Source of the DNA: Hydrolagus affinis
Taxonomy: Eukaryota
Assembly: GCA_012026655.1 (NCBI GenBank)
Contig: JAAILG010001781.1
Span: 1-61,942 of the forward strand
Direction: 5' to 3'
Length of the DNA stretch: 61,942 nucleotides
Both the position numbers and the translations under genes were made by a program. Under the pieces are notes generated by a model. That model saw nothing but the letters and a program-made list of their open reading frames with translations, did no database searches and was not told where the DNA came from. Positions 1 through 61,942 of the stretch are shown piece after piece (within the stretch, counting starts at the first letter, position 1; each line of letters begins with the position of its first letter).

Positions 1-135
1 GCACCATCCTAGTAAATCTTCTCTGTACCCTTTCCAATGTCTTCACATCCTTTCTGTAGTGTGGTGACCAGAATTGAACACAGTATTCCAGCTGAGGCCT
101 CACCAATGTTTTGTAGAGGTTAGTCAGCACTTCCT
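1..135 (-). mobile_element. CR1 LINE fragment
   Basis: The reverse strand reads like the CR1 ORF2 C-terminal region; approximate bounds. Confidence 0.6.
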
Positions 136-164
136 GACTTTTGTATTCTATACCCCTATTTATA

Positions 165-700
165 AAGCCTACATGTACACGGATGACACCCAACTCTATT
201 TCTCTACTTCACTTTGCGACCCCCCCAGTCCCCTGATGTATTGTCAGCCTGCCTGTCAGACATCAGAGGCTGAATGAGCGCAAATTTCTTGCAGCTGAAT
301 GTTGATGAGACGGAGGACATACTCTTTGGCCATTTGTCCATGTCTCGTTCGCATGGCTCTCACCTCCTCCAGCTTCCCGGTCTGCCCCTAAAACTCTCCG
401 AACCTGTGTACAACCTTGGCATCAGGTTCGATCCCCAACTGTCCTTCCTCCCCCATATCAGGTCCCTCACCAGCACCGCCTTCTTCCACCTCCGACAGAT
501 CGCCCATCTCCGGCAATACCTCACCCCAAAAGCCGCTGAAACACTGTTCCACGCCTTCGTCACCTCACAGTTGGACTATTCCAATGCCCTCCTCGCCAGT
601 CTCCCCTCCACCACAATCCATAAAATCCAACTCATTCAAAACTCTACTGCCCGTATACTCACCTGCACCAAACTTCACTCCACCATTACACCAGTCAATA
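165..700 (+). mobile_element. L2/CR1-clade LINE reverse transcriptase fragment
   Basis: YTDDTQLY, FDPQLSFLPHI, AETLFHAFVTSQLDYSNALL; stops and frameshifts. Confidence 0.85.
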
Positions 701-728
701 CATCAACACACCATTGTCACCTATGATT

Positions 729-1030
729 GAGCTCCAGTAGCTCAGTGGTTAGAGCACGTGTCTTACAAGCATGAGACCTATGTTCGAATGCAGGCAGACC
801 AGGGCAAAACTTTGGCCAAGTTTCCTTACTCCACACGCCTAATAATAATACCTCAAAAAACACATTAATAAAATTGGTCATTTCAATCCACGACTGCTGG
901 CTGCCCCGTTTTGCCCACAAATATACAGTCAATTCAATTTACAGTATATTCTGTGAAGCTCTTTGAGACCTTGATAAGATGTGAAAAGCGCTACATCATA
1001 TGCAAGGAAGATTATTATTATTATTATTAA
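729..1030 (+). mobile_element. tRNA-derived SINE with L2-like tail and (TTA)n end
   Basis: Box A TAGCTCAGTGG, box B GTTCGAATGC; more than 10 copies in the window. Confidence 0.85.
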
Positions 1031-1947
1031 TTGTAATCAATGCTGCTGTTCATGCTGACAATATGAAATGTTTACATGGAGACTGCTGGCCTAAAATGTT
1101 TAGCTATAATTTTACGCGACAGTTAACACATATTTGGACAACACAGTTTACATCGATATCTTGCCTTTCACGTTGGAAAGACGTCTGAAAGCGCTTGACA
1201 CTATCTGTTGGGCACCCGAGCTGGAGACGGAAACCCAAATACCATATAAGACTCAAATACAGAGCTGGCTGTGAACACTCAGCAGGTCAGGCACAGCGAT
1301 GGAGAAAGGAAAGCGGGGAATGTTTATGGTCCATGTCCCTTCCTCAGAACCCTTTGTGATGAATGGCCAGGGACCTGAAAATTTGACTCACTTTTCCAAG
1401 AGATTGAATTAATAATGAGTATTATATATAATATGGAGTATTTGGCAAGAAAACTACATGAATTGAACACTCATTGTAGATCAAATTAAAATATATTCCA
1501 ATAACAATCAGCTAGCAGCAATTAATTGCAGGATATTTGCAAATTTGCGGACTCCTGTAGATTAGTGGATAGAACAAATGCCTCACAAGCGAGACAACCC
1601 CAGGTATCCCCAGGTAGAGGAAAACGTTCAGCAAGTTTCCTGAATCCACACGCCGCGGTTTACCCAGCAGTAATTGGGAACCCAGGGGCTAGTGCATTCG
1701 CGGACTGCTTTTACTGTATTAATGATATCATAAAAAGAATAATAAATTTTTTGAAAAACTATTAATTTGGTCGCGGAATCCACGGCTGTTTATAGCACTC
1801 TGCTGGGCGAAATTTGCTCCCACGATTTGAATACAACATATACAGTCAAATCACTTCACACTATATTCTGTGAAGCATCTACAGACGACTCGGAGACATG
1901 CAATGGCGCTATTTCAAATCCAAGGCTTATTATTGTTATTAAATTAC

Positions 1948-2265
1948 CTGAGTTGGATTTGGAAACTGTGAATCTGGAGACCCCTGGAATCCAGAGGCTG
2001 TTGAGAGACACAGAACAGGAAAAAAACAACCCCATGTTATACAGGCAGCGTCTCTTCCAAATACCGCAGCTCAAAACCCTGTAAAGACCTTTTGAATTCC
2101 TTTCTTCACTGGAATTAATCCCAGTTTTAACTTCATTGCCATCTTTACTCCAGGTGAGCGTTGTATCTTCAGGGTAAAACACAGCCGTTTCACACACAAG
2201 AGTCAGAGAATTTGAAGAATCTCTTTCAGAATCTCTGCGGAATATTTTCAGCGGGGTCGGGGGGA
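1948..2265 (-). pseudogene. R0 orphan C1 exon (open, 318 nt, splice sites intact); no V or leader found upstream
   Basis: cccccag|TC...TCAG|GTAATT; LVCETAVFYPEDTTLTWSKDG. The flanks are homologous to receptor introns. Confidence 0.75.
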
Positions 2266-3579
2266 CTGGGGGACAGAGAATGGGCCAGAATCACGTTAAT
2301 TGTTACCAACCACAACAACAAACTTACATCTACAGAGCGTCTCTCACGTCAGGAGGACGTCGATCAGTTGGAATCTAAAACTTTATTCTAATTTGAATTC
2401 TACATTAACTGTTTCCTTGGAACATTATAGCAAGGAATCTACATTGTAACGGCAGGAAAGTGATTTTGTAGTTTTAAAAGTGTTGGTGTCCTTTGATCGG
2501 AACGATGCGTTTAGTTTAGGAGATATAGTCGCCTTGGACTAAAGAAGGTAGGAGTACATAATAAGATATTATATTAAGATATCTCAAGTCGCTGCACATA
2601 ATATACACAAAAAATCAGAACAAAATATCTCTATCAATAAATTGTCGTTGCCTGGACCACAGGTGCAAGATATTCTGATGAATAATAATTATAATAATAA
2701 TTCTTATCTTTGAATTTTTCACTGTGAAATAACTGCCTCAAAGAATTTCACGGGAATCAATGTAACTTGTGGCGATTTCGCATTTCTATATATGAGCTCA
2801 GCAGCCAGTTTCCCACACAGCAATATACCACAAATAGCCATGAAGTCTGCAATTAAATTGGACAAGGCGATTCATTAGCCGTGGAGGGCGCTGTATCAAT
2901 GTCACTTGTTATAACATTATCAATAAGTGTGGTGGTGAGTTGTAATGGAAACTTGCCAAGGTTTTGAGCTGTCTTGAATTGAACTCAGGTCTCTGGCTTG
3001 CAATTACAAGGATTTGTACAGTAAAATAACACCCCCGTACCCTCTAAACCCCATGATTCTGATCATCTTTGATGTGATGGTCTGTAACAAGCTGACTTGG
3101 AGCATAGCTGAATGAATGATTTATCGAGAATTTTTATTTCCTCATTTGACTTCCAGAATTGTCAGTTCAGGAAATTGAGTTTGTGTTGAAAGTGCAATTT
3201 GTGAGGACACGTGATCACTATGAGGAGTTAAACCCAATCCATCGTTAGCACATCAATGATTTAATTATGTCTAGTAGCCTATGGCAGAATTCAAACTCAC
3301 GTTGTATATGTAGGAATGCGAGGCTTGACTGATACCAATGTGGTGGATCGTTAGATAGTTCCAAGCAGCTATTGATAGAAACCAATAGGCAACCAAGTAA
3401 TTAGATCCAATCAACTTGCCTGACATCTTCACGGATATCTGTGTAATTTTGTTACTCAGCTGTTGTGTATCGAGTGCATGCAGCAGCGCTCAGTGTGAAA
3501 TGTTTTATATCATTGCCTTAATTACTGGGCTGGCAGGGTTTTGATGAGCGAGGACAGAGAGATATGAGGGTGACTGAAG

Positions 3580-4560
3580 GTACAGTCGAAGACAAGGGTC
3601 TTGTGATCTCTTTTGAAGGAGGCAAGGGAGGAAGCAAGGCACAGTAATTGTGGTATGGAGTTCAAAAGCGTACTAGAGGCAGAGAAGCTTAAAGCCTGGC
3701 CGCTGATGGGTGGTCAGGTCAGTCAGGAGAGGCACGGAGCAGGTTATAGGCTGCTGAATGGAGGGAGCAGACAAGTTGATTTGGGTTCAGCAGGTCAGAG
3801 AGTTAGGAGAGCTCAGCGGGTTCCAGCCTGCTCCATGCCCCTGACCTACCTACACCCCCATAGATGAGCTAGCGTTCAGCCATTCTGCCCCTAATCTCTT
3901 GTATTCCATTCTACAGTGTCTCCATCTCGACCCTTTGTAGCCTCCTTCAAGTCCTGCCTCAAGACACCCATGACCACGGTCCCATCGGCCATCCCAAATG
4001 CCCTACTTGCCCTCCACGCTCCCTGACCCCAGCTTGGGTCTGAAACATTTACTATCCAGTGCCCTGGGACGTCCTCCCGAGGTGAAACACACTACATAAA
4101 TGTAATTTTGTTATTGTTATCGAAGGGCAAGGCTTGGAGTGGCTTGAAAGTGAGAACAAGGATCTTGAATTCGATACTCTGGGGAATGGGAGAGCCAGTG
4201 GAGCTGGGCGAGGGTGGGATTGATGGGGTCTCAAAGCCTGGTGCAGGAGTGGATTCAATTCCTGAATGGATCAGTGAGTTGGAGAATGGATCTGCCAGTG
4301 GTGATGATGATGCTGTCAGTGTCTGAAGTGCAGTGGTGCTGATTGGAGGCAAAGAGGAGGGCCTTCGTGTTGTTGACTTTCAAATGTAGACATGTCCTAC
4401 TTTGAATCAATTCCAGAATTAATTTGCTAAGGAAGTCACATTGGAACCAGCTAAGCCAAAAGAATATCATGGATGCTTACTCCTTCCAAGAACAGTTACT
4501 GGTTGACAATTAGGCATTCATCAAGCGCAGGATTTAGCTTGTGCTGGATGTACAATCGAT
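3580..4560. mobile_element. Nested L2 3' fragments in both orientations
   Basis: Antisense IEFKILVLTF motif; tails of the form ggacgtcctcccga...gtaattttgttattg; approximate bounds. Confidence 0.7.
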
Positions 4561-5229
4561 ACCACAAATGCCCTGCATACCTCTTAGTGTTCAGCGCAAC
4601 TAAATATTAAAGTATTAAGTATATCCTCAACCCTCCTCTCCCTCTTAGGACCCCTTGATACAAACTCAATGATGACTGAAGCGCTCTGAGACGCCGTCCG
4701 CCGTGGAGGGCTCTATATAAATTGAAGTTGTTGTTGTTATTGTTGTTGTTGAAACAATGAGTGAATCATCCTCAAGCTGTTTATTTACAGCTATTAATGC
4801 AGTCACATCACTTTAAAGTTGAACCTCTGAAGCACTTTAAGGCATTTCAACGATCGGATAAGGCCCATTGGCAAATTCGTGAATAAATAGATTCGAGTTC
4901 GAAGTAAACACTATGTAGTTCAAATGTCACCTGTAGCGAGCGAGGACCAAGATGAACATGTGCAGAAGGATACATAAATAATGCAATATTGTGCACAATG
5001 TCTACAGCTGCTTCATCACTCTTTAAAAAGCTATTTAACAAAAGCTGCTGATAGAAAATATCTAAATCAACTGCACTCTATTTTTAATCTGAGACAGTGA
5101 ATCACTTGCAATGGAATTATTTATTGACATTTTTAAACACAGCAGAATGATTAAGATTTTAACACTTAGTTGTTTCATGTTTTATTTTAGCAGTTCGATA
5201 GCATTTGAACAGTTCAATACCCGTACCAC

Positions 5230-6445
5230 AATTTTCCTCTGTGTTGTATGAAGTCCGGTCCTATCTCTCCCACTGTCTTCACTTCGTCTCTTCCAACGGC
5301 TTCTCCTCCAACCCCTGCACAGTCACATGCGGGATTCCCCAGGGATCTGTCCTTGGCCTCCTGCTTTTCACTCTCTACACTCTCCCATGGGTGACATCAT
5401 CTGTAGACATGGGGTAAATTTCCACATGTATGCAAATGACACCCAACTCTACCTATCCACATCAACCCTCAATTCCAGGACCACAGGCATTCTGACTGCA
5501 TGTCTGTCCGACGAGCCCTGGACGAGGGCAAATTTCCCACAACTCAACATCAACAAGATGGAAGTCCTCCTGATTGGCTCATGTCAAATGCCTCCGCACC
5601 TTAGGCACTGACAATATCAGAGTTCAAGGCTGCTCTCTCCACTTCTCAAAGCCAATCAGGAATATGGGCATCTTGTTCGACCCTGAGCTATACTTCCTTC
5701 CCCACATCCGCTCCATGACTGGCACAGCCTTCCATTATCTCTGCAATATGGCCAGACTCTGCCACTACCTCACCCCTGATGCCACCGAAACACTGATTCA
5801 CACCTTTATCACTTCCAGGCTCGACTATGGGAATTCTCTCCTCATCGGCCTCCCCAGCTCCTCATTTCAGAGGCTGCAGATCATTCAAAACTCTGCAGCT
5901 CATGTACTCTCCCGTACCAGGCTTCCCAGCCTCACCCATTTCCACTGGCTCCCCATCACCCAGAGAATCGAATTCAAGATCCTTGTCCTCACTTTCTAGG
6001 CCATTCAAGGCCTTGCTCCCACCTATCTCTCTGACTTGCTGTCTCCCTATCTGCCTGCCCACATCCTCCGTTCAGCAGACTCTGGTCTGCTCTGTGTCCA
6101 CCGCCCTAACCGCCCAACCATTGGCGGCCAGGCTTTCAGCCTCTCTGCTCCCACACTGTGGAACTCCATCCCACAGCCCCTCCGCCTTGCTTCCTCCCTT
6201 TCCTCCTTCAAGGCCGGTCTCAAAACCTTCCTCTTAGACCACACCTTCAGCTGCCCCACTAACTCTTCCCCCTTCCTTCTATCCCACTCCCCCGCCCCCT
6301 CCCCACCCCCCCTCCCCCCCCCCACCTCCCCCTAACCCCCACCCTCACCCCCACCCCGCTCAGGTCCCGACCAGACTGTTCAGCACTTTGGGACGTCCTC
6401 CCGTTGTGAAAGGCGCTATATAAGTGCAATTTTGTCGTTGTTGTT
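5230..6445 (+). mobile_element. 5'-truncated L2 LINE (RT to 3' tail)
   Basis: [41 protein letters not shown]; tail ends (TTG)n. Confidence 0.9.
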
Positions 6446-6959
6446 ATGTTGCGCATTATTTTGTTGATTCTATCTTAAGATAGTGCATACCAACTGATTT
6501 TTCACGAATGTTGCAGAGCCAGAGTCACCAGTGGAGATGGATTCATGCAATTTTTGTGTTTCTTTGAAAGGCTGATTGAATATGTTCCACAAAATTTAAG
6601 TTGGTAACTCTTAAATCTAGGTTTCAATTTCGTAACATATAAAGGGCATTTCAACCCCCTTTGTGAGGTATGCGACTAACTAGTTACCTTTCAAAATGTT
6701 ATCCAAGTAACCCAACCAAAGCTTTTTCGCAAACAAGTCTGGTTATACAGATATAATCAGCAATATTCTCCAAGAATTTTCCCAAAGACTTTTAATGTAA
6801 CAAAGTAATAAATGCAGTTATGTTTGAAACTGGTACAAAGAGCATTGCATCACTAGACTGATGCGGCACATCTTTCGGTAAATTGAAAAACTACATTGAA
6901 TATACACCAATATCAGTTACTGTGCCGTTTGCTTTATTTGGATCTTGGTTCCATGGAGA

Positions 6960-7109
6960 TAGCTGCTACTCCTCCTCCTCAGTGGTTTCTCACATGGATC
7001 TCTCACACTCTGTATTCTTAACAGTACTTTTAGGTTTTCATGTTTTATTGGAGGAATCTAAATCCAGAACAGTATATGTCAGATTGTTCCCAGCTGTTCT
7101 TTGATTGGT
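6960..7109 (-). pseudogene. R1 decayed third tyrosine-motif exon (LTYTVL kept, then TGA, Y>C and a 1-nt deletion)
   Basis: Aligns to the R3 terminal exon 27022-27195. GGA>TGA at 7038-7040; TATGCAAAG became TGTGAGAG. Confidence 0.75.
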
Positions 7110-7558
7110 CTGAAAAGGCAATGTTTGACAATTTGATTATATTAATTCGGTTTCCTCAGAAATTCGTACAATGCATTTCAAAAACTCTCCTCAAATATTT
7201 GCCGATTATTATTTGAAGCATGACTTGCTCCATAGCTCATTTGATAAAGGCACTGCTCCTCACAGAACTGAGCTAAACGGAACCCATTAGGCACAATTCC
7301 ATTCTATATTGGATTAGTTACACATCAGCAGCTAAAATGGGCTGGAAAAGTAAAGCAAAAATCAACCAGGGTAGCAGATGTTCCAATGATTTGGAATGAT
7401 TTTTGTTTTGCTAATTGCCACAGTCATTTGGTCACCCAGGTCAGAGACAGAGAGAGGAAAGATCAGAGGAGAAAGAAAGATTAACAACAGAAATATACAA
7501 ACTAGTTGACAATAAACAATGAAGTGTGACACACTATATATAATGTAGCAAGTAATAT

Positions 7559-7681
7559 TCAGATGTATAACTGGGAGTATATAACCTGATTGTCTTCTTT
7601 TTTAGGTCTTGGAGTTGTTTTGCAATGATTCAAATCCATTTGGGCATAAGTCACCGACTCAGTCCCTGCTCCCTGTAGCGT
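7559..7681 (-). CDS. R1 second tyrosine-motif exon, probably terminal (VTYAQM; VIYSQL ITIM; TGA)
   Basis: ttttacag|ACG, open for 40 codons to TGA at 7559-7561. The paralogous donor CAG|GTA is CAGTTA here. Confidence 0.78.
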   Translation of the reverse strand, partial: TLQGAGTESVTYAQMDLNHCKTTPRPKKEDNQVIYSQLYI

Positions 7682-8232
7682 CTGTAAAATAGAATGCGAC
7701 TCAGTATTGCCATCACTAGTCTGCAGATTCCTGGATAGGTGTTGATCAAAATGCTCCCAAAAATAGATAGTTCCACCTAAGTTTCAGCATATGTTTAGCA
7801 TATAGATTCCAAATCTTTTAGCAGTGAAATTAAACGTGTGGCAATTATTAATTGATCTACAGAAATATGAAGTGTACATTTCCATATACGGTTGATATCA
7901 AAGTGCCTCATAGATTGACACAAATAATAAGTAGTCTTACATAAAAATACTATTTTGGCTTTATAGTGGCAGATTGTCATCAACATATCATAGCCCAGGA
8001 CAGTGCCAGAGAGTGAAGATTAGAGGACCAAGAAAGGTTAACCACAAAAATGTACAAATTGCCTTACAGAAAAAATTTAATTGAGTCCCAATGATCACTG
8101 AAGTGATACAATTCATTTGGATACAAATTCTGTTCTAAATTTGCGTTGAGTCCAGCACATTGGGATGTCCTCCCGATGTGAAAGGCGCTATATAAGTGCA
8201 AATTTGTTGTTGTTGTTGTTGCTCAAATATAC

Positions 8233-8343
8233 CTGGGCATAAACAGTCCCCTCCTCTTGCCTTTTCGGTTTCAAAGTTTTCTTGGAACTGGTTAAATTCA
8301 ATGTGACATAAGTCACCCCCTCATTCTTTGCTCCGTGCTTTCC
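8233..8343 (-). CDS. R1 first tyrosine-motif exon (VTYVTL ITIM; TVYAQ)
   Basis: ttttacag|GGA...CAG|GTATAT, 111 nt, phase 0-0, open frame GKHGAKNEGVTYVTLNLTSSKKTLKPKRQEEGTVYAQ. Confidence 0.8.
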
Positions 8344-8386
8344 CTGTAAAACAGAATGTGATCACAAGAAAAATATGTGGCATTCG

Positions 8387-8683
8387 TAAATAATAATCCT
8401 TGCATTTGAAATAGCGTTTCTCACATGTTCTAGACGTCTCAAAGCGCTTCACAGAATATACTGTAAAGTGAAGTTACATTTGTGGGTGAAACGTGGCAGC
8501 CAATTGTGCACAACAGTGTCACACAAACAGACGTGGATTGAAATTGTTATGAATGGGGAAGGATTTTTATGAAGCATGTGGAGTAAGGAAACTTTCCCAA
8601 GCTTTCAGCCTGATCTGCCTGGATTTGAACACAGGTCGCATGCTTGTAAGGTGAGGGTCTAACCACTGAGCTACAGGAGCTCC
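8387..8683 (-). mobile_element. tRNA-derived SINE
   Basis: Reverse-complement copy of the 729-1030 family. Confidence 0.85.
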
Positions 8684-9046
8684 AAATAAAGTGCCTTTCA
8701 AGCCTGAATCATGTTCTGAGGCACTGATAAATTGTTGTTTCTATAACTCTGTAAATTGTTGAGTAAGTATCAATTAGAAAGCCCTCGATAGTAAATACTT
8801 TCACTAAAGCCGATCATTTTTATATATAGCTTCCAAATATATTACAAGCAGTGTTACATTTCTATTGAATATTGTGTCATCAATTGCATGAAACTGTGCG
8901 GTTCATTATTCAACAATAATTCGAGGCCACACAGATAGACAGAGGGAAGATAATGTTGTTATTTCTTAATGATGAACCATATCTGTGCAACACAATAATT
9001 CTGTTTCCAGCTGAAATATCCACTGAAATCAATATAAGAAATGTAC

Positions 9047-9090
9047 CTGTTCTTCGCATTGGCCCGATATGGTCTGGTTTCCTCGTGAGC
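9047..9090 (-). CDS. R1 cytoplasmic linker exon (GSRGNQTISGQCEEQ)
   Basis: ttccaag|GC...CAG|GTACAT, 44 nt. Converts phase 1 to 0 as the next exon requires; an in-frame homolog lies at 28694-28737. Confidence 0.65.
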
Positions 9091-10532
9091 CTTGGAAAGA
9101 AATTCAAAAAATATTCATTTAAATTCTACGTAAATAATAACAAATATATTTTGGTTACACCAATATTATGTCGAGCATTGGTTAACCTACTTGGAAAAGA
9201 TGCCAAGGAATGAATGTGGTGCAGAATAGGTTTACCAGGATGATACCAGGGGATGATGATATGCCCTATGAGCAGACACTTTCACCTTGTACAATACGTA
9301 CAAAATGGGAAATACGGATGTAATGAGGTTTACTTTTCTCTTTTCCTCAACCATCGCCCTCAACTGGGTATTTCATATCCTAACTAAAGGGTAGTTCCGG
9401 TATTGAATACGCATTCACTTTCAAGAGAGTATTGCAAGAAATAATCTAATACGTTTCAACTACAAGAGTAATTGGGAAAGATAGGTAAATTGGGACTGAC
9501 TCCAGTGCTCTAAAAAAGCAAGCACAGATGCAATGGATGGGATGGGTTTCTTGTGTGCTGTAGATTTGTATGGTTATACGCAGCTCTACGTGTACCTTGT
9601 CTTCAGTTTCAGAGGTCTTAGACCCTCCACACTCAATTCCATCATGAGCTGGGGTGTCCATCTATGAAGTGCCAATCATTTGGGGTCTTCCACAAGAAAT
9701 GAACAACGATATATAAATGTATATTTCTATTGTATGGTTACAGGTTTCCCTATTTCCCTATGTTAAATATTTCCCTTATTTTTTTATTTCCTTATTGAAA
9801 ATAGAATGTGAACTTCTTTGTCACATTTCCTATAATTATTTTGAAATTGTTGCACAATTTACTGTTGAGAAATCCTGTTTATCCATATTGCAAACAGAAT
9901 CCTAAATCTGAGTTCTACAATCGAATTTCTGCCGATTGATCCTTGATACTTTTCTCAAATTATATACTGTACACACTCTGGATTTTGATTTATCGGGCTC
10001 AATTTCTAAATTTGCTTATGAGACAAATGTGCAACAGTGAGGACAATTGTAATTTCATTGAAAACCAGCACATTGTACAGAGACATAGAGATGGCAGGTG
10101 AAACTGGGCATTTGTGGATGTGTGACAGTGTGCTGAGGGGAATGTGGCCCAGGCAGAATCTGCATTTTATAAAATAATACATTGTCTAAAACTGTTTAAT
10201 TATCACGGTAAGTGGAAAGAAATAGGTGAATGCAATGTGAATTCTTTAAGGAGGAAACAGAGACATGGCCTTCTATGCTGTGAATTGCTGAAGCTCAATC
10301 ACAGCACATTTGATACATTCGTTGCATCACAACTTCCGATGAAATGTGCAGCTAAATAAATACAGGGTGAGTTTCTGTAAGGACATTTCCATGTGGCAAT
10401 CAATCGCTTCACATTATTTCTTTGCGTAGCTTTACAGGATGACGGTATCTCTCTCATTGTCACCTCTAGTCTATGAAATGAATCATTCTATTAAATTAAA
10501 CATTTACAAATCACGTCAATCAAACAGCAAGA

Positions 10533-10670
10533 TCATAGAATCATAGAATCTTACGGCACAAAAGGAGGACATTCGGCCCATCGAGTCTGTGCCAGCTCTT
10601 TAAAAAGAGCAGTTCAATCCCACTCCCCGGCTCTCTCCCCATAACCGTGCAAACCCGTCCTCTCCAAATA
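10533..10670 (-). mobile_element. CR1 3' tail
   Basis: tcatagaatcatagaatc end plus ggaggacattcggcccatcgag; related tails near 39005 and 56700. Confidence 0.75.
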
Positions 10671-10682
10671 AATATATCTTAC

Positions 10683-10796
10683 CTTTAATTTTGTGTAATT
10701 GGCACTGTTTGCCAATAATGATCAAAAGCAGCAAGAGTACCAGACCTCCAACTACACATCCAGCAATCAGTCCATAGTGAGGCTGAGGGCCATTCT
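10683..10796 (-). CDS. R1 exon 4, uncharged transmembrane exon
   Basis: cctgtag|AG...AAAG|GTAAGA, 114 nt, phase 1-1. Encodes ENGPQPHYGLIAGCVVGGLVLLLLLIIIGKQCQLHKIK. Confidence 0.88.
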
Positions 10797-11357
10797 CTAC
10801 AGGAACAGCATGAACTGAATATGTTAGTGTCTCCAACAATCAATTATACTTTCTTTACCTGCATCACATCAGAAATGTTTAAGCAGAATTTTTTTTAAAA
10901 GGAGACAATTGAATAGAGTAAGAGAGGAAAGAGTAAATTCAAAGAAAGTCAAACTAAGATGAATGTTATCGGCAACTCCTACACCCTCCCTCCCCTCCCC
11001 GCCTCGCCTGTCCTCAGCTCGGGTCTGAAGCAGTGAAAATCCAGCGCCTTGGGATGTCCTCCTGACGTGAAAAGCGCTACACAAGTGTAATTTTGCTGTT
11101 ATTGCTGTTGTACAAACATTTCAATCCAGTATTCGGGTAGAAAATTACATGACTATAGAATTATATCATTACAATTTTCTGTGTAAACAAACGTAAATGT
11201 ATTTTAGTAAAAAGTTAGTTTTTAACCACAACAATTGTAGTTAGGAAATTACACTGGTTGGAATTAGAAACGGTCATTTAATAAATTTAACTACCATTTC
11301 ATGTAATGAGGTGTTTAAGAGACAATGAAAGGCAGCAAGACATGTTAGGCATCCTAC

Positions 11358-11678
11358 CATCCAACCCTGTGTTGGGATTAGAAACGGTGTAACTGGCAAC
11401 CAGTGGATTCGGGTGGCAGACATGAGATGCCAGACAGGTATAAACAACCCCGCTCTCTGGAGGCTGAGTCTCTTCCATAGAGCTGGAGACTTCGTAAAGT
11501 CCATTTGAATTCTTTTCTTTAGTGACATTAATCCCAGTTCTAACTTCATTCCCATCTTTAAACCACGTGAGCGTTATATCCCCCGGGAAAAACGCAGCCG
11601 TTTCACACACAAGAGTCTGAGGCTTTGATGAATCACTTTCAGGATCTCTGGGGATTATCTTCAGCGGGGTCGGGGACA
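11358..11678 (-). CDS. R1 exon 3, C1-set Ig domain
   Basis: Acceptor ccctacag|TG, donor GATG|GTAGGA, 321 nt, phase 1-1. Contains LVCETAAFFPGDITLTWFKDG, NSNGLYEVSSSM and YTCLASH. Confidence 0.92.
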
Positions 11679-12427
11679 CTGTAGGGCAGAGAATGGAGCA
11701 GAATCGTGTCACTTGTGATCAGTTGGAATATAAACATTATTCTAATTTGAATTGTATAATAACTGTTTCCTTGGAAAATTATAACAACGAATCTGGTTTG
11801 TAATGGAAAGAATGTGATTTTTGCGGTTTTAAGAATGTTAAACCGAGTGTTGCAGTTTTAAGGCTGGCTTTGTTTGCAATGATGTGCGCAGTTTAGGAGA
11901 TTTAGTCGCCTGTTTGGTGGTGTGGGTGGGGGGGGGGGGGGGTAGAAGGTACACAATAGAGTACACAATCTTAACATTGAGGATTTCAGAAATGACGTGA
12001 AAACCTTCCCTTGACCTGGAATAATTCGGTTGTGAAATCAACACGAGGCCGGAGATGCAGAATTCAGTGAAAGATTTGAAAGGGAAACCGATCATAGCTG
12101 TAAAGAGTTTGGGGAGACGTGAAGAAATTGGAGTAAAAGCTCTGCCACCTTTCTGTAGCAGAAAAACCTTTAGTTTGGGACCATAAAGTTCCCGAATTCA
12201 TTCCCGAAATCCATCCTCCTCCCCCTTCCGTCTCTACAGTCAATCCCAGCTGAACACACACCTCTCTGAGTGTCTTTTCAGCCACTCTCCCATCCCAGCT
12301 GGATTATAGCTCCGGCTGCCATGCATTCTTTGCCAAGCGCTTCAAGCTGCTCTCCCAACAGTGACTTGTATTAATGTAAATTCAAGTAAATATACAGTGA
12401 AGATCTCAGCCAAATCATGTCACTTAC

Positions 12428-12733
12428 CACAAACAGTTAATTGCGACCCAGTTCCATTAACCGCTCTATTACCCGGAATGACCAGGCTACAGTAATAGAT
12501 CCCAGAGACCTGGATGTCTGCAGCCAGGAGATTGAAGAAGGCGTTTCTTGAACCATTGAAACCAAATTCTTTCGTTTGATCCTCTCTGAGGAATCCATTC
12601 TCTCCCAGCTTCCACCAGTGAGCTCTCACACTCCTGGTGACAGGGAAGCCACAGGAGAACGTCGCCTTCTCACCTCTGTTGACAATGATATGATCCGGTT
12701 GTTGTGTCACTGTGAACACTGTACAGTCAGCAA
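12428..12733 (-). CDS. R1 exon 2, V-set Ig domain with germline J-like G strand
   Basis: Acceptor ctgacag|TT, donor TGTG|GTAAGT, 306 nt, phase 1-1. Contains FSC...HWWK...SGIYYC and NGTGSQLTV. Confidence 0.93.
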
Positions 12734-12763
12734 CTGTCAGAAATAAATTCAAACATTGTTTTA

Positions 12764-12863
12764 NNNNNNNNNNNNNNNNNNNNNNNNNNNNNNNNNNNNN
12801 NNNNNNNNNNNNNNNNNNNNNNNNNNNNNNNNNNNNNNNNNNNNNNNNNNNNNNNNNNNNNNN
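12764..12863. other. 100-N assembly gap in R1 intron 1
   Basis: Run of 100 N. Confidence 0.99.
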
Positions 12864-12917
12864 AGAAATGATCCACACTGTGAGAGACAGACACTGAAAC
12901 ACAACACTCGCCAACAT
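12864..12917 (-). CDS. R1 exon 1, signal peptide (MLASVVFQCLSLTVWIIS...); last 4 nt and the donor lie in the N gap
   Basis: ATG at 12917; the visible 54 nt match the R4 leader exon (52041-52098), which ends AAAG|GTTTGT. Confidence 0.85.
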
Positions 12918-13008
12918 CCTGATCTGTGACTGAGACTAACCCTAAAGCTGTGGCTGGTCTGTGACCAGGGGTTGGAGTTGATTGAGATGAGATGTGAGAG
13001 TGATGTTT

Positions 13009-13017
13009 GACTTCCTG
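13009..13017 (-). promoter_or_regulatory. ETS-type motif CAGGAAGTC upstream of R1
   Basis: About 90 nt 5' of the ATG; the same motif sits upstream of each leader. Confidence 0.5.
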
Positions 13018-13249
13018 ACCCTGTGGGCGCAGCTCGCGCTCTGTTTTAAGAAAAATGTTTCCAGACTTTCACCTTATGTGAGATACACTATATCAGTGAG
13101 ACCCTATGAGAAGACAATTCGCCATTTGCTCACAAGACTGGAGAGCCAACCTTGTCTATTAGTTGTTGAGAACTCGTTTCTCTAGCACTTGGGATCATTA
13201 TCGTTGCTTTTCTCTCCTTCCTCCTGAACTGGCTTCAGGGAATCTCCTA

Positions 13250-13655
13250 AATTACTGTGACCAAAACTCTCCCCATCCCACTAGTCCTTGTCAGACTCCA
13301 CTGGCTCCCTGTCACAAAACGGATCGACTTCAAGATTCTTACACTCATCTGCAAAACACTGCCAGCCCTCCTCCTTCCTGATGTAGTCAACCGATCTTTC
13401 ATCCACTCCTCCCTGAAACTAAGCAAAGCTCTCACTCATTCCCTCCTCCCCGCCTCTCCTTCCCTCATTCATATGATGAAGGAAAATGTTCCTTTTGGTG
13501 GGTGCTTAGAGTCAAAGACCTTTCTCTTCGACCGCGCCTTTGGTCACCTTTCTACCCCTGCCCTGGCTCGGTCCCGGGATCCGCTGATGTGAAGCGCTCT
13601 GAGACGCCGCCCGGCGTGGAGGGCGCTGTATAAATCGAAGTTGTTGTTGTTGTTG
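13250..13655 (+). mobile_element. L2 3' fragment
   Basis: RLHWLPVTKRIDFKILTL followed by the tail. Confidence 0.75.
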
Positions 13656-15612
13656 TCGCCTCTCCCTCACCCCCGTCACAGGGCGACAGGCACAGCCACT
13701 GCTGAGCTCTCGGAGAGGCTAAACAGTGCGAATGATGCTGTAGATATATTGTTGGTTCATTCCATAACAGTTTGAGCAAATGCTTCATTTTAATCTTAAA
13801 ATTAATTGTAAAGAGCATCTTTAATTTAGGCGAATGGCCATTCATATAAATTTGTATAAAACATTTGTAACTAGAAGAGCAGCCATTAAATAGTTCTCGG
13901 GAAATTAAACTTGATTCAAAGGCGTGTAATGTAACATGTGCCCGTGTCCACCACATGGGGCTGGACCATCAATGATGACTAAGTTACCAGCTTGAACTTC
14001 ACTGAACACTTTATTTTCGACAATTCAATATACGAAATCAAAGCTGTTATGTTTAGTTATGGTGTGCGATACAAAGATCTTTATTCTATGTGAGTGACCA
14101 CAACAAATATCATGTGAAAATACATAATAAAAACCTTATTTTCCTTCACAGCCGACCGCAGTCGTCACCCACGCAAAACAACTGCGATTCAATTCAAACA
14201 CAATTGAAATGGAATTTGTCACACACACTGAGTGCGACAAAACAGACACATGATGCAGTTTTTAAAACGATGGAAACTGTGTGTGTTTTGGCTGACCCTG
14301 TGGCGTGATGGAAAATGAATACAGATCGAAGACTAGACGCCTTTCGGATGCTTTTGTGCAGAGGGTTCTGTGGATACTGATCCATAGATTTACTGAACAA
14401 TCCACATCATTGTCGGCAGCAGTCAGACATAGCAAAACATATTTAATGATCTATAATCGATGTACAACTGGACTCAGGTAATGTCCTGAAACTGTTTTAA
14501 ATGTTTGTACTGGTTCCGTTCGCTGCATTATATTATGTTAGTAATTGTCGGCTTATTGGAGCCAAATTGACCAAGATGATGTAAAGTAGTTTGACCTGAG
14601 TCGAGGGAGAATGTCTGTGAAACTGGCAATATTTACCGGGTAGTAAACAAATAAGCGGTGGGTGATATTCTAGATATATTCCGACTCCCAAACGGTATAA
14701 ATCAGATGCCCTCAACTATATATGATATAGTGTAACAGTCTAGAATTTCTTAATCCGCTGGTTCCCCCAGTCAGTGCATCATTCCGTCGCTTCTGATCGT
14801 TTCTTCCTCACTTCATCTATAATTAAATAAGAAATGCAATTGTGAACATTAACAATCCTTTGATTCTATGATTAATTGTAACCAATGCTGCCGTTCGTGC
14901 TAACAAATGATATTTCACTATGAAAACATCGAGACTGTCAGCGTAAAATCTTTCAGCTATAATTTTAAACGACAATCAACCATATTCGGACAACACAGTT
15001 TTCATCGATATCGTGTCTTTCGCATTGGAAGGACGTCTGAAAGCGCTTGACACTATCGGTTGGGCAGCCGAGCTGGAGATGGAAACCAAAGTCTCAAACA
15101 ACTCAAACACAGAGCTGGCCTTAACTCTCAGCAGGTCAGGCACAGCGATGGAGAAAGGAAAGTGGGGAATGTTTATGGTCCATGTCCCTTCCTCAGAACC
15201 CTTTGTTATGAATGGCCAGGGACCTGAAAAATGGACTCACTTTCCGAGAGTTTGAATTAAGCAAAATGTTATCTGATATATAGTTCTATGGAGTATTCAG
15301 CAAGCAAACTGTACGACTGTTTATGGGACTCTGTTGGGGGAAACTTGCTCCCGCGAATGGACCACAACATATACAGTCACTGCTTCAGACGACTCGGAGA
15401 CATGCGATAGCGCTTTATCAAATGCAAGGATTATTATCATTAAATCACCTGCGTTGGAATTAGAAACGGTATTTAAATAAATGCAAATAGTCTCCAGTAA
15501 TAAGGTGTTTAACAAACAACGAAAGGCAGTAAAACAAGTTGGCGTCCTGCCATTCAAGACGAGCGACAAAGATGTATCAATGCAAGGATTATTATTATTA
15601 TTATTAAATTAC

Positions 15613-15908
15613 CTGAGTTGGATTTGGAAACTGTGAATCTGGAGACCGCTGGAATCCAGAGGCTGGTGAGAGACACAGAACAGGAAAAAAACAACCCCGC
15701 ATTACACAGGCAGCTTCTCTTCCAAATACCGCAGCTCAAAACCCTGTAACGACCTTTTGAATCCCTTTCTTCACTGGAATTAATCCCAGTTTTAATTTCA
15801 TTGCCATCTTTACTCCAGGTGAGCGTTATATCTTCAGAGTAAAACGCAGCCGTTTCACACACAAGAGTCAGAGAATCTCTGCGGAATATTTTCAGCGGGG
15901 TCGGGGGA
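15613..15908 (-). pseudogene. R2 orphan C1 pseudo-exon (1-nt deletion at the start, 21-nt internal deletion)
   Basis: Near copy of R0, 296 nt; has 5 G where R0 has 6 G just after the acceptor. Confidence 0.78.
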
Positions 15909-16344
15909 CTGGGGGACAGAGAATGGGCCAGAATCACGTTAATTGTTACCAACCACAACAACAAACTTACATCTAAGGAGCATCTCTCACGTCGGGAGGA
16001 CGTGGATCAGTTGGAATCTAAAACTTTATTCTAATTTGAATTCTACATTAACTGTTTCCTTGGAAGATTAGAGCAAGGAATCTACATTGTAACGGCAGGA
16101 AAGTGATATTTGTGCCCCTGGTGACAGTCACACGCTCGGGGACTTTAGATACTTTGATCGAAGAATCGTAAGCAAGTGCCAGAAACTAAAGTCAAACTAA
16201 AGTCATACATTAGAATAATGCGCCATGGAGTAAACAGTCGAGTAAAAGAGAAACAAACATGAGCGTGTGTATATAATATTTGGTACATGGAAACAAGCTT
16301 CCACATATTTCATAGAAGAACTAAATGAGAGAATAAACATATAA

Positions 16345-16396
16345 CTGTTCAAATAAAAACGAAGACAGACAGGTAGAGAAAGCCAGCGCTCCCCAT
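16345..16396 (-). pseudogene. R2 possible decayed leader exon (MGSAGFLYLSVFVFI*T)
   Basis: LYLS(V/L)F resembles the R3/R5 leaders and there is an upstream CAGGAAGTC; it has an in-frame TGA and no phase-1 GT donor. Confidence 0.4.
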
Positions 16397-18979
16397 GTCG
16401 GAATCCGGCTCCGGGGAGCTGTAACCTGCGACTTTTAGACACAGAGTGAGTAGCTGTGACACTGACTTCCTGTTTCACATCAGAGCAGCATTTCGTGTAA
16501 TAAGAAGCGTATCCGCTGTGACATCAGCAGTGCAGTGGGTGTGCGGCCGGTACAGATAATTTACTGCAACGGGATCGATGGAAACATTTCACAATCCGCG
16601 CTCTGTGTGTAACCTGAGAGAGCGAGACTCTTGTAATGGAATTATCCTTTGACATTTACAAATACAGCAGAACGTGTACGGTTTGAACTCGGGGTTGTTT
16701 CATATCAGGTCTGTTTTTAGCAGACACACCAATAAATCAACACCCACGCTTCAATTTCTTTCACCGCATTGGACTATTGCCCCACACATTGTTGAGCAGC
16801 TGTTAAGTTAGCCCTTACCAAGTGTTGTTTCGTTAATATTGATGAGACAGGGTGACGAGGGGAGACTGCTTTATAAAACTTGCTTTTAATTGAAAGACTG
16901 ATTGAGCTTGCTGACCAGCGGTCAGTAGAAGTCACACAGACTTATGTTTCGGAGCGTTCAACATTAGATAGTACAGTTTCCGAACAAAACGTTATTCTCT
17001 GAATTATGATACTAATTCAAGCTGAATAGGGGACATTCAGCTTGATACTAATATACAAGTAATAACAATATTTGCATTTGATGTAACGCCTTTGACGTTC
17101 TTCAAAATGCGCAATAGCGCTTCGCAGAATTTACAATAAAATAATTTATTTCATCTCTATGGGGATGGAAAGCCGCAGACAATTGCACGCAGCACTATCC
17201 CACAACATTCGTTGATTGAAGCAAACGTTTTATTGTTTTTTTTCTGGAGCGATTACTGTCAGGCCTGTGGAGTAAGGAAACTTGCCGAGGTTTCGGCTTA
17301 TCTTGAATTGAGCTACAGGATTACACTAAGTGTTTATTGATAGTATCAGGAGTGGGAGACCTGGCGCCCTGGGTTTAGCAATACGCCACTTGCTTGGCAT
17401 TTAAGGCTTGTAAACGATGAGCGCAGGGTGAAGCTGTGAATATTCACTTGGAGAAAAGAAAGTGTTATTTACTTGGAGGTTTCCGGATCACAAGGAGTAT
17501 AAATAAACTGTATTTGTACAATACGTTCAACGAAGGAAACGAATGATGTGGAAAAAGGTGACGTTCGTCCCTCTGATGTCAATCACGGATTCTGACATTA
17601 GTGTTACTTTGACCGAAAAATCACCAATGACTGTCAGAAAAAAATAACAAGGATTTGTACAGTAAAATAACTCCCCCATACCCGCTAAACCCCATGAATC
17701 TGAGCATCTTTGATGTGATGGTCTGTGACAAGCTGACTTGGAACACGGCTGCAGAAATGATTTAGTGAGAATGTTTATTTCCTCTTTTTATTTCCTGTCT
17801 CTGCCATCTCAGGAAATTGAGTTTGTGTTGAAAGTGCAATTTGTGAGGACACGTAATCAATAAAACTATGAGGAGTTTAACCCAATCCACAGTTGCACAT
17901 CAAAGATTTAAATGTATTATTGTGGCAGAATTCAAACTCACGTTGTGTAGGTAGGGATCCTGGGGTTGACTGATTCTAATTTGGTGGATCTTCAGATAGT
18001 TCCATACAGCTATTGATAGAAACCCATAGGCAACAAAATAATTAGATCCAAACAACTCGCCTGACATCTTCACGGATATCTGTGTAATGTTTCTTTGTTA
18101 GTTGGGTAACAAATACATGCAGAAACCCATCACTATGTTTAAGATCAGGCAAAGCAAACCAACAGCTCCATGGGTAGTGTGGAGTGGAGGAAATTCACAT
18201 CAATGACCTCCATGCAGGGACATTTCCTGTTGACCTAATCCAGAGATTCTTAAGAACAGGCAAACACCGAGTTCTGGGGCCTCTAGTTTGTCGTTTGCCA
18301 ATTGACAAAGGCACTTTGCTTGAAGTGCAGTAATTGTTGATATGTAGGCAAATTCCACTGTTAAACTGCGTCACATAATGCCAGGCAAGTGATCTAGATA
18401 TCGAGTACAAGGACGCCACAAATTGTTATTGATATCAGGAGTGGGAGACCTGGGTTTAGCAATATGCCACTTACTTGACGTTTAAGGTTTGTAAACGATG
18501 AGCACATGGGAAACTGAATATTCACTCAGAGAGAAGAAGGTGTTATTTTCTTGTTGGTTTCCAGATCGCAAATAGTATAAATAAACCGTACTCTAATAAT
18601 ACTTTTATGATGAAAAGGAATTGTGTAGAAAAAGGTGAAGTTTATCTCTCTGATGTCATTCACGGGTTCTGAGATTAGTGTTACTTTGACCGAAAAATCA
18701 CCAGTTAACTATCAGAAAAACATAACAAGCGTTTGTACAGTAAAAATACACCCACCCACCCAAACCCGATGATTCTGATCATCTTTCATGTGATGGTCTG
18801 TGACAAGCTGACTTATACAGTGAAACTATTTCCTGCAGTGGGAGAATCCAGAACAGGATGGTTTTATCCTCTCAACGTGAAATGTGCTCTAGAAATGTAA
18901 TTTTGCTGTTATTTTCTTGCTGTTTAACTTAATATAAAAGCTATCCCATTTACTCGTGAATTTAGGAAGCGGTTTTACA

Positions 18980-19270
18980 CCCAAAAGCTATTGGAAGTCT
19001 GGAACTCTATTTCCAAAAGGCTGTGGATCATGGATCCATTCACATTTTCAAAATGCAGGAAGATAGATGTTTGTTAGGTCAGGGTATTGAGGGATATTGG
19101 GCAATGCGCAGGTGGTGGGGGGGTGGCAGGGTGAGGGTGGGGGCGGGTGCAATTTGACTTGAGGAACTGATTAGCCATGATCTTATAAAACGGCAAATTT
19201 TAGAGGAGCTGAATAGATTACTCCGTTTTCTATATTTCTGTATTACCGTGTTTCATTATTTCTATATTTC
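18980..19270 (+). mobile_element. CR1 3' fragment; inverted paralog at about 53880-54200
   Basis: ggaagtctggaactct...gagggatattggg...agccatgatctta. Confidence 0.65.
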
Positions 19271-21949
19271 TGTTTCTATGCCTTGATTCTGAAAACATCA
19301 TTTGTGGTTGCAAAAACACTCAAACTGAATAGTGATGCTCAAACTTCGTTTTTATGTTTTATAGGTCTTCAGCCTTTGTATTTATAGAATGTGTGGTTAT
19401 TTTCACAGTTTTACTGAAGTGTGGTTTCACACTGCACCCAACACACCAGCTACAATTTCATTAACCCAAAGAAGCAGGAAGTCGGTGCCACAGCAATCTA
19501 CTCTATATCAAATTATTTACATTAACTTATTACAACCCATGAGAACCAGAGACAGACAGAGTGAGTGTTGTCTTTCATAGAATCAGAATTTTACAGTAAG
19601 TATATGATTTCCTTACTCCACAGGGGAAGACAATATTCAGGACATATTGTAACCAACCGTTGTGTTCAGATATATATTTCTAGATATATTTTTAAATGTA
19701 CCCTTCATGTTGGTAACAATAACAGCTTCAACGACAATAAACTTACATTTGTATAGCATTTTTAACGTTGGAGGGGATGTTAACAAATAAAGAACTTAAG
19801 AATATAAGAATGTGCGCGGCGAAAGAAGAGCAAGGAATGTCTAGTTTGCCTTCCAACAATCCAAACATCTCTTGACATGTTGTGTTCGAAACTATATACA
19901 GTATCCCGAGATAGTATTCCTGCTTGAAACAAACTGTACTTTCTGCTCCCAGCTCATGGTCACTCAAGGAGCTGCAATGTTACATTTTTGTTAAATGTTT
20001 TCAGATCCTCGCCATACCAGAAATATGCTATATAGTAGACCCTCGCAGAACGCAGGGTAAAATCGTGTTTGGTAAGCTTAATAAATAATGGGAAAAAAAG
20101 GGGTATGCGGAATCCATGCTCAGGCTGTCCAACCTCAAACCTTCAGGCACATCCACACCCGACCAACGCAAGGTGTGTACTGAGGCTGGCTACACCGGCT
20201 GGCCCGCTCTCCCCGCTCGCCACTCTCCGCGCTCTCACTGACTCACTAGATAGTAAAACAGCACCTTACACTACCACAGCTTAGTTAAATTATTTTACCT
20301 TTGGTCCTGGAAGTGTTAGGAGACTCTCTCTCTCTTCTGTTTACCACGCAATGCCATCAGGTTGCTCCGAGGCCGAGGAACCATCGGACTGCGGCAGGAG
20401 CTGACGACATCCTCTCAAGTGTGCGGTGCGCGGGAAACAAACTGCACTTTTGCAGCTCATGGTCACACGAGAAGCTGAAATGCTACATTTCTGTTAAATG
20501 TTTTCAGATCCTCGCCCTACCAGAAAGATGCTATATTTGTGTAAGTGGCATTCCTATAGAATCTGTACTGAACCCTTCACCTGGAAGCAGTCACGATATT
20601 TTAGCTGCCCAACGTCAGAGTAATATGAATTATAATTATTATATGTGTGTTTCTCTCATATGAAGGTTTTCGGCGTCACATCTAGGTATTTGTATGAGTG
20701 ATCAACTTGTATTTATTTTTCCTTCACTTCAATAAATGAACTGTAGAGTGAGAAAACTACAGCATACAGTACAGTACTGAAGTGCTGCATTAATTCCTTT
20801 CATCACCAGTTGGTCAAGAGCGATGATAATAATGATCTCCCGATTTGATAAACGGGTTATCACGCTTTGAAATCTGGTAATGGCATTTCTCAGGATTTAA
20901 TGTACTTTCTGATGCGTCACAGCAGGGGAACAAGGTAGTCAATTTTTGCAGAAAATTCTTGCAGAAAGTCATGAAAGAAATAATTTAAAAGAAAACAGAA
21001 ATCGCTGCGAGTTCTGGAGAAGGGTCGTGGACCCGAAATGTTTACTCACTTTTCCTTTCTCCATAGATGCTGCCTGACCTGCTAAGTGGTCCCAGCGATT
21101 TATGTTTTTGTTTCAGATTTTCACGTTTTTTCATCAATAAAAAGATAATGTTTACCCAGGGTCTTTCGCTAGGAAACCGGGAGAAAATCACTTCTGTTTT
21201 TGAGTATCAATGTAGGATATTTTACCTACAGCTGAGCAGATAAAACCGACCATAGGTAAAAGTTTCACTCGCTCCCTCATTACAGGATTTTTCCTGAACT
21301 GCTCTTGTCAACATTCAACCCATAATCTTGTGACTCAGCTACCAGAGTGTTGGGACAAGCTGACACTAAATGCTCGTCCTTGCATTTGACCGAGTGTCTT
21401 TATGAAACAGAAGTGTCTTAAAACACATTGCTGATAAGTTACCGAATTTATTTTCAAGCAAGCTAATGTTCCTTGGCAGACAAAATGCGCAATTTATTCA
21501 ACATTTTCATTCAAAACAATGCTTCGTGCACAGAATTTGATATTAATCTACCCTAACATCTCCTCCCTCCATAGGCTGGGGATCATCCAGAAGTCTGCAG
21601 CCCATGCCCAACCCATATATCAAATCACTTTATTATTTTAAAAACCTCAATCAGATCATCCTTCAATCTTCTGTACTTAAGGAAATAGAGAATTAAGATT
21701 TGGGAATGGAGAACAGAGGCATGGGGTTAATAGTGTCCGAAGTATATCAATCTGGTGGAGAATCACTTCGGATACTCAGCCTTTTCGCGGGAGCACATGT
21801 ATTAACTTGTTTCTTTATGCTACATATAGTGAAGATTTTTTTTCTCTTTTGCTCCATGTCACATAATCTAAGAAATCGGTGTTTGACCAATATCTGACTG
21901 AGTATCTCAGGAATCCATGTTTGTTTTATGCTCCACAGTATGCAGCAGG

Positions 21950-23035
21950 CAGGGAATGTACAACCAGATTTGGCTTCTCTGCAGAAATATTTGCGTTGCA
22001 GTCAAAGTCATTTGGTACCAGATGAAGTTAATTAATCCCCGTCAAATCCAGAGACAGACAGGGGTGTCCTCTGTCCTCTGACCTGTTTGTTTGCTGCATA
22101 ATGTGCCCTTTGTGCAGGCCCTCAGGAGACCCAACAACAAAACAGTTGTTACTAACCCAGGCAACCACGGCTTACAAATTCTTAGTGTACATGCATCATG
22201 TCACCATCATTTGTTCACACCAATGATTGATTGCAAGGCTACTGGGTATCTTTAATCAATCGGAATGGGATTTGGGCAGCGCAGCAACTACTAAAAAAAG
22301 TGAGATAATGTACTTTGGTGACTAGCATGACTGCAAGTCAACCCATTTTTAGTCAGCCCTGACCATATCAATGTCCTTGGCATCTGGTTGGGTGCTTTCT
22401 GGGTGTGCAATGAAAATTGGTGAGAGTGTCAGTCATAGTAGCAACAACAAGAACAACAAAATTACATTTGTATTGCGCCTTTCACATCAGGAGGACGTCC
22501 CAAGGCACTGGACAGGTTACCGCTTCAGACCAGAGCTAAGGACAGGAGGGGAGTCGCCGATGGGACCATTGAAGAGGAGAATCTCGAGGCAAGACTTGAA
22601 GGAGGCTAGGGAGGGTGCGAGGTGGAAGCACTTTGGGATGGAAGTTGGGGGCAGAGAGACTGAAGGCTTGTAAGTAAGTAGCAAGTACTGCAACAGTGGT
22701 GCAAACATCCGCTATCTATCACTGGGAAAAATCTAATCAGCTGGTGTGAAGTGATCTCAGTGTTGTTGAAAATGGCACATCTCTCATCCCAGACCCAGAC
22801 CCATGCCACTGTGTTCAACAGAGTCATCTGCTACTTTTTCTTGAGTTCCAAGATGATTGTGCCCGCAGGGCCACCATGCATAAGGGTTTAGTCATGGAAG
22901 GCCTCAATATGACAGCAGCAAATATCGCTAAGTGCCGGACTTGTATTTTTACTCAGTGTTGAGAAGGATCCATCAGGCATATCTGCCTCAGAAAGTTCCA
23001 TCCAGTTGAGGCATATGGAACCATCTGTCACATGA
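21950..23035 (+). mobile_element. Degenerate Tx1/L1-clade LINE RT fragment interrupted by an L2 tail
   Basis: RQGCPLSSDLFVCCI, YMHHVTI (degenerate YxDD), KSEIMYFG, LSLTGKNLI..CEV.SVLL across frameshifts. Confidence 0.65.
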
Positions 23036-24299
23036 CAAGAAACAACAACAAAATTACACGTGTTTAGTGCTTTTCATGTCAGGAGGACTTCCCAAGGTGC
23101 TGACTTGCAACACCGAGTCTACATGTCAGGTTGTGGAGTCCATCACAGAGAGCAAGGTGGTATACCCTGCACCCAACCGGCATTTTCTAGCCTTACAATA
23201 CAATTTAAAAAAATTATTTGTATAGCACCTTTCACATTGGGATTGGGAGAACATCTCAAGGGGCTGGGTTATCAAGAATTCAGAACTGAGCAAGGGGAGG
23301 TTGGGATAAGTTAACATAGAAGGCCACATAAAGTATGTGCAGGATGCTGGCGCCCACTGAATGCAGCGATTAGACATGTTTATAAGCGGTTAGTTTATCA
23401 TATCAAAGGGAAAGGCCATGGAGGACCTTGAATCTTGAATGCACTCTATTCTCAGTGGGATTGGGAGACAATTGGGATTGGGAGACAGGTGAAATGTGTG
23501 GGTACGGGAAGGGTGAGGGAGCCAGGTAATGGAGAGAATAGGAGCTGCAGGATTCTGGGTAACCTGCACCTCATGGAGGGAAGCAGGCAAGAATAACAAC
23601 AAAGTTACATTTGTATCGTTGACGTGGTCAAGCCTAGATGTGCTGAAAGTGAGAATGAGTTATTTCTGAGCGGTGAGGCAGTGGTGAAGCTGGGTGATTG
23701 CAGAGGTGGGATAATACAGAGTCATAGCTTGGACATTTTAGAGAAAGGATAGTTGAGCGTCAACCAAGAAGCCAGGATTCCTGGTTGGATCAGAGAGTTG
23801 GAGTGTGAATCATTGGATGGAAATGCTGCCTCTGTGTGGTTCAGAGGCACTCATAAAAGCCAATCAGGAGTACTTTGCTGTTCTTGACGTCCAACTGTGG
23901 AAAGCTATCTCTCCTTGGTATGATTCAATTGCAAAATTCATTTGCCAAGCAAACCCACATTGGTCCCAGCTCAACCATGGTTGCTTCAAGGACATTCACT
24001 GGTTGACAATTAGACATTCATTAAACACATGATATAGCCTTTGCTGGAAGGATATTGGAGAACAGAAATTCTCTGCATATCTCTTAGTGAGCAGCTCAAC
24101 ATAATTAAGCATAATCCCTACCCTCCTCTCCCTCTTGGGACCCCATCATCGAGATTGAGTGATGGCTGAAGTGTTGAGTAAGTCAACAAACAATACCCTC
24201 AAGATTTCTTTAAAGCTATAAATGCAGAAACATCACTTTACAGTATACAGTATACAGTAACATCACTTTACAGTATACAGTAACCTCTAAAGTGCTTTG

Positions 24300-25745
24300 A
24301 GACATAACAATGATTGGATAAGGCCTGATACCTCTCCCTCAAAATCCTTTTCTCTATCGTCCCCCCAAGCCTCTACCACCTTCCTCTCAGATCTCTCCAC
24401 CCTCTTGTCTTCCCTCTCCCTTTGCTTTCAATGCCTCCTCATCTTAGGTGATTTCAACCTCCACTTCACCCAATCATGTTCCACCACTGGAAACGTTTCC
24501 TCATACCTTGACTCGCTTAATCTATCCCTCCAACAACAACAAGAACAACAAAATTACATGTGTATAGTGCCTCTCACGTCAGGAGAACATCCAAAGGTGC
24601 TGGACAGTTACTCCTTCAGACTCAAGCTGAGGGCAGGGATGTAGGAGGGGAGGGGAATAGGGGGTATAAGGAGTTGCTGATGGGTCGATCAAAGGGAAAA
24701 GTCTGGAGGCTAGACTTGAAGGAGGCCAGGAAGGAGGCAAGGAGGAGGGACTTCGGGATGGCATCACCCCGGGGTCTATCCTTCACCCCCTATGTTTTGA
24801 TATCTAATGCTTCCCCTTGGTGACATCATCCACAAGCATGGGGTCAAGTTTCAAATGTATGCAGATGACACCCAACTACAGCTTTCTGCCTCTACCCTCA
24901 ACTCCATAACTATAGCTGTCCTGACAGACTTCCTGTCAGACATCAAGTCGTGCATGAGAGCTAACTTTCTAAAGTTGATCATCAACAAAACTGTAGCCTT
25001 CCTGATTGGCGTGCATCAGCATCTTCCCACACCAAGCACCGGCAGCTTCAACCTCCATGGTTGCACACTCAACCTCACTAAGCCAGTCAGAAACCGAGGT
25101 ATCTTGCTCGATCCTCAACTATCTTTTCTCCCCTACATCCAAGCCATGACCTGCTCTACCTTCTCACACCTCTGCAATATTGCCCAACTCTGCCAATACC
25201 TCACTCCCAAGGCCGCTGAAATCCTCATTCATGCCTTCATCACATCCCAGCTTGACTTAGCCAATGCCTTTCTTGTCAGCATTCCCAATTCCACCCTCCA
25301 TAGGCTGTGGATAATCCAGAACTCTACAGTTTGTGTCCTTAACCACCTCAAGCTTTCCGACCCCATCTCACCCATCCACCACACAGAGGATTCAATTCAC
25401 GATCCTCAAATTCAAAGCTTGTCATGGCCTCACCCTACCCTACCTCTGCAACCTCCTCATCTCTGACCAACCACTCCGCAAAGCAAGCTCTGACCTGATT
25501 CATATCCACCAACCAACCCACCCACCATTGGCGGGTGAACCTTTAAACCCTCTGCCACCAAACTCTGGAATTCCATCGCTTTGTCCTTCCCCTCCCCCTC
25601 AAGTCCCACCTCAAGACCCTCCCCTTTGACCATGCCATCGGTCACCCCCACTTTCCCTCCACCCTCAGCTTGGGTCTGAAACAATATGACTTCCAACACC
25701 TTGGAGTGTCGTCCTAATGTGAAAAGCACGAAATAAATATAATAT
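24300..25745 (+). mobile_element. L2 LINE remnant (endonuclease piece, RT and tail) with an internal antisense tail
   Basis: LLILGDFNLH; YADDTQL; AEILIHAFITSQLD. Confidence 0.85.
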
Positions 25746-26419
25746 TGTTGTTGCTGTTATCCAATTTTAATTGATAAATATACAGGTGTTCAAAGTAAAT
25801 GCACTGTACAGTTCAAATTTCATGTGTAGTGAGCCAGGACAAAGAAGAAAATGTGCAGAAATATATACCTTTATGTTGTTACGTAAACAATGCAATATGG
25901 TGCACGATGTCTACAACTCTTTGAGAAGCAATTAATAGAAAAGCCGCCAATGGATGGAAAATGTTAAAATCAACTATGCAATGCTGTTAATGTGACGGAA
26001 TGAATCTCTGACAATGGAATTATTTATTGATATTTTCAAAAACAGCAGAATCAATAGAACTTTAGCACTTAGTTGTTTCATGCTAGGTGTTGTTTTTTCT
26101 TAGCAGTTCAATGACACTTGCTACAACTACTACCCATGCTATGACTTTTCTACTGTGTTATACGAATTGCGCCATATTTTGTTGATTCTCTTTTAAGGTA
26201 GCGCATATCAACTGTTTTTTTTCATGAATGGCGATAAAACAAAGTATCAAAGGAGACCTATTCATGCAATCTATGTTATTTTTCATTGAAAGGCTGTTTG
26301 ATAATGTTGCACAAAACAGAAGTGCCTAACTTTTACATTCAGGTTTTGGTTTCATAGCAGTTAACGTGTAATTCAAACCTCCTGATGAGGCATCCAAATT
26401 ATTACCATACAGTAACAAC

Positions 26420-26750
26420 AACAGCAAAATTACATTTGTAGAGCACCTTTCACATCGGAAAGGAACCATGGAGCCGGGCAAGGGAGGCGGTGATGGGATC
26501 ACAGAACCTGGTGCAGGAGAGGACACGAGCTACAGAGTTTTGGATGATCTGCCGCTTATGGAGGGAAGAGTTGTGGAGGCTGAGAAGGAAAGAGTTGCCA
26601 TAGTCAAGCCTAGAGGTGGCAAACGCATGTATAAGGGTTTCAGCAACCTGATGGGTGAGGCAATGACGGAGATGGGCGATGTTGCGGAAGTGATGCAAAG
26701 CGGTACTGGTCATGGCATGGATATGGGGGAGAAAAGACAGCTCAAGGACA
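26420..26750 (-). mobile_element. L2 RT fragment
   Basis: AETLIHAFATSRLDYGNSFL in ORF 26450..26818. Confidence 0.8.
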
Positions 26751-27021
26751 AACAAGGCAATGTAATTACAATAGTTATATTTAAGAAAGTTAGCAGATGG
26801 GTACAAACATTTTTTCACAATTAAGTATGGTTATATAGGTACGGTGAGCAATAACTTCCAATAATTTTCCTGAACACATATTATTTAAAAATCTAATAAA
26901 TGCAGTTATGTTTGAAATGGGTGGAAAGAGCAATGCAGCACAAGACTAACATGGCACATCATTTGGTAAACTTAAAAACTACATCTAATATACACCACTA
27001 TCAATTTCTGTGCCTGTTACA

Positions 27022-27195
27022 TTATTTGGATCTTGGTTCCCTGGAGATAGCAGCTGCTCCTTCTCTATAATTTCTCACATGGATCTTTGCATACTCTGTA
27101 TTCTTAACAGTACTTTTAGGTTTTCCTGGTTTTTTGGAGGGATGTAAATCCAGAACAGTATACATCACATTGTTCCCAGCTGTTCTTTGATTGGT
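27022..27195 (-). CDS. R3 terminal exon with ITIM VMYTVL and ITSM-like TEYAKI
   Basis: ttttcag|ACC, 57 codons then a stop; lies inside ORF 27022..27207. Confidence 0.82.
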   Translation of the reverse strand, partial: TNQRTAGNNVMYTVLDLHPSKKPGKPKSTVKNTEYAKIHVRNYREGAAAISREPRSK

Positions 27196-27652
27196 CTGAA
27201 AAGGCAAAGTTTGACAATTTCATCAATTTATTTTACTTCAGTTTTCAAAAATCTACTTTGATATTTGTCAATTATTATCTGCAGCATGGCATGCCCCATA
27301 CATCCTTTGATAAAGACACTGCTCCTCACAGAACTCAGCTAAACAGAATCTACTAGCCACAATTCCGTTCCATATTGGATTAGTTGCGCATCAACAGCAA
27401 ACTTGCGCTGGGAGAGAAAAGTGAAAATCCACCAGGTAAGCAATTGTTCAAATAATCTGGACTAGAAGTGTTTTTGTTTTGCTAAAGAATGGTGGATTGC
27501 CACAGTCATTTCATAGCCCAGGTCAGAGTCAGACGGAGAAAGGATCAGAGGAGAAAGGAATATTAACCACATAAATATACAAACTAGATTATGATAAACA
27601 TTGAAGTGAGATCCACTATATAAAATGTAGCAGGTACTATTCCGAGACATAC

Positions 27653-27760
27653 CTGGGCATATACAACCGTCTCATCTTGTTTTTTAGGTGTTGGAGTTTT
27701 TTTGCGATTCAAATCCATTTTGGCGTAAGTCACCAACTCATTCCCTGCTCCCTGCAGTGT
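27653..27760 (-). CDS. R3 second tyrosine-motif exon (VTYAKM; VVYAQ)
   Basis: ttttacag|ACA...CAG|GTATGT, 108 nt, phase 0-0, open. Confidence 0.78.
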
Positions 27761-28189
27761 CTGTAAAACAGAATGTGGTACAGTGTTGCCATCACTGGTC
27801 TGGAGATTCCTTGATAAGCATTGATCAAAATGCTATCAAGAATCAGTTTAAAATATTCAACATATAGCTTCCAGATATTGTATCAGTGAGAATCATCCAG
27901 TGTAGCAGCTGTTCGATGATCTACCGAAATATGTGATGTGCATTTCTATATATGGGTGATGTCCCAGTGCCTCATAGATTGACAGACACAATAACTAGTC
28001 TTATACAAAAAAACTATGTAAGTATACAGTGGCAGATTGTCAGCAGCATGTAACAGCACAAGATTAACCACAAAAATGTACAAACCATCTTACAGTAAAT
28101 ACTGAATTGAGTTCCATGCTTTACTGAAACAAAATAAATAAATTTGATAGAAAAGTTTTCTGTTTTCATTTTGTGTTTCTCAGATATAC

Positions 28190-28299
28190 CTGGACAAACA
28201 CAGTCCTTTCTTCTTGCCTTTTATATTTTGAACTTTTCTTGGAACTAATCAAATTCAATGTGACATAAGCCACTGGTTCATTTCTGCTCCGTGCTTTGC
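28190..28299 (-). pseudogene. R3 first tyrosine-motif exon, frameshifted (110 nt versus 111 nt in R1)
   Basis: GCAGAAATGA versus GCAAAGAATGA in R1 gives a premature TGA; the second motif also has Y>F. Confidence 0.75.
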
Positions 28300-28693
28300 C
28301 TATCAAACAGAATGTAATCACAACAATAAAAATACATTACATTTTGGTAGCAACTTTGAGGTCACAATGAAGTCCTAAAGTGCTGATAGATTATTGTCTC
28401 TACCATTCTGTAAATTGTTCTGTAAGGGCTAATCAGAAAGCCTGTGAGAATAAATATTTTCACCAAAGTTCATAATTTTACCAAATATTTTATAAGCAGA
28501 GTATTATTGGGTAATCAGTTATCAATTGCATGAAACTGGGTACCTCATTTTAAATAATACACTGAGTCCACACGGATGCACATAAGGAATATAGTCAAAG
28601 TGGTCTCATTTCTTAATGATGAACAATATCTTTCCAGTACAAAAATTCTGTTTTCAGGAGAAATATCTGCTGAAATGAATTTTAACAATGTAC

Positions 28694-28737
28694 CTGTTCT
28701 TCACCATGACCCAACATGTTCTGGTTTCTGCGGGAAC
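28694..28737 (-). CDS. R3 cytoplasmic linker exon (GSRRNQNMLGHGEEQ)
   Basis: ttctaag|GT...CAG|GTACAT, 44 nt, phase 1-0. Confidence 0.62.
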
Positions 28738-30420
28738 CTTAGAAGGAAATTCAAAAAATTAAATATTCACTTAAGTTTACGTAAATATTTTAAAATATAT
28801 TTTGGTTAGGTAGGCCAAATAAAAAGTGATTCTCAGGCCACAAACTGCCAGAGCCTGGGTCTAAAAACTTAATTGTCATCCAGCACAAAATTGCCTTTCT
28901 AATGTGCATGAATAATTTTAACTTCTTTACACAACACCACCTTCCTACCTAACTTCTCTTATTCCTTCTTGCACTGCTGCCCAAGTGCTCTCTGGAACAC
29001 CATTCCCGAGTGCCTCAGATTAATTCTTTCACATGCATGCTTCAAATTGTTGATGGAATAACTGAGAGAATAGGTAATTTGTAGTATTGAATATAAAACA
29101 AAAGTGGTAATGTTAAGATGCAAAATCGTTAATTAGACCACAATTAGAATAATGTGTCCAGGATTCTTAACCTTGGTGTGCCCTATGAGCAGATACTTTC
29201 ACCTTGGAATATAGAAGATGGTGCGGTGACTCACTAGAGGACTAAAATTATGAGGGTTTTGATAGCACCAATGGAGACTTTATTTCCAATAGTAGGATTC
29301 AGTACCAAGAAGATAGCAGTAGAATGGGAAATTTGGAGATAAGGATTTTTTTTCTTTTCATCAAGAGTAGACAGAGTATTTAGGATATCCAACACCCTGT
29401 TGGTGTGATCGTTGTGGTATAATGTACATTCACTTTCATAAGTGTACAGTACTCAAAGAAGTAAGCCATAACTTTTCAAATGCAAAGGTAATGGGGCAAA
29501 GCAGGTAAATTGGGATTGAAAGCATTGCTGAAAAAAAGCAGCCCAAACACAATGAATTTCTTGTGTGCTGTAAATTTGTATGGTTCTATCCAGCTCTAAA
29601 TGTACCTATTTGTCTTTCGTTTCAGGGATCTTTCCTGTCCCCACATCCATTTTATACCACAACGTTCATTGGCATTCCATTTATGAAGTGCCATTAATTT
29701 GGAGTTTTCCACAAGGCATGAATAACACTATACATGCTTCTCTATTCCCTATGTTGAATATTCCCCTATTCCTTGTTTCCCAATAAAAATAATAACAATA
29801 CTCATGGTTATAGCATTTTTTGCGTCTTCTAGACAACTCAAATTGCTTCACAGAATATACTGTAAAGTACCTGTATATTTGTGGGCGAAAAGCAGCAGCC
29901 AATTGTGCACAGCGATGTCCCACAAACGCTCGAGGTTATTATTTGTTTTTATTTCAAGGAAAATTATCCCAGAAACGTAATCCGTCATTCAACTGACAAC
30001 CAGGTTTCTATTTAGGTTTCTATTTCCCACTCTCTCCTGCTCCATGCCTGGCTATTGACAATAGAATGTAAACGTCTTTGTCACGGGTGAATGGGACGTG
30101 AATTATTTCAAGAACGAACACTAGGGGCTGAAGGACATTCTCTGCAGTTCAATCTCAACAGATTTTAGACACGGGTTGTATGGAAATTTCTGATTACATG
30201 TTCGACTAAATGATTACAGGGTGAGTTTTTATGAGGACATTTGCATTTTGCAATCAATCGCAACACACAAATCATTTGTATAACTTGAAAGGATAATAAT
30301 AATTCTTGCACTTGATACGGGTCAGTTTCTTTTTCATTGTCACCTGTAGTCCATGAAACAAATTATTCTATTCAACTAAACATTGACAAATAACTTACAT
30401 TAAAGAGGAATACATCTTAC

Positions 30421-30522
30421 CTTTCCGTTGGTATAATTGCCATTGTTTCCCAATAATGATCAAAAGCAACAGTAATATCAGCCCTTCAACTACACATCCA
30501 GCGATCAGTTGACGGCCAATCA
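30421..30522 (-). CDS. R3 exon 4, TM exon (VIGRQLIAGCVVEGLILLLLLIIIGKQWQLYQRK)
   Basis: cttgtag|TG...AAAG|GTAAGA, 102 nt, in frame; paralog of the R1 TM exon with a 12-nt deletion and G>E. Confidence 0.82.
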
Positions 30523-31003
30523 CTACAAGAACAGCATAAACTGAACGTGTTAGTGACTCCAGCAATGAGGTACACTTTCATTTTGGAGGTTACCAAACAA
30601 TGAAAATTTAACATCCAATTTGAAGCAAGTATTTATCATATAATAACAACAAAACAGGACATACCACGTTAAAATATGTACATTTGATGCCTTCAGTTCT
30701 GATTGAGCAGAGTCTCAGTATTGGAATATTGTTAAAGACAATTTAAGAGACGAAAGAGTAAATTCAAAGAGGGACATGTAAAGTTGAATGTTATTGCACC
30801 AATATTTCAATGCAGTATTTTGCTAGAAAATGATATGATTATAATTGTCTGTGTAAGTACATGTAACTAAACTTTGGATAACAATTTAGTTTTCATCAAT
30901 TGTGTTTGGGAACATAACAGCATATAAATAAATTTAAATATAATTTCCAGCAATGAGGTGTTTAACAAACAATGAAAGGCAGCAAGAGAAGTAGGCATCC
31001 TAC

Positions 31004-31324
31004 CATCCAACCCTGTATTGGGTTCAGAAACGGTGTAACTGGCAACCTCTGGATTCCGAAGGCTGACATGAGATGCCAGACAGGTATAAACAACCCCGAT
31101 CTCTGGAGGCTGTATCACTTCCATAGAGCTGGAAACTTCGTGAAGCCCATTGGAATTCTTGTCGTTCTTGAAATGAATCCCAGTTTTAACTTCATTGGCA
31201 TCTTTAAACCACGTGAGCATTATATCCCCTGGGAAAATTGCAGCCGGTTTACACACAAGAGTCTGAGAATTCGCTGAATCTCTTTCAGAATCTCTGCGGA
31301 CTATCTTCAGCGGCCTCGGGGGGA
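31004..31324 (-). CDS. R3 exon 3, C1-set domain
   Basis: ccgacag|TC...GATG|GTAGGA, 321 nt, open; both Cys and the Trp are present. Confidence 0.9.
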
Positions 31325-32239
31325 CTGTCGGACAGAGAGTGGAGCAGAATCTTATACTTGTCATCAGTTGGAATATAAAACTTTATTCTAATTTGAATTG
31401 TATAATAACTATTTCCTTGGCACATTATAAAATGGAATCTGGATTCTAAAGGCGCGAATGTGATTTCGCAGCTTTGAAAGTGTTGTTGCATTTGTTGGGA
31501 AACATGTGTTCAGTTTAGGAGATATATGTACAGTCGCCTTCGAGGGGCTAAAGAAGACAGGGGTACATAATCTTAACATTGTGGCTCACATGATGTTAAA
31601 CCGTTCTTATTACATTGAATATTGTGAAGTTGTGAAATCCAATCCCACGACTGGCCTTAGATGCAGAATTAAGGGGAATATACAAAAGGGAGACAGAACA
31701 TATTTGTAAACAATTTGGAGAGAGGTGAAGAAACTGGAAAAAGCTCTGCCACCATTCCAGGGCGACTACAACCCGCATTTATATAGTGCCCTTCACGTGA
31801 GATGGTAACGTTAGATCCAGATTTAAATAGAGATTTCACCATCAATAGAGAAATAAGCCAAATGTCCCCATTCACACCAACATTAATTTTCTTCCACTGC
31901 ATTTCTCTACATTTGAAAAGATTTCAACTGATTTACAAAAGATAAAACAGATTTCTTCGAAACCATTTTGTGGCTGTTTGTGGGACATTGTTGTGTGTGA
32001 AATGTTCAAGTTTTGTAAAGTGTTAATTTTTATCTTTCGTATTAACAATAATTATCCTTGTTTTTGATATAGTATCTTAGACATTGTTAAGGTATCTCAA
32101 CTCGTAGCACATAATATACTATGAACAGGATTGATTGTGTACTTGTGGGCAAAATTCAGAGAAAATATGTAAATCAGTCATTTATCATTGCCTGGACAAT
32201 ATGTGAAAGATATTCTGATGAGTATTCATCGCCACAATA

Positions 32240-32590
32240 TTAATGCTTATCTTCGAGGTATTCACAGTGAGAGAACCGCCTCAAAGCATTTAATTGGATT
32301 CACTGTAAAGTATGGTGAGTTTGCATTTCTGTATGAGATCAGAAACACAGCAGCCAGTGTTCCACACAGCAATGTACCACCAAACAGTCATGAAGTGAAT
32401 GAGAAAATTTAACTCATTAGCCAGAACACACCGAGGAAGAATTTCTCTTTTGCTTTTGATTAGTACCGCGGGATCTGTAATATTCACCTAAACAAGCAAA
32501 GGGGACCCGAGGTTAACGTCTCCCCCAGTGTGGAAGCCACAGAGCGCTCCTCAGCATCGCAGTGAATAGGGAGCAATCCGAGATAATCGG
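32240..32590 (-). mobile_element. Degenerate Deu-domain SINE; paralog at about 58330-58690, others near 21200, 47330, 53150 and 60650
   Basis: The reverse strand gagacgttaacctcgggtcccc...cattgctgtgtggaacactggctgc resembles the DeuSINE core as I recall it; not database-checked. Confidence 0.55.
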
Positions 32591-33144
32591 AATAAATGCC
32601 ATCAGGATACAATAAAATATCAGATCGATTAATAATAAAAAGAGGAATCCTTGTATTTGATATAGCACTGATCACCTCTCTATAAATATAGATTTACTCT
32701 ATATATGTGGGTTAAATCCAGCAGGCAATTTCACACAACAGTGTAAACAAACAGTCGTGGATTGAAATGACCGATTTATTGTTGTTTTTATTCGCCGAAT
32801 TATTAACTAGGCGTGTGGAGTAAGGAAACTTGGCCAAAGTTTTGCGCTGCCTGGAGCTGAACCCTGGACACTCGCTTCTAAGGCGAATGCTCTAGCCACT
32901 GAGCTACAGGACTCCAGCCTATAGTTCCAGTCACGGTGGTATGAAGGGACAGACATGTTTGAAAACCTTGTATAACGCAATGATGGAGCAACTCATCTTC
33001 CCGCTGTGTTCCGTTTCATAAATTTGCCGGCTCAAATCAGCGCAATAACAGAGGGCAAAACTTAATAATTTACTCATATTGATTCCAAAATGCAACACCG
33101 CATCACATTTGAACATTTTATGGTTCTAATATATTAACACTTAC

Positions 33145-33450
33145 CTTGTACAATTAACTCTGATCCAGCTCCATTTCCTGCTACTTTCCCCTTACGGAAC
33201 ACTGCACAGACATAGACTCCTGAGTCGTGCAAAGTCACACTTAGCAGCTGGAATGTATTGGAATCGAATACTTTCCTGTGAGAGGGTATTTTATGTAAGT
33301 ATTCACCCTCATCTTGTTTCCACCATTGAAATGTCAAAGCTGAACTTTGTTGATCATTCCCAATCTCGCAGGCGAATTGAACGTTTTCACCTTGCAATAC
33401 TGTCTGTTCTGGAGGATGTTGAATCACACTCACCGACGCATCAGCAGCAA
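33145..33450 (-). CDS. R3 exon 2, VJ-type V domain
   Basis: ctgacag|TT...CAAG|GTAAGT, 306 nt. Contains FAC...QWWK...DSGVYVC and NGAGSELIV. Confidence 0.92.
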
Positions 33451-33643
33451 CTGTCAGGAAATAAATTAATCTATAATTACTGATTATCGAGAGGAAAAAG
33501 CGCGACAAAGTAATCGGAGAGAGCGAGACAAAGGTGGGAGAAAGTTAGCAGGAAAGAAAGACGGAAGTATTCACTGTACACATCTTGAAACTCCTTATCT
33601 ATATTGTTTTGTATTGAAACTGTGCTGTAGTAAAATGACACAC

Positions 33644-33689
33644 CTGTGGCTATTAGAGAAAGATAGAGGATCACATCACTGGCCATCAT
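33644..33689 (-). CDS. R3 exon 1, signal peptide (MMASDVILYLSLIAT)
   Basis: ATG at 33689, donor ACAG|GTGTGT, 46 nt, phase 1; paralogous to the R5 leader. Confidence 0.75.
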
Positions 33690-33759
33690 TGTGAGCAGTT
33701 GTTGAGCCTCACACTACACCAGTTACTGTAGCAAACGTTTGCTGATGGTTTAATATGAA

Positions 33760-33790
33760 AGATTTTGCAATGTGGTTTGACTTCCTGTTT
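33760..33790 (-). promoter_or_regulatory. R3 proximal promoter: ETS (33779-33787), RUNX TGTGGTT (33771-33777), C/EBP-like TTTTGCAAT
   Basis: Motifs read directly from the sequence; position conserved with R5. Confidence 0.5.
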
Positions 33791-36700
33791 CCGTGATTCA
33801 GAGACGGGTTGGATGCGATTGGCAAAGAAAGTTGTGCAACTGTAGAAAATTTAATCACTCCTCAGATCGGCAGGAAAGAAGAGGGTGAAATATTACTATT
33901 GACCGTCTTTTTTCCTCATATTGCAGTAGTTCTTATGTTTCATGGAAAACATTCACGTTTATAATAACAACAACAAAATTACACTTGGAACACGCCTTTC
34001 GTGTTAGGAGGAGTAGCTATTTGATAATAACGCTGACACACTGTGCTAAGGAAACGACGTTCTATTCAGTGCAATAATAATAATACTACAGACAGACCCC
34101 GCTTAACATCGCAGTGTTGTTCTTGCTTAGCGCGATTCGAAACTCAACCATGTTAAGCGAATACATTTTTCTCATAAGAAGGAATGTAAAAACTGGAGTA
34201 AGATTCTTTGGGATATTTTTCATCAAAATTTTACTCGCTCCCTTCCCGGCTCAATCATTCGCTGGCTGACTGCCTGAGCGGCTCACTCACTGGCTGCCGC
34301 CTGGCTCTCTCTCTCGCTGGCGGCCTGGCTCACTCCCAGGTCCTAGTGAAATCTGACAAATTTCGTGAAAGGACAAGGAGTGCGTGGAATGATCTTTAAT
34401 GCAAACTCAAAAATTGGATTAATTTAAAGTTATGAGTAAATGTACAACATTTCATCTGGAAGCTGTGCAGTTCACCATTGAATGCTTGACCATATTGATA
34501 GTCTTCCAATATTTTAAGCATTCTGAGACGCCGTCCGGCATGCAGGGCATGTTGTTGTTATTTTATTTCATGAAATTCAAGATCATGAATACAAATTTGA
34601 TGATTTCAGGAACAATATATGTTCCTTTGTGTTCAGCATATTCAGTGACCTGGGACGTCCTCCCTACGTGAAAGGCCATCTAAAAATGTAATTTTGTTGT
34701 TGTGTTCTAACGAAGGGACATAGACCCGAAATGTTGATTCACTTTCCTTTCTCCATGATGATTTGTGGGACGCTGCTGTGCCATGTTTCGTCCACAAATA
34801 TACAGTCAATTCAATTTACAGTATATTCCGTGAAACGCTTTGAGACGTATAGACGATGCGACAAGCGCTATATCAAAGTGCAAAGATTATTATTATTATT
34901 CTTAGTTGAATCAGTGGAGAGGTAATTGTTTGACATATATTGCAGGGAGTTGATGCCACTGAAAAGTCCAGCATTGTCCATGCACAAATGGTATTCTGCA
35001 TTCAATGATAACTTGTGACTCCCCCAGCCAGTTTATTAAACGTGAGCAGCCCACAGCACTGATGATTCTATCTTTGCTCGTAGCATTCAAAGTAAGAATA
35101 ATAATAATAATGCCTGCATTTGAAATAGCGCTTTACACATCTTATCGACATCTCAAAACGCTTCACAGAATACCTTATACTGTAAAGAGAATTGACTGTA
35201 TATTTGTGAGCGAAACGCGGCAGCCAATCGCCAAACATTCGTGGATTGAAATTACCAATTTTATGATTGGGGTTTTTTTTGACGGATTATTATTATTAGT
35301 TGTGTGGAGTAAGGAAACTTGCCCAAGGTTTCGCCCTGACCTGCCTGGATTCGAACACAGGTCTCACGCTTGTAAGGCGAGCGCTGAGCTCCTCAGTTTT
35401 ATTGAAATGTTTCGGTTTCGATTCAGCGCGTGGATAATATTACTCGTGTCTGGCATCCTTGTAGATTATTTCAAAAAGAATCCTCTGTGTAGCGGTAAGT
35501 CATTAATTGATTTGGGATGCTGCCGACCTGAATTTTAAAATCGTGGCTGAGTGTAGAATAACTGACCTAAAGTGAGCTGTTGAAACATATTGAGGCTGTG
35601 CGTTAGAAAGTGAAAATGAAGAAATTGTACTGGCAAGTTGAAGCAATCACTGCTGTGTGGTGGATCGCACCCAAAATATCCAGAAGCAATTTCTTTATTT
35701 TGTAAAGAATAATATGAATATTTTGTTGTTGAAAATCTGACATTTTCACGTATATTCGAGACCCCCCAATCTTTAAATATCAGATCACTATTTGATTAGT
35801 ATGACTTTGAACACATTATAATAGCGGTGTCAGATGAAGCGTCAACCCTAATGATAATTGATATTTTTCTTCAATGTTCTGATCAATTATTGACTGTGAT
35901 TGTCATTTCTTTCCTTTCTGATTGCTGAGTTCCCAATCAATCTGATTTGACAATCATCTGACAAAATGTTCTCATAACGTTTTGCAAAATAGCTTTTTCT
36001 TTCCATAAACTGTTGGATTCTAATATAATCTACATAAGGATCAAATGGTGCCGAAAACGTGATTAATGCGGAAACTCCAAATGTAGCGGAATTCACAGGT
36101 TTGCGTCCGCGCTGATGGAGGAAGTGGAAGTGGGAAGCGGGAAGCGGGTTAGGGGCGAAAGATAACGGAAGGCAGCTTGACATCGCAATTTTGTATGAAA
36201 TGCAAGAATCCACGAAATCAAAAGGCTAATTATGCAACAATACAGTTTTGATAAATATATCTGTTATTATAGGAACAAAATATGAGACATCAATGATAAC
36301 AGGAACATTGAAGAACTTGAAGAGAATCTCCAGTATACGTCCAACTGCAGTAAATAAATATAAATAATGTTACACACGAATACTAATTGTAGATTCCTTG
36401 TGCCTATAAATTACCAAATGATGCAAAATAACTGCGGCTCGAATTCAATATATTATACTGTATTTGCAGATTTTAGAACATAGGACAGGCTTTGCATAAC
36501 TGTAAGCGTTTCCAATATTAACATGAACTTTGTATTTTAATTATTTTAAGTAATAGGTTGAGAACATTTCACTCAAACTCGAGCGGTTAATATGTCTGCG
36601 TATAACTTGGATTTCGATGAAACTCAGTGGGAGTTGTCCACCCCGAGTTTGTGACGGGCTGTAGGAGATTGTACCTGCAGCCATCAGCAGCCACACAGAG

Positions 36701-37103
36701 TGTGCTGGGGTATAACCACAGAGGAGATTCAGAGGCGGTTTGTAGTCAAGCAACACTTACCCAATGTCACATCAGAGTCAGTCAAGCCTGAGGCTAAGGA
36801 TCGCTGATGCTTTGGATTCAAGAAAACCTAACGCAGCGACAAGATCGCACAGTGTGCAGAGACACAGGTGGGAAACAACACAGAGGCCACAGGGAACTCA
36901 GATTGTGCTACAGCGCCGCTTATTGGAGTAAACTGGTTTTACATGTAATACCCAATGATATAAACGTAGCAATGTGCGCCTATCACTCGCGTCTTGCAAG
37001 TTTATCAGAATGTCGCAGACCTAAACGTGTCTTTTAATTCGGTGTTTAATTGTTTTATGAACTGTGTTGTAGAATTTTTAACGGGTTATTTTCCCGATTA
37101 AAG

Positions 37104-37150
37104 CAACTACCACACTCAACTACCACACTCAACTACCACACTCAACTACC
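37104..37150 (+). repeat. 13-bp tandem repeat CAACTACCACACT x3.6
   Basis: Read directly. Confidence 0.95.
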
Positions 37151-39004
37151 CGAAAGACGCATTAAACTAACAAAGTCAATATTTTTGAAGAAGACGAAAA
37201 GCTTGTTTCCTCCTTGATCTACCCTGACTCTTCCGAATGATGGCAGAACAGGTGTTATGGGAAACCGCGTTAAAAAAAACACAAGACGCAATTAATTTAC
37301 TGCAGGGCAAAGTTGTAAGTGAGGATGATCTACAGTGCAGGTGCCTCATTAAATTAAATACATAATCCTACACTTGCCGATATGAACTCTATTTCCAATT
37401 GAATTGACAAACATAAACTCAGACGCGCGCAACCTAAATGTTTATTGTTTGATTTCTGTACCGATTATGAACGGTAATTATGTGTTCAACACTATTCCAC
37501 GGAGCTGTGATTCACTCCTTAGAGACAGACTGGCATAACTCCTGATCATGATCTCAATAAATATCAATTCAATTGACGGGGGCGTGGACAAGGTTTCAAT
37601 CTAATGGGGAGGAATTCTTGTACAAAATATGATGGGAGGGGAAGTGGGGAAGTGGGGAAGTGGAAACAGAAGCGGGGAGTTGAATACTTAGTTAGCAAAG
37701 TTGGAATGCTCACTACTGTAAGAGAGAACAACACTGCATCGGAAACATACATTTTTTCACAGTCCTCTTACACAATATTTTGTGAAATGATTAATTATTG
37801 TTTATATAACACATTGTATAGCGTCCGGCTATCAACGGAATCACAACAATTTACATTTACAAATAGCGACTTTCACTTCATAAACCACCTCCTACAGTAA
37901 ACACCGGGATCTGGGTTAGGAGCTGGGGAGGAGGCTATTGTCATGGCCGGGTTTGAAGTCAATCAGTAGCCGGGGGGGTGGGACGGGATCCCGACTGAAG
38001 TTTCAAACAGAAGCGAAAGATTGTCTGAAAGTTCTCCCATCTCCCGGGTTATGGCAGATCTGTCACTGGGACATGGGATACTTCTGTATCTGCTGAACGG
38101 TTGAAGTAAAACGATAGTGAAGCCATTTTATCGTTAGCTATGGTTCCCGAGTTGGGCGCTCTGGGGATGGGAAGCCAGTGAAATCAAACGAGGATTGAGG
38201 TGTTATAAGTCTGATGAATGCTTCAGGATCACGACAGGCGAGGGGGCGGCAGTGATTGATTCAGGTGATGTTGGGAATGTGCAGGAAACCTGAACGATTG
38301 ACAGCCAGGAAGGAGAGTTGATTTTTTAGGGTCAGGTGATGTCTGGCATGTGCACCTTTTTTTTAGCAGTTTCCAACCACAAATGAGAGTTGCATTTATC
38401 TTATAGAAACATAAACGTTTATGTGGACCCAAAGCGCAAACACAAGAGGAAGCACATGGATAATGAAGAGGAGGGAGCTCCTGTGATGAGATAATACACA
38501 GTGTCAAGTGAATCAGGAAAAACATGGTCGATTACAGAGAATCCGAAAACAAATGAAGAATAAAATTATTGAAATCTAGTTTTCAATGATTATGTGACGG
38601 TTCTAATAATCTTCGGATTCGAAGCAAAACTGCAAAGTTAAAGCGGTTCACAGGCTAGTATTGTCATGTGTCATTACTGTGTCTCGTCTCTGCACTTTAC
38701 ACTGTGCTATGTGAAGTGGAGCCATATAGCGGTAGTTAGAGCACTCGCCTTTTAAGAACTGGGTTCAACTCCTGGCATGGTGACAACTTGAGTAAGTTTC
38801 GATCCTCCACACACCTAATAATAATCCCTCAATGCATTTTGCCCACATATATACAGTCAAGTAGGTTTACAATAACCTCTGTGTGTCGCTTTGAGACATC
38901 TTTGAGATGCCCCCACATTCTGGAACTCCATCCCACAGTCTGTTCACCATGCTTGCCTTGATCAAGGACTGTCTGAAGACTCTCCTCTTCGATTGTGCTT
39001 TCAT

Positions 39005-39290
39005 AGTATCATAGAATCATAGAATCTTATGGCACAAAAGGAGGTCGTTTGGCCCTTCGAGTCCAATTTCTCCTCACCTCCCCTCTGCTTCTTTTTAAAA
39101 CTATTTAAATCTGTGACCACCAATCACTGATACACCCACCAGCGGAAACAATTTTTCCCTATCTATTCTGTCGAATCCCCTCATGATCTTAAAAACCTCT
39201 ATTAGGTCTCCTCGTAACTTTCTCTGCTCCAATGAGAATAAAACTAGCCTCTCCAGCCTTTCCTCATAACTGAAGTTCCACATAACTTTC
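39005..39290 (-). mobile_element. CR1 LINE 3' end
   Basis: YEERLERLVLFSLEQRKLRGDLIEVFKIMRG followed by the tail. Confidence 0.9.
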
Positions 39291-42200
39291 TGCCATCCTC
39301 CAAACCATCACCCTCCCCACCTAACTCTCCCCCTCTGCATGCCCCTGCACTGACTGTCCCCCCTGTTTGGGTCTCGACCTGACTGTTCGGCACCTTGGAC
39401 ATCTCCCGATGTGAAAAGCGCTCTATAAATGTAATTTTGTTGGTGTTGTTGTTGCCCAGAAGCGAGAAAAGCTGTATGTTAAAAACAAGGATTTTTTATT
39501 TATTATTAAGTGGTTCAAGACATCCACCACACAAAACAGGAAATATTTCAAATATAAACACTATTTTATTTCATGTTGGACACTGCACTGCAATGTTAGC
39601 CCAGTCTATCAGTTTAATTGAGATTCGAGTTTGGAAACCACTATCTGTTGCTTCAGGGACAATTGTGCTGTCAACTGATCTGAATGTACTATACAGTTTA
39701 TAAATTTCCCCAAATCACGGAGTTATTGATTAGAATTATTCAGTGCGGGTTCATTTCATCAACTTATTCGAAGTCAAATCTAAATATTCTACTGGTTAAC
39801 CACTTGTTTCTTTCAATTCAATAAATAATCTGCAGAGGGAGTCAAAAGCTTAATATAGTTTCAGCTGCAAATACATTAGGGTACTGCATTAATTCTTTCC
39901 ATCACGAACTGGTCAACAGCAATCAAAATGATGATAATCCCTATCAACCTGCCCACCTCTTCCTACTCTGCCTACTCCATGTCCCCAGGTCTGCTCCATG
40001 GATTGACGGATGGCTTTCCTGTAATGATACCTTAAAAAACAAGAAAGAATTTTGTCGTCGTTGTTGTGTTCTAACGAAGGATCGTAGACCCGAAATGTTG
40101 ATTTACTTTCATTTCTCCATGACTGTTTGTGGGGCACTGCTGTGCGCAATTGACTGTCACTTTTCATCCACAAATATATAGTCAATTCACTTTACAGTAT
40201 ATTCTGTGAAGCGCTTTGACGTGAAGACGTGAAACGCACTATATCAAAATGCAAGGATTATTATTATTATTAGTTGAATCAGTGGATCAGTAATTGTTTC
40301 ACTTATATGATAGAGAGTTGATGCTACTGAAAAGTCCAGCATTATCCATGCGCAAATGCATTGAATGATAAAGTTAAACACATAATAGGAGATATTTCAA
40401 ATATAAACACTATTTTATTTCATGTTGGAGAGTGCACTGCAATGCTAGCCTAGTCTGTCAGTTTAATTGAGATTCGAGTATGGAAACCGCTATCTGTTGC
40501 TTCAGGAACAATTGTGCTGTCAACTGAACTGAATTTACATTTAAACCACAATAGTAGTATATGTTTATTACTCTGTTATTACTGTGCTCTCCCCATCCAA
40601 TTGAATTACTTCTATTTTGCACTGAACACTCCACTTTATATAAGTTACTTTATATAAGTTGCCCAACATCAAAGAGTTATTGATTAGAATTATTCAGTGC
40701 GGGTTCCTCTCATCAAAGTATTTTAACATTGAATCTAGATATTGTAATGGTGAACCACTTGTTTCTTTCAATTCAATAAATAAACTGCAGAGGGAGGCAG
40801 AACCTTAGTTTCAGCAGCAAATAAATTAGAGTACTGCATTAATTATTTCCATCACAAGCCGGTCAATAGCAACAAAAATGATCATAATCCCTATGAACCT
40901 GGCCGCCCCCTCCATTCAGCGGTGTCCAGTCTGCCCCCAAGTTCCCTCGGCTGCTCCGTGGATTGGCGGATGGTTTTCCCGGGAGCAATGATACTTTAAA
41001 AAATAATAAATCATCTTTTTTAAAAAAAAAATTGGTTACTCAATCTACACTATTTGTGGGACACCCCAGGATGAAATTTGATATGGCGATTCACCCACAA
41101 AATATACAGTCAATTTACATTGTAATCATAATCATAATAATAACCTCAATAATATGCCATTTCTGGCAAGTCACCCACCGTTTATCCATCTAGTAAAACC
41201 CTATGAGTTAGGGCTTTGGGCTGCAGTGTTAACAGTGTTGCAATGTGAAGAATCCCTGCTTCCAGAGGGCCTGCTCCTCCAAGCAGTGCTGATGAGCTAT
41301 TCTGGCTGGTCTATATCAGCAATGCTCTGGAATCCATCAAAATATTTGTATTGTACTTTGTATTGTCAAAAAAAATCCTAGTATTTCCAATAATATGTTT
41401 CCCTTACATTCAGTAATGACTGTGTAATTGACCACCTTAGGTTAATTTTTGAGTGTGGGGTGAGATACCGTAACTTACATTTGAGATCATCTTTGCATCA
41501 AATATGACCAGGAAATGTGGGATAAAGATGGATGCTATTTCATTTTGTTTGCATCACTGACCTCAAAACTACTGGAGTATCAAGTATATTAAACTTCATA
41601 AAATCTGTGCATAGCTGTTGGTGTTTAAATGTTCTTTCTAAGCACTTGGGCAATAAACTCCTCTTATCATCTCCAAACATCGTCTACCTCCTCTAACCAA
41701 TTATACCATTAAAATGGTCTTTGTTGGGCAAGCTGTCAGCAATATTAAGTGTAAACTCATAAATTCATGGTTGTCAAAAGCTTGCAGCAGGTGTAAAATA
41801 TTATTAAATCCTAAAGACAATACTATATAGTCTAAAAAATTATTTGAGACGTTGAGGAAAGTAAATTGGAAGTATAAATTTAGCATAAATTGATGATCAT
41901 CCCCTAAGGAGAAAGGAGAGTTAAAGGAATTTCCAAGGAAGACAATTACGATATGGATTGCTTCTGTTGTAAACAAACTCCCCTCACTTCCCACTTTTGA
42001 TTTGGGTGATAATATTGACAGTATTTAAAATAAAATTTATAGACGTCTCAAAATGCTTCATAGGATGTACCATGAAGTCAATTGACTGTGTATTGTGTGG
42101 GCAAAATGGAGCAGCCAATTTTCCACAAACCGTGTTAATTCAGATTTTCACAAATTTACTTTTTATTTGGTTTGAAATTCAGACTGCTTGTCCTAACTGT

Positions 42201-43610
42201 AAATTAACAGTGTTTTTGGATGGATTGTGATTACTAACATAGTTTCTGCTCTGGTTGATAATACTCCAGTTCAATTTTGTATTTGTTCCACAGCTATCTA
42301 ATAATAACCCTTGCATTTGATATAGTGCTTTATCACGTCTTGTGGACGTCTCAAAGTGCTTCAGAGAATATACTGTAGAGTAAATTGACTGTATATTTTG
42401 TGGGTGAAACTCAGCAGCCAATTGCACTCAGCACTGGCCCACAAACAGTTGTGGATTGAAATGACCAATTTTTTGTTTTTTTCAGAGGGATTATTATTAG
42501 ATTTGTGAAATAAGGAAACTTGACCAAGGTTTTGCCCTACCTGAAATTGAACCCAGGCCACTTGTTTGCAAGGCGAGTGCTCTAATCACTGAGCTTCAGG
42601 TCTCCACTCTATGTGGGATATTGCTGCACACAAATTGACTAGTGCCTTCTCTTGTAAAATACACAGTCAGTACACTTTATGATCAATCCTGTCCTCCTCA
42701 GATGAAAGGTGCTAGATTAAATAAAATTATTATGATTAATAGTTTCCAACATACTGTCTGTCATTCTGTCCTGTTAAAAACATAGGTAGTGGATATGAAA
42801 GATCTCATGTCACGACTCAGATTGAAGTTTGTCCCAGTATCCTGGCCATCAATTGAGTGGAGTCCTGCAGCTCAGGGTTTAGTGCAACCACCTTACAAAG
42901 GGAGGACCTAGGTTCAATTCCAGGCATGTTGAAATTTTGGACAAGTTTCCTTACTCCACACGCTAATAATAATTTCTCCCCCGACAAACAAGTTGGTCAT
43001 TTCAATCCATGACTATTTGTGGGACATGGCTGTGTACAATTCGCTGCTGTGTTTCACTCACAAATATGCAATCAATTCACTATATTCTGTGAAGCGCATT
43101 GAGACACTTAGAACACGTGAAAAACAATATATCAAATGCAAGGATTATTAATATTATTAATTTGGGGTATCCCCCAGACGTGAACAGTGTTGTATCAAAT
43201 CCAAGGATTATTGTTAGTAATATTGTCTCAAGTGTTGTGTTTAGGTTAAAATGCCTAACTCCAGAAGTGGTATCTGATGATGCAGTACATCCTCAGGATA
43301 GTTTGAATCCTACATTTAAATTAGTTGTCGTAGGACTTGAGGAATTGTTTTGAAATGATATTTGAAATAAAATGAAATAAATAGTTTTGCATCAAACAAA
43401 GCTCAGAAGGAGGGGAAAATTCTGTTAAACTGAATGTGATTCTTTGGTTTTGAGGAAATTATTTTTGACCTGAGTGAAAAGTAAAAACATCTAAATAAAC
43501 AACAGAGTAAAGGATCTGATTTAATTTAAAATTTACAGCTGGTTTGGCTAGTTTGGGGTGAGGGGAGGGATGTGGCTCAGGCAGCTTCCTGGCTGCCGCA
43601 AACCCTGAAA

Positions 43611-43930
43611 TGGAGCGCCAGTAGCTCAGCGGATAGAGCACTGGCTTTACAAGCATGAGACCTGTGTTCGAATCCAGGCAGGCCAGGGCGAAACCTTGGA
43701 CAAGTTTCCTTACTCCACATGCATAATAATAATTCCATCAACAAAAACAATAATAACAAATTGGTCATTTCAATCCACGACTGTTTGTGAGACACTGCTG
43801 TGCGCAATTGGCTGCTGCATTTCGCCCACAGATATACAGTCAATTCACTTTACAGTGTATTCTGTGAAGCATTTTGAGGCATTGAAAGATGTGAAAAAGT
43901 GCTGTATCAAATGCAAGGATGATTATTAAA
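43611..43930 (+). mobile_element. Best-preserved tRNA-SINE copy; others at about 17075, 32630, 35097, 42298, 42858, 45660, 47840 and 58745
   Basis: Box A TAGCTCAGCGG, box B GTTCGAATCC, common body and tail. Confidence 0.88.
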
Positions 43931-46900
43931 TTAAAAAATTAGAGTAATAATAACCATGATTTCTCTATTCATTCATTTATTCATTCAGAGACAGACGTAT
44001 TCAATTTATATTTAAATGTAAATTAATTTTAATGCATATCTCTCAAAAAGCAAACACAGAAATAGCTCCTCATATTTTACCTGATTTGCTTTTTGCCTGA
44101 GACCTATTGTGGCATATCTTGATGTTGATTTTGAAATCATATCTCAAAACTTTCCACCTTCTGATACTCGTAAATAGAATCGATTTCGAAACATAGTTGT
44201 ATATAGGACAGTGCGGTGGGCAGTAGAACTATAGCGAATGTTGTGCAATCCGATATAGTGAGTAATATTTCTCACACACCTGAATGTGTTTGTTTTTGTT
44301 GTAAGGCTCAGATCAGCTCAGTCTTTATATGCTAGAAAATAATCTGAAATAAAAACAGAGACAGTTACACTTTTATTTTGCACAAACATCTACTAAATGC
44401 GATCAAATGTGAAGTATTCATGGAAGTTAGATCTGTTTTCCGAGATGTATTGAATTATTTTCAGTGCAATTGTGGAAACAATGAAAACCCACTATTACAA
44501 AGTAAATTATATACAGTACATTCAAACATTATTCATATATATAGATATATAGATATATAAACATATGTCGATATACTAATCTAATATATGTGTGTATATA
44601 TAATAGAAAACATCAAAAGGGGAAGATTTTCAGTGATGTATATCAAACAAATATTATAGGCTTATTGCCTTTTTCACTTTCCAGTGAAGCGGGAGATTGC
44701 TGCACTGAGAAATTCTCAAAAACTGTGGAGGATCGACAGCATCACATCAGTGAACATCTACCCATGAAAAAAATAACATGGAATATAGACACAGTTAATA
44801 ATTTAAACTAATTTTTCTGCGCTGTTTCCCCATAAAATACACTGTCAATTCACTTTAGTGAATCATTGGAGCTCGTTGAGACGACCCAACACGGCACTAA
44901 TATCACATCAAAAGATCATTGTTATCTCAAAACAATTATGAATTGAATGGATGATCATGCCTAAATAACAAATCCATACATGATTCATACTTTGTTCTCA
45001 AATCAATCGTTTGGAGAAATTATCATTATTTAATACAATCATTCTTAATCATTATTTACTTAACTATTTATTGAAGGCTTCATTTGGAAGGACTGACCCA
45101 TATAAATCATCCCCAGGATGAATGGCCATCGCTCCTCAAAACATGTTAGACCAACAAATTTGAACGGATTTCTTCACCAGGTCAGGGCAAAGGGCCTCCA
45201 AGATAATTTTGGACATTTTTTTTGCAAATTTTGCACTTAATCTGAAACCTCCACACCACCCCACCCCCACCGCCCCCCTCCACACACACCCCCAACACAC
45301 ACATAAAACGGATGTCACACTTTCCACCTGCAGTTTCAAAACAAATCGAGGTTTTCTGCCCATCGAACTAAGGCCCTGAATCTCTGAGATCGAGTTAAAG
45401 GACAACAGCTATGGGTTGTTTATTGAAATGTTCTGTTGATCGAGATAGATGCAAATGTGTCCATTCGCTTCTGTGTCAATTAGCCCGCAGCTTTTAATGT
45501 CATTAAATATATGAATGACACATATATATATAGTTTAACAAATTTATTTGATGTTCAGCGCTCTTTCGCATTTCAGCACATTTTGTCGTGGTCATTAAAA
45601 TCTGTCGTTTGGGTTTATTCACATTGTTTGGAGACCATTGTTTTATTCATTCTTTATGAGTGGAGTCCTGTGGCTCAGTGGTTGGAGCTCTCGCCTCTCA
45701 AGCGATAGACCTGGGTTTCATTCCAGACAAGGGTGAAACTCTGAGCAAATTTCCTTACTCCACATGTCTGCTAATATTCCCTCGAAAAAAGCAATAATAT
45801 ATTGGTCAATTGACTGCCGCGTGTCGCCCACAAATATGCAGTTAATTCACTTTACAGTGTATTCTGTGAATCATTTTGAGTCGTCTAAAAGACATGAAAA
45901 GCATCATATCAAATGCAACGATTAATATTATAATAATAGTATCATTGAAATTGAAGAAACCAGGTCACATTCACGCTTAAATGCCTTTTCTCTACAAGTA
46001 GTGTTTTAACGATGGGATGAAGTGAATATGGGTTAATTTTGATACAATACATTTGACAAGAGAACGGCTATTCAAGTCATCTGGTGAATCTTACCGTTGA
46101 GCTAAATGAAGTGCTGCGGTTATAACTTTAATGTCCACTTTGTGAAATGTCAAAATGGTTTCTCGTCCTTTCTCAAAAACTGAAGCCAGATGATGGCCAT
46201 ACAGAGGTTCTTTTGTAAAATATTAATAATATTAATTCTAGGACAGACAATGATACAGAACACGTTATTGTGATCAGTTGGAAGATTGAACTTTATTTCC
46301 ATTTGAATTGTATATGAATTCTTTCCTTGCAACGTTAAAATAAACAAGGTCCCCAGAGATGCGGCCCCACTATGTTGCAAGTGTCATAACAAGCACTCTG
46401 GAGGGAACTGATGCTGTTCGGGTTTTTTTATTTGGAACAATGTTTAGGTTGCCAAGTGTTAAAAGATGCTTCAAGGAGGTCCTGCCACTGTTCACCAGAC
46501 CAACAGCTCGATGAAAGGATTTAACCATAACGAGAAGATGCCTAAATGCGGTTCATATTGATAGACCTCAGAATGATGGGACGTCATTTGTCAATGAATT
46601 GTAACATATTGCAATGATACATCCTTACAATAAGAGGTAAAGAAATAGAAGGAGACACAATTCTGTTATTTAGCAAAATGTGTTCGACCTGATATGAAAG
46701 CTACCGGTAAATGTTTTTAGAGGTTAGAAAGTGGTAGAGAAATTGTGTTGAAACCAATGCCAGCAATATCGAGCAACAACAGCTGAAGATTTCATAATCT
46801 ATAGATACATAAGTACCGGTATACCTTCCCGTTCACATCAAATTCATTTTTTTCTCCTGTGTTTCTTTAAAAGTTATAATTTTTGAACTACTGTAATTTA

Positions 46901-49708
46901 CCATATTTAGAATAGGTCATTCAAAATAATTTCACGACTGTCGATGGGATATGTTTCTCTGCTAATTCGTGTGTTTCTAAACAACTGCTACTCATATAAA
47001 TCAGAGATTCTGGATATTCTTTTCAATAGAAGTATTCTTATTAGCATTATTGTTAGTATTATAAGTATCATTGTTGTTTGTATAATAACAGAAATAAGAA
47101 TAATAAGCATTGTAATCGATAATGGAGCCAATTGTATCGAGATAATATCAAATAGTTTCACAGGATTCAATGTAAAAACTCACGATTTTGTAGGAGAATA
47201 AAGCAGCCAAATTTGCGCACAGCAATGTCCCATATACAGCCATGAACTGAATATCACTGAATAACAGTGATATCTGGGGATTTGAAAGTCGACAAATCAG
47301 TGGAACTTAGTTGTTGTTTGTTGTTGTTGGCCAGCACTCTGGAGGAAGAATCCCTGTTCTGTTTTTTTAGTTCCACATGATTTGAAACATGTATCTGAGC
47401 AGGCAGAAGGGACCTCGGTTCAGCGTCTCATCCAAATAGGGGGAACCTCAAGACACAGAGCGCTAGCCCGCCGTTGCATTGGATTGTCAATGCAAACTGT
47501 GATCTTCGTGTTTTGACGTACAATATCCACAACGTACAACGTACGTACAACATCCACAACAATGCGTTCAGGTCAGAATATAATACCAGATAAGCAATTC
47601 AAATTCCCACTTTGCTGTGTGGTATACATTCACCGCCTCCCATAAACACAACAGCAAATTCGCACATAAATATTCATTTATGTGAATATTCTATTGATGA
47701 AAGTATTTCAGGTTAAAACAAAATATTTTCCTGTGTACTCTGCTATCCTAACATTGTATGAGAATGGATAATTAAACAAACAACTTACGCATAACGATTT
47801 CAAAATCCTGGAATGCACGCCTTGTAACATTCTCTGCTACTACTGCATTCAAGCGAGAGACCTGGGTTCGATTCCAGATAGGGCGAAACCTTAGGAAAGT
47901 TTCCTTACTCCACACGCCTAATATGAATCCTTCAAAAAGCAAATTAGAGTAAATTGGCCATTTTAATCCACGACTGTTTGTGGGACACTGCTGTGCAGAA
48001 TTGGCTGTCGCTTTTCGCCCGCAAAACTGTTCATTCAATTCACTTTACAGGATACTCAGTGAAATGTTTTGAAACATCTAGAAGATGTGAAAAGTGCTAT
48101 TAAACTACTATATTGAAGTTCATTGAACAATTTATTTCTTGCAATTGAAAATGATGAAATCAATGCTGTTATATGCAATTACAATGCAGGATACAGAGAA
48201 CTTTGTTAGAGATTTTAGGCGAGTGCTCCTACAGATATCACACACAAATGCAATAAAACGCTTATTCTTTGCAAAGGCATAACCGTCATCCTTACAAAAA
48301 ACAATATCTACATTTTAGTATAATAAAACACGCAATGTAGGAGACCTTGTGATCAAGTCTCGGTAGTTCACACAGTGTAAAATAGCCTGAAACTTGGGGT
48401 AGAATGACAAACTTGACTTCGTTTTCTGGTGGCAAATTTGAAACTTTTGTTTTATTATTATTTAATAAAATATTTTAAAAATTATTTAATAAACACTTTA
48501 CAGATTACGTTTGGTCTACTATGTTATATTCATAATTGTCGGTTTATTGGAGCCAAACTGCTCCAGGATGATGTACAATATTTTGAGTCTCGAAGGGGAA
48601 GTGTGGGAATGTTCTAATATTTACCGAGTATCAACAAGAGTTGATACTGTAGATATATTCCGACTCCTAAACGGTATAAATCGAATGAACTCAAATGTGT
48701 CTGTTATAATATATCAGTCCACAATGTGTAATCTTTAGTTTCTTCCAGTCGGTGCATTTCCACCAGCATAATTCAGTCGCTTTTCGTCGTTCCTTCCTTC
48801 TTTCATCTATAATTAAACAAGCAATGCAATTGTGAACATTATCGATCTTCGATTATGTGGTTCATTGCGATGGGTGCTGCTACTCACTCTAACAAATTGA
48901 TAGTTGTAACTGAAATGTTTACAACGAGACTGCAAATGTCAAATGTTTTAGCTATACTGTAGTTTGAAATGGCAATTCAACATATTCGGACAGTACAATT
49001 TATATTTATATCGCGCCTTTCACGTTGGAATGAGGTCTGAAAGCGCTTGACGCTATCGGTTGGGCACCCGAGCTGGAGGCGGAAACCTAAGTGCGGTGTA
49101 AGACTCAAACACAGGGCTGGCTGGGAGCTCTCGGCAGGTCAGGCACAGCGATGGAGAAAGGAAAGTGGAGAACGTTCATGGTCCATGACACCTCATCAGA
49201 ACACTTCGTGATGAAGGGCCTTGGACCTGAAAAATTGACCCACTTTCGTTTGTTCAGATGCTGCCTTAACTGCTGTAAGCCAGTTTTTGTTTCAGATTTC
49301 CACTATCTGGAGTATTTTGCGTTTTATCACAGATCAAATCTGGTTCCATTTGTCCGTAAGACAACACAAATTTATAACAACTTTTTATATTTCCAAGTTA
49401 TCTTCAATATTGGTCGGCCTCGTGTAAGCACAGCATGTGAATGCCGAAATAAATATTATTATATGATAGGATAACCAATTAACAGATATGGAACTGATCG
49501 CACGCATATATTTTTCAATATTGTTCCAGGCACCTGGAGATTTGGAGGAGATATCTTCATATCCACAGATTACAAGAGAATCATCCAGTACAACATCTCG
49601 TTTCCAAAATCTAAACTATTCTTCCGGTTACCGGTGAAAACTCATGGGCTACGATACAAATAATTGTGAATGAAACCACAATATTATTTTGAAACACAGA
49701 ATGCCTCC

Positions 49709-49827
49709 TTACCTTTCAAGTTGTGAGATTTTAACATGGTCAACAATGAAGATGGTCAACACTATCACTACCAAGAAACAGAATATAAACCGTAAAATCG
49801 TCTCGTTCTCCGACATTCCACAACAAC
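49709..49827 (-). CDS. R4 exon 4, TM exon with Arg and a short tail (GCCGMSENETILRFIFCFLVVIVLTIFIVDHVKISQLER*)
   Basis: Acceptor ttttctag|GT is in phase with the C1 donor. The hydrophobic stretch is preceded by Arg. AG|GTAAG reads either as a donor or as AGG TAA. Too short for the ORF track. Confidence 0.75.
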
Positions 49828-50670
49828 CTAGAAAATAAATATCGAAGCGTAAACTGTTTATACGAAATCTGCTGGATAATTAGGATATATTGGGGAAATG
49901 CACACGTTTTTAATTAATTTCCATTGGAAGCTACAATGCAGTGGACGAATAATATAAACTGCGCATTCAATTGATTAAAAACAACGACAAATTGGTGTGA
50001 GAAACCAATGCACAGTTTATTCGTGACATATATTATGCTGTAGCGGATGCCGCGTGACTATGTGCTCAGCTTCAAATGTACCAGAGAAAATGACTATTTC
50101 CACTCGAGCCATGGAGAGGTGGCCACCATTGTAATCCAAACTGATTCAATTGGACATCTACTATTATCCTAAAAAGTCTATGAAACATCTTACAATCTAA
50201 TTTATCTCACTGCAGTAATTGTTCTCATAAAGCAAAAGGCACCGAAAGATGTTATCCAAAATTGAATGAATCGATGAACGAATAGTATTTGTGTTTCATT
50301 TGTGAACATGTATCTGTCCAAGAGTACAACTCCTGATTTCAAACCTAACTGCAGGTGAAGCACGCGGGACTCTTTCATTTTACAACAGGACGAAACACGC
50401 TACTAACATTTTAAAGGAAATATTTAACGTTTAATAACTAGACTATTCCTTCACCATTTCCTCAGTATTCTGCAAGAAAACTATGTACGTACTTCTAATT
50501 TTATTTGGAAATAGATTAAATATATTGCGTATAACACTTTAGTTAACAACAGTTGTGTTTAGCAAATTACTTGCGTTGGAATTAGAAACAGTAAATAAAC
50601 AAATGTAAATACAATTTCCAGTAAGAAGGTGCTCAACAAATAACAAAATAAAGACAAATAGGCATCCTAC

Positions 50671-50991
50671 CATCCAATCCTGTGTTGTGATTAGAAACGG
50701 TGTAACTGGCAACCAGTGGATTGGAAAGGCAGACATGAGATGCCAGACAGGTATAAACAACCCCGATCTCTGGAGGCTGAGTCTCTTCCATAGAGCTGGA
50801 AACTTCGTAAAGTCCATTTGAATTCTTTTCTTTCGTGACATTGATCCCAGTTCTAACTTCATTCCCATCTATAAACCACACGAGCGTTATATCCCCCGGG
50901 AAAAACGCAGCAGTTTTACACACAAGAGTCTGAGGCTTTGATGAATCTCTTTCAGGATCTCTGGGGATTATCTTCAGCGGGGTCGGGGACA
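50671..50991 (-). CDS. R4 exon 3, C1-set domain
   Basis: ccctacag|TG...GATG|GTAGGA, 321 nt, open. Confidence 0.9.
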
Positions 50992-51576
50992 CTGTAGGGC
51001 AGAGAATGGAGCAGAATCGTGTCACTTGTGATCAGTTGGAATGTAAACATTATTCTAATTTGAATTGTATAATAACTATTTCCTTGGAGGGTTTAGAAAG
51101 TTAAGGTACATAATTTTAACATTGCGATTTTCAGAAATGACGCGGAAATCTTCCCATCACATGGAATAATTTTGTTGTGAAATCCAGTCCACAGTGGCTT
51201 CAGATGCAGAATTAAGTGGAATATTTAACAGGGAGGCAGACCATAGCTGTAAAGAGTTTGGGGAGAGGTGAAGACATTGGAGTGAAAGCTCTGCCACCTT
51301 TCTGTAACAGAAAAACCTTGAGTTTGGGAGCATAAAGTTCCCGAATTCATTCCCGAAATCCATCCTCCTCCCCCTTCCGTCTCTACAGTCAATCCCAGCT
51401 GAACACACACCTCTCTGAGTGTCTTTTCAGCCACTCTCCCATCCCAGCTGGATTATAGCTCCGGCTGCCATGCATTCTTTGCCAAGCGCTTCAAGCTGCT
51501 CTCCCAACAGTGACTTGTATTAATGTAAATTCAAGTAAATATACAGTGAAGATCTCAGCCAAATCATGTCACTTAC

Positions 51577-51882
51577 CACAAACAGTTAATTGCGACCCAG
51601 TTCCATTAACCGCTCTATTACCCGGAATGACCAGGCTACAGTAATAGATCCCAGAGACCTGGATGTCTGCAGCCAGGAGATTGAAGAAGGCGCTTCTTGA
51701 ACCATTGACACCAAATTGTTTCGTTTGATCCTCTCTGAGGAATCCATTCTCTCCCAGCTTCCACCAGTGAACTCTCACACTCCTGGTGACAGGGAAGCCA
51801 CAGGAGAACGTCGCCTTCTCACCTCTGTTGACAATGATATGATCCGGTTGCTGTGTCACTGTGAACACTGTACAGTCAGCAG
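51577..51882 (-). CDS. R4 exon 2, VJ-type V domain
   Basis: ctgacag|CT...TGTG|GTAAGT, 306 nt; 6 nt differences from the R1 V exon. Confidence 0.93.
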
Positions 51883-52040
51883 CTGTCAGAAATAAATTCA
51901 AACGTTGTTTTAAAACAAAATACAACGAAATACACACAGAGCAAGTTAGAGATGCTCTTGGCATATTCATGGATATAAATAAAATGGGAACTTCATCCTT
52001 ATTCTGTTTCCGAAAACTGATATATTGAATAATCACAAAC

Positions 52041-52098
52041 CTTTAGAAATGATCCACACTGTGAGAGACAGACACTGAAACACAACACTCGCCAACAT
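52041..52098 (-). CDS. R4 exon 1, signal peptide (MLASVVFQCLSLTVWIISK)
   Basis: ATG at 52098, donor AAAG|GTTTGT, 58 nt, phase 1. Confidence 0.85.
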
Positions 52099-54679
52099 CC
52101 TGATCTGTGACTGAGACTAACCCTAAAGCTGTGGCTGGTCTGTGACCAGGGGTTGGAGTTGATTGAGATGAGATGTGAGAGTGATGTTTGAATTCCTGAC
52201 CCTGTGGGCGCAGTTGGGGCTATATTTTTAAAAAGCGTTTCGAGACTTTCGCCTTATGTGAGATACACTATATCAGTGAGACCCTATGAGAAGACAATTT
52301 GCCATTTGCTCACATGGCTGGAGAGCCAACCTTGTCTATTAGTTGTTGAGAGCTCGTTTCTCTAACACTTGGGATCATTATCGTTGCTTTTCTCTCCTTC
52401 CTCCTGAACTGGCTTCAGGGAATCTCCTAAATTACTGTGACCAAAACTCTCCCCATCCCACTAGTCCTTGTCAGACTCCACTGGTTCCCTGTCACAAATT
52501 ACACTCGTCTACAAAACACTGCCTGCCCTCCTTTCCAATGGCGTCAGCACAGTTTTCATGAACTCCACCCTGACACTGTGGAAGGCTGTCCCTCGTTCCC
52601 CCCACATTACCCCCCACTCCTTCCTCATTTTCATGTGATGTTGGAAAATCTTCAATTTTGAGCGTACTTTCCATCACCTCTCCCCCACCCCCGTCACAGG
52701 GCGACAGGCACCGCTACTGTTAGGCTCTCAGAGAGTCTCAACCGTGTGAAGGACGCTGTATACATGTTGTTGTTTCATTCTATAATGGTATGAGCGAATG
52801 CTTCATTTTAGTCTTCAATTTAACTGTAAAAAAAAATCTTCCATGTCGACAAATGTCAATGAAACCAACCATTTGTAACTAGAAGAGAAGCCATTAAATA
52901 GTTCTCAAGAAAATCAGGCTGACATTGACATAGTTCAGCTTGATGGTGAAGCTCCCAGCTCAAGGCGTTTAATGCAACATGTGCCCGAGTCCATTACATT
53001 TGACTAATTCCAGAACAGAAGGTTCCGTGGATTCCATGGATTTGATTTCCAATTGATGTAAATATCTGTGCACGAGATATTGTTTTGAATGACAATGTTG
53101 AATCAGCTTGAAAGTACATTCGATAACTTATCAGCAATGCGTTTTAAGTCGCTTCCATTTCGCAAAGACACTCGGTCAAAAGGACCAGTACTTAGTGTCA
53201 GCTTGTCTCAGCATTCTGCCCGCCAAGTCACAAGGTTATGGGTTCAATCTTGACCAGAGTAGTTTAGGAAATTCCAGTAGTTACGGTGCTATCCTTAGAG
53301 TGAAACCCGTGATCAGGTTTGCCTTTAGGGTAAAATCTCCTACATGGATATTGGAAAACAGAAATAATTATCTCCCAGTTTCCATGCCAAACATTCCGGA
53401 TAAATGATATCGATCATTTATTTCATGACTGATTGTTGGATATTGTTGTGAAAAATTGACTGCAGAGTTCTCCTACCGTAAAGTATCATTACATTAAATA
53501 ATGAGAAATGCCTTTGCCCGGTTTCAAAGCTTGATAAGAAGTTTCTCAAATGGGGGAGATTATGATTATTACTATTCACGGTCTTCACCAACCGGTGAAG
53601 CCTTGTATTAATGCTGCACTGAAATATATTTGCAGATGACATGATACCCTGATATTTTCTGTAGTTTGTCTCACTCTACAGTTCATTTATTAAAGCGAAG
53701 AAAACATATATCCGAGTGGATCTCTCATACACATACATAAGGTGACGCCGAAAAGCTTCCGATGAGAAAAGGCTGAAGACCTAACTAACCATAAACGCAA
53801 CCATTTCAGCATCACTATTCAGCTTGAGTGGTTTTTGTAATCGGAAATGCTGTTTTGAGAATCAAGGTATAGAAAGATAGAAGTAAAGAAATAATGAAAC
53901 AAAGTAATACAGAAACACAGAAACCAGACCCAGCTATTCAGTTCCTTGAGCCTGTTCTGCCATTTTATAAGATCATGGTTGATCAGTACCTCAAGTCCAG
54001 TTACTCTCACACCCCCACCACTTCTCACCCATTGCCCCATATCCCTTAATACCCTGACCTAATAAACGTCTATCTTCCTCTATTTTGAAAATGTGAATGG
54101 ATCCAGGATCCACAGCCTATTGGGGGGAGAGTCCCAGACTTCCAGTAGCTTTTGGGTGAAAAACTGCTTCCTAAATTCACTAGTAAATGGCCTAGCTTGA
54201 ACACAAAAATAAGCAACAACAAAATAGCAACAAAATTACGTTTCTGTAGCACCTTTCACATCGGGAGAATGAAGCCATCCTGTTCTGGATTATCCTTCTG
54301 CAGGAAATAGTTTCACTGTATCTACCCTCTCATAAAATCATACAAATATATAGCACCGAGGCAGGATAATTCAGCCCATTGGGTCTGTGCTCACTCTTCG
54401 AAAATAACTTTGCAAATCAATCACACATCCTCACTCCCTTCCCACAGGCCTACAAATGTGTCCCCACAAATAGTTATCTACTTCTTTCTTAAAAGTTGTT
54501 ATCAGGCTTGATTCTGCCAACACCATCCTTGTCAGCCTCCCAAACTCCTCCTCACATAGGCTGCAGAACACCCAGTTCTCTTCCCTTATTGTCATTCCAA
54601 CCCCACTCCCACTCCACCCCCCCCCCTCACACACCCCTGCCCCCCGACCCCCACCAACTCCACCAAAACAACAACAACA

Positions 54680-55920
54680 ACAACTTTGATTTATATAGCT
54701 CCCTCCACACTGGACGGCATCTCAGAGCGCTTCACAATAGCAGATCCCAGGACTGAGCCAGGGGCAGGGGTAGAAAGGTAACCAAAGGCACAGTCGAAGA
54801 GAAAGGTCTTCAGCTGGGAACTGAAACTGAGAAAGGAGTGGGCAAGACGAAGGTAGTGAGGAAGGGAATTCCAGAGTCTCGGGGCATAGTGGCTGAAGGC
54901 CCAGCCGCCAAGGGTGGAGCAGAGGATTCAAGGGACATGGAGGAGGCCAGACCCAGTGGAGCGAAGGCAATGGGAGCTGGTTTGAAAAGAGAAGAGGTCA
55001 GAGAGGTAGGGGGGTGCAGAGGAGTGGAGGGATTTAAAACAAGGGTGAGGATCTTGAAGTCGATCCTCTTGGGGACAGGGAGCCAATGAAGTCTGGTAAG
55101 GACTGGGGTAATGGAGGAGTGAAGTTTGGTGCGGGTGAGTATGTGGGCGGCAGAGTTTTGGATGAGTTGTATTTTATGGATTGTGGTGGTGGGGAGACCG
55201 GCGAGGAGGGCATTTGAATAGTCCAGCCTTGAGGTGACGTAGGCATGGACCAAGGTTTCAGCGGCTTTTGGGGTGAGATATTGCCGGAGACAAGCAATCC
55301 ATCGGAGGGTGGAAGAAGGCGGTGCTGTGAGGGACCGAATGTGGGGGAGGAAGGACAGTTGGGGGTCGAACCTGATGCCAAGGTTGCGCACAGGTTCAGA
55401 GAGTTTCAGGGGGAGACCAGGAAGGTCTAAACTCCAACACAATTCCGCAATCCTATCAACCCCACTCTTGCCCGATTCCACTGGCTTCCCATCACCCAGA
55501 GGAATCAATTCAACATCCTAGTGCTCAAATTCAAAATCCTCCATGGTCTCACCCCACGCTTCATCTGCAACCTCCTAACCCCCTGCCAACCTCCCCACTC
55601 CTCTGCTCAGCAGGCTCTGGCTTGCTCCATAACTCCATAAATCCCAACCCACTTGCCCCACCATTGGCGGTTGAGCCTTCAGTCACTCTGTCCTACTCTC
55701 TGGAATTCCATCCCGCTCTCCCTACACCTCATCTTCTCTCTAGCCTCCTTCAAGTCCTCCATCAAGACCCTGCACTTCGAGAATGCCATCAGTCAACCCA
55801 AATCCGTCCCTTTCCCTCCAACCTCCACTTCACCGACCCCCAGCTCGGGTTTGAACCAATTTGACTGTCCAGCACCTTGGGATGACATGAAAGGCTCTTT
55901 TCAAGTGCAATTTTGCTGTG
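54680..55920. mobile_element. Two L2 fragments pointing away from each other (minus about 54680-55440, plus about 55440-55920)
   Basis: ORF 54810..55508 contains AETLVHAYVTSRLDYSNALL and HWLPVPKRIDFKIL. Confidence 0.85.
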
Positions 55921-57070
55921 GTTATCCATTATTTATTTTATAAATATATAGGGGTTCGAATTTCATGTGTAGTGAGCCAGGACAAAGAAGATGTGCAGAA
56001 AGGTAACCTCTATGTTGTTACATAAACGATGCAATATGGTGCACCAATATGGTGTCTGTAGTCATTAACAACTCTTTGAGAAGCAATTAATAGAAAAGCC
56101 GCTAATGTATAGAAAATGTTGAAATCAATTGTGCTCTGTGTTTAATCTGAGTGAATGAATCACTGACACTGGAATTATTTACCTGTATTGACATTTTCAG
56201 ATATAGCAGAATGAATAGAAATTTAGCATTTAGTTGTTTCATGTTTGTTTGTTTTTTTAGTGGTTCAATAGCATTTGAACTGTTCAACGCCCATGCCATG
56301 ACTTTTTCACTGTGTTGTATGAATTTCGCCATACTTCATTGATTCTCTTTTAAGATAGCGCATACCAACTTTTTTTTAAAGAATGCTGAAAACACAGAGT
56401 GATTAGGCAAGACATATTCATGCAATCTATGTTTATATTTTATTGAAAGGTTGTTGGAATATGTTGCACAAAACAGAACTTCCTAACTTTTATATTCATG
56501 TTTTGGTATAATAGTAGTTAAACACCCAATTTGAAGGGAAGTATTTATCATTCAATAACAACAAAATAGGATATACATCAAAAGATGTACATTTCATGCC
56601 TCAGTTCTGATTGAGCAGAGGTCTCAGAATGTAATATTGTTAAGGACAATTTAATAGAGTAAGAGACGAAGGAGTAAATTCATAGAATGACATATAAAGT
56701 TACTGGAATCTTATGGCACAAAAGGAGGCCATTCGGCTATTTGAGTCTGCCAGCACTTTAAAATGTGCAATTCAATCCCGCTCCCCAGCTCTCTCTCCAT
56801 AACCGCGAACACCCATCCTCTCCATATTAATGTCTACCTCTCTTGTAAACTTCAACGTCATTGTATTAATATTTCAATGCAATATTCTGCTTAATACAAC
56901 TTTAATTTTCTGCATCAATAAATGTATATATATATTTTGGGTTACAATTTAGGTAATACCAATTGTGTTTCGGAAATTACCAGCGGATAAACGAATTCAA
57001 ATACAATTTCCAATAACGAGATGTTTAAAAAACAACGAAAGACAAAAAGATAAGTAGGCATCATGCCATC

Positions 57071-57278
57071 TAAAATACTACAGATGTTAGAAATCTGAAA
57101 ACAAAAACAGAAATCGCTGGGAACACTCAGCGGGTCAGCCAGCATCTATAGAGAAAGGAAAAGCGATTCAACGTTTCAGATCTGAGTTCTGACAAAGGGT
57201 CCTGAACGAGAAACGGTGACTCACATTTCCTTCCTGCAACAATGCTGCCTGACCTGCTGAGTGTTCCCAGCGATTTAT
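57071..57278. mobile_element. Palindromic MITE-like repeat; partial copies at about 1260, 15100, 20990, 34705, 40066 and 49100
   Basis: 35-nt inverted arms (57111-57145 and 57242-57276, 2 mismatches); flanking 11-nt direct repeat. Confidence 0.75.
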
Positions 57279-57606
57279 ATCCTACCATCCAATCCTGTGT
57301 TGGGTTCAGAAACGGTGTAATTGTCAACCTCTGGATTCGTAAGGCTGACATGAGATGCCAGACAGGTATAAACAACCCCGATCTCTGGAGGCTGAGTCTC
57401 TTCCATAGAGCTGGAAACGTTGTGAAGCCCATTTGAATGATTGTTTTTCCGGAAATTAATCCCAGTTTTAATTTCATTCCCATCTTTAAACCACGTGAGC
57501 GTTAAATCCCCCGGGAAAAACGCAGCAGTTTCACACACAAGAGTCAGAGAATTTGATGAATCTCTTTCAGGATCTCTGGGGAATATCTTCAGCGGAGTCG
57601 GGGGCA
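57275..57606 (-). CDS. R5 exon 3, C1-set domain, probably terminal (...NTGLDGRI*)
   Basis: cctccag|TG, 321 nt to the GTAGGA donor at 57285. Read-through stops at TAA 57275-57277. No TM exon was found downstream. Confidence 0.85.
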
Positions 57607-59282
57607 CTGGAGGACAGAGAAAGGAGCAGAATCGTGTTACTTCTAATCAGTTGAAATATAAAACGTTATTCTAATTTGAATTGTATAATAATTATTTGCT
57701 TGGAACATTATAATCTGGTCTGTAATGCCACGAATGTGAACCCTTCTTATCACATGAATATTGTGAAGGTGTGAAATCTAGTCGCACGAGTGGCCATAGA
57801 TTCAGAATTAAGTGGAATATTTTAAAGGAAGACAGTACAGTTGTAAAGAATGTGGAGATCGGTGAAGAAATTTGAGTAAACGTTCTGCCACCATTCCAGA
57901 GCGACAACAACCCACATTTATATAGCGCCTTCAGGTAGGATAGTAACGTTAGATGCAGATTTGAATAGAGATTTTGCCATCAATAGAGAAATAAGTAAAA
58001 TATCCCAACATTCTCACCAACATTAATATACCTCTACTGTATTTCTATAACATTTCAACTAATTTACAAGAGGTACAGCAGGTTTCTTCGAAACCGTTTT
58101 CTGGCTGTTTGTGGGATATTGTTGTGGGTGGGTGAACTGTTCCGGTTTTGTAAAATGTTAACTTCTGCCTTGAATATTAATAATAATAATAATCCTTGCA
58201 TTTGATATAGCATTCTACATGTTCATAACATATCTAAAATCGCTGCACATGATACACTGTGAACTGGATTGATTGTGCACTTGTGTGCAAGATACGAGCA
58301 ATCTTGCACACAATCTTGCTCTGAGGAGCAATCTTCATCACAATAACAATGCTTATCTTCGAGCTCTTCACAGTGAGAGAACCGCCTCAAAGCATTTAAT
58401 TGGATTCACTGTAAAGTACGGTGAGTTTGTATTTCTGTATGAGATCAGAACACAGCAGCCAGTTCTCCACACAGCAATGTACCACCAACAGTCATGAAGT
58501 GAATGAGAACATTTCTCTGGGAAACTCATTAGCCAGAACACACCGAGGAAGAATCTCTCTTCCCTTGTTGAATAGTACAGCGGGATCTTTAATATTCACC
58601 TGAACAAGCAAAGGGGACCCGAGTTTAACGTCTCCCCCAGTGTGGAAGCCACAGAGCGCTCCTCAGCATCGCAGTGAATTGGGACCAACCAGGGACAATC
58701 TGAATAAATGCCATCAGGATTGAATACATATCAGCTAGAGCAGTGATGATAATAATAATAATAATCCTTGCATTTGGTATAGCGCATTTCTCGTCTTCTA
58801 GACGTTTCAAAGCGCTTCACCGAATATACTGTAAACTGAATTTACTGTATATATGTGGGTGAAACGCAGCAGTGAATTGCACACAGCAGCGTCTAACAAC
58901 CAGCTGTGGATTGAAATGACCAATTTATTATTGTTTTTATTATTATTAGGTGCGCGGAGAAAGGAAACTTGTCTATTGATTCGTCCTGCCAAGAATTGAA
59001 CCCAGGATTCTCGTGTGTAGCATGAGTGCTCTAGCCACTGAGCTCCTGGACTCCAGACTAAAGTTCTCGTCACAGTGGTATGGAGCGACATACACGTTTG
59101 AAAGCCTTGCATAGCGCAATTATGGAGCAAATCAACTTCCCACTTTGTTGTGTGTCATAAATTTGCCGGCTCAAATCGTTACAATAAGAAAGGGCAAAAC
59201 TTAATCATTTACCTTATCGATTCCAAAATACAGCAATGCATCACCTATGAACATTCTATGGAACTAATGTATTCACACTTAC

Positions 59283-59588
59283 CTTGTACAATTAAACGTG
59301 AACCAGATCCATTTACTGCTACTTTCCCGTGATGGATCACTGCACAGACATAGACCCCTGAGTCTTGGAAAGTCACATTTAGCAGCTGGAATGTGCTGGT
59401 AGGAAATGTTTTCTTGTTATCAGGTTTTGTGGGCAAGTATTCACTCTCTCCTTGTTTCCACCAGTGAAATGATATATCTGAAATTGCTTGATTATTGTAA
59501 ATCTTGCAGCAGAATTTAACGTTTCCACCTTGTAATACTGTCTGTTTTGGAGGATATTGAATCACATTCACCGATGTATCAGCAGCAA
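59283..59588 (-). CDS. R5 exon 2, VJ-type V domain
   Basis: cttaacag|TT...CAAG|GTAAGT, 306 nt. Contains FCC...HWWK...DSGVYVC and NGSGSRLIV. Confidence 0.92.
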
Positions 59589-59781
59589 CTGTTAAGAAAT
59601 GAATTAACCTATAATTAGTGATTATCGAGAGGACGAAGCGCAATAAACTAAATAGAGAGAGGGAGAGAAAAGTGGGAGGAAGTTAGAGGGAAAGAACGAC
59701 GGACGAATTCACTGTACACATCTTGAAGCTCCTTATCTATATTGTTTTGTATAGAAACTGTGCTGTAGTAAAATGACAGAC

Positions 59782-59836
59782 CTGAGGCTACAATCCCAAA
59801 CAGAGAAAGATAGAGGATCACATCACTGGCCATCAT
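59782..59836 (-). CDS. R5 exon 1, signal peptide (MMASDVILYLSLFGIVAS)
   Basis: ATG at 59836, donor TCAG|GTCTGT, 55 nt, phase 1. Confidence 0.75.
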
Positions 59837-59907
59837 TGTGAGCAGTTGTTGACGCTCACACTGAACCAGTCACTGTAATAAACTGTTACTGATAGTTTAA
59901 TATGAAA

Positions 59908-59934
59908 GATTTCGCAATGTCGTTTGACTTCCTG
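59908..59934 (-). promoter_or_regulatory. R5 proximal promoter: ETS (59926-59934) and C/EBP-like TTTCGCAAT
   Basis: Aligned with the R3 promoter. Confidence 0.5.
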
Positions 59935-61679
59935 TTTTCGTGATTCAGAGATGCGGTAGATGCGATTGACAAAGAAACTTGTGGTTTTCAATAGAAAACT
60001 CCTCAGATCCGCAGGAAAATAGAGGGTTGAATATTGCTATTAACCTTTTTGCATATTGCAGTATTTCTTACTTTTCATGGAAAACATTTACGTTTATAAT
60101 AAGTAACCGTATGAGAATACAACTGACATACAGATCTATGGAAACGGTGTTCTATTCAGTTCAATAATAATATTAATCATTGCATTAATATAGCGACTTA
60201 CCACATCATGGGGATGTTTCAAAACCCGTCATAGAAAATAAAGTACAACAACAACAACAAATTCACTGTACATGTTGTGGTGGAAACCGGAATAAGACAA
60301 AGGCTAGTTTGTTTTAACCTAAAACTGATGGCTTTAAAAATGTTTTGTATCACCTTTTGGCGCCCCCAGGAGAATATGACAAGACCAGTGAAAGGACAAC
60401 AGTGCGTGAAATGATCTTTAACACAAACACAAAGATTGGTTCATTTAAAGTTATGTTTTAAAGCAAAATCCTTTGATGACTCGCTTATCACACATCGAAA
60501 CGTAGTGGCTGAAAGCGTTTCTCAGTATTTAATGTACTGACAGGAGGAGAACAATACACTTTAGTACAGCAATGTACCCACAATCAGACATTAAATAGAT
60601 TACCAAATTTACCAAGAAAAGTTTGCCGACAACACCAACAGAAAATATATTCTGTTTTCCAGCGGAGATGTAGGATATTTTATACCCTGTCTCGGGTATC
60701 AGTTTCACTCGAAAGATTGTATACGCACATTAGGTCATGTTCTTGAAATATACTCGTCAAGATTGAACCCCAAATACTCTGAATTAGCAGCCAGAATGCT
60801 GAGACAAGTTGACACTTATTGCTCATGCTAGCATTTGACCTGGTGCCTTCATGAAATGAAAACGTCTTAAAACTCATTGCTGATAAGCTATTGACGGTGA
60901 CTGCAAGCGAGACCGGTAGAGAAAAATCACAGTCGAATCAACAGTATAATTGTTTTAAAAAATTGAGTGCAAAGATTTTTACATGAATTGGAAAGCAATC
61001 CCCAAATACACAGATTAAAATAGTCGCTCTATTCTGCAACCAGCCGAATGTGATGCAATCAGGCATAGGTCGCGACTTGACAATGTCAGGAACATTTACT
61101 TTAGAACCACTTGATGGCATCACTTCTAACTACCGATGATGTCAGTTATTCACAGTTATCTCTCTGAAAGTTGCTCTCTGCAATTCATTTGAAGACTCGG
61201 TTCAAACCTGCACTGATACCGTTATGCAGTGAAACAACAATCATTTGATTTCTGCAGCGCCCGTCACAAGGATTGGGTAAAAGCGTGGCCACCGATGTAG
61301 GAAATGAGAGGACATGAAACACACCGGAGCCGGGAGCCAACGAGCAGTGGCTGCGGGTAGCGGGGGGTGAGCTGGGCGGGGAGATGGGGACTGATGGTCA
61401 GGACATGCAGGGTTAGTGCAACAACAACAACAACGACGACGACGAACGCCTTTCACGTCCGGAGGACGAGGATCTTGATGTCGATCCGTTGTGTCCTCAG
61501 TACCAGTGGAGCCTGGCAAGGGTTGGTGGGAGGTAGGGAACGTCGATATGGAAATTTTCCCGATTAAATATATCGATGGGCTCATATCGAGATGTACTGA
61601 AATATCGATTTTTTCGTACTGTGCATGCGCGCGCATTCGGGGTGCGCGCGCATTCGGGGCCTATCTTCTCAGGAGGTAA

Positions 61680-61942
61680 ATATTTTTCTCTCTCTGTGTC
61701 TCTCACCCTCTCCATCTCTGTGTTTTTCTGTCTGTGTGTCTCTCTCCCTCTCTTCCTCTCTCCTCTCTCACATCCCCCTCATCTCTATCTATCTGTATAT
61801 TATCACATCCACCCCGTCTCTCCCCCCCACCCCGCACTCCCCCCGCCGTCCCTCTCTCGCACTCCCCACCCCTGTCGTCTGTCTCCCCCTCCCCCCAGCC
61901 GTCTCTTTCTCCCTCCCCCAACCCCCCGCCGTCTCTCTCCCC
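61680..61942 (+). repeat. CT/C-rich low-complexity tract
   Basis: Read directly. Confidence 0.9.

Follow-up and report, generated by a model that had tools for sequence, protein, structure and literature searches.

A tandem cluster of putative SIRP-like V(J)-C1 receptor genes with ITIM-tail and Arg-transmembrane 3' ends in the cartilaginous fish Hydrolagus affinis

The window analysed here, 61,942 nt of contig JAAILG010001781.1 from Hydrolagus affinis, carries a tandem cluster of SIRP-like receptor genes, every one of them on the minus strand, on which all exon coordinates below are to be read. Four leader–V(J)–C1 cassettes, named R5, R4, R3 and R1, lie beside two C1-only remnants, R2ψ (15611-15907) and R0ψ (1946-2263). 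In the window, as in the two Callorhinchus milii loci that we examined, family members are the only genes present, and the DNA between the window genes is dense with retroelement fragments. The exon sets of R5, R4, R3 and R1 show AG/GT splice sites and Ig exons of phase 1, apart from the R1 leader donor, which falls in an N gap; all eight V and C1 exons of the four genes are open, keep their cysteines and Trp and are bounded by consensus splice sites, all junctions being predicted from the genomic sequence. Each V exon is 306 nt long and its 3' end codes a J-like strand (NGTGSQLTV or NGAGSELIV, and NGSGSRLIV in R5). Because this strand closes each V exon, V and J are contiguous in the germline, as expected from an earlier note on this DNA, which had described receptors of the non-rearranging VJ-C1 type in a cartilaginous fish. 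As an observation that note is confirmed in part: its four cassettes in one orientation are present, but "intact" cannot be certified for R1, and the two C1-only remnants (15907-15611 and 2263-1946) had gone unlisted. These remnants are about 92% identical to each other and are dead; R2ψ has a short internal segment out of frame and 7 codons deleted, with no leader, V or TM exon found for it, and R0ψ lies outside the interval that the note had assigned to the cluster.

The V exons form two lineages, and here the earlier description is borne out by the identities. Lineage A comprises R1 (12428-12733) and R4 (51577-51882), at 98.3% nucleotide and 96% amino acid identity, and lineage B comprises R3 (33145-33450) and R5 (59283-59588), at 81% and 63%, respectively, whereas between the two lineages amino acid identity is only 31%. 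In the V tree, lineage B groups with C. milii V domains in a clade with 100% support; lineage A has no close C. milii counterpart in that tree, the nearest being XP_007902894, which is weakly supported. The likeness between R1 and R4 belongs to a conversion tract in which 11961-13904 matches 51106-52912, and the 3' halves of the two genes are unrelated. The lineage-A V, leader and 5' flank were homogenised recently, via duplication or gene conversion.

R4 has no lesion between its ATG and its stop codon, and its splice sites are good. Its leader (52041-52098), V(J) and C1 (50671-50991) exons are followed by a single 3' exon (49709-49827; acceptor tttctag, phase 1) that codes a Cys-Cys stalk, a TM segment that has Arg near the outer face and ends on the inner side with Asp-His, and then a tail of 9 residues closed by TAA; this is the Arg-TM with short tail that had been reported for R4. 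Residues 1-267 align to 1-265 of the C. milii protein P0191 and end on the same terminal residue, and the same type of Arg-TM exon is found in chimaera and shark relatives. No polyadenylation hexamer was found within 1 kb after the stop. The putative activating module consists of one exon, with an outer TM Arg, a conserved inner Asp-His and a tail of about 9 residues, and it is predicted to pair with an ITAM adaptor bearing an acidic TM residue.

R1 is of the inhibitory type. Only the first 54 nt of its leader exon can be read (12864-12917), and they are identical to the first 54 nt of the R4 leader. The exon then enters an assembly gap (12764-12863), an N run that begins right after nt 54, ends 30 nt before the V-exon acceptor and takes in the end of the leader exon, its donor and most of intron 1. 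On both sides of the gap the sequence is collinear and co-oriented with R4 (a 94.5% match between 11961-12763 and 51106-51912, and an 87% match between 12864-13507 and 52045-52669), and order and orientation therefore fit continuity across the gap. In R4 the corresponding 132 nt (52044-51913) comprise the final 4 nt of the leader exon together with its GT donor and intron 1. Since the gap is mostly intron, a reading frame across it is not meaningful, and a 165-aa ORF spanning it was rejected as an artefact of translating N as X; it is because the last leader codon and the donor are unread that the gene cannot be certified as intact. Downstream follow the C1 exon (11358-11678), an uncharged TM exon (10683-10796), the 44-nt cy0 exon (9047-9090), the 111-nt cy1 exon with VTYVTL and TVYAQ (8233-8343), which is in frame after cy0 and equals C. 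milii cy1 in length and frame, and the cy2 exon with VTYAQM and VIYSQL (7559-7681). R1 is in frame through cy0 as far as cy2 and not beyond, with VTYVTL and VIYSQL as its ITIMs. The cy2 donor has changed from GT to TT, and as a result of this loss the tail is shortened, read-through stopping after 3 codons; the cy3 remnant (6932-7109) carries a premature TGA, a TEY to TEC change and a 1-nt deletion.

R3 has the same order of exons on a lineage-B V: leader (33644-33689), V(J), C1 (31004-31324), a TM exon with Glu inside the TM (30421-30522), and cy0 to cy3. Its 44-nt cy0 exon (28694-28737), placed with the help of C. milii proteins and of the P0178 gene, has an AG acceptor and a GT donor and leads from phase 1 to phase 0. 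The cy1 exon (28190-28299) contains VAYVTL and measures 110 nt, a 1-nt deletion relative to R1 and C. milii, so that with cy0 included it runs for 14 codons into a stop, and the ITIM frame is reached only upon cy0 skipping. The cy2 exon codes VTYAKM and VVYAQ (27653-27760), and cy3 codes VMYTVL, TEYAKI and the stop (27020-27195), with a C-terminus that matches C. milii P0155 and P0178. In a full-length alignment to C. milii proteins (1-388 to 1-370) R3 is 54% identical, and one of its Tyr is replaced by Phe. All ITIM exons of R3 are thus present, yet out of frame in the normal exon chain. The ITIM tails that had been claimed for R1 and R3 do exist as TM and cy0-cy3 exons in both genes, but R1 holds its frame only to cy2 and the cy1 deletion breaks the frame of R3. 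Across the tail exons of the two genes dN/dS is 0.44 in the ITIM frame, and the cy0 and cy1 exon structure is that of a C. milii gene. The putative inhibitory module is built from an uncharged TM and four small cytoplasmic exons with repeated (I/V/L)xYxxL ... TxYAx tyrosine pairs, a tail predicted to recruit SHP-1/SHP-2 upon tyrosine phosphorylation. R3 is a gene of this type on a second and older V lineage, with a frame-shifting deletion now in its first ITIM exon; from the frameshift, the TM Glu and the Tyr-to-Phe change, lineage B may be losing its inhibitory gene.

R5 starts with a leader exon (59782-59836) that has an ATG, a hydrophobic leader and a phase-1 GT donor, and continues with a V(J) exon of phase 1 at both ends and a C1 exon with C1-set hallmarks (57286-57606), the last R5 exon found. 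No TM or cytoplasmic exon for R5 was found between 57286 and 52100. Read-through of the C1 donor adds GRI before a stop, and downstream lie ATTAAA at 56906 and 56655 and AATAAA at 56444. Homology to the R3 C1-TM intron stops at about 56518, at the start of a repeat, and it is this break at a repeat insertion that makes R5 a truncated gene, not one clearly soluble by design. The lack of a TM exon agrees with what had been described as a soluble version; solubility itself was a deduction, drawn for a copy truncated at a repeat. In C. milii gene models, soluble isoforms can come from ordinary family genes via read-through after C1, and R5 is a 3'-truncated lineage-B copy that could yield at most a secreted V-C1 protein.

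The lesions invite another reading, namely that the cluster is mostly a graveyard, in which recently duplicated copies decay in the wake of birth-and-death evolution and hardly any, if any at all, is expressed as a working receptor. The two C1-only remnants, the loss of all 3' exons from R5, the frameshift and TM Glu of R3, the lost donor and decayed last exon of R1 and the dense retroelement fragments between the genes would all fit decay, as would an ectodomain dN/dS near or above 1, a value that fits either diversifying selection or relaxed constraint. We nevertheless consider this reading improbable, because R4 is undamaged and has a C. milii protein matching it along its whole length, two canonical ITIMs are still in frame in R1, the tail dN/dS is 0.44, and none of the eight V and C1 exons has lost its open frame, its conserved residues or its splice sites.

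We return to the reading of the cluster as a set of paired receptors. An ITIM-bearing R1 and an Arg-TM R4 on V domains that are 96% identical are, as judged from sequence, a hallmark of paired receptors. If expressed, the two would see the same ligand, given their nearly identical V domain, and would signal oppositely. C. milii offers a parallel in P0178 (ITIM) and P0191 (Arg-TM), which have identical V and different C1 domains; no Arg-TM exon was found in the P0178 gene. The earlier interpretation, a paired system of two specificities, is supported in part: the inhibitory/activating logic is real and family-wide, but the system is asymmetric, lineage B having no activating member here, with R3 frame-shifted and R5 truncated.

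The closest relatives of the window genes are all chondrichthyan, with the best in C. milii. When 1.84 billion representative proteins were searched with a C1 profile, 616 scored at E<=1e-3, and all those looked up by name are chondrichthyan, from the genera Callorhinchus, Amblyraja, Scyliorhinus, Heptranchias, Heterodontus, Chiloscyllium, Carcharodon, Mobula, Mustelus and Hemiscyllium; a full-length profile search added 61 further chondrichthyan proteins before reaching Ig heavy chains. ITIM tails and Arg-TM exons both recur in chimaera, shark and ray relatives. The window genes belong to this family, and they are probably new members of a chondrichthyan, multigene, SIRP-like paired-receptor family. 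Its proteins are predicted type I receptors, built from a signal peptide, a single V(J) joined in the germline, a single C1-set domain and a stalk, to which either the inhibitory or the activating 3' module is added. We found no paper that characterises a chondrichthyan SIRP-like V-C1 family, which is large but auto-annotated in sharks, rays and chimaeras. The prediction of merely generic annotation was correct: database names include [quoted passage not shown] (SIRPα-like), "SIRPβ1-like", "tapasin-related-like" (TAPBPR-like), "NCR3LG1-like" and "Ig lambda-like".

How far the likeness to SIRP extends is a separate matter. Window family and tetrapod SIRP share inhibitory/activating pairs with near-identical V, a V domain at the N-terminus that carries a J-like strand and precedes the C1-set domain(s), an ITIM tail with several tyrosines and, in the activating partner, a basic TM residue combined with a very short tail. 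The genes might then be true orthologues of SIRPα/SIRPβ; the jawed-vertebrate ancestor would already have had a "don't-eat-me" checkpoint that binds CD47, together with its activating partner. Consistent with this, NCBI and UniProt pipelines call many relatives SIRPα-like or SIRPβ1-like, and in the tail of SIRPα tyrosines are paired in the same way (xTYxxL...TEYAxx, about 24 residues apart); the F-G strand of SIRPα is similar too (FRKG...GAGxELxV). When the family profile was run against 177,635 PDB sequences, SIRPα (2wng) ranked 6 and SIRPγ 19, SIRPα being the best match that is neither Ig nor UrIg, with V and C1 aligned as one stretch. Yet SIRP is absent from the top 60 of the single-domain PDB searches, in which V is nearest to TCR, Robo and NKp30 and C1 to Igλ C, UrIg2, MHC II β and TAPBPR, so that the label "SIRP-like" rests on architecture, tail pattern, pipeline names and one profile ranking. 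A word-indexed profile search returned no tetrapod SIRP, in an index that needs shared 5-mers. The window genes have one C1 where tetrapod SIRP has two, Arg near the outer face with a conserved inner Asp-His where SIRPβ has a mid-TM Lys, and, unlike tetrapod SIRP, a tail of three repeated tyrosine-pair exons. The pipeline names are inconsistent, extending to Igλ-like, TCRβ-like, MHC II-like and PD-L1-like besides TAPBPR-like and NCR3LG1-like, and a survey of 2026 places the origin of the SIRP family in Tetrapoda (PMC13262535). Orthology to tetrapod SIRP hence seems to us rather unlikely, and a SIRP-like family of chondrichthyans is the reading we prefer.

The same architecture recalls antigen-receptor precursors, as had been pointed out. 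One-exon VJ plus C1 is indeed present, but the link is architectural only, and we regard it as highly improbable that the non-rearranging VJ-C1 precursor of Ig/TCR (in the UrIg/UrIg2, PRARP sense) survives here in relatives that are dimeric and antigen-receptor-like instead of SIRP-type checkpoints. In favour, AF2 models a C. milii family member (pLDDT 84) as a V+C1 tandem resembling an Ig light chain, UrIg2 ranks second among the PDB hits, the nearest PDB hits of the lineage-A V are TCR β and α, and extra cysteines in that V could, with the R4 Cys-Cys stalk, support disulfide-linked dimers. Against this, the J-like strand reads N-G-x-G, without the Phe/Trp of an FGXG motif, the V domains of TCR and Ig are matched with weak E-values (1e-4 to 1e-6), no evidence ties the genes to MHC or antigen-receptor loci, and ITIM tails and Arg-TM modules are typical of innate paired receptors. 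UrIg/UrIg2 share with the window family germline-joined V followed by C1-set domains in cartilaginous fish, but UrIg2 is V-C1-C2-C3, forms homodimers in which C2-C3 resembles IgG Fc, and is encoded by a nonrearranging antibody gene in linkage with the Ig/TCR complex, whereas the window family has one C1, membrane anchoring and signalling modules and is large and fast-evolving, in contrast to the single-copy UrIg genes (PMC12227049).

Among innate receptors, NITRs consist of V alone or V with a second Ig domain, unlike the V-C1 of the window family; that second domain is I-type, not C1-set. NITRs are not known outside bony fish, and none was among the family-search hits looked up. One account of teleost NITRs presents them as mostly ITIM-bearing, with an activating minority that has a charged TM, and as clustered, fast-diversifying, non-rearranging V(J)-bearing receptors, traits of the latter kind being shared with the window family (PMC2442602). 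The closest comparison is with predicted chondrichthyan proteins such as C. milii XP_042196405.1, XP_007902824.2 and A0A4W3H622, Scyliorhinus canicula XP_038662024.1 and Amblyraja radiata XP_032892405.1. No database protein is more than 70% identical to the window C1 exons, and full-length identity to C. milii family proteins is 50-64%. The chain of leader, V(J), C1, TM, cy0, cy1 and so on is the same, as are the two 3' modules, and the window copies differ also by lesions of their own.

The exon inventory of the window was drawn up by tblastn of every exon peptide against it and by comparison of the window with itself. All immunoglobulin-type exons of the 61,942-base window lie on the minus strand, where they make up four leader-V(J)-C1 receptor genes (R5, R4, R3 and R1) and two C1-only remnants (R2ψ, 15907-15611, and R0ψ, 2263-1946). 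R5 consists of a leader (59836-59782), a V exon (59588-59283) and a C1 exon (57606-57286), and R4 of a leader (52098-52041), V (51882-51577), C1 (50991-50671) and a combined TM/tail exon (49827-49709). In R3, the leader (33689-33644), V (33450-33145), C1 (31324-31004) and TM (30522-30421) exons are followed by the small cytoplasmic-tail exons cy0 (28737-28694), cy1 (28299-28190), cy2 (27760-27653) and cy3 (27195-27020). R1 comprises a leader (12917-12864, where a gap follows), V (12733-12428), C1 (11678-11358), TM (10796-10683), cy0 (9090-9047), cy1 (8343-8233), cy2 (7681-7571) and a cy3 remnant (7109-6932). An earlier note on this DNA had described leader-V-C1 cassettes in one orientation with distinct V lineages, which proved mostly right. 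The leader, V, C1 and TM exons show consensus AG/GT sites and phase 1. Each of the four V exons is 306 nt long and encodes a J-like G strand of its own (NGTGSQLTV or NG(A/S)GSxLIV), and because the two are contiguous in one exon, V and J are germline-joined. The C1-set signature (LVC...FFPGDI.L.W ... YTCLASHV) is present in the C1 exons, which are 73-93% identical to one another, and every copy, by tblastn of the window, has a single C1 exon between V and TM.

The only N run of the window (12764-12863) starts directly after nucleotide 54 of the R1 leader exon and ends 30 nt before the R1 V-exon acceptor. On either side of it the sequence is collinear with R4 and has the same orientation (94.5% and 87% identity), an arrangement that fits with continuity across the gap. 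The corresponding R4 interval, 132 nt long, takes in the leader exon's final 4 nt, its GT donor and intron 1. The gap is mostly intron, which makes a reading frame across it meaningless; we rejected an ORF drawn through it as an artefact of N translated as X. The 5' end of R1 cannot be called intact, because the end of the leader exon and its splice donor fall in the gap.

Two kinds of 3' end are attached to these ectodomains. The last exon of R4 encodes a Cys-Cys stalk, a TM segment with an Arg near the outer face, about four residues in, an Asp-His at the inner end, nine further residues and a TAA stop, and the activating-type protein P0191 of Callorhinchus milii terminates at exactly the same residue. 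The R...(I/V)(D/E)H pattern is common to proteins of catshark, sevengill, bamboo shark and white shark, and by this comparison the Arg-TM exon type is conserved; indeed, the Arg...Asp-His TM with short tail and the ITIM tail are both present in several chondrichthyan species. A single gene holding both modules was considered and rejected, since the Arg-TM exon is absent from R1, R3 and the gene of the C. milii ITIM-bearing protein P0178. The Cys-Cys pair of the R4 stalk (49709-49827) is lacking in P0191, and the V exons of lineage A, the V type of R1 and R4 (51577-51882, 12428-12733), encode two extra Cys, as the third and the last residue of the exon. These extra residues of V and stalk could make inter- or intrachain disulfides.

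The inhibitory-type tails of R1 and R3 were read with the help of the P0178 gene, where the TM exon and the first ITIM exon are separated by a further exon of 44 nt that shifts the phase from 1 to 0. This exon revealed cy0, which has good splice sites in both window genes, and we accordingly rejected direct splicing from TM to cy1; under the direct model the R1 ITIMs appear frame-shifted and R3 intact, and cy0 reverses both. The exon chain and its phases (L, V(J), C1, TM, 44-nt cy0, 111-nt cy1) match the P0178 gene in its C. milii locus (MU249845.1, 15.35 Mb). In R1, cy1 has the C. milii length of 111 nt and is in frame with cy0, so that the tail reads VTYVTL, TVYAQ, VTYAQM and VIYSQL. The cy2 donor has changed from GT to TT, and as a consequence translation ends three codons on; cy3, now unused, carries a nonsense codon, a Tyr to Cys change and a 1-nt deletion. 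In R3, cy1 is 110 nt, one nucleotide having been lost by comparison with R1 and C. milii, and with cy0 included a stop follows after 14 codons with no ITIM. The full 388-residue R3 protein (VAYVTL, VTYAKM, VVYAQ, VMYTVL, TEYAKI), whose C-terminus matches C. milii, is obtained only by skipping cy0; a search for other AG or GT sites close by found none that would restore the frame. One Tyr of R3 is replaced by Phe. ITIM-type Tyr motifs are thus present in both genes, with the R3 frame broken, and recruitment of SHP-1/2 is predicted from these motifs. The tail has evolved under purifying selection: between the R1 and R3 tail exons dN/dS is 0.44 in the ITIM frame, indicating that both were constrained through most of their history, and hence that the R3 lesion is recent, is compensated by exon skipping, or is an assembly error. 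The R3 TM exon (30421-30522), otherwise of the uncharged inhibitory type, encodes a Glu in mid-TM (…CVVEGLIL…) where R1 and C. milii have Gly.

The window scan found neither a TM nor a cytoplasmic exon for R5. The intron after its C1 shows homology to that of R3 only down to about 56518, some 85 nt short of the expected TM site, where a repeat starts. Reading through the R5 C1 donor gives GRI and a stop, with polyadenylation hexamers after it, and C. milii gene models include read-through soluble isoforms of like kind from full genes. The remnants R0ψ and R2ψ are about 92% identical and have in common a short out-of-frame internal segment; no leader, V or TM exon was found for either in the window scan. 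Their read-through C-terminus is similar to the C. milii isoforms P0152 and P0160, and sequence downstream of them (1022-1455, 14508-15310) shows homology with what lies 3' of R4 (48499-49247). The sequence suggests that R0ψ and R2ψ are what is left of R4-like genes formerly placed after R1 and R3.

The window is also rich in repeats. A repeat of about 300 bp is present in at least ten copies, in both orientations and with 67-81% identity (726-1017, 8389-8684, 32685-32922, 35102-35385, 42299-42612, 42858-43159, 43618-43928, 45661-45937, 47850-48101 and 58750-59055). ARAGORN reports tRNA-like heads within two of these copies (32842-32913 and 45664-45735), and the repeat looks like a tRNA-derived SINE. 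Mutually similar ORFs (LSFLPHIRS...LQxIQNSAAR...) in both orientations at 274-726, 5383-6240, 24807-25630 and 54790-55510 are taken to be fragments of a LINE-like retroelement, and one such block (about 54500-56520) occupies the place expected for the R5 TM and tail exons. A C/T-rich tandem repeat of period 27 or 53 (61833-61942) runs into the window end.

The R1 and R4 V exons are 98.3% identical in nucleotides and 96% in protein, those of R3 and R5 (lineage B) are 81% and 63% identical, and the two lineages share 31% identity. The R1/R4 identity is not confined to V: it takes in both neighbouring introns (the C1-V intron and intron 1), the leader and some 1 kb of flanking sequence on the 5' side (11961-13904 versus 51106-52912), but the 3' halves of the two genes are unrelated, that of R1 being homologous instead to that of R3 (about 77%, 6723-8000 versus 26811-28063). 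The R1/R4 tract looks like the product of a recent duplication or gene conversion. The earlier note overstated the symmetry of its proposed two-specificity paired system, and two copies carry lesions not visible to it. In the V-domain tree, lineage B lies within a clade with C. milii sequences that has 100% support, and lineage A is separate, with C. milii XP_007902894 as its weakly supported nearest neighbour. On this tree lineage B is older than the split from C. milii; the same age is suggested, with less support, for lineage A. Several times in the tree, activating and inhibitory members have V domains that are closely related. P0178 and P0191 have identical V domains and C1 domains differing by about 7%, the same pattern in C. 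milii as R1/R4 in the window; this appears to be an independent case of V homogenisation between paired genes.

To place the four genes among known proteins, we compared them with databases at several levels. R3, R1, R4 and R5 align end to end with C. milii proteins (E 1e-70 to 1e-131, 49-64% identity), and no database protein is more than 70% identical to any window exon. A search of 1.84 billion representative proteins with a profile built from the four window C1 exons gave 616 matches at E<=1e-3, of which 13 reached E<=1e-30 (best E 6e-88), and all 20 of the clusters looked up by name among them were chondrichthyan. A full-length profile of 11 members recovered 61 more chondrichthyan proteins, followed by immunoglobulin heavy chains, which are what the best matches without a species name proved to be, and then MCAM. 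A word-indexed homologue search with the R4 V ORF gave no match, an outcome that is put down to its length window and its need for shared 5-mers. In C. milii, the family extends over at least 15.35-15.66 Mb of one scaffold (MU249845.1), and as to synteny, two C. milii loci with 10-kb flanks and the window contain family members only. A skate model (Amblyraja radiata XP_032892405.1) has two almost identical tandem C1 domains, and C. milii XP_007902905.1 is modelled in the order C1-V-C1; in each case an exon may have been duplicated recently, or the gene model may be fused or chimeric. The family guess of the earlier note was a good one. The relatives are labelled SIRPα-like (PTPNS1-like) and SIRPβ1-like among others, and further labels, inconsistent across the family, include tapasin-related-like, NCR3 ligand 1-like, Igλ-like, TCRβ-like, MHC class II-like, PD-L1-like and 'uncharacterized'. 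With at least eight different 'X-like' pipeline labels and no consistent name, the family is hidden from comparative surveys. In a search of the openly accessible literature we found no paper characterising these SIRP-like V-C1 genes; a prior description may exist. The cluster holds new members of an automatically annotated, apparently undescribed chondrichthyan SIRP-like family. It is of value to comparative immunology without being a new kind of system.

Exon anatomy, motifs, the conservation of both modules, the R1/R4 tract and purifying selection on the tail are demonstrated here, and a mechanism can be proposed alongside them. R1 and R4 would bind one ligand via their common V domain, with R1 inhibiting by docking of SHP-1/2 on its phosphorylated ITIMs and R4 activating through an ITAM adaptor with an acidic TM residue. 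R5, together with read-through isoforms of the other genes, may serve as a secreted decoy, and R3 would be an inhibitory gene serving a second specificity and may be in the course of being lost. We regard this overall reading as fairly probable. If transcripts and signalling were both confirmed, a chimaera-like fish would have in R1 and R4 a clean pair of one inhibitory and one activating receptor, with the same V and opposite signalling modules, and SIRP-style paired receptors on a V(J)-C1 core would predate the split of sharks, rays and chimaeras. As this core is an architecture discussed for antigen-receptor precursors, the family could be a useful outgroup for V and C1 phylogenies.

A broader joint reading, which we consider rather doubtful, is that the family represents either the sister group of the SIRPs or an ancestral form of them that has survived, and that its matched pairs have been re-made repeatedly as the V exon of an activating gene was converted by that of a neighbouring inhibitory one. 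A 2026 survey assigned the SIRP family to Tetrapoda (PMC13262535); against that tetrapod date, a sister or ancestral position would put the SIRP-type inhibitory/activating checkpoint back in the jawed-vertebrate ancestor. If the conversion part holds, R1/R4 and P0178/P0191 would count as separate instances, each in its own V lineage, and the pattern would suggest that the oldest living jawed vertebrates are in an arms race with ligands or pathogen decoys.

In single-domain searches of the PDB, the nearest matches are TCRβ/α and Robo for the lineage-A V domain, Robo, CEACAM, NKp30 and TCRα for lineage B, and Igλ C, UrIg2, MHC II β and TAPBPR for C1, with SIRP absent from the top 60 in each; these matches are generic Ig-superfamily proteins and do not separate families. 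With the full-length family profile, SIRPα (2wng) ranks 6th and SIRPγ 19th of 177,635 distinct PDB sequences, V and C1 of SIRPα being aligned as a single stretch, with only multi-C1 Ig chains and UrIg2 above it. The AF2 model of one C. milii member (pLDDT 84, V+C1 tandem) retrieves Fab light chains as all of its top 50 Foldseek matches, which confirms the modelled V+C1 fold and is silent on family. The tail and F-G strand presumably resemble those of human SIRPα, a resemblance that we take as a lead only.

Like tetrapod SIRPs, the window genes have an N-terminal V-set domain with a J-like G strand in one exon, ending NG(T/A/S)GSxLxV, and the chondrichthyan family resembles SIRPs in having a V(J)-C1 ectodomain, ITIM and basic-TM forms that occur as pairs, and paired tyrosine motifs in the tail. 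However, tetrapod SIRPs are V-C1-C1, with two membrane-proximal C1-set domains where the window genes have one, and the activating SIRP member has a mid-TM Lys that pairs with DAP12, whereas R4 has its Arg about four residues into the TM and an inner Asp-His. Membership of the chondrichthyan V-C1 genes in the SIRP family is not established, because there is one C1 and not two, and an Arg and not a Lys, at another TM position. Reviews of shark non-rearranging VJ genes treat UrIg/UrIg2, NKp30 and PRARP (PMC12227049, PMC10751288). UrIg and UrIg2 have a V followed by three C domains (for UrIg2 as taken from the PDB entry name and PMC12227049), whereas the window genes have one C1, followed in R1, R3 and R4 by a TM exon. 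The teleost NITR ectodomain consists of V, with or without an I-type domain, and is not known to include a C1-set domain, whereas the second domain here is C1-set, its best PDB matches being Igλ C, MHC II β2 and TAPBPR and its relatives carrying Pfam C1-set PF07654. Finally, in rearranging Ig and TCR genes V and J are separate segments that bear recombination signal sequences, whereas in all four window genes V and the J-like strand are contiguous within the 306-nt exon.

What the first reader, a model, noticed from the sequence alone, without database searches (positions are those of the whole stretch)
12182..12733. R1/R4 ectodomain homogenisation: identical intron beside a V exon with mostly replacement changes
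Seen: 12182-12427 is identical to 51331-51576 (246 nt of intron). The adjoining V exons differ at 6 of 306 nt, and 5 of these change residues (V/A, A/V, E/Q, F/V, N/S), 4 of them between the C and E strands. The leader and promoter are also nearly identical. Inference: recent gene conversion or duplication between inhibitory and activating genes with diversifying selection on V, as in pathogen-driven paired receptors. The counts are small.
Basis: partly seen in the sequence, partly recalled or inferred. Interest (0 to 1): 0.7.

Follow-up and report, generated by a model that had tools for sequence, protein, structure and literature searches.

The report
Gene conversion between paired receptor genes
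Two immune-receptor genes 39 kb apart in a cartilaginous fish, one built to inhibit and one to activate, have had their outer halves copied onto each other, as is known for such pairs; the claimed diversifying selection is not supported.

Summary
R1 (V exon 12428-12733) and R4 (51577-51882) share a perfect run of 362 nt (12182-12543): the 246 nt of intron plus the last 116 nt of the V exon. The V exons differ at 6 of 306 nt, 5 of them replacements. Another 147 nt, covering the leader and the 5' flank, are identical.

The identity is a mosaic. A block of about 2 kb (11358-13318: C1 exon, intron, V exon, leader, promoter) differs by 0-5%. It lies inside homologous flanks that differ by 19-26%, about as much as R1 or R4 differs from a third paralogue, R3. 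A run of 362 nt is never reached by chance (0 of 20,000 permutations).

This fits gene conversion limited to the ectodomain of an old inhibitory/activating pair. R1 has an uncharged membrane span and ITIM-type tail exons. R4 has an arginine in its membrane span and a short tail. The pattern is the known "merohomogenization" of paired receptors, here in a SIRP-like V-C1 family.

Diversifying selection is not supported: dN/dS is 1.49 (Fisher p = 1.0). Silent and intronic sites in the same 220 nt differ just as much.

Collapse of the two copies at the N gap could not be tested. The scan has noted other SIRP-like pairs elsewhere in this genome.

The parts
12182..12543 (-). Perfect R1/R4 identity run of 362 nt: 246 nt of the C1-V intron next to the V exon, plus the 3' 116 nt of the V exon (strands F and G with the J-like motif). 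The R4 counterpart is 51331-51692.
12428..12733 (-). R1 V exon (306 nt, phase 1-1), a V-set domain with the J-like motif NGTGSQLTV. It has 6 differences from the R4 V exon, all in 12544-12733.
12544..12763 (-). Segment of 220 nt with 7 differences (5 replacement, 1 silent, 1 intronic), flanked on both sides by stretches with none. Read as skipped by the latest conversion tract(s).
12764..12863 (.). Assembly gap of 100 N in the leader-V intron. It also covers the last 4 nt of the R1 leader exon and its donor site. Not filled.
12864..13010 (-). Visible part of the R1 leader exon (ATG at 12917-12915) plus 93 nt of 5' flank. 0 differences in 147 nt against R4 52045-52191.
13011..13318 (-). Upstream (promoter) part of the high-identity block: 17 differences in 307 nt, 11 of them within 13011-13100. 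Beyond 13318 identity falls to about 64-80%, with an insertion in R1.
11961..12181 (-). Middle of the C1-V intron. 11961-12100 is 21% diverged (the old level) and 12101-12181 is 7%. This is the graded left edge of the identical tract.
11776..11960 (-). Intron stretch present in R1 (and partly in R3 and Ra) but absent from R4. It includes a poly-G run of about 25 nt.
11358..11678 (-). R1 C1-set exon (Pfam C1-set, 55 bits). 16 differences in 321 nt from R4 (50671-50991): 9 replacement and 7 silent, dN/dS 0.38.
11228..11357 (-). Intron 3' of the C1 exon. Homologous to R4 50546-50670 but 26% diverged, with R1-R3 at 22% and R4-R3 at 25%. This is the 3' edge of the homogenised block.
10683..10796 (-). 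R1 transmembrane exon with an uncharged span (LIAGCVVGGLVLLLLLIII). It has no counterpart at R4.
7065..8316 (-). R1 cytoplasmic exons with ITIM-type motifs: VTYVTL (8316-8299), TVYAQV (8247-8230), VTYAQM (about 7654-7637), VIYSQL (7585-7568) and LTYTVL (7082-7065). 6723-7986 is homologous to the R3 tail (26811-28049) at 78%.
51577..51882 (-). R4 V exon.
50671..50991 (-). R4 C1-set exon.
52041..52098 (-). R4 leader exon (MLASVVFQCLSLTVWIISK, phase 1).
49709..49827 (-). R4 transmembrane exon. It is in frame with the C1 exon and has an Arg early in the span (TILRFIFCFLVVIVLTIFIV). The tail DHVKISQLER runs into a TAA that overlaps the possible donor site. It is unique in the window.

Best explanation
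R1 and R4 are an old pair of paralogues in a tandem cluster of non-rearranging V(J)-C1 receptors on the minus strand. The family is SIRP-like and the genome is a cartilaginous fish, chimaera-like by its best protein matches. R1 carries inhibitory signalling parts and R4 carries activating-type parts.

Non-reciprocal recombination (gene conversion) between the two loci, 39 kb apart, has repeatedly overwritten the promoter-leader-V-C1 part of one with the other. It has left the membrane and tail parts alone.

Shown: a block of about 2 kb at 0-5% divergence nested in homologous flanks at 19-26%. Inside it sit younger tracts with no difference at all (362 nt and at least 147 nt).

Inferred:
- Several events of different ages, or one event with patchy repair, produced the mosaic.
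- The 220 nt that hold all seven differences escaped the latest event(s).
- The functional result is that both receptors keep seeing the same ligand with opposite signals.
For: Sequence identity:
- The perfect 362-nt run and the 147-nt run.
- Divergence by segment: 26%, 5%, 2%, 16%, 0%, 3.2%, 0%, 12%, 2.8%, 19%.
- No permutation reaches the 362-nt run (0 of 20,000).
- Inside the block 77 of 1,675 sites differ, outside it 77 of 357 (Fisher 4e-22).

Age of the split:
- In the flank 11228-11357 the three genes are equidistant: identity R1-R4 0.74, R1-R3 0.78, R4-R3 0.75.
- In the intron stretch 11961-12100, R1-R4 identity is 0.79 against 0.73 and 0.76 to R3. The R1/R4 split is therefore old.

Controls:
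- The other pair, R3/R5, is 80-88% identical throughout with no near-identical tract. So the assembly does not merge paralogues as a rule.
- Contigs of other samples differ from both window copies inside the identical intron tract, at 12365, 12368 and a 1-nt deletion at 12223. The rate is about 3-4 differences per 100 nt. The tract is therefore not an ultra-conserved element.

Opposite signalling parts.

Precedent: ectodomain-limited homogenisation of opposing receptor pairs, including 100% identity over an intron plus an exon in human NKG2C/NKG2E (PMC3210942), and Siglec-11/16, CEACAM and CD300A/C.
Against: The gap of 100 N lies inside the tract. The perfect identity on both of its sides could in part be an artefact of assembly, polishing or gap closing. 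No run from the assembled individual could be recognised among the served runs.

No R1 and R4 orthologues from a sister species were available. Homogenisation after a species split is therefore inferred from the mosaic alone.

Donors outside the window cannot be excluded. In run X5 the contigs on the V exon are 10-20 times deeper than those on R1-specific intron.

Expression and splicing of R1 and R4 were not seen.
Confidence: 0.75

Rival explanations
1. Assembly artefact. The near-identical repeat broke the assembly, which explains the gap. Consensus building, polishing or gap closing then placed the same letters at both loci, so the 0% tracts overstate the true identity.
For: The N gap at 12764-12863 lies within the tract, and both contig ends next to it are 98.8-100% identical to R4. 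No reads of the assembled individual were available to check.
Against: Six differences 9-80 nt apart were kept in the V exon next to the identical run, so paralogue variants were not smoothed as a rule. R1-specific and R4-specific flanks join the tract directly. The R3/R5 pair was kept apart at 80-88%. Even without the 0% tracts, the nested block at 2-5% inside flanks at 19-26% remains. The gene structure across the gap is coherent, with the leader exon where it is expected.
Confidence: 0.1
2. Recent partial duplication or exon shuffling, without conversion. The promoter-leader-V-C1 block of one gene was copied once and landed in front of a different membrane exon. Later mutation produced the differences.
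For: R1 and R4 share only the 5' half, and their membrane exons are unrelated.
Against: The flanks on both sides of the block are homologous at 74-81% identity, not unrelated as at a duplication junction. A 140-nt stretch at 21% divergence lies inside the block. Divergence within the block ranges from 0% to 5% in steps, which uniform mutation does not give.
Confidence: 0.07
3. Diversifying or divergence-keeping selection on the V domain. The five replacements in strands C, D and E were driven by selection, or protected from conversion, because the activating and inhibitory receptors must differ slightly in what they bind. This could hold alongside conversion.
For: Five of six exon differences are replacements. 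Four lie in strands C, D and E around the DE loop. All differences in the 729-nt near-identical tract fall within 212 nt (P = 0.003). The four replacements inside the aligned domain fall in variable columns of the family alignment; the fifth lies before its first column.
Against: dN/dS is 1.49, with Fisher p = 1.0 and binomial p = 0.585. The silent site 12702 and the intronic site 12755 share in the cluster, so the segment looks older, not faster. Contigs of other samples carry the R4 letter at 12544 and 12733 in various combinations. This suggests shared polymorphism and not fixed differences between the genes.
Confidence: 0.15
4. Purifying selection on a functional element in the intron, such as an enhancer or an alternative exon, keeps the 246 nt identical.
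For: Perfect identity in non-coding DNA right next to an exon.
Against: In other samples the same tract differs from the window at about 3-4 per 100 nt and has an indel. The neighbouring coding sequence is less conserved than the intron. R3 and R5 have no alignable counterpart, with 44-48% identity.
Confidence: 0.03

Closest known systems
Merohomogenization of opposing leukocyte receptor pairs (KLRC/NKG2, Ly49, NKR-P1, PIR; Fossum et al. 2011, PMC3210942)
   Same: An activating and an inhibitory paralogue keep different signalling parts while the exons, and neighbouring introns, of the ligand-binding part are homogenised in patches. Human NKG2C and NKG2E are 100% identical over most of an intron plus an exon, as R1 and R4 are over 362 nt.
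   Different: Those receptors are C-type lectin or Ig-like receptors of mammals, and homogenisation after speciation was shown with orthologues. Here the family is a V(J)-C1 receptor of a cartilaginous fish, and the orthologue test is missing.
Siglec-11/Siglec-16 and Siglec-5/Siglec-14 paired receptors (PMC5701461, PMC4042635)
   Same: Gene conversion keeps the extracellular part of an inhibitory and an activating gene nearly identical. The activating partner has a basic residue in its membrane span and a short tail (abstracts).
   Different: They are sialic-acid-binding receptors of primates. Direction and dates of the conversions are known there but not here.
CEACAM1-related paired receptors, also in Xenopus (PMC2832619, PMC5112662)
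   Same: The ligand-binding N domains of ITIM-bearing and activating members co-evolve by gene conversion. This is interpreted as a response to pathogens that use the inhibitory receptor.
   Different: A different IgSF family. The case for selection there rests on many species and genes; here it rests on six differences.
Mammalian SIRP alpha / SIRP beta
   Same: An N-terminal V domain with a J-like strand, followed by C1-set domain(s). There is an ITIM-bearing member and an activating member with a basic residue in the membrane span. Database relatives of this V domain are labelled SIRP-alpha-like or SIRP-beta-1-like. The C1 exon matches SIRP alpha and SIRP gamma among solved structures.
   Different: There is one C1 domain here, not two. 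V identity to any database protein is at most 52%. Orthology to SIRP and binding to CD47 are untested. The best C1 matches among solved structures are immunoglobulin heavy-chain constant domains and shark UrIg2.
Teleost novel immune-type receptors (NITR) (from general knowledge, not tested here)
   Same: Non-rearranging V-J type receptors in clusters, with inhibitory and activating forms.
   Different: NITRs have a V domain, with or without an I-type domain, and no C1-set domain. No sequence comparison was made.

Membership tests
Paired-receptor ectodomain homogenisation by gene conversion (merohomogenization) | Two linked paralogues with opposite signalling modules | tested here: met
   R1 has an uncharged membrane span and ITIM-type motifs in its tail exons. 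R4 has an Arg in its membrane span and a tail of 10 residues before a stop. This is shown at sequence level only; signalling was not assayed.
Paired-receptor ectodomain homogenisation by gene conversion (merohomogenization) | High identity confined to the ligand-binding part and nested within homologous but much more diverged flanks | tested here: met
   Divergence is 0-5% in 11358-13318, against 26% (11228-11357) and 19% (13656-13898) in the flanks. Fisher 4e-22.
Paired-receptor ectodomain homogenisation by gene conversion (merohomogenization) | Tracts of identity longer than chance allows, with patchy boundaries | tested here: met
   The run is 362 nt, against a permutation maximum of 227. 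A 140-nt stretch at 21% divergence lies inside the block.
Paired-receptor ectodomain homogenisation by gene conversion (merohomogenization) | Paralogues within a species are closer to each other than to their orthologues in a related species (homogenisation after speciation) | tested here: inconclusive
   Contigs of other samples differ from both window copies inside the identical tract (12365, 12368, deletion at 12223). However, organisms are coded, contigs are short, and R1 and R4 orthologues could not be told apart.
SIRP family | N-terminal V-set domain with a J-like G strand | tested here: met
   The motif NGTGSQLTV is present. The AlphaFold2 model (pLDDT 92) has a V-type fold that matches IgNAR V, TCR V-alpha and PD-1. 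The Pfam V-set score is 21.8 bits, below the cut-off of 26.
SIRP family | Two membrane-proximal C1-set domains | tested here: not met
   There is one C1-set exon per gene (Pfam C1-set 55 bits). No second one lies between the C1 exon and the membrane exon.
SIRP family | Orthology to tetrapod SIRP genes, and CD47 as ligand | not testable with these tools
   Only automatic names of relatives are available: 'SIRP alpha-like' and 'SIRP beta-1-like' in Callorhinchus, Scyliorhinus and Heterodontus.

The most novel reading that the evidence does not exclude
The five replacements in strands C, D and E of the V domain are kept apart by selection against a background of continuing conversion. The activating R4 would then see a slightly different target from the inhibitory R1, for example a pathogen decoy of the self ligand. 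That would place the pathogen-driven arms race of paired receptors in a chimaera-like fish, that is, at the base of the jawed vertebrates.
Probability: 0.12. Interest if true: 0.6.

Novelty: new member of a known kind. Interest (0 to 1): 0.3.

Why it matters
It adds a clean example from a cartilaginous fish to a rule known mainly from mammals and, for CEACAMs, from a frog (Xenopus). In opposing immune receptor pairs, gene conversion keeps the ligand-binding half in step while the signalling halves stay apart. If confirmed with orthologues, it would show that this way of evolving is as old as the jawed vertebrates. It would also show that it acts on the V(J)-C1 receptor type that resembles antigen-receptor chains. 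For annotation, it warns that the R1 and R4 ectodomain exons cannot be told apart by short reads. The selection claim, which would have been the more interesting part, has no statistical support at present.

Tried and rejected
- Close relatives of the V exon: a word-indexed protein search found none in the permitted length range. The exhaustive search found at most 52% identity (Callorhinchus), so there was no orthologue close enough to polarise the V differences.
- Reads: the only served runs were Logan contigs of other samples or organisms (coded). None was recognisable as the assembled individual. Contigs break at the repeat, so there was no linkage across the 362 nt and no test for collapse. 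That output also printed loose-end letters running past 12752 and 12762 towards the gap. I made no use of them.
- RNA runs: only single-cell 3' libraries were offered, and the single read-laying run was already spent on DNA-type contigs. Expression and splicing are therefore unverified.
- Callorhinchus locus L001: it holds only one V-C1 gene within 10 kb on either side, so it could not show whether homogenisation recurs there.
- False duplication (a retained second haplotype): rejected. The membrane and tail parts are unrelated and the flanks are only 74-81% identical.
- Faster evolution of one partner: polarising the C1-region differences with R3 and R5 gave 7 derived in R1, 7 derived in R4 and 4 ambiguous, so there is no asymmetry.
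- Donor within the window for the diverged 11961-12100 stretch: R4-R3 identity is only 0.76 and R1-R3 only 0.73, so R3 and its type are not the source.

Full report
**What is in the window**

All the genes discussed lie on the minus strand. A tblastn search with the two Ig exons of the finding shows four V exons and six C1-type exons.

| Gene | V exon | C1 exon |
|---|---|---|
| R1 | 12428-12733 | 11358-11678 |
| R3 | about 33143-33442 | about 31004-31319 |
| R4 | 51577-51882 | 50671-50991 |
| R5 | about 59281-59577 | about 57286-57601 |
| Ra | none | 1946-2260, frameshifted |
| Rb | none | 15611-15904, frameshifted |

- Pfam calls the second domain C1-set at 55 bits. The first domain scores as V-set/Ig just under the cut-off.
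- The V domain ends in a J-like motif, NGTGSQLTV. Its AlphaFold2 model (pLDDT 92) has a V-type fold whose nearest solved folds are IgNAR V, TCR V-alpha and PD-1.
- The nearest database proteins are at most 52% identical. They come from Callorhinchus, Scyliorhinus and Heterodontus and carry automatic names such as 'SIRP alpha-like' and 'SIRP beta-1-like'.
- Among solved structures, the C1 exon matches immunoglobulin heavy-chain constant domains, shark UrIg2, and SIRP alpha and gamma.
- The window is therefore a cluster of non-rearranging V(J)-C1 receptors in a cartilaginous fish. They are SIRP-like but have one C1 domain, not two.
- Earlier notes of this scan describe other inhibitory/activating V-C1 pairs on other pieces of the same genome. 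I did not test those notes.

**The two genes**

- R1 continues into a membrane exon (10683-10796) with an uncharged span. Its tail exons carry the ITIM-type motifs VTYVTL, TVYAQV, VTYAQM, VIYSQL and LTYTVL. The tail is homologous to that of R3 at 78%.
- R4 continues, in frame, into a different exon (49709-49827). Its span has an arginine near the outer end (TILRFIFCFLVVIVLTIFIV). The tail DHVKISQLER runs into a TAA that overlaps the possible donor site. This exon has no other copy in the window.
- The 'inhibitory' and 'activating' labels therefore fit the sequence. Signalling and splicing are inferred, not seen.

**Check of the observation**

- 12182-12427 equals 51331-51576 exactly.
- The perfect run is in fact 362 nt (12182-12543), because the last 116 nt of the V exon are identical too.
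- The V exons differ at 12544, 12560, 12569, 12622, 12702 and 12733. Five of these are replacements (N/S, F/V, E/Q, A/V, V/A) and 12702 is silent.
- A seventh difference lies in the intron at 12755.
- On the far side of the N gap (12764-12863), 147 nt of leader exon and 5' flank are identical. The next 307 nt hold 17 differences.
- On the model, the replacements fall in strand C (A36V), strand D (E54Q and F57V), the start of strand E (N62S) and the N-terminus.

**Is it more than chance, and what kind of event was it?**

Divergence between R1 and R4, segment by segment:

| Segment | Region | Divergence |
|---|---|---|
| 11228-11357 | intron 3' of the C1 exon | 26% |
| 11358-11678 | C1 exon | 5% |
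| 11679-11775 | intron next to the C1 exon | 2% |
| 11776-11960 | absent from R4 | not applicable |
| 11961-12181 | middle of the intron | 16% (21% then 7%) |
| 12182-12543 | V-proximal intron and 3' end of the V exon | 0 of 362 |
| 12544-12763 | 5' part of the V exon and start of the next intron | 7 of 220 |
| 12764-12863 | N gap | not applicable |
| 12864-13010 | leader exon and 5' flank | 0 of 147 |
| 13011-13100 | upstream | 12% |
| 13101-13318 | upstream | 2.8% |
| 13656-13898 | beyond an insertion in R1 | 19% |

- A difference-free run of 362 nt never occurred in 20,000 permutations. The longest was 227 nt, and the analytic estimate is about 1e-8.
- The block 11358-13318 has 77 differences in 1,675 sites. 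The homologous flanks have 77 in 357 (Fisher 4e-22).
- In the flank 11228-11357 the three genes are equidistant: identity R1-R4 0.74, R1-R3 0.78, R4-R3 0.75. In the intron stretch 11961-12100, R1-R4 (0.79) is hardly closer than R1-R3 (0.73) or R4-R3 (0.76).
- The R1/R4 split is therefore about as old as the split from R3. The low-divergence block is a later overlay.
- This is the signature of gene conversion, either several tracts of different ages or patchy repair. It is not the signature of a single recent duplication, whose junctions would lie next to unrelated DNA.
- It is not a retained second haplotype either. The membrane and tail parts of the two genes are unrelated.
- The second pair, R3/R5, is 80-88% identical throughout and serves as an internal control.

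**Constraint on the intron?**

Logan contigs of four public runs from other samples were laid on 10600-12763.

- They differ from the window inside the identical intron tract at 12365 and 12368 and by a 1-nt deletion at 12223. Pieces of 158-169 nt carry 6-7 differences.
- At these places the window's R1 and R4 agree with each other.
- The tract is therefore not an ultra-conserved element. Its identity within this genome is best read as recent copying.
- I do not lean further on these data. Organisms are coded, contigs are short, part of the table was cut, and R1 and R4 orthologues cannot be separated.

**Selection**

- Nei-Gojobori counts for the V exon are S = 70, N = 236, Sd = 1 and Nd = 5. 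This gives dN/dS = 1.49, Fisher p = 1.0 and a one-sided binomial p of 0.585.
- The C1 exon gives dN/dS = 0.38.
- The seven differences within the 729-nt near-identical tract are clustered in 212 nt (P = 0.003). The silent site 12702 and the intronic site 12755 belong to the cluster.
- Roughly neutral sites in that segment differ at about 2 per 100, the same as replacement sites (5 per 236).
- The simplest account is that this 220-nt segment was not covered by the latest conversion(s) and is older, not faster.
- In other samples the R4 letters at 12544 and 12733 appear in different combinations with R1 letters. This hints at shared polymorphism.
- Diversifying or divergence-keeping selection is not excluded, but nothing here supports it.
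- Polarising the C1-region differences with R3 and R5 shows no asymmetry between the partners: 7 derived in R1 and 7 in R4.

**The gap**

- The 100-N gap lies in the leader-V intron of R1. It also hides the last 4 nt of the leader exon and its donor site.
- The gene structure across it is coherent, with the leader where R4 has it.
- A contig break inside the most repeated stretch is what a near-identical repeat would cause. It also leaves room for smoothing of the letters at both contig ends.
- I could not test this, because no run from the assembled individual was recognisable.
- The gap was not filled. The loose-end letters that one search printed past 12752 and 12762 were not used.

**Comparison with what is known**

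- Homogenisation restricted to the ligand-binding part of opposing receptor pairs is well described. Fossum et al. named it merohomogenization for KLRC, Ly49, NKR-P1 and PIR. They report 100% identity of most of an intron plus an exon between human NKG2C and NKG2E (PMC3210942).
- Siglec-11/16, Siglec-5/14, the CEACAM families (including those of Xenopus) and CD300A/C are further cases.
- The present case works like these. The defining features that could be tested are met: opposite signalling parts, a nested high-identity block, and tracts longer than chance.
- The comparison with orthologues is missing.
- As a SIRP family member it fails one feature, since it has one C1 domain and not two. 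Orthology is untested. I therefore call it SIRP-like.

**Verdict**

- Gene conversion is supported, at about 0.75.
- Diversifying selection is unsupported.
- The assembly caveat remains open.
- This is a new member of a known kind, of moderate to low interest unless the selection reading is borne out by population data.

Noticed in passing
window 1946-2260 and 15611-15904 (minus strand): Two more C1-type exons (Ra and Rb), each with a frameshift in the second half and no V exon nearby. They are 92% identical to each other over about 540 nt (1927-2469 against 15592-16113). DNA downstream of them (1064-1394 and 14529-15244) is homologous to DNA downstream of the R4 membrane exon (48520-49247) at 75-81%. 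They may be remains of activating-type genes.
   Followed up: partly
window 30997-33967 against 57279-60102: The second V type (R3 and R5, 32-35% protein identity to the R1/R4 V domain) forms a pair that is only 80-88% identical throughout. It shows no recent homogenisation, unlike R1/R4.
   Followed up: partly
window 30452-30508 (minus strand): The R3 membrane span has a glutamate (LIAGCVVEGLILLLLLIII) where R1 has glycine, although R3 has an ITIM-type tail.
   Followed up: no
window 13296-13660 and 52476-52680: There is a SINE-like element with a (GTT)n tail upstream of R1. R4 shares its start but has deletions, so the element was there before the two loci separated. Its tail end (13515-13656) has an inverted copy at 54668-54810.
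   Followed up: no
window 10600-10672 and 10965-11110: Very high-copy dispersed repeats in the R1 intron. Summed contig depth reaches up to about 600,000 in public runs, against about 40 for single-copy DNA.
   Followed up: no
window 12425-12763, run X5: In one public run the contigs on the V exon are 10-20 times deeper than those on R1-specific intron. More copies of this V exon may exist in that organism, or the library may be enriched.
   Followed up: no
window 49709-49713: The possible donor site of the R4 membrane exon overlaps an in-frame TAA (GAA AGG TAA). The exon can therefore end the protein with or without splicing.
   Followed up: partly

Follow-up and report, generated by a model that had tools for sequence, protein, structure and literature searches.

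R5, a gene of the chimaera Hydrolagus affinis and the sister of R3, an inhibitory receptor gene of SIRP-like type, has lost every membrane-anchoring and signalling exon in what is, on alignment with its paralog, one deletion, and the remaining exons are predicted to encode, on their own, only a secreted 230-aa leader-V-C1 chain. As the membrane and signalling exons are all lost, the product of the gene would be limited to a free V-C1 chain or to nothing.

The receptor cluster and the deletion in R5

The window, by which we mean the whole stretch of 61,942 nucleotides that was analysed (contig JAAILG010001781.1), is a tandem cluster of Ig-superfamily receptor genes. Exon-by-exon tblastn and reading of the open frames place all the copies discussed here on the minus strand, and every gene begins with a leader exon followed by a single V-set and a single C1-set exon, all of phase 1-1. 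R2 has its V exon at 12733-12428, C1 at 11678-11358, TM at 10815-10681 and tyrosine-motif exons at 8365-6937. R3 has V at 33450-33145, C1 at 31324-31004 and TM at 30541-30419, and its tail consists of a juxtamembrane exon (~28738-28694) and three exons with two tyrosines each (~28297-28190, 27763-27650 and 27213-27025), with the stop at 27025. R4 has its leader at 52098-52041, V at 51882-51577, C1 at 50991-50671 and a TM exon of a different type at 49827-49712; the latter (..ILRFIFCFLVVIVLTIFIVDH..) resembles that of a short-tailed 265-aa elephant-shark member. R5 has leader, V and C1 exons, and no family-type TM or tail exon was found from its C1 donor (57286) to the R4 leader (52098); unlike R2, R3 and R4 it has exons neither for a TM segment with an ITIM/ITSM tail nor for a short-tailed TM segment. 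Inhibitory, activating-type and TM-less copies stand side by side in the cluster.

The family occurs in cartilaginous fish, and in a full HMMER scan the nearest proteins are elephant-shark (Callorhinchus milii) entries at 55-65% identity, with names assigned automatically, for example 'signal-regulatory protein beta-1-like' or 'tyrosine-protein phosphatase non-receptor type substrate 1-like'. In the tree R5 is nested within the SIRP-like V-C1 receptor family annotated in Callorhinchus milii (support 97/97) and is sister to R3 (99/99), the two forming a lineage-specific pair in which neither has a one-to-one elephant-shark orthologue. We found no paper on this family in the cartilaginous-fish literature; the UrIg paper (PMC12227049) describes a different gene, of V-C1-C1-C1 organization. 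Elsewhere in the window, on the minus strand, a pair of C1-like exons (1946-2275 and 15611-15907) belongs to another subtype; the two have in common insertions of 5 nt and 1 nt that recode ~15 residues while the frame stays open; they carry an elephant-shark-type donor (..SNSG/GTAATT), and one also has a 21-nt deletion. On the plus strand, opposite to the cluster, an open stretch at 35407-35487 is like the TM exon of the R4 type and of the elephant-shark short-tail members (..ILVDYFKKNP).

R5 (57739-60102) is colinear with R3 (31599-33967) at 79.5% identity, beginning upstream of the leader and continuing through intron 2, and the colinearity extends across the C1 exon into intron 3. The earlier note on this DNA had R5 following R3 intron 3 down to about 56520, and so it does, but two R5-specific insertions, at 57074-57278 and ~56723-56843, interrupt the match; the second lies within the remnant of intron 3 (56522..57073, minus), which is homologous to R3 30607-31010 at 79.9% identity. 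By BLASTN, R5 56518-56722 matches R3 30607-30802 (80.5%, E 4e-46) and R5 55489-56521 matches R3 25376-26364 (71.5%, E 2e-162), and in a three-way alignment the switch from R3 intron 3 (30607) to the R3 3' flank (26364) falls at R5 56518-56521. The same note had ascribed the absence of the TM and cytoplasmic exons to a deletion of about 4.2 kb, with breakpoints near 56520 in R5 and near 30605 and 26360 in R3, and the alignment bears out both the event and its position: a stretch of 4,242 bp in R3 (26365..30606, minus) is without counterpart in R5. This interval runs from 65 nt upstream of the acceptor of the R3 TM exon to ~660 nt past the R3 stop and contains five exons, namely the TM exon, the juxtamembrane exon and three ITIM/tyrosine-motif exons, the last with the stop. 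Beyond the junction, R5 55489..56517 (minus) corresponds to the R3 3' flank (25376-26364) and partly to R2 6439-6624 and to L001:20506-20813 of the elephant shark. A short motif is shared at the junction, as had been claimed, but it is TTAAC and not TTAA (R5 reads TTAAAC, both R3 partners TTAAC); the join is consistent with microhomology-mediated end joining, which we infer to be the mechanism.

The polarity of the event was read from L001, the Callorhinchus milii locus of protein P0170, which served as outgroup and aligns with R3 at 70-77% identity along introns as well as exons. In R5 a match to L001:13305-13487 is followed directly by one to L001:20506-20813, without the ~7 kb between them (L001:13488-20505) and with the same breakpoint. 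As L001, colinear with R3, retains the interval, the event is by this comparison a deletion derived in R5 and not an insertion in R3. We rejected the idea of an intron block with special conservation at the breakpoint, as introns align locus-wide at a similar 70-77%.

The remaining exons and the predicted secreted chain

The leader exon of R5 (59782..59836, minus) begins with an ATG at 59836 and comprises 18 codons and 1 nt up to a phase-1 donor (CAG/GTCTGT); its length is that of the elephant-shark leaders and is ancestral, whereas the R3 leader is shorter by a 9-nt deletion. The V-set exon (59283..59588, minus; 306 nt, phase 1-1) carries a J-like NGSGSRLIV motif and is bounded by the acceptor AACAG/TT and the donor CAAG/GTAAGT. 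The C1-set exon (57286..57606, minus; 321 nt, phase 1-1) has the acceptor CTCCAG/TG and the donor GATG/GTAGGA, identical in R2, R3 and R4. Pfam assigns the first domain to V-set and the second to C1-set (E 1.4e-10), and the best matches of the C1 domain among solved chains are the IgA1 heavy chain, UrIg2 and SIRP alpha/gamma. Both Cys pairs are present (FCC...YVC in V, LVC...YTC in C1) together with the core Trp residues, and an extra, unpaired Cys in the V domain adjoins the canonical one. No disabling change was found in the 682 coding nt or at any of the four splice sites, and the start codon and the promoter-side region are also intact; of the marks of an unprocessed pseudogene (stop codons, frameshifts, broken splice sites) the remaining exons show none. 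The earlier reading of open leader, V and C1 exons with intact splice sites and both Cys pairs holds at the level of sequence.

With the TM exon gone, the C1 donor is orphaned (57275..57285, minus; G/GTAGGA), and read-through adds G-R-I and then TAA. The resulting frame of 230 aa is leader-V-C1, ends in ...NTGLDGRI and has no hydrophobic C-terminus; it thus combines a signal peptide and an intact ectodomain with the lack of a TM segment or GPI signal. We propose that in this sister copy of an inhibitory receptor gene transcripts would continue unspliced past the orphan donor, their frame closing after the three added codons, and that polyadenylation of the message would follow within 0.4-0.9 kb, for instance by way of the AATAAA at 56444. 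As the stop would lie in the last exon, the mRNA would escape nonsense-mediated decay. The product would be a secreted chain of 230 aa with five N-glycosylation sequons, a soluble paired-receptor member binding a target of its own V domain, not necessarily the ligand of R3. That R5 is a working secreted gene, with its product made and used, is a possibility that in our judgement falls just short of being probable.

The earlier note had seen in R5 a soluble V-C1 protein that could compete with R3-type receptors. The first half of this agrees with the structure of the gene, which leaves a soluble product only, but the proposed competition does not follow, for the V domains diverge at the ligand-facing loops. 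They differ at 37 of 102 residues (64% identical), with changes at 8 of the 13 BC positions and at 11 of the 18 of the C'-C'' segment, so that these two segments hold 19 of the 37 differences, and the net charge of the V domain is +3 in R5 and -4 in R3. Such a pattern suggests diversification of the binding face and argues against a ligand common to R5 and R3, short of settling the matter. As the differences lie mostly in ligand-facing loops, competition for the ligand of R3 is not indicated, and R5, if secreted, may have a target of its own.

The 205-bp repeat insertion at 57074..57278 sits 9 nt into the intron, and its target-site duplication of ~12 nt copies the C1 donor region; the TAA stop falls on the boundary of the insertion. 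Its near-perfect palindromic core (57112-57275) is a predicted hairpin with a stem of ~75 bp (dG -107 kcal/mol, z -12.9), and the would-be 3' UTR begins with this stem. The insertion is MITE-like and has kin copies at ~21009-21120 and 1268. In intron 2 a tRNA-like SINE head (58981-59052, minus) belongs to a repeat that is present many times both in the window and in the elephant shark, and an Rfam search of the R5 region gave only a sub-threshold tRNA match at this place (28.5 bits vs a threshold of 29).

A canonical AATAAA (56439..56444, minus) lies 75 nt beyond the deletion junction and is followed by a GU-rich stretch, where R3 has AATGAA and R2 AAAGAA, and ATTAAA hexamers occur at 56906-56901 and 56655-56650 (minus), in the region past the stop. 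We rejected these hexamers as evidence for a poly(A) site and regard them as permissive only, as their density is that expected by chance (0.94 and 0.69 per kb). Retention of the ancestral site was likewise rejected. The ancestral poly(A) site probably lay in the lost interval, because R2 and R3 have in common a conserved stretch after the stop in which R2 carries ATTAAA ~150 nt downstream; the two genes put the likely site at most ~170 nt past the stop, inside the deleted interval.

Constraint, reads and alternative explanations

As a neutral yardstick we took intron 2, in which R5 and R3 differ by K=0.193 with 22 indel events in 1,618 aligned nt, 18 of them frameshifting; the reading frame of R5 survived a lineage-specific divergence of ~10% on its own side. 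In simulations the 682-nt frame and all four splice sites stay intact with P=0.001 under neutral drift of R5 from the duplication onwards, and with P=0.03, 0.09 and 0.47 under neutrality for a half, a third or a tenth of that time. Since survival of the frame is improbable under long neutrality, R5 was under constraint for most of its history; as the deletion itself is undated, this does not imply constraint after it.

The dN/dS ratio of R5 vs R3 is ~1 in pairwise comparison (V 1.22, C1 0.77). When changes are polarised with R2, R4 and the elephant shark, 8 synonymous and 31 nonsynonymous ones fall on the R5 branch and 10 and 34 on that of R3, and the ratio is again ~1 for both. As intact R3 gives the same value, the ratio is no mark of a pseudogene in R5, and it cannot tell relaxed from diversifying selection in either gene. 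R5 appears to be the less derived sister, with a terminal branch of 0.19 vs 0.28 and 17 polarised amino-acid changes vs 27, the difference in the latter count not being significant (binomial p=0.17). The two sisters also differ in their N-glycosylation sequons, of which R5 has five (N71, N93, N158, N165 and N198) and R3 none, with three each in R2 and R4. Three of the R5 sequons were gained in C1 on the R5 branch, and as three or more would arise by random substitution with P=0.013, the gain is suggestive of more than chance, in a post hoc test that was picked after inspection of the data. The R3 ectodomain (33145-33689 and 31004-31324), with zero sequons and 9 nt gone from the core of its signal peptide, is that of the faster-evolving sister.

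Reads from two single-cell poly(A) runs, one run of unspecified type and one WGS run were examined. In the two poly(A) single-cell RNA runs, sampled at ~14 million reads each, from unspecified tissue and with no positive control, depth was zero on the R5 leader, the V exon and the 5' part of C1, and zero also at the junction region and at the AATAAA at 56444. The RNA reads that did map were all on repeats, and 95% of them continue into unlike sequence; many RNA reads that fall on the arms of the hairpin (57112-57275) stem from repeat copies elsewhere, and the depth in the bin 57258-57454, which covers the rest of C1, is attributed to the hairpin arm at the edge of that bin. Expression of R5 is therefore unsupported by these two runs, which weigh little given their tissue and lack of control. 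A search for R5 protein with a stretch of the V exon sized for the 230-aa chain gave no match, in collections from which Hydrolagus affinis is seemingly absent; the best identities, ~68%, are all to elephant-shark proteins. Run X13, of another organism, contributed two reads only.

A second source of genomic sequence is X1, a set of contigs from a different individual or haplotype that is 2-4% off the window across the locus. Contig depth is even on either side of the deletion junction (~30 and 34), with no bridging contig displayed, and one contig crosses the insertion boundary at 57074, so that this insertion is common to X1 and the window. In the covered part of C1, X1 and the window show four differences, all four of which change an amino acid. 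At 57739 the X1 contigs hold 128 extra nt, where R3 carries 136; the assembled R5 therefore has an intronic deletion at 57739 that another haplotype or individual lacks.

The same data can be read nearly as well in another way, namely that R5 is a recently disabled relic or null allele, with a young and possibly polymorphic deletion, comparable to the human 6.7 kb deletion at LILRA3, and a locus that is silent or makes no useful protein, its exons being intact only through too little elapsed time. We take this to be a real possibility, if one of less than even weight. The zero RNA reads on R5 and the dN/dS of ~1 would be as expected, and for the final 10-33% of the branch the intact frame agrees with neutrality (P 0.47-0.09). 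The intron remnant has taken up two repeat insertions, one of them a strong hairpin just past the donor, and the ancestral poly(A) site has been deleted; moreover, birth-and-death gene families contain many truncated copies. A relic sits less easily with a copy that is more conservative than its intact sister R3, has gained N-glycosylation sequons beyond chance and is without a disabling change in 682 coding nt and four splice sites. That X1, at 2-4% difference, has the insertion at 57074 and even depth at the flanks of the junction hints that the arrangement is not brand new.

R5 might also be the front half of a conjoined gene, its orphan donor being spliced to the R4 V acceptor at 51882 or to the R4 TM exon at 49827 to give a V-C1-V-C1-TM or V-C1-TM protein. 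As all Ig exons are 1-1 the phases are compatible, R4, 4.3 kb downstream, shares the strand of R5, and the R4 V exon, 5.4 kb from the donor, could in principle be spliced in frame; an old elephant-shark model, P0001, in fact joins the C1 of one gene to the V of the next. P0001 comes from older sources only, however, and may be a prediction artefact, three poly(A) hexamers intervene between R5 and R4, and no reads with loose ends were seen at 57286, though there were zero R5 reads overall. We consider such a fusion improbable. Least likely of all, with hardly any weight in our view, is a misassembly at the junction in which 4.2 kb of a complete gene was collapsed: tandem paralogs are hard to assemble and no displayed read or contig spans 56520, but the junction lies in unique sequence whose flanks are merely 70-80% like R3 and so are not mis-joined R3 reads, the only N run of the window is elsewhere (12764-12863), and in the independent run X1 the contigs are equally deep to the left and right of the junction (~30 and 34).

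Soluble members of paired-receptor families

We return to R5 as a soluble receptor under selection, in which one microhomology-mediated deletion removed the membrane and signalling module and extra glycans were gained later; we put this forward tentatively, as something that may well turn out otherwise. Families of paired inhibitory and activating Ig receptors frequently have soluble members, which tune or block signalling, and to our knowledge almost all of those documented are mammalian.

Annotated products of Callorhinchus milii comprise inhibitory forms of ~370 aa, short-tailed TM forms of ~260 aa and V-C1-only forms of 229-256 aa. The genes (e.g. XP_042196405.1, 370 aa) have the same leader-V-C1-TM-tyrosine-motif exon plan as those of the cluster, with C1 domains 55-65% identical to that of R5, and the V-C1-only forms (P0170; P0004, which is UniProt A0A4W3H6B2; and P0157-P0160) read through the same C1 donor. 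P0170, a RefSeq protein of 229 aa named 'immunoglobulin lambda-1 light chain-like', differs from R5 in that its gene retains a good TM exon in the DNA (L001:13815-13916), so that its soluble form would depend on how the RNA is processed, whereas in R5 the exons are physically absent. The P0170 gene has an AATAAA inside the last C1 codons and two decayed tail exons, which show one stop near 19550, one altered frame near 20080 and a loss of tyrosines, and this locus (L001:10001-20200) may be on its way to making only the soluble form through RNA processing. Production of soluble V-C1 chains thus seems recurrent in the family, the elephant-shark cases being gene models.

In mammals the SIRP family combines an inhibitory member, whose cytoplasmic part bears several tyrosine motifs, with a partner of activating type, and it has soluble variants (PMC12975943), D1-only splice forms among them. 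In SIRP alpha, beta and gamma a V domain precedes C1-set domains, as it does in the genes of the cluster; the mammalian ectodomain, however, is V-C1-C1, whereas the cluster genes have one C1 exon each and are V-C1. The SIRP-like naming used here follows automatic database names and implies no orthology to SIRPA/B/G, and no CD47-type ligand is known for these genes. LILRA3 (ILT6) is a soluble member of the LILR paired receptors and is believed to bind, as agonist or antagonist, the ligands of its membrane-bound relatives (PMC10679719). The likeness to R5 is that of a secreted member of an inhibitory/activating Ig receptor family; LILRA3 differs in having Ig domains of other types and no common descent with R5, and its secretion and ligands have been shown experimentally. 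Human LILRA3 has a well-known 6.7 kb deletion, which, unlike the deletion in R5, removes the gene and does not generate the soluble form. Soluble paired-receptor members such as LILRA3 and the soluble SIRP variants are thus already well known, and R5 would add another.

R5 would be the chimaera soluble member that arose by one DNA event, beside an elephant-shark relative that seemingly uses RNA processing, and the pair would show how soluble members of paired-receptor families arise. If R5 is only a young null allele, its deletion belongs to the usual birth-and-death turnover of such clusters. If our proposal is true, free V-C1 chains, antibody-light-chain-like but never rearranged, recur from this old family in chimaeras, and R5 would offer, within one of the most ancient jawed-vertebrate lineages, a simple secreted V-C1 protein that does not rearrange.
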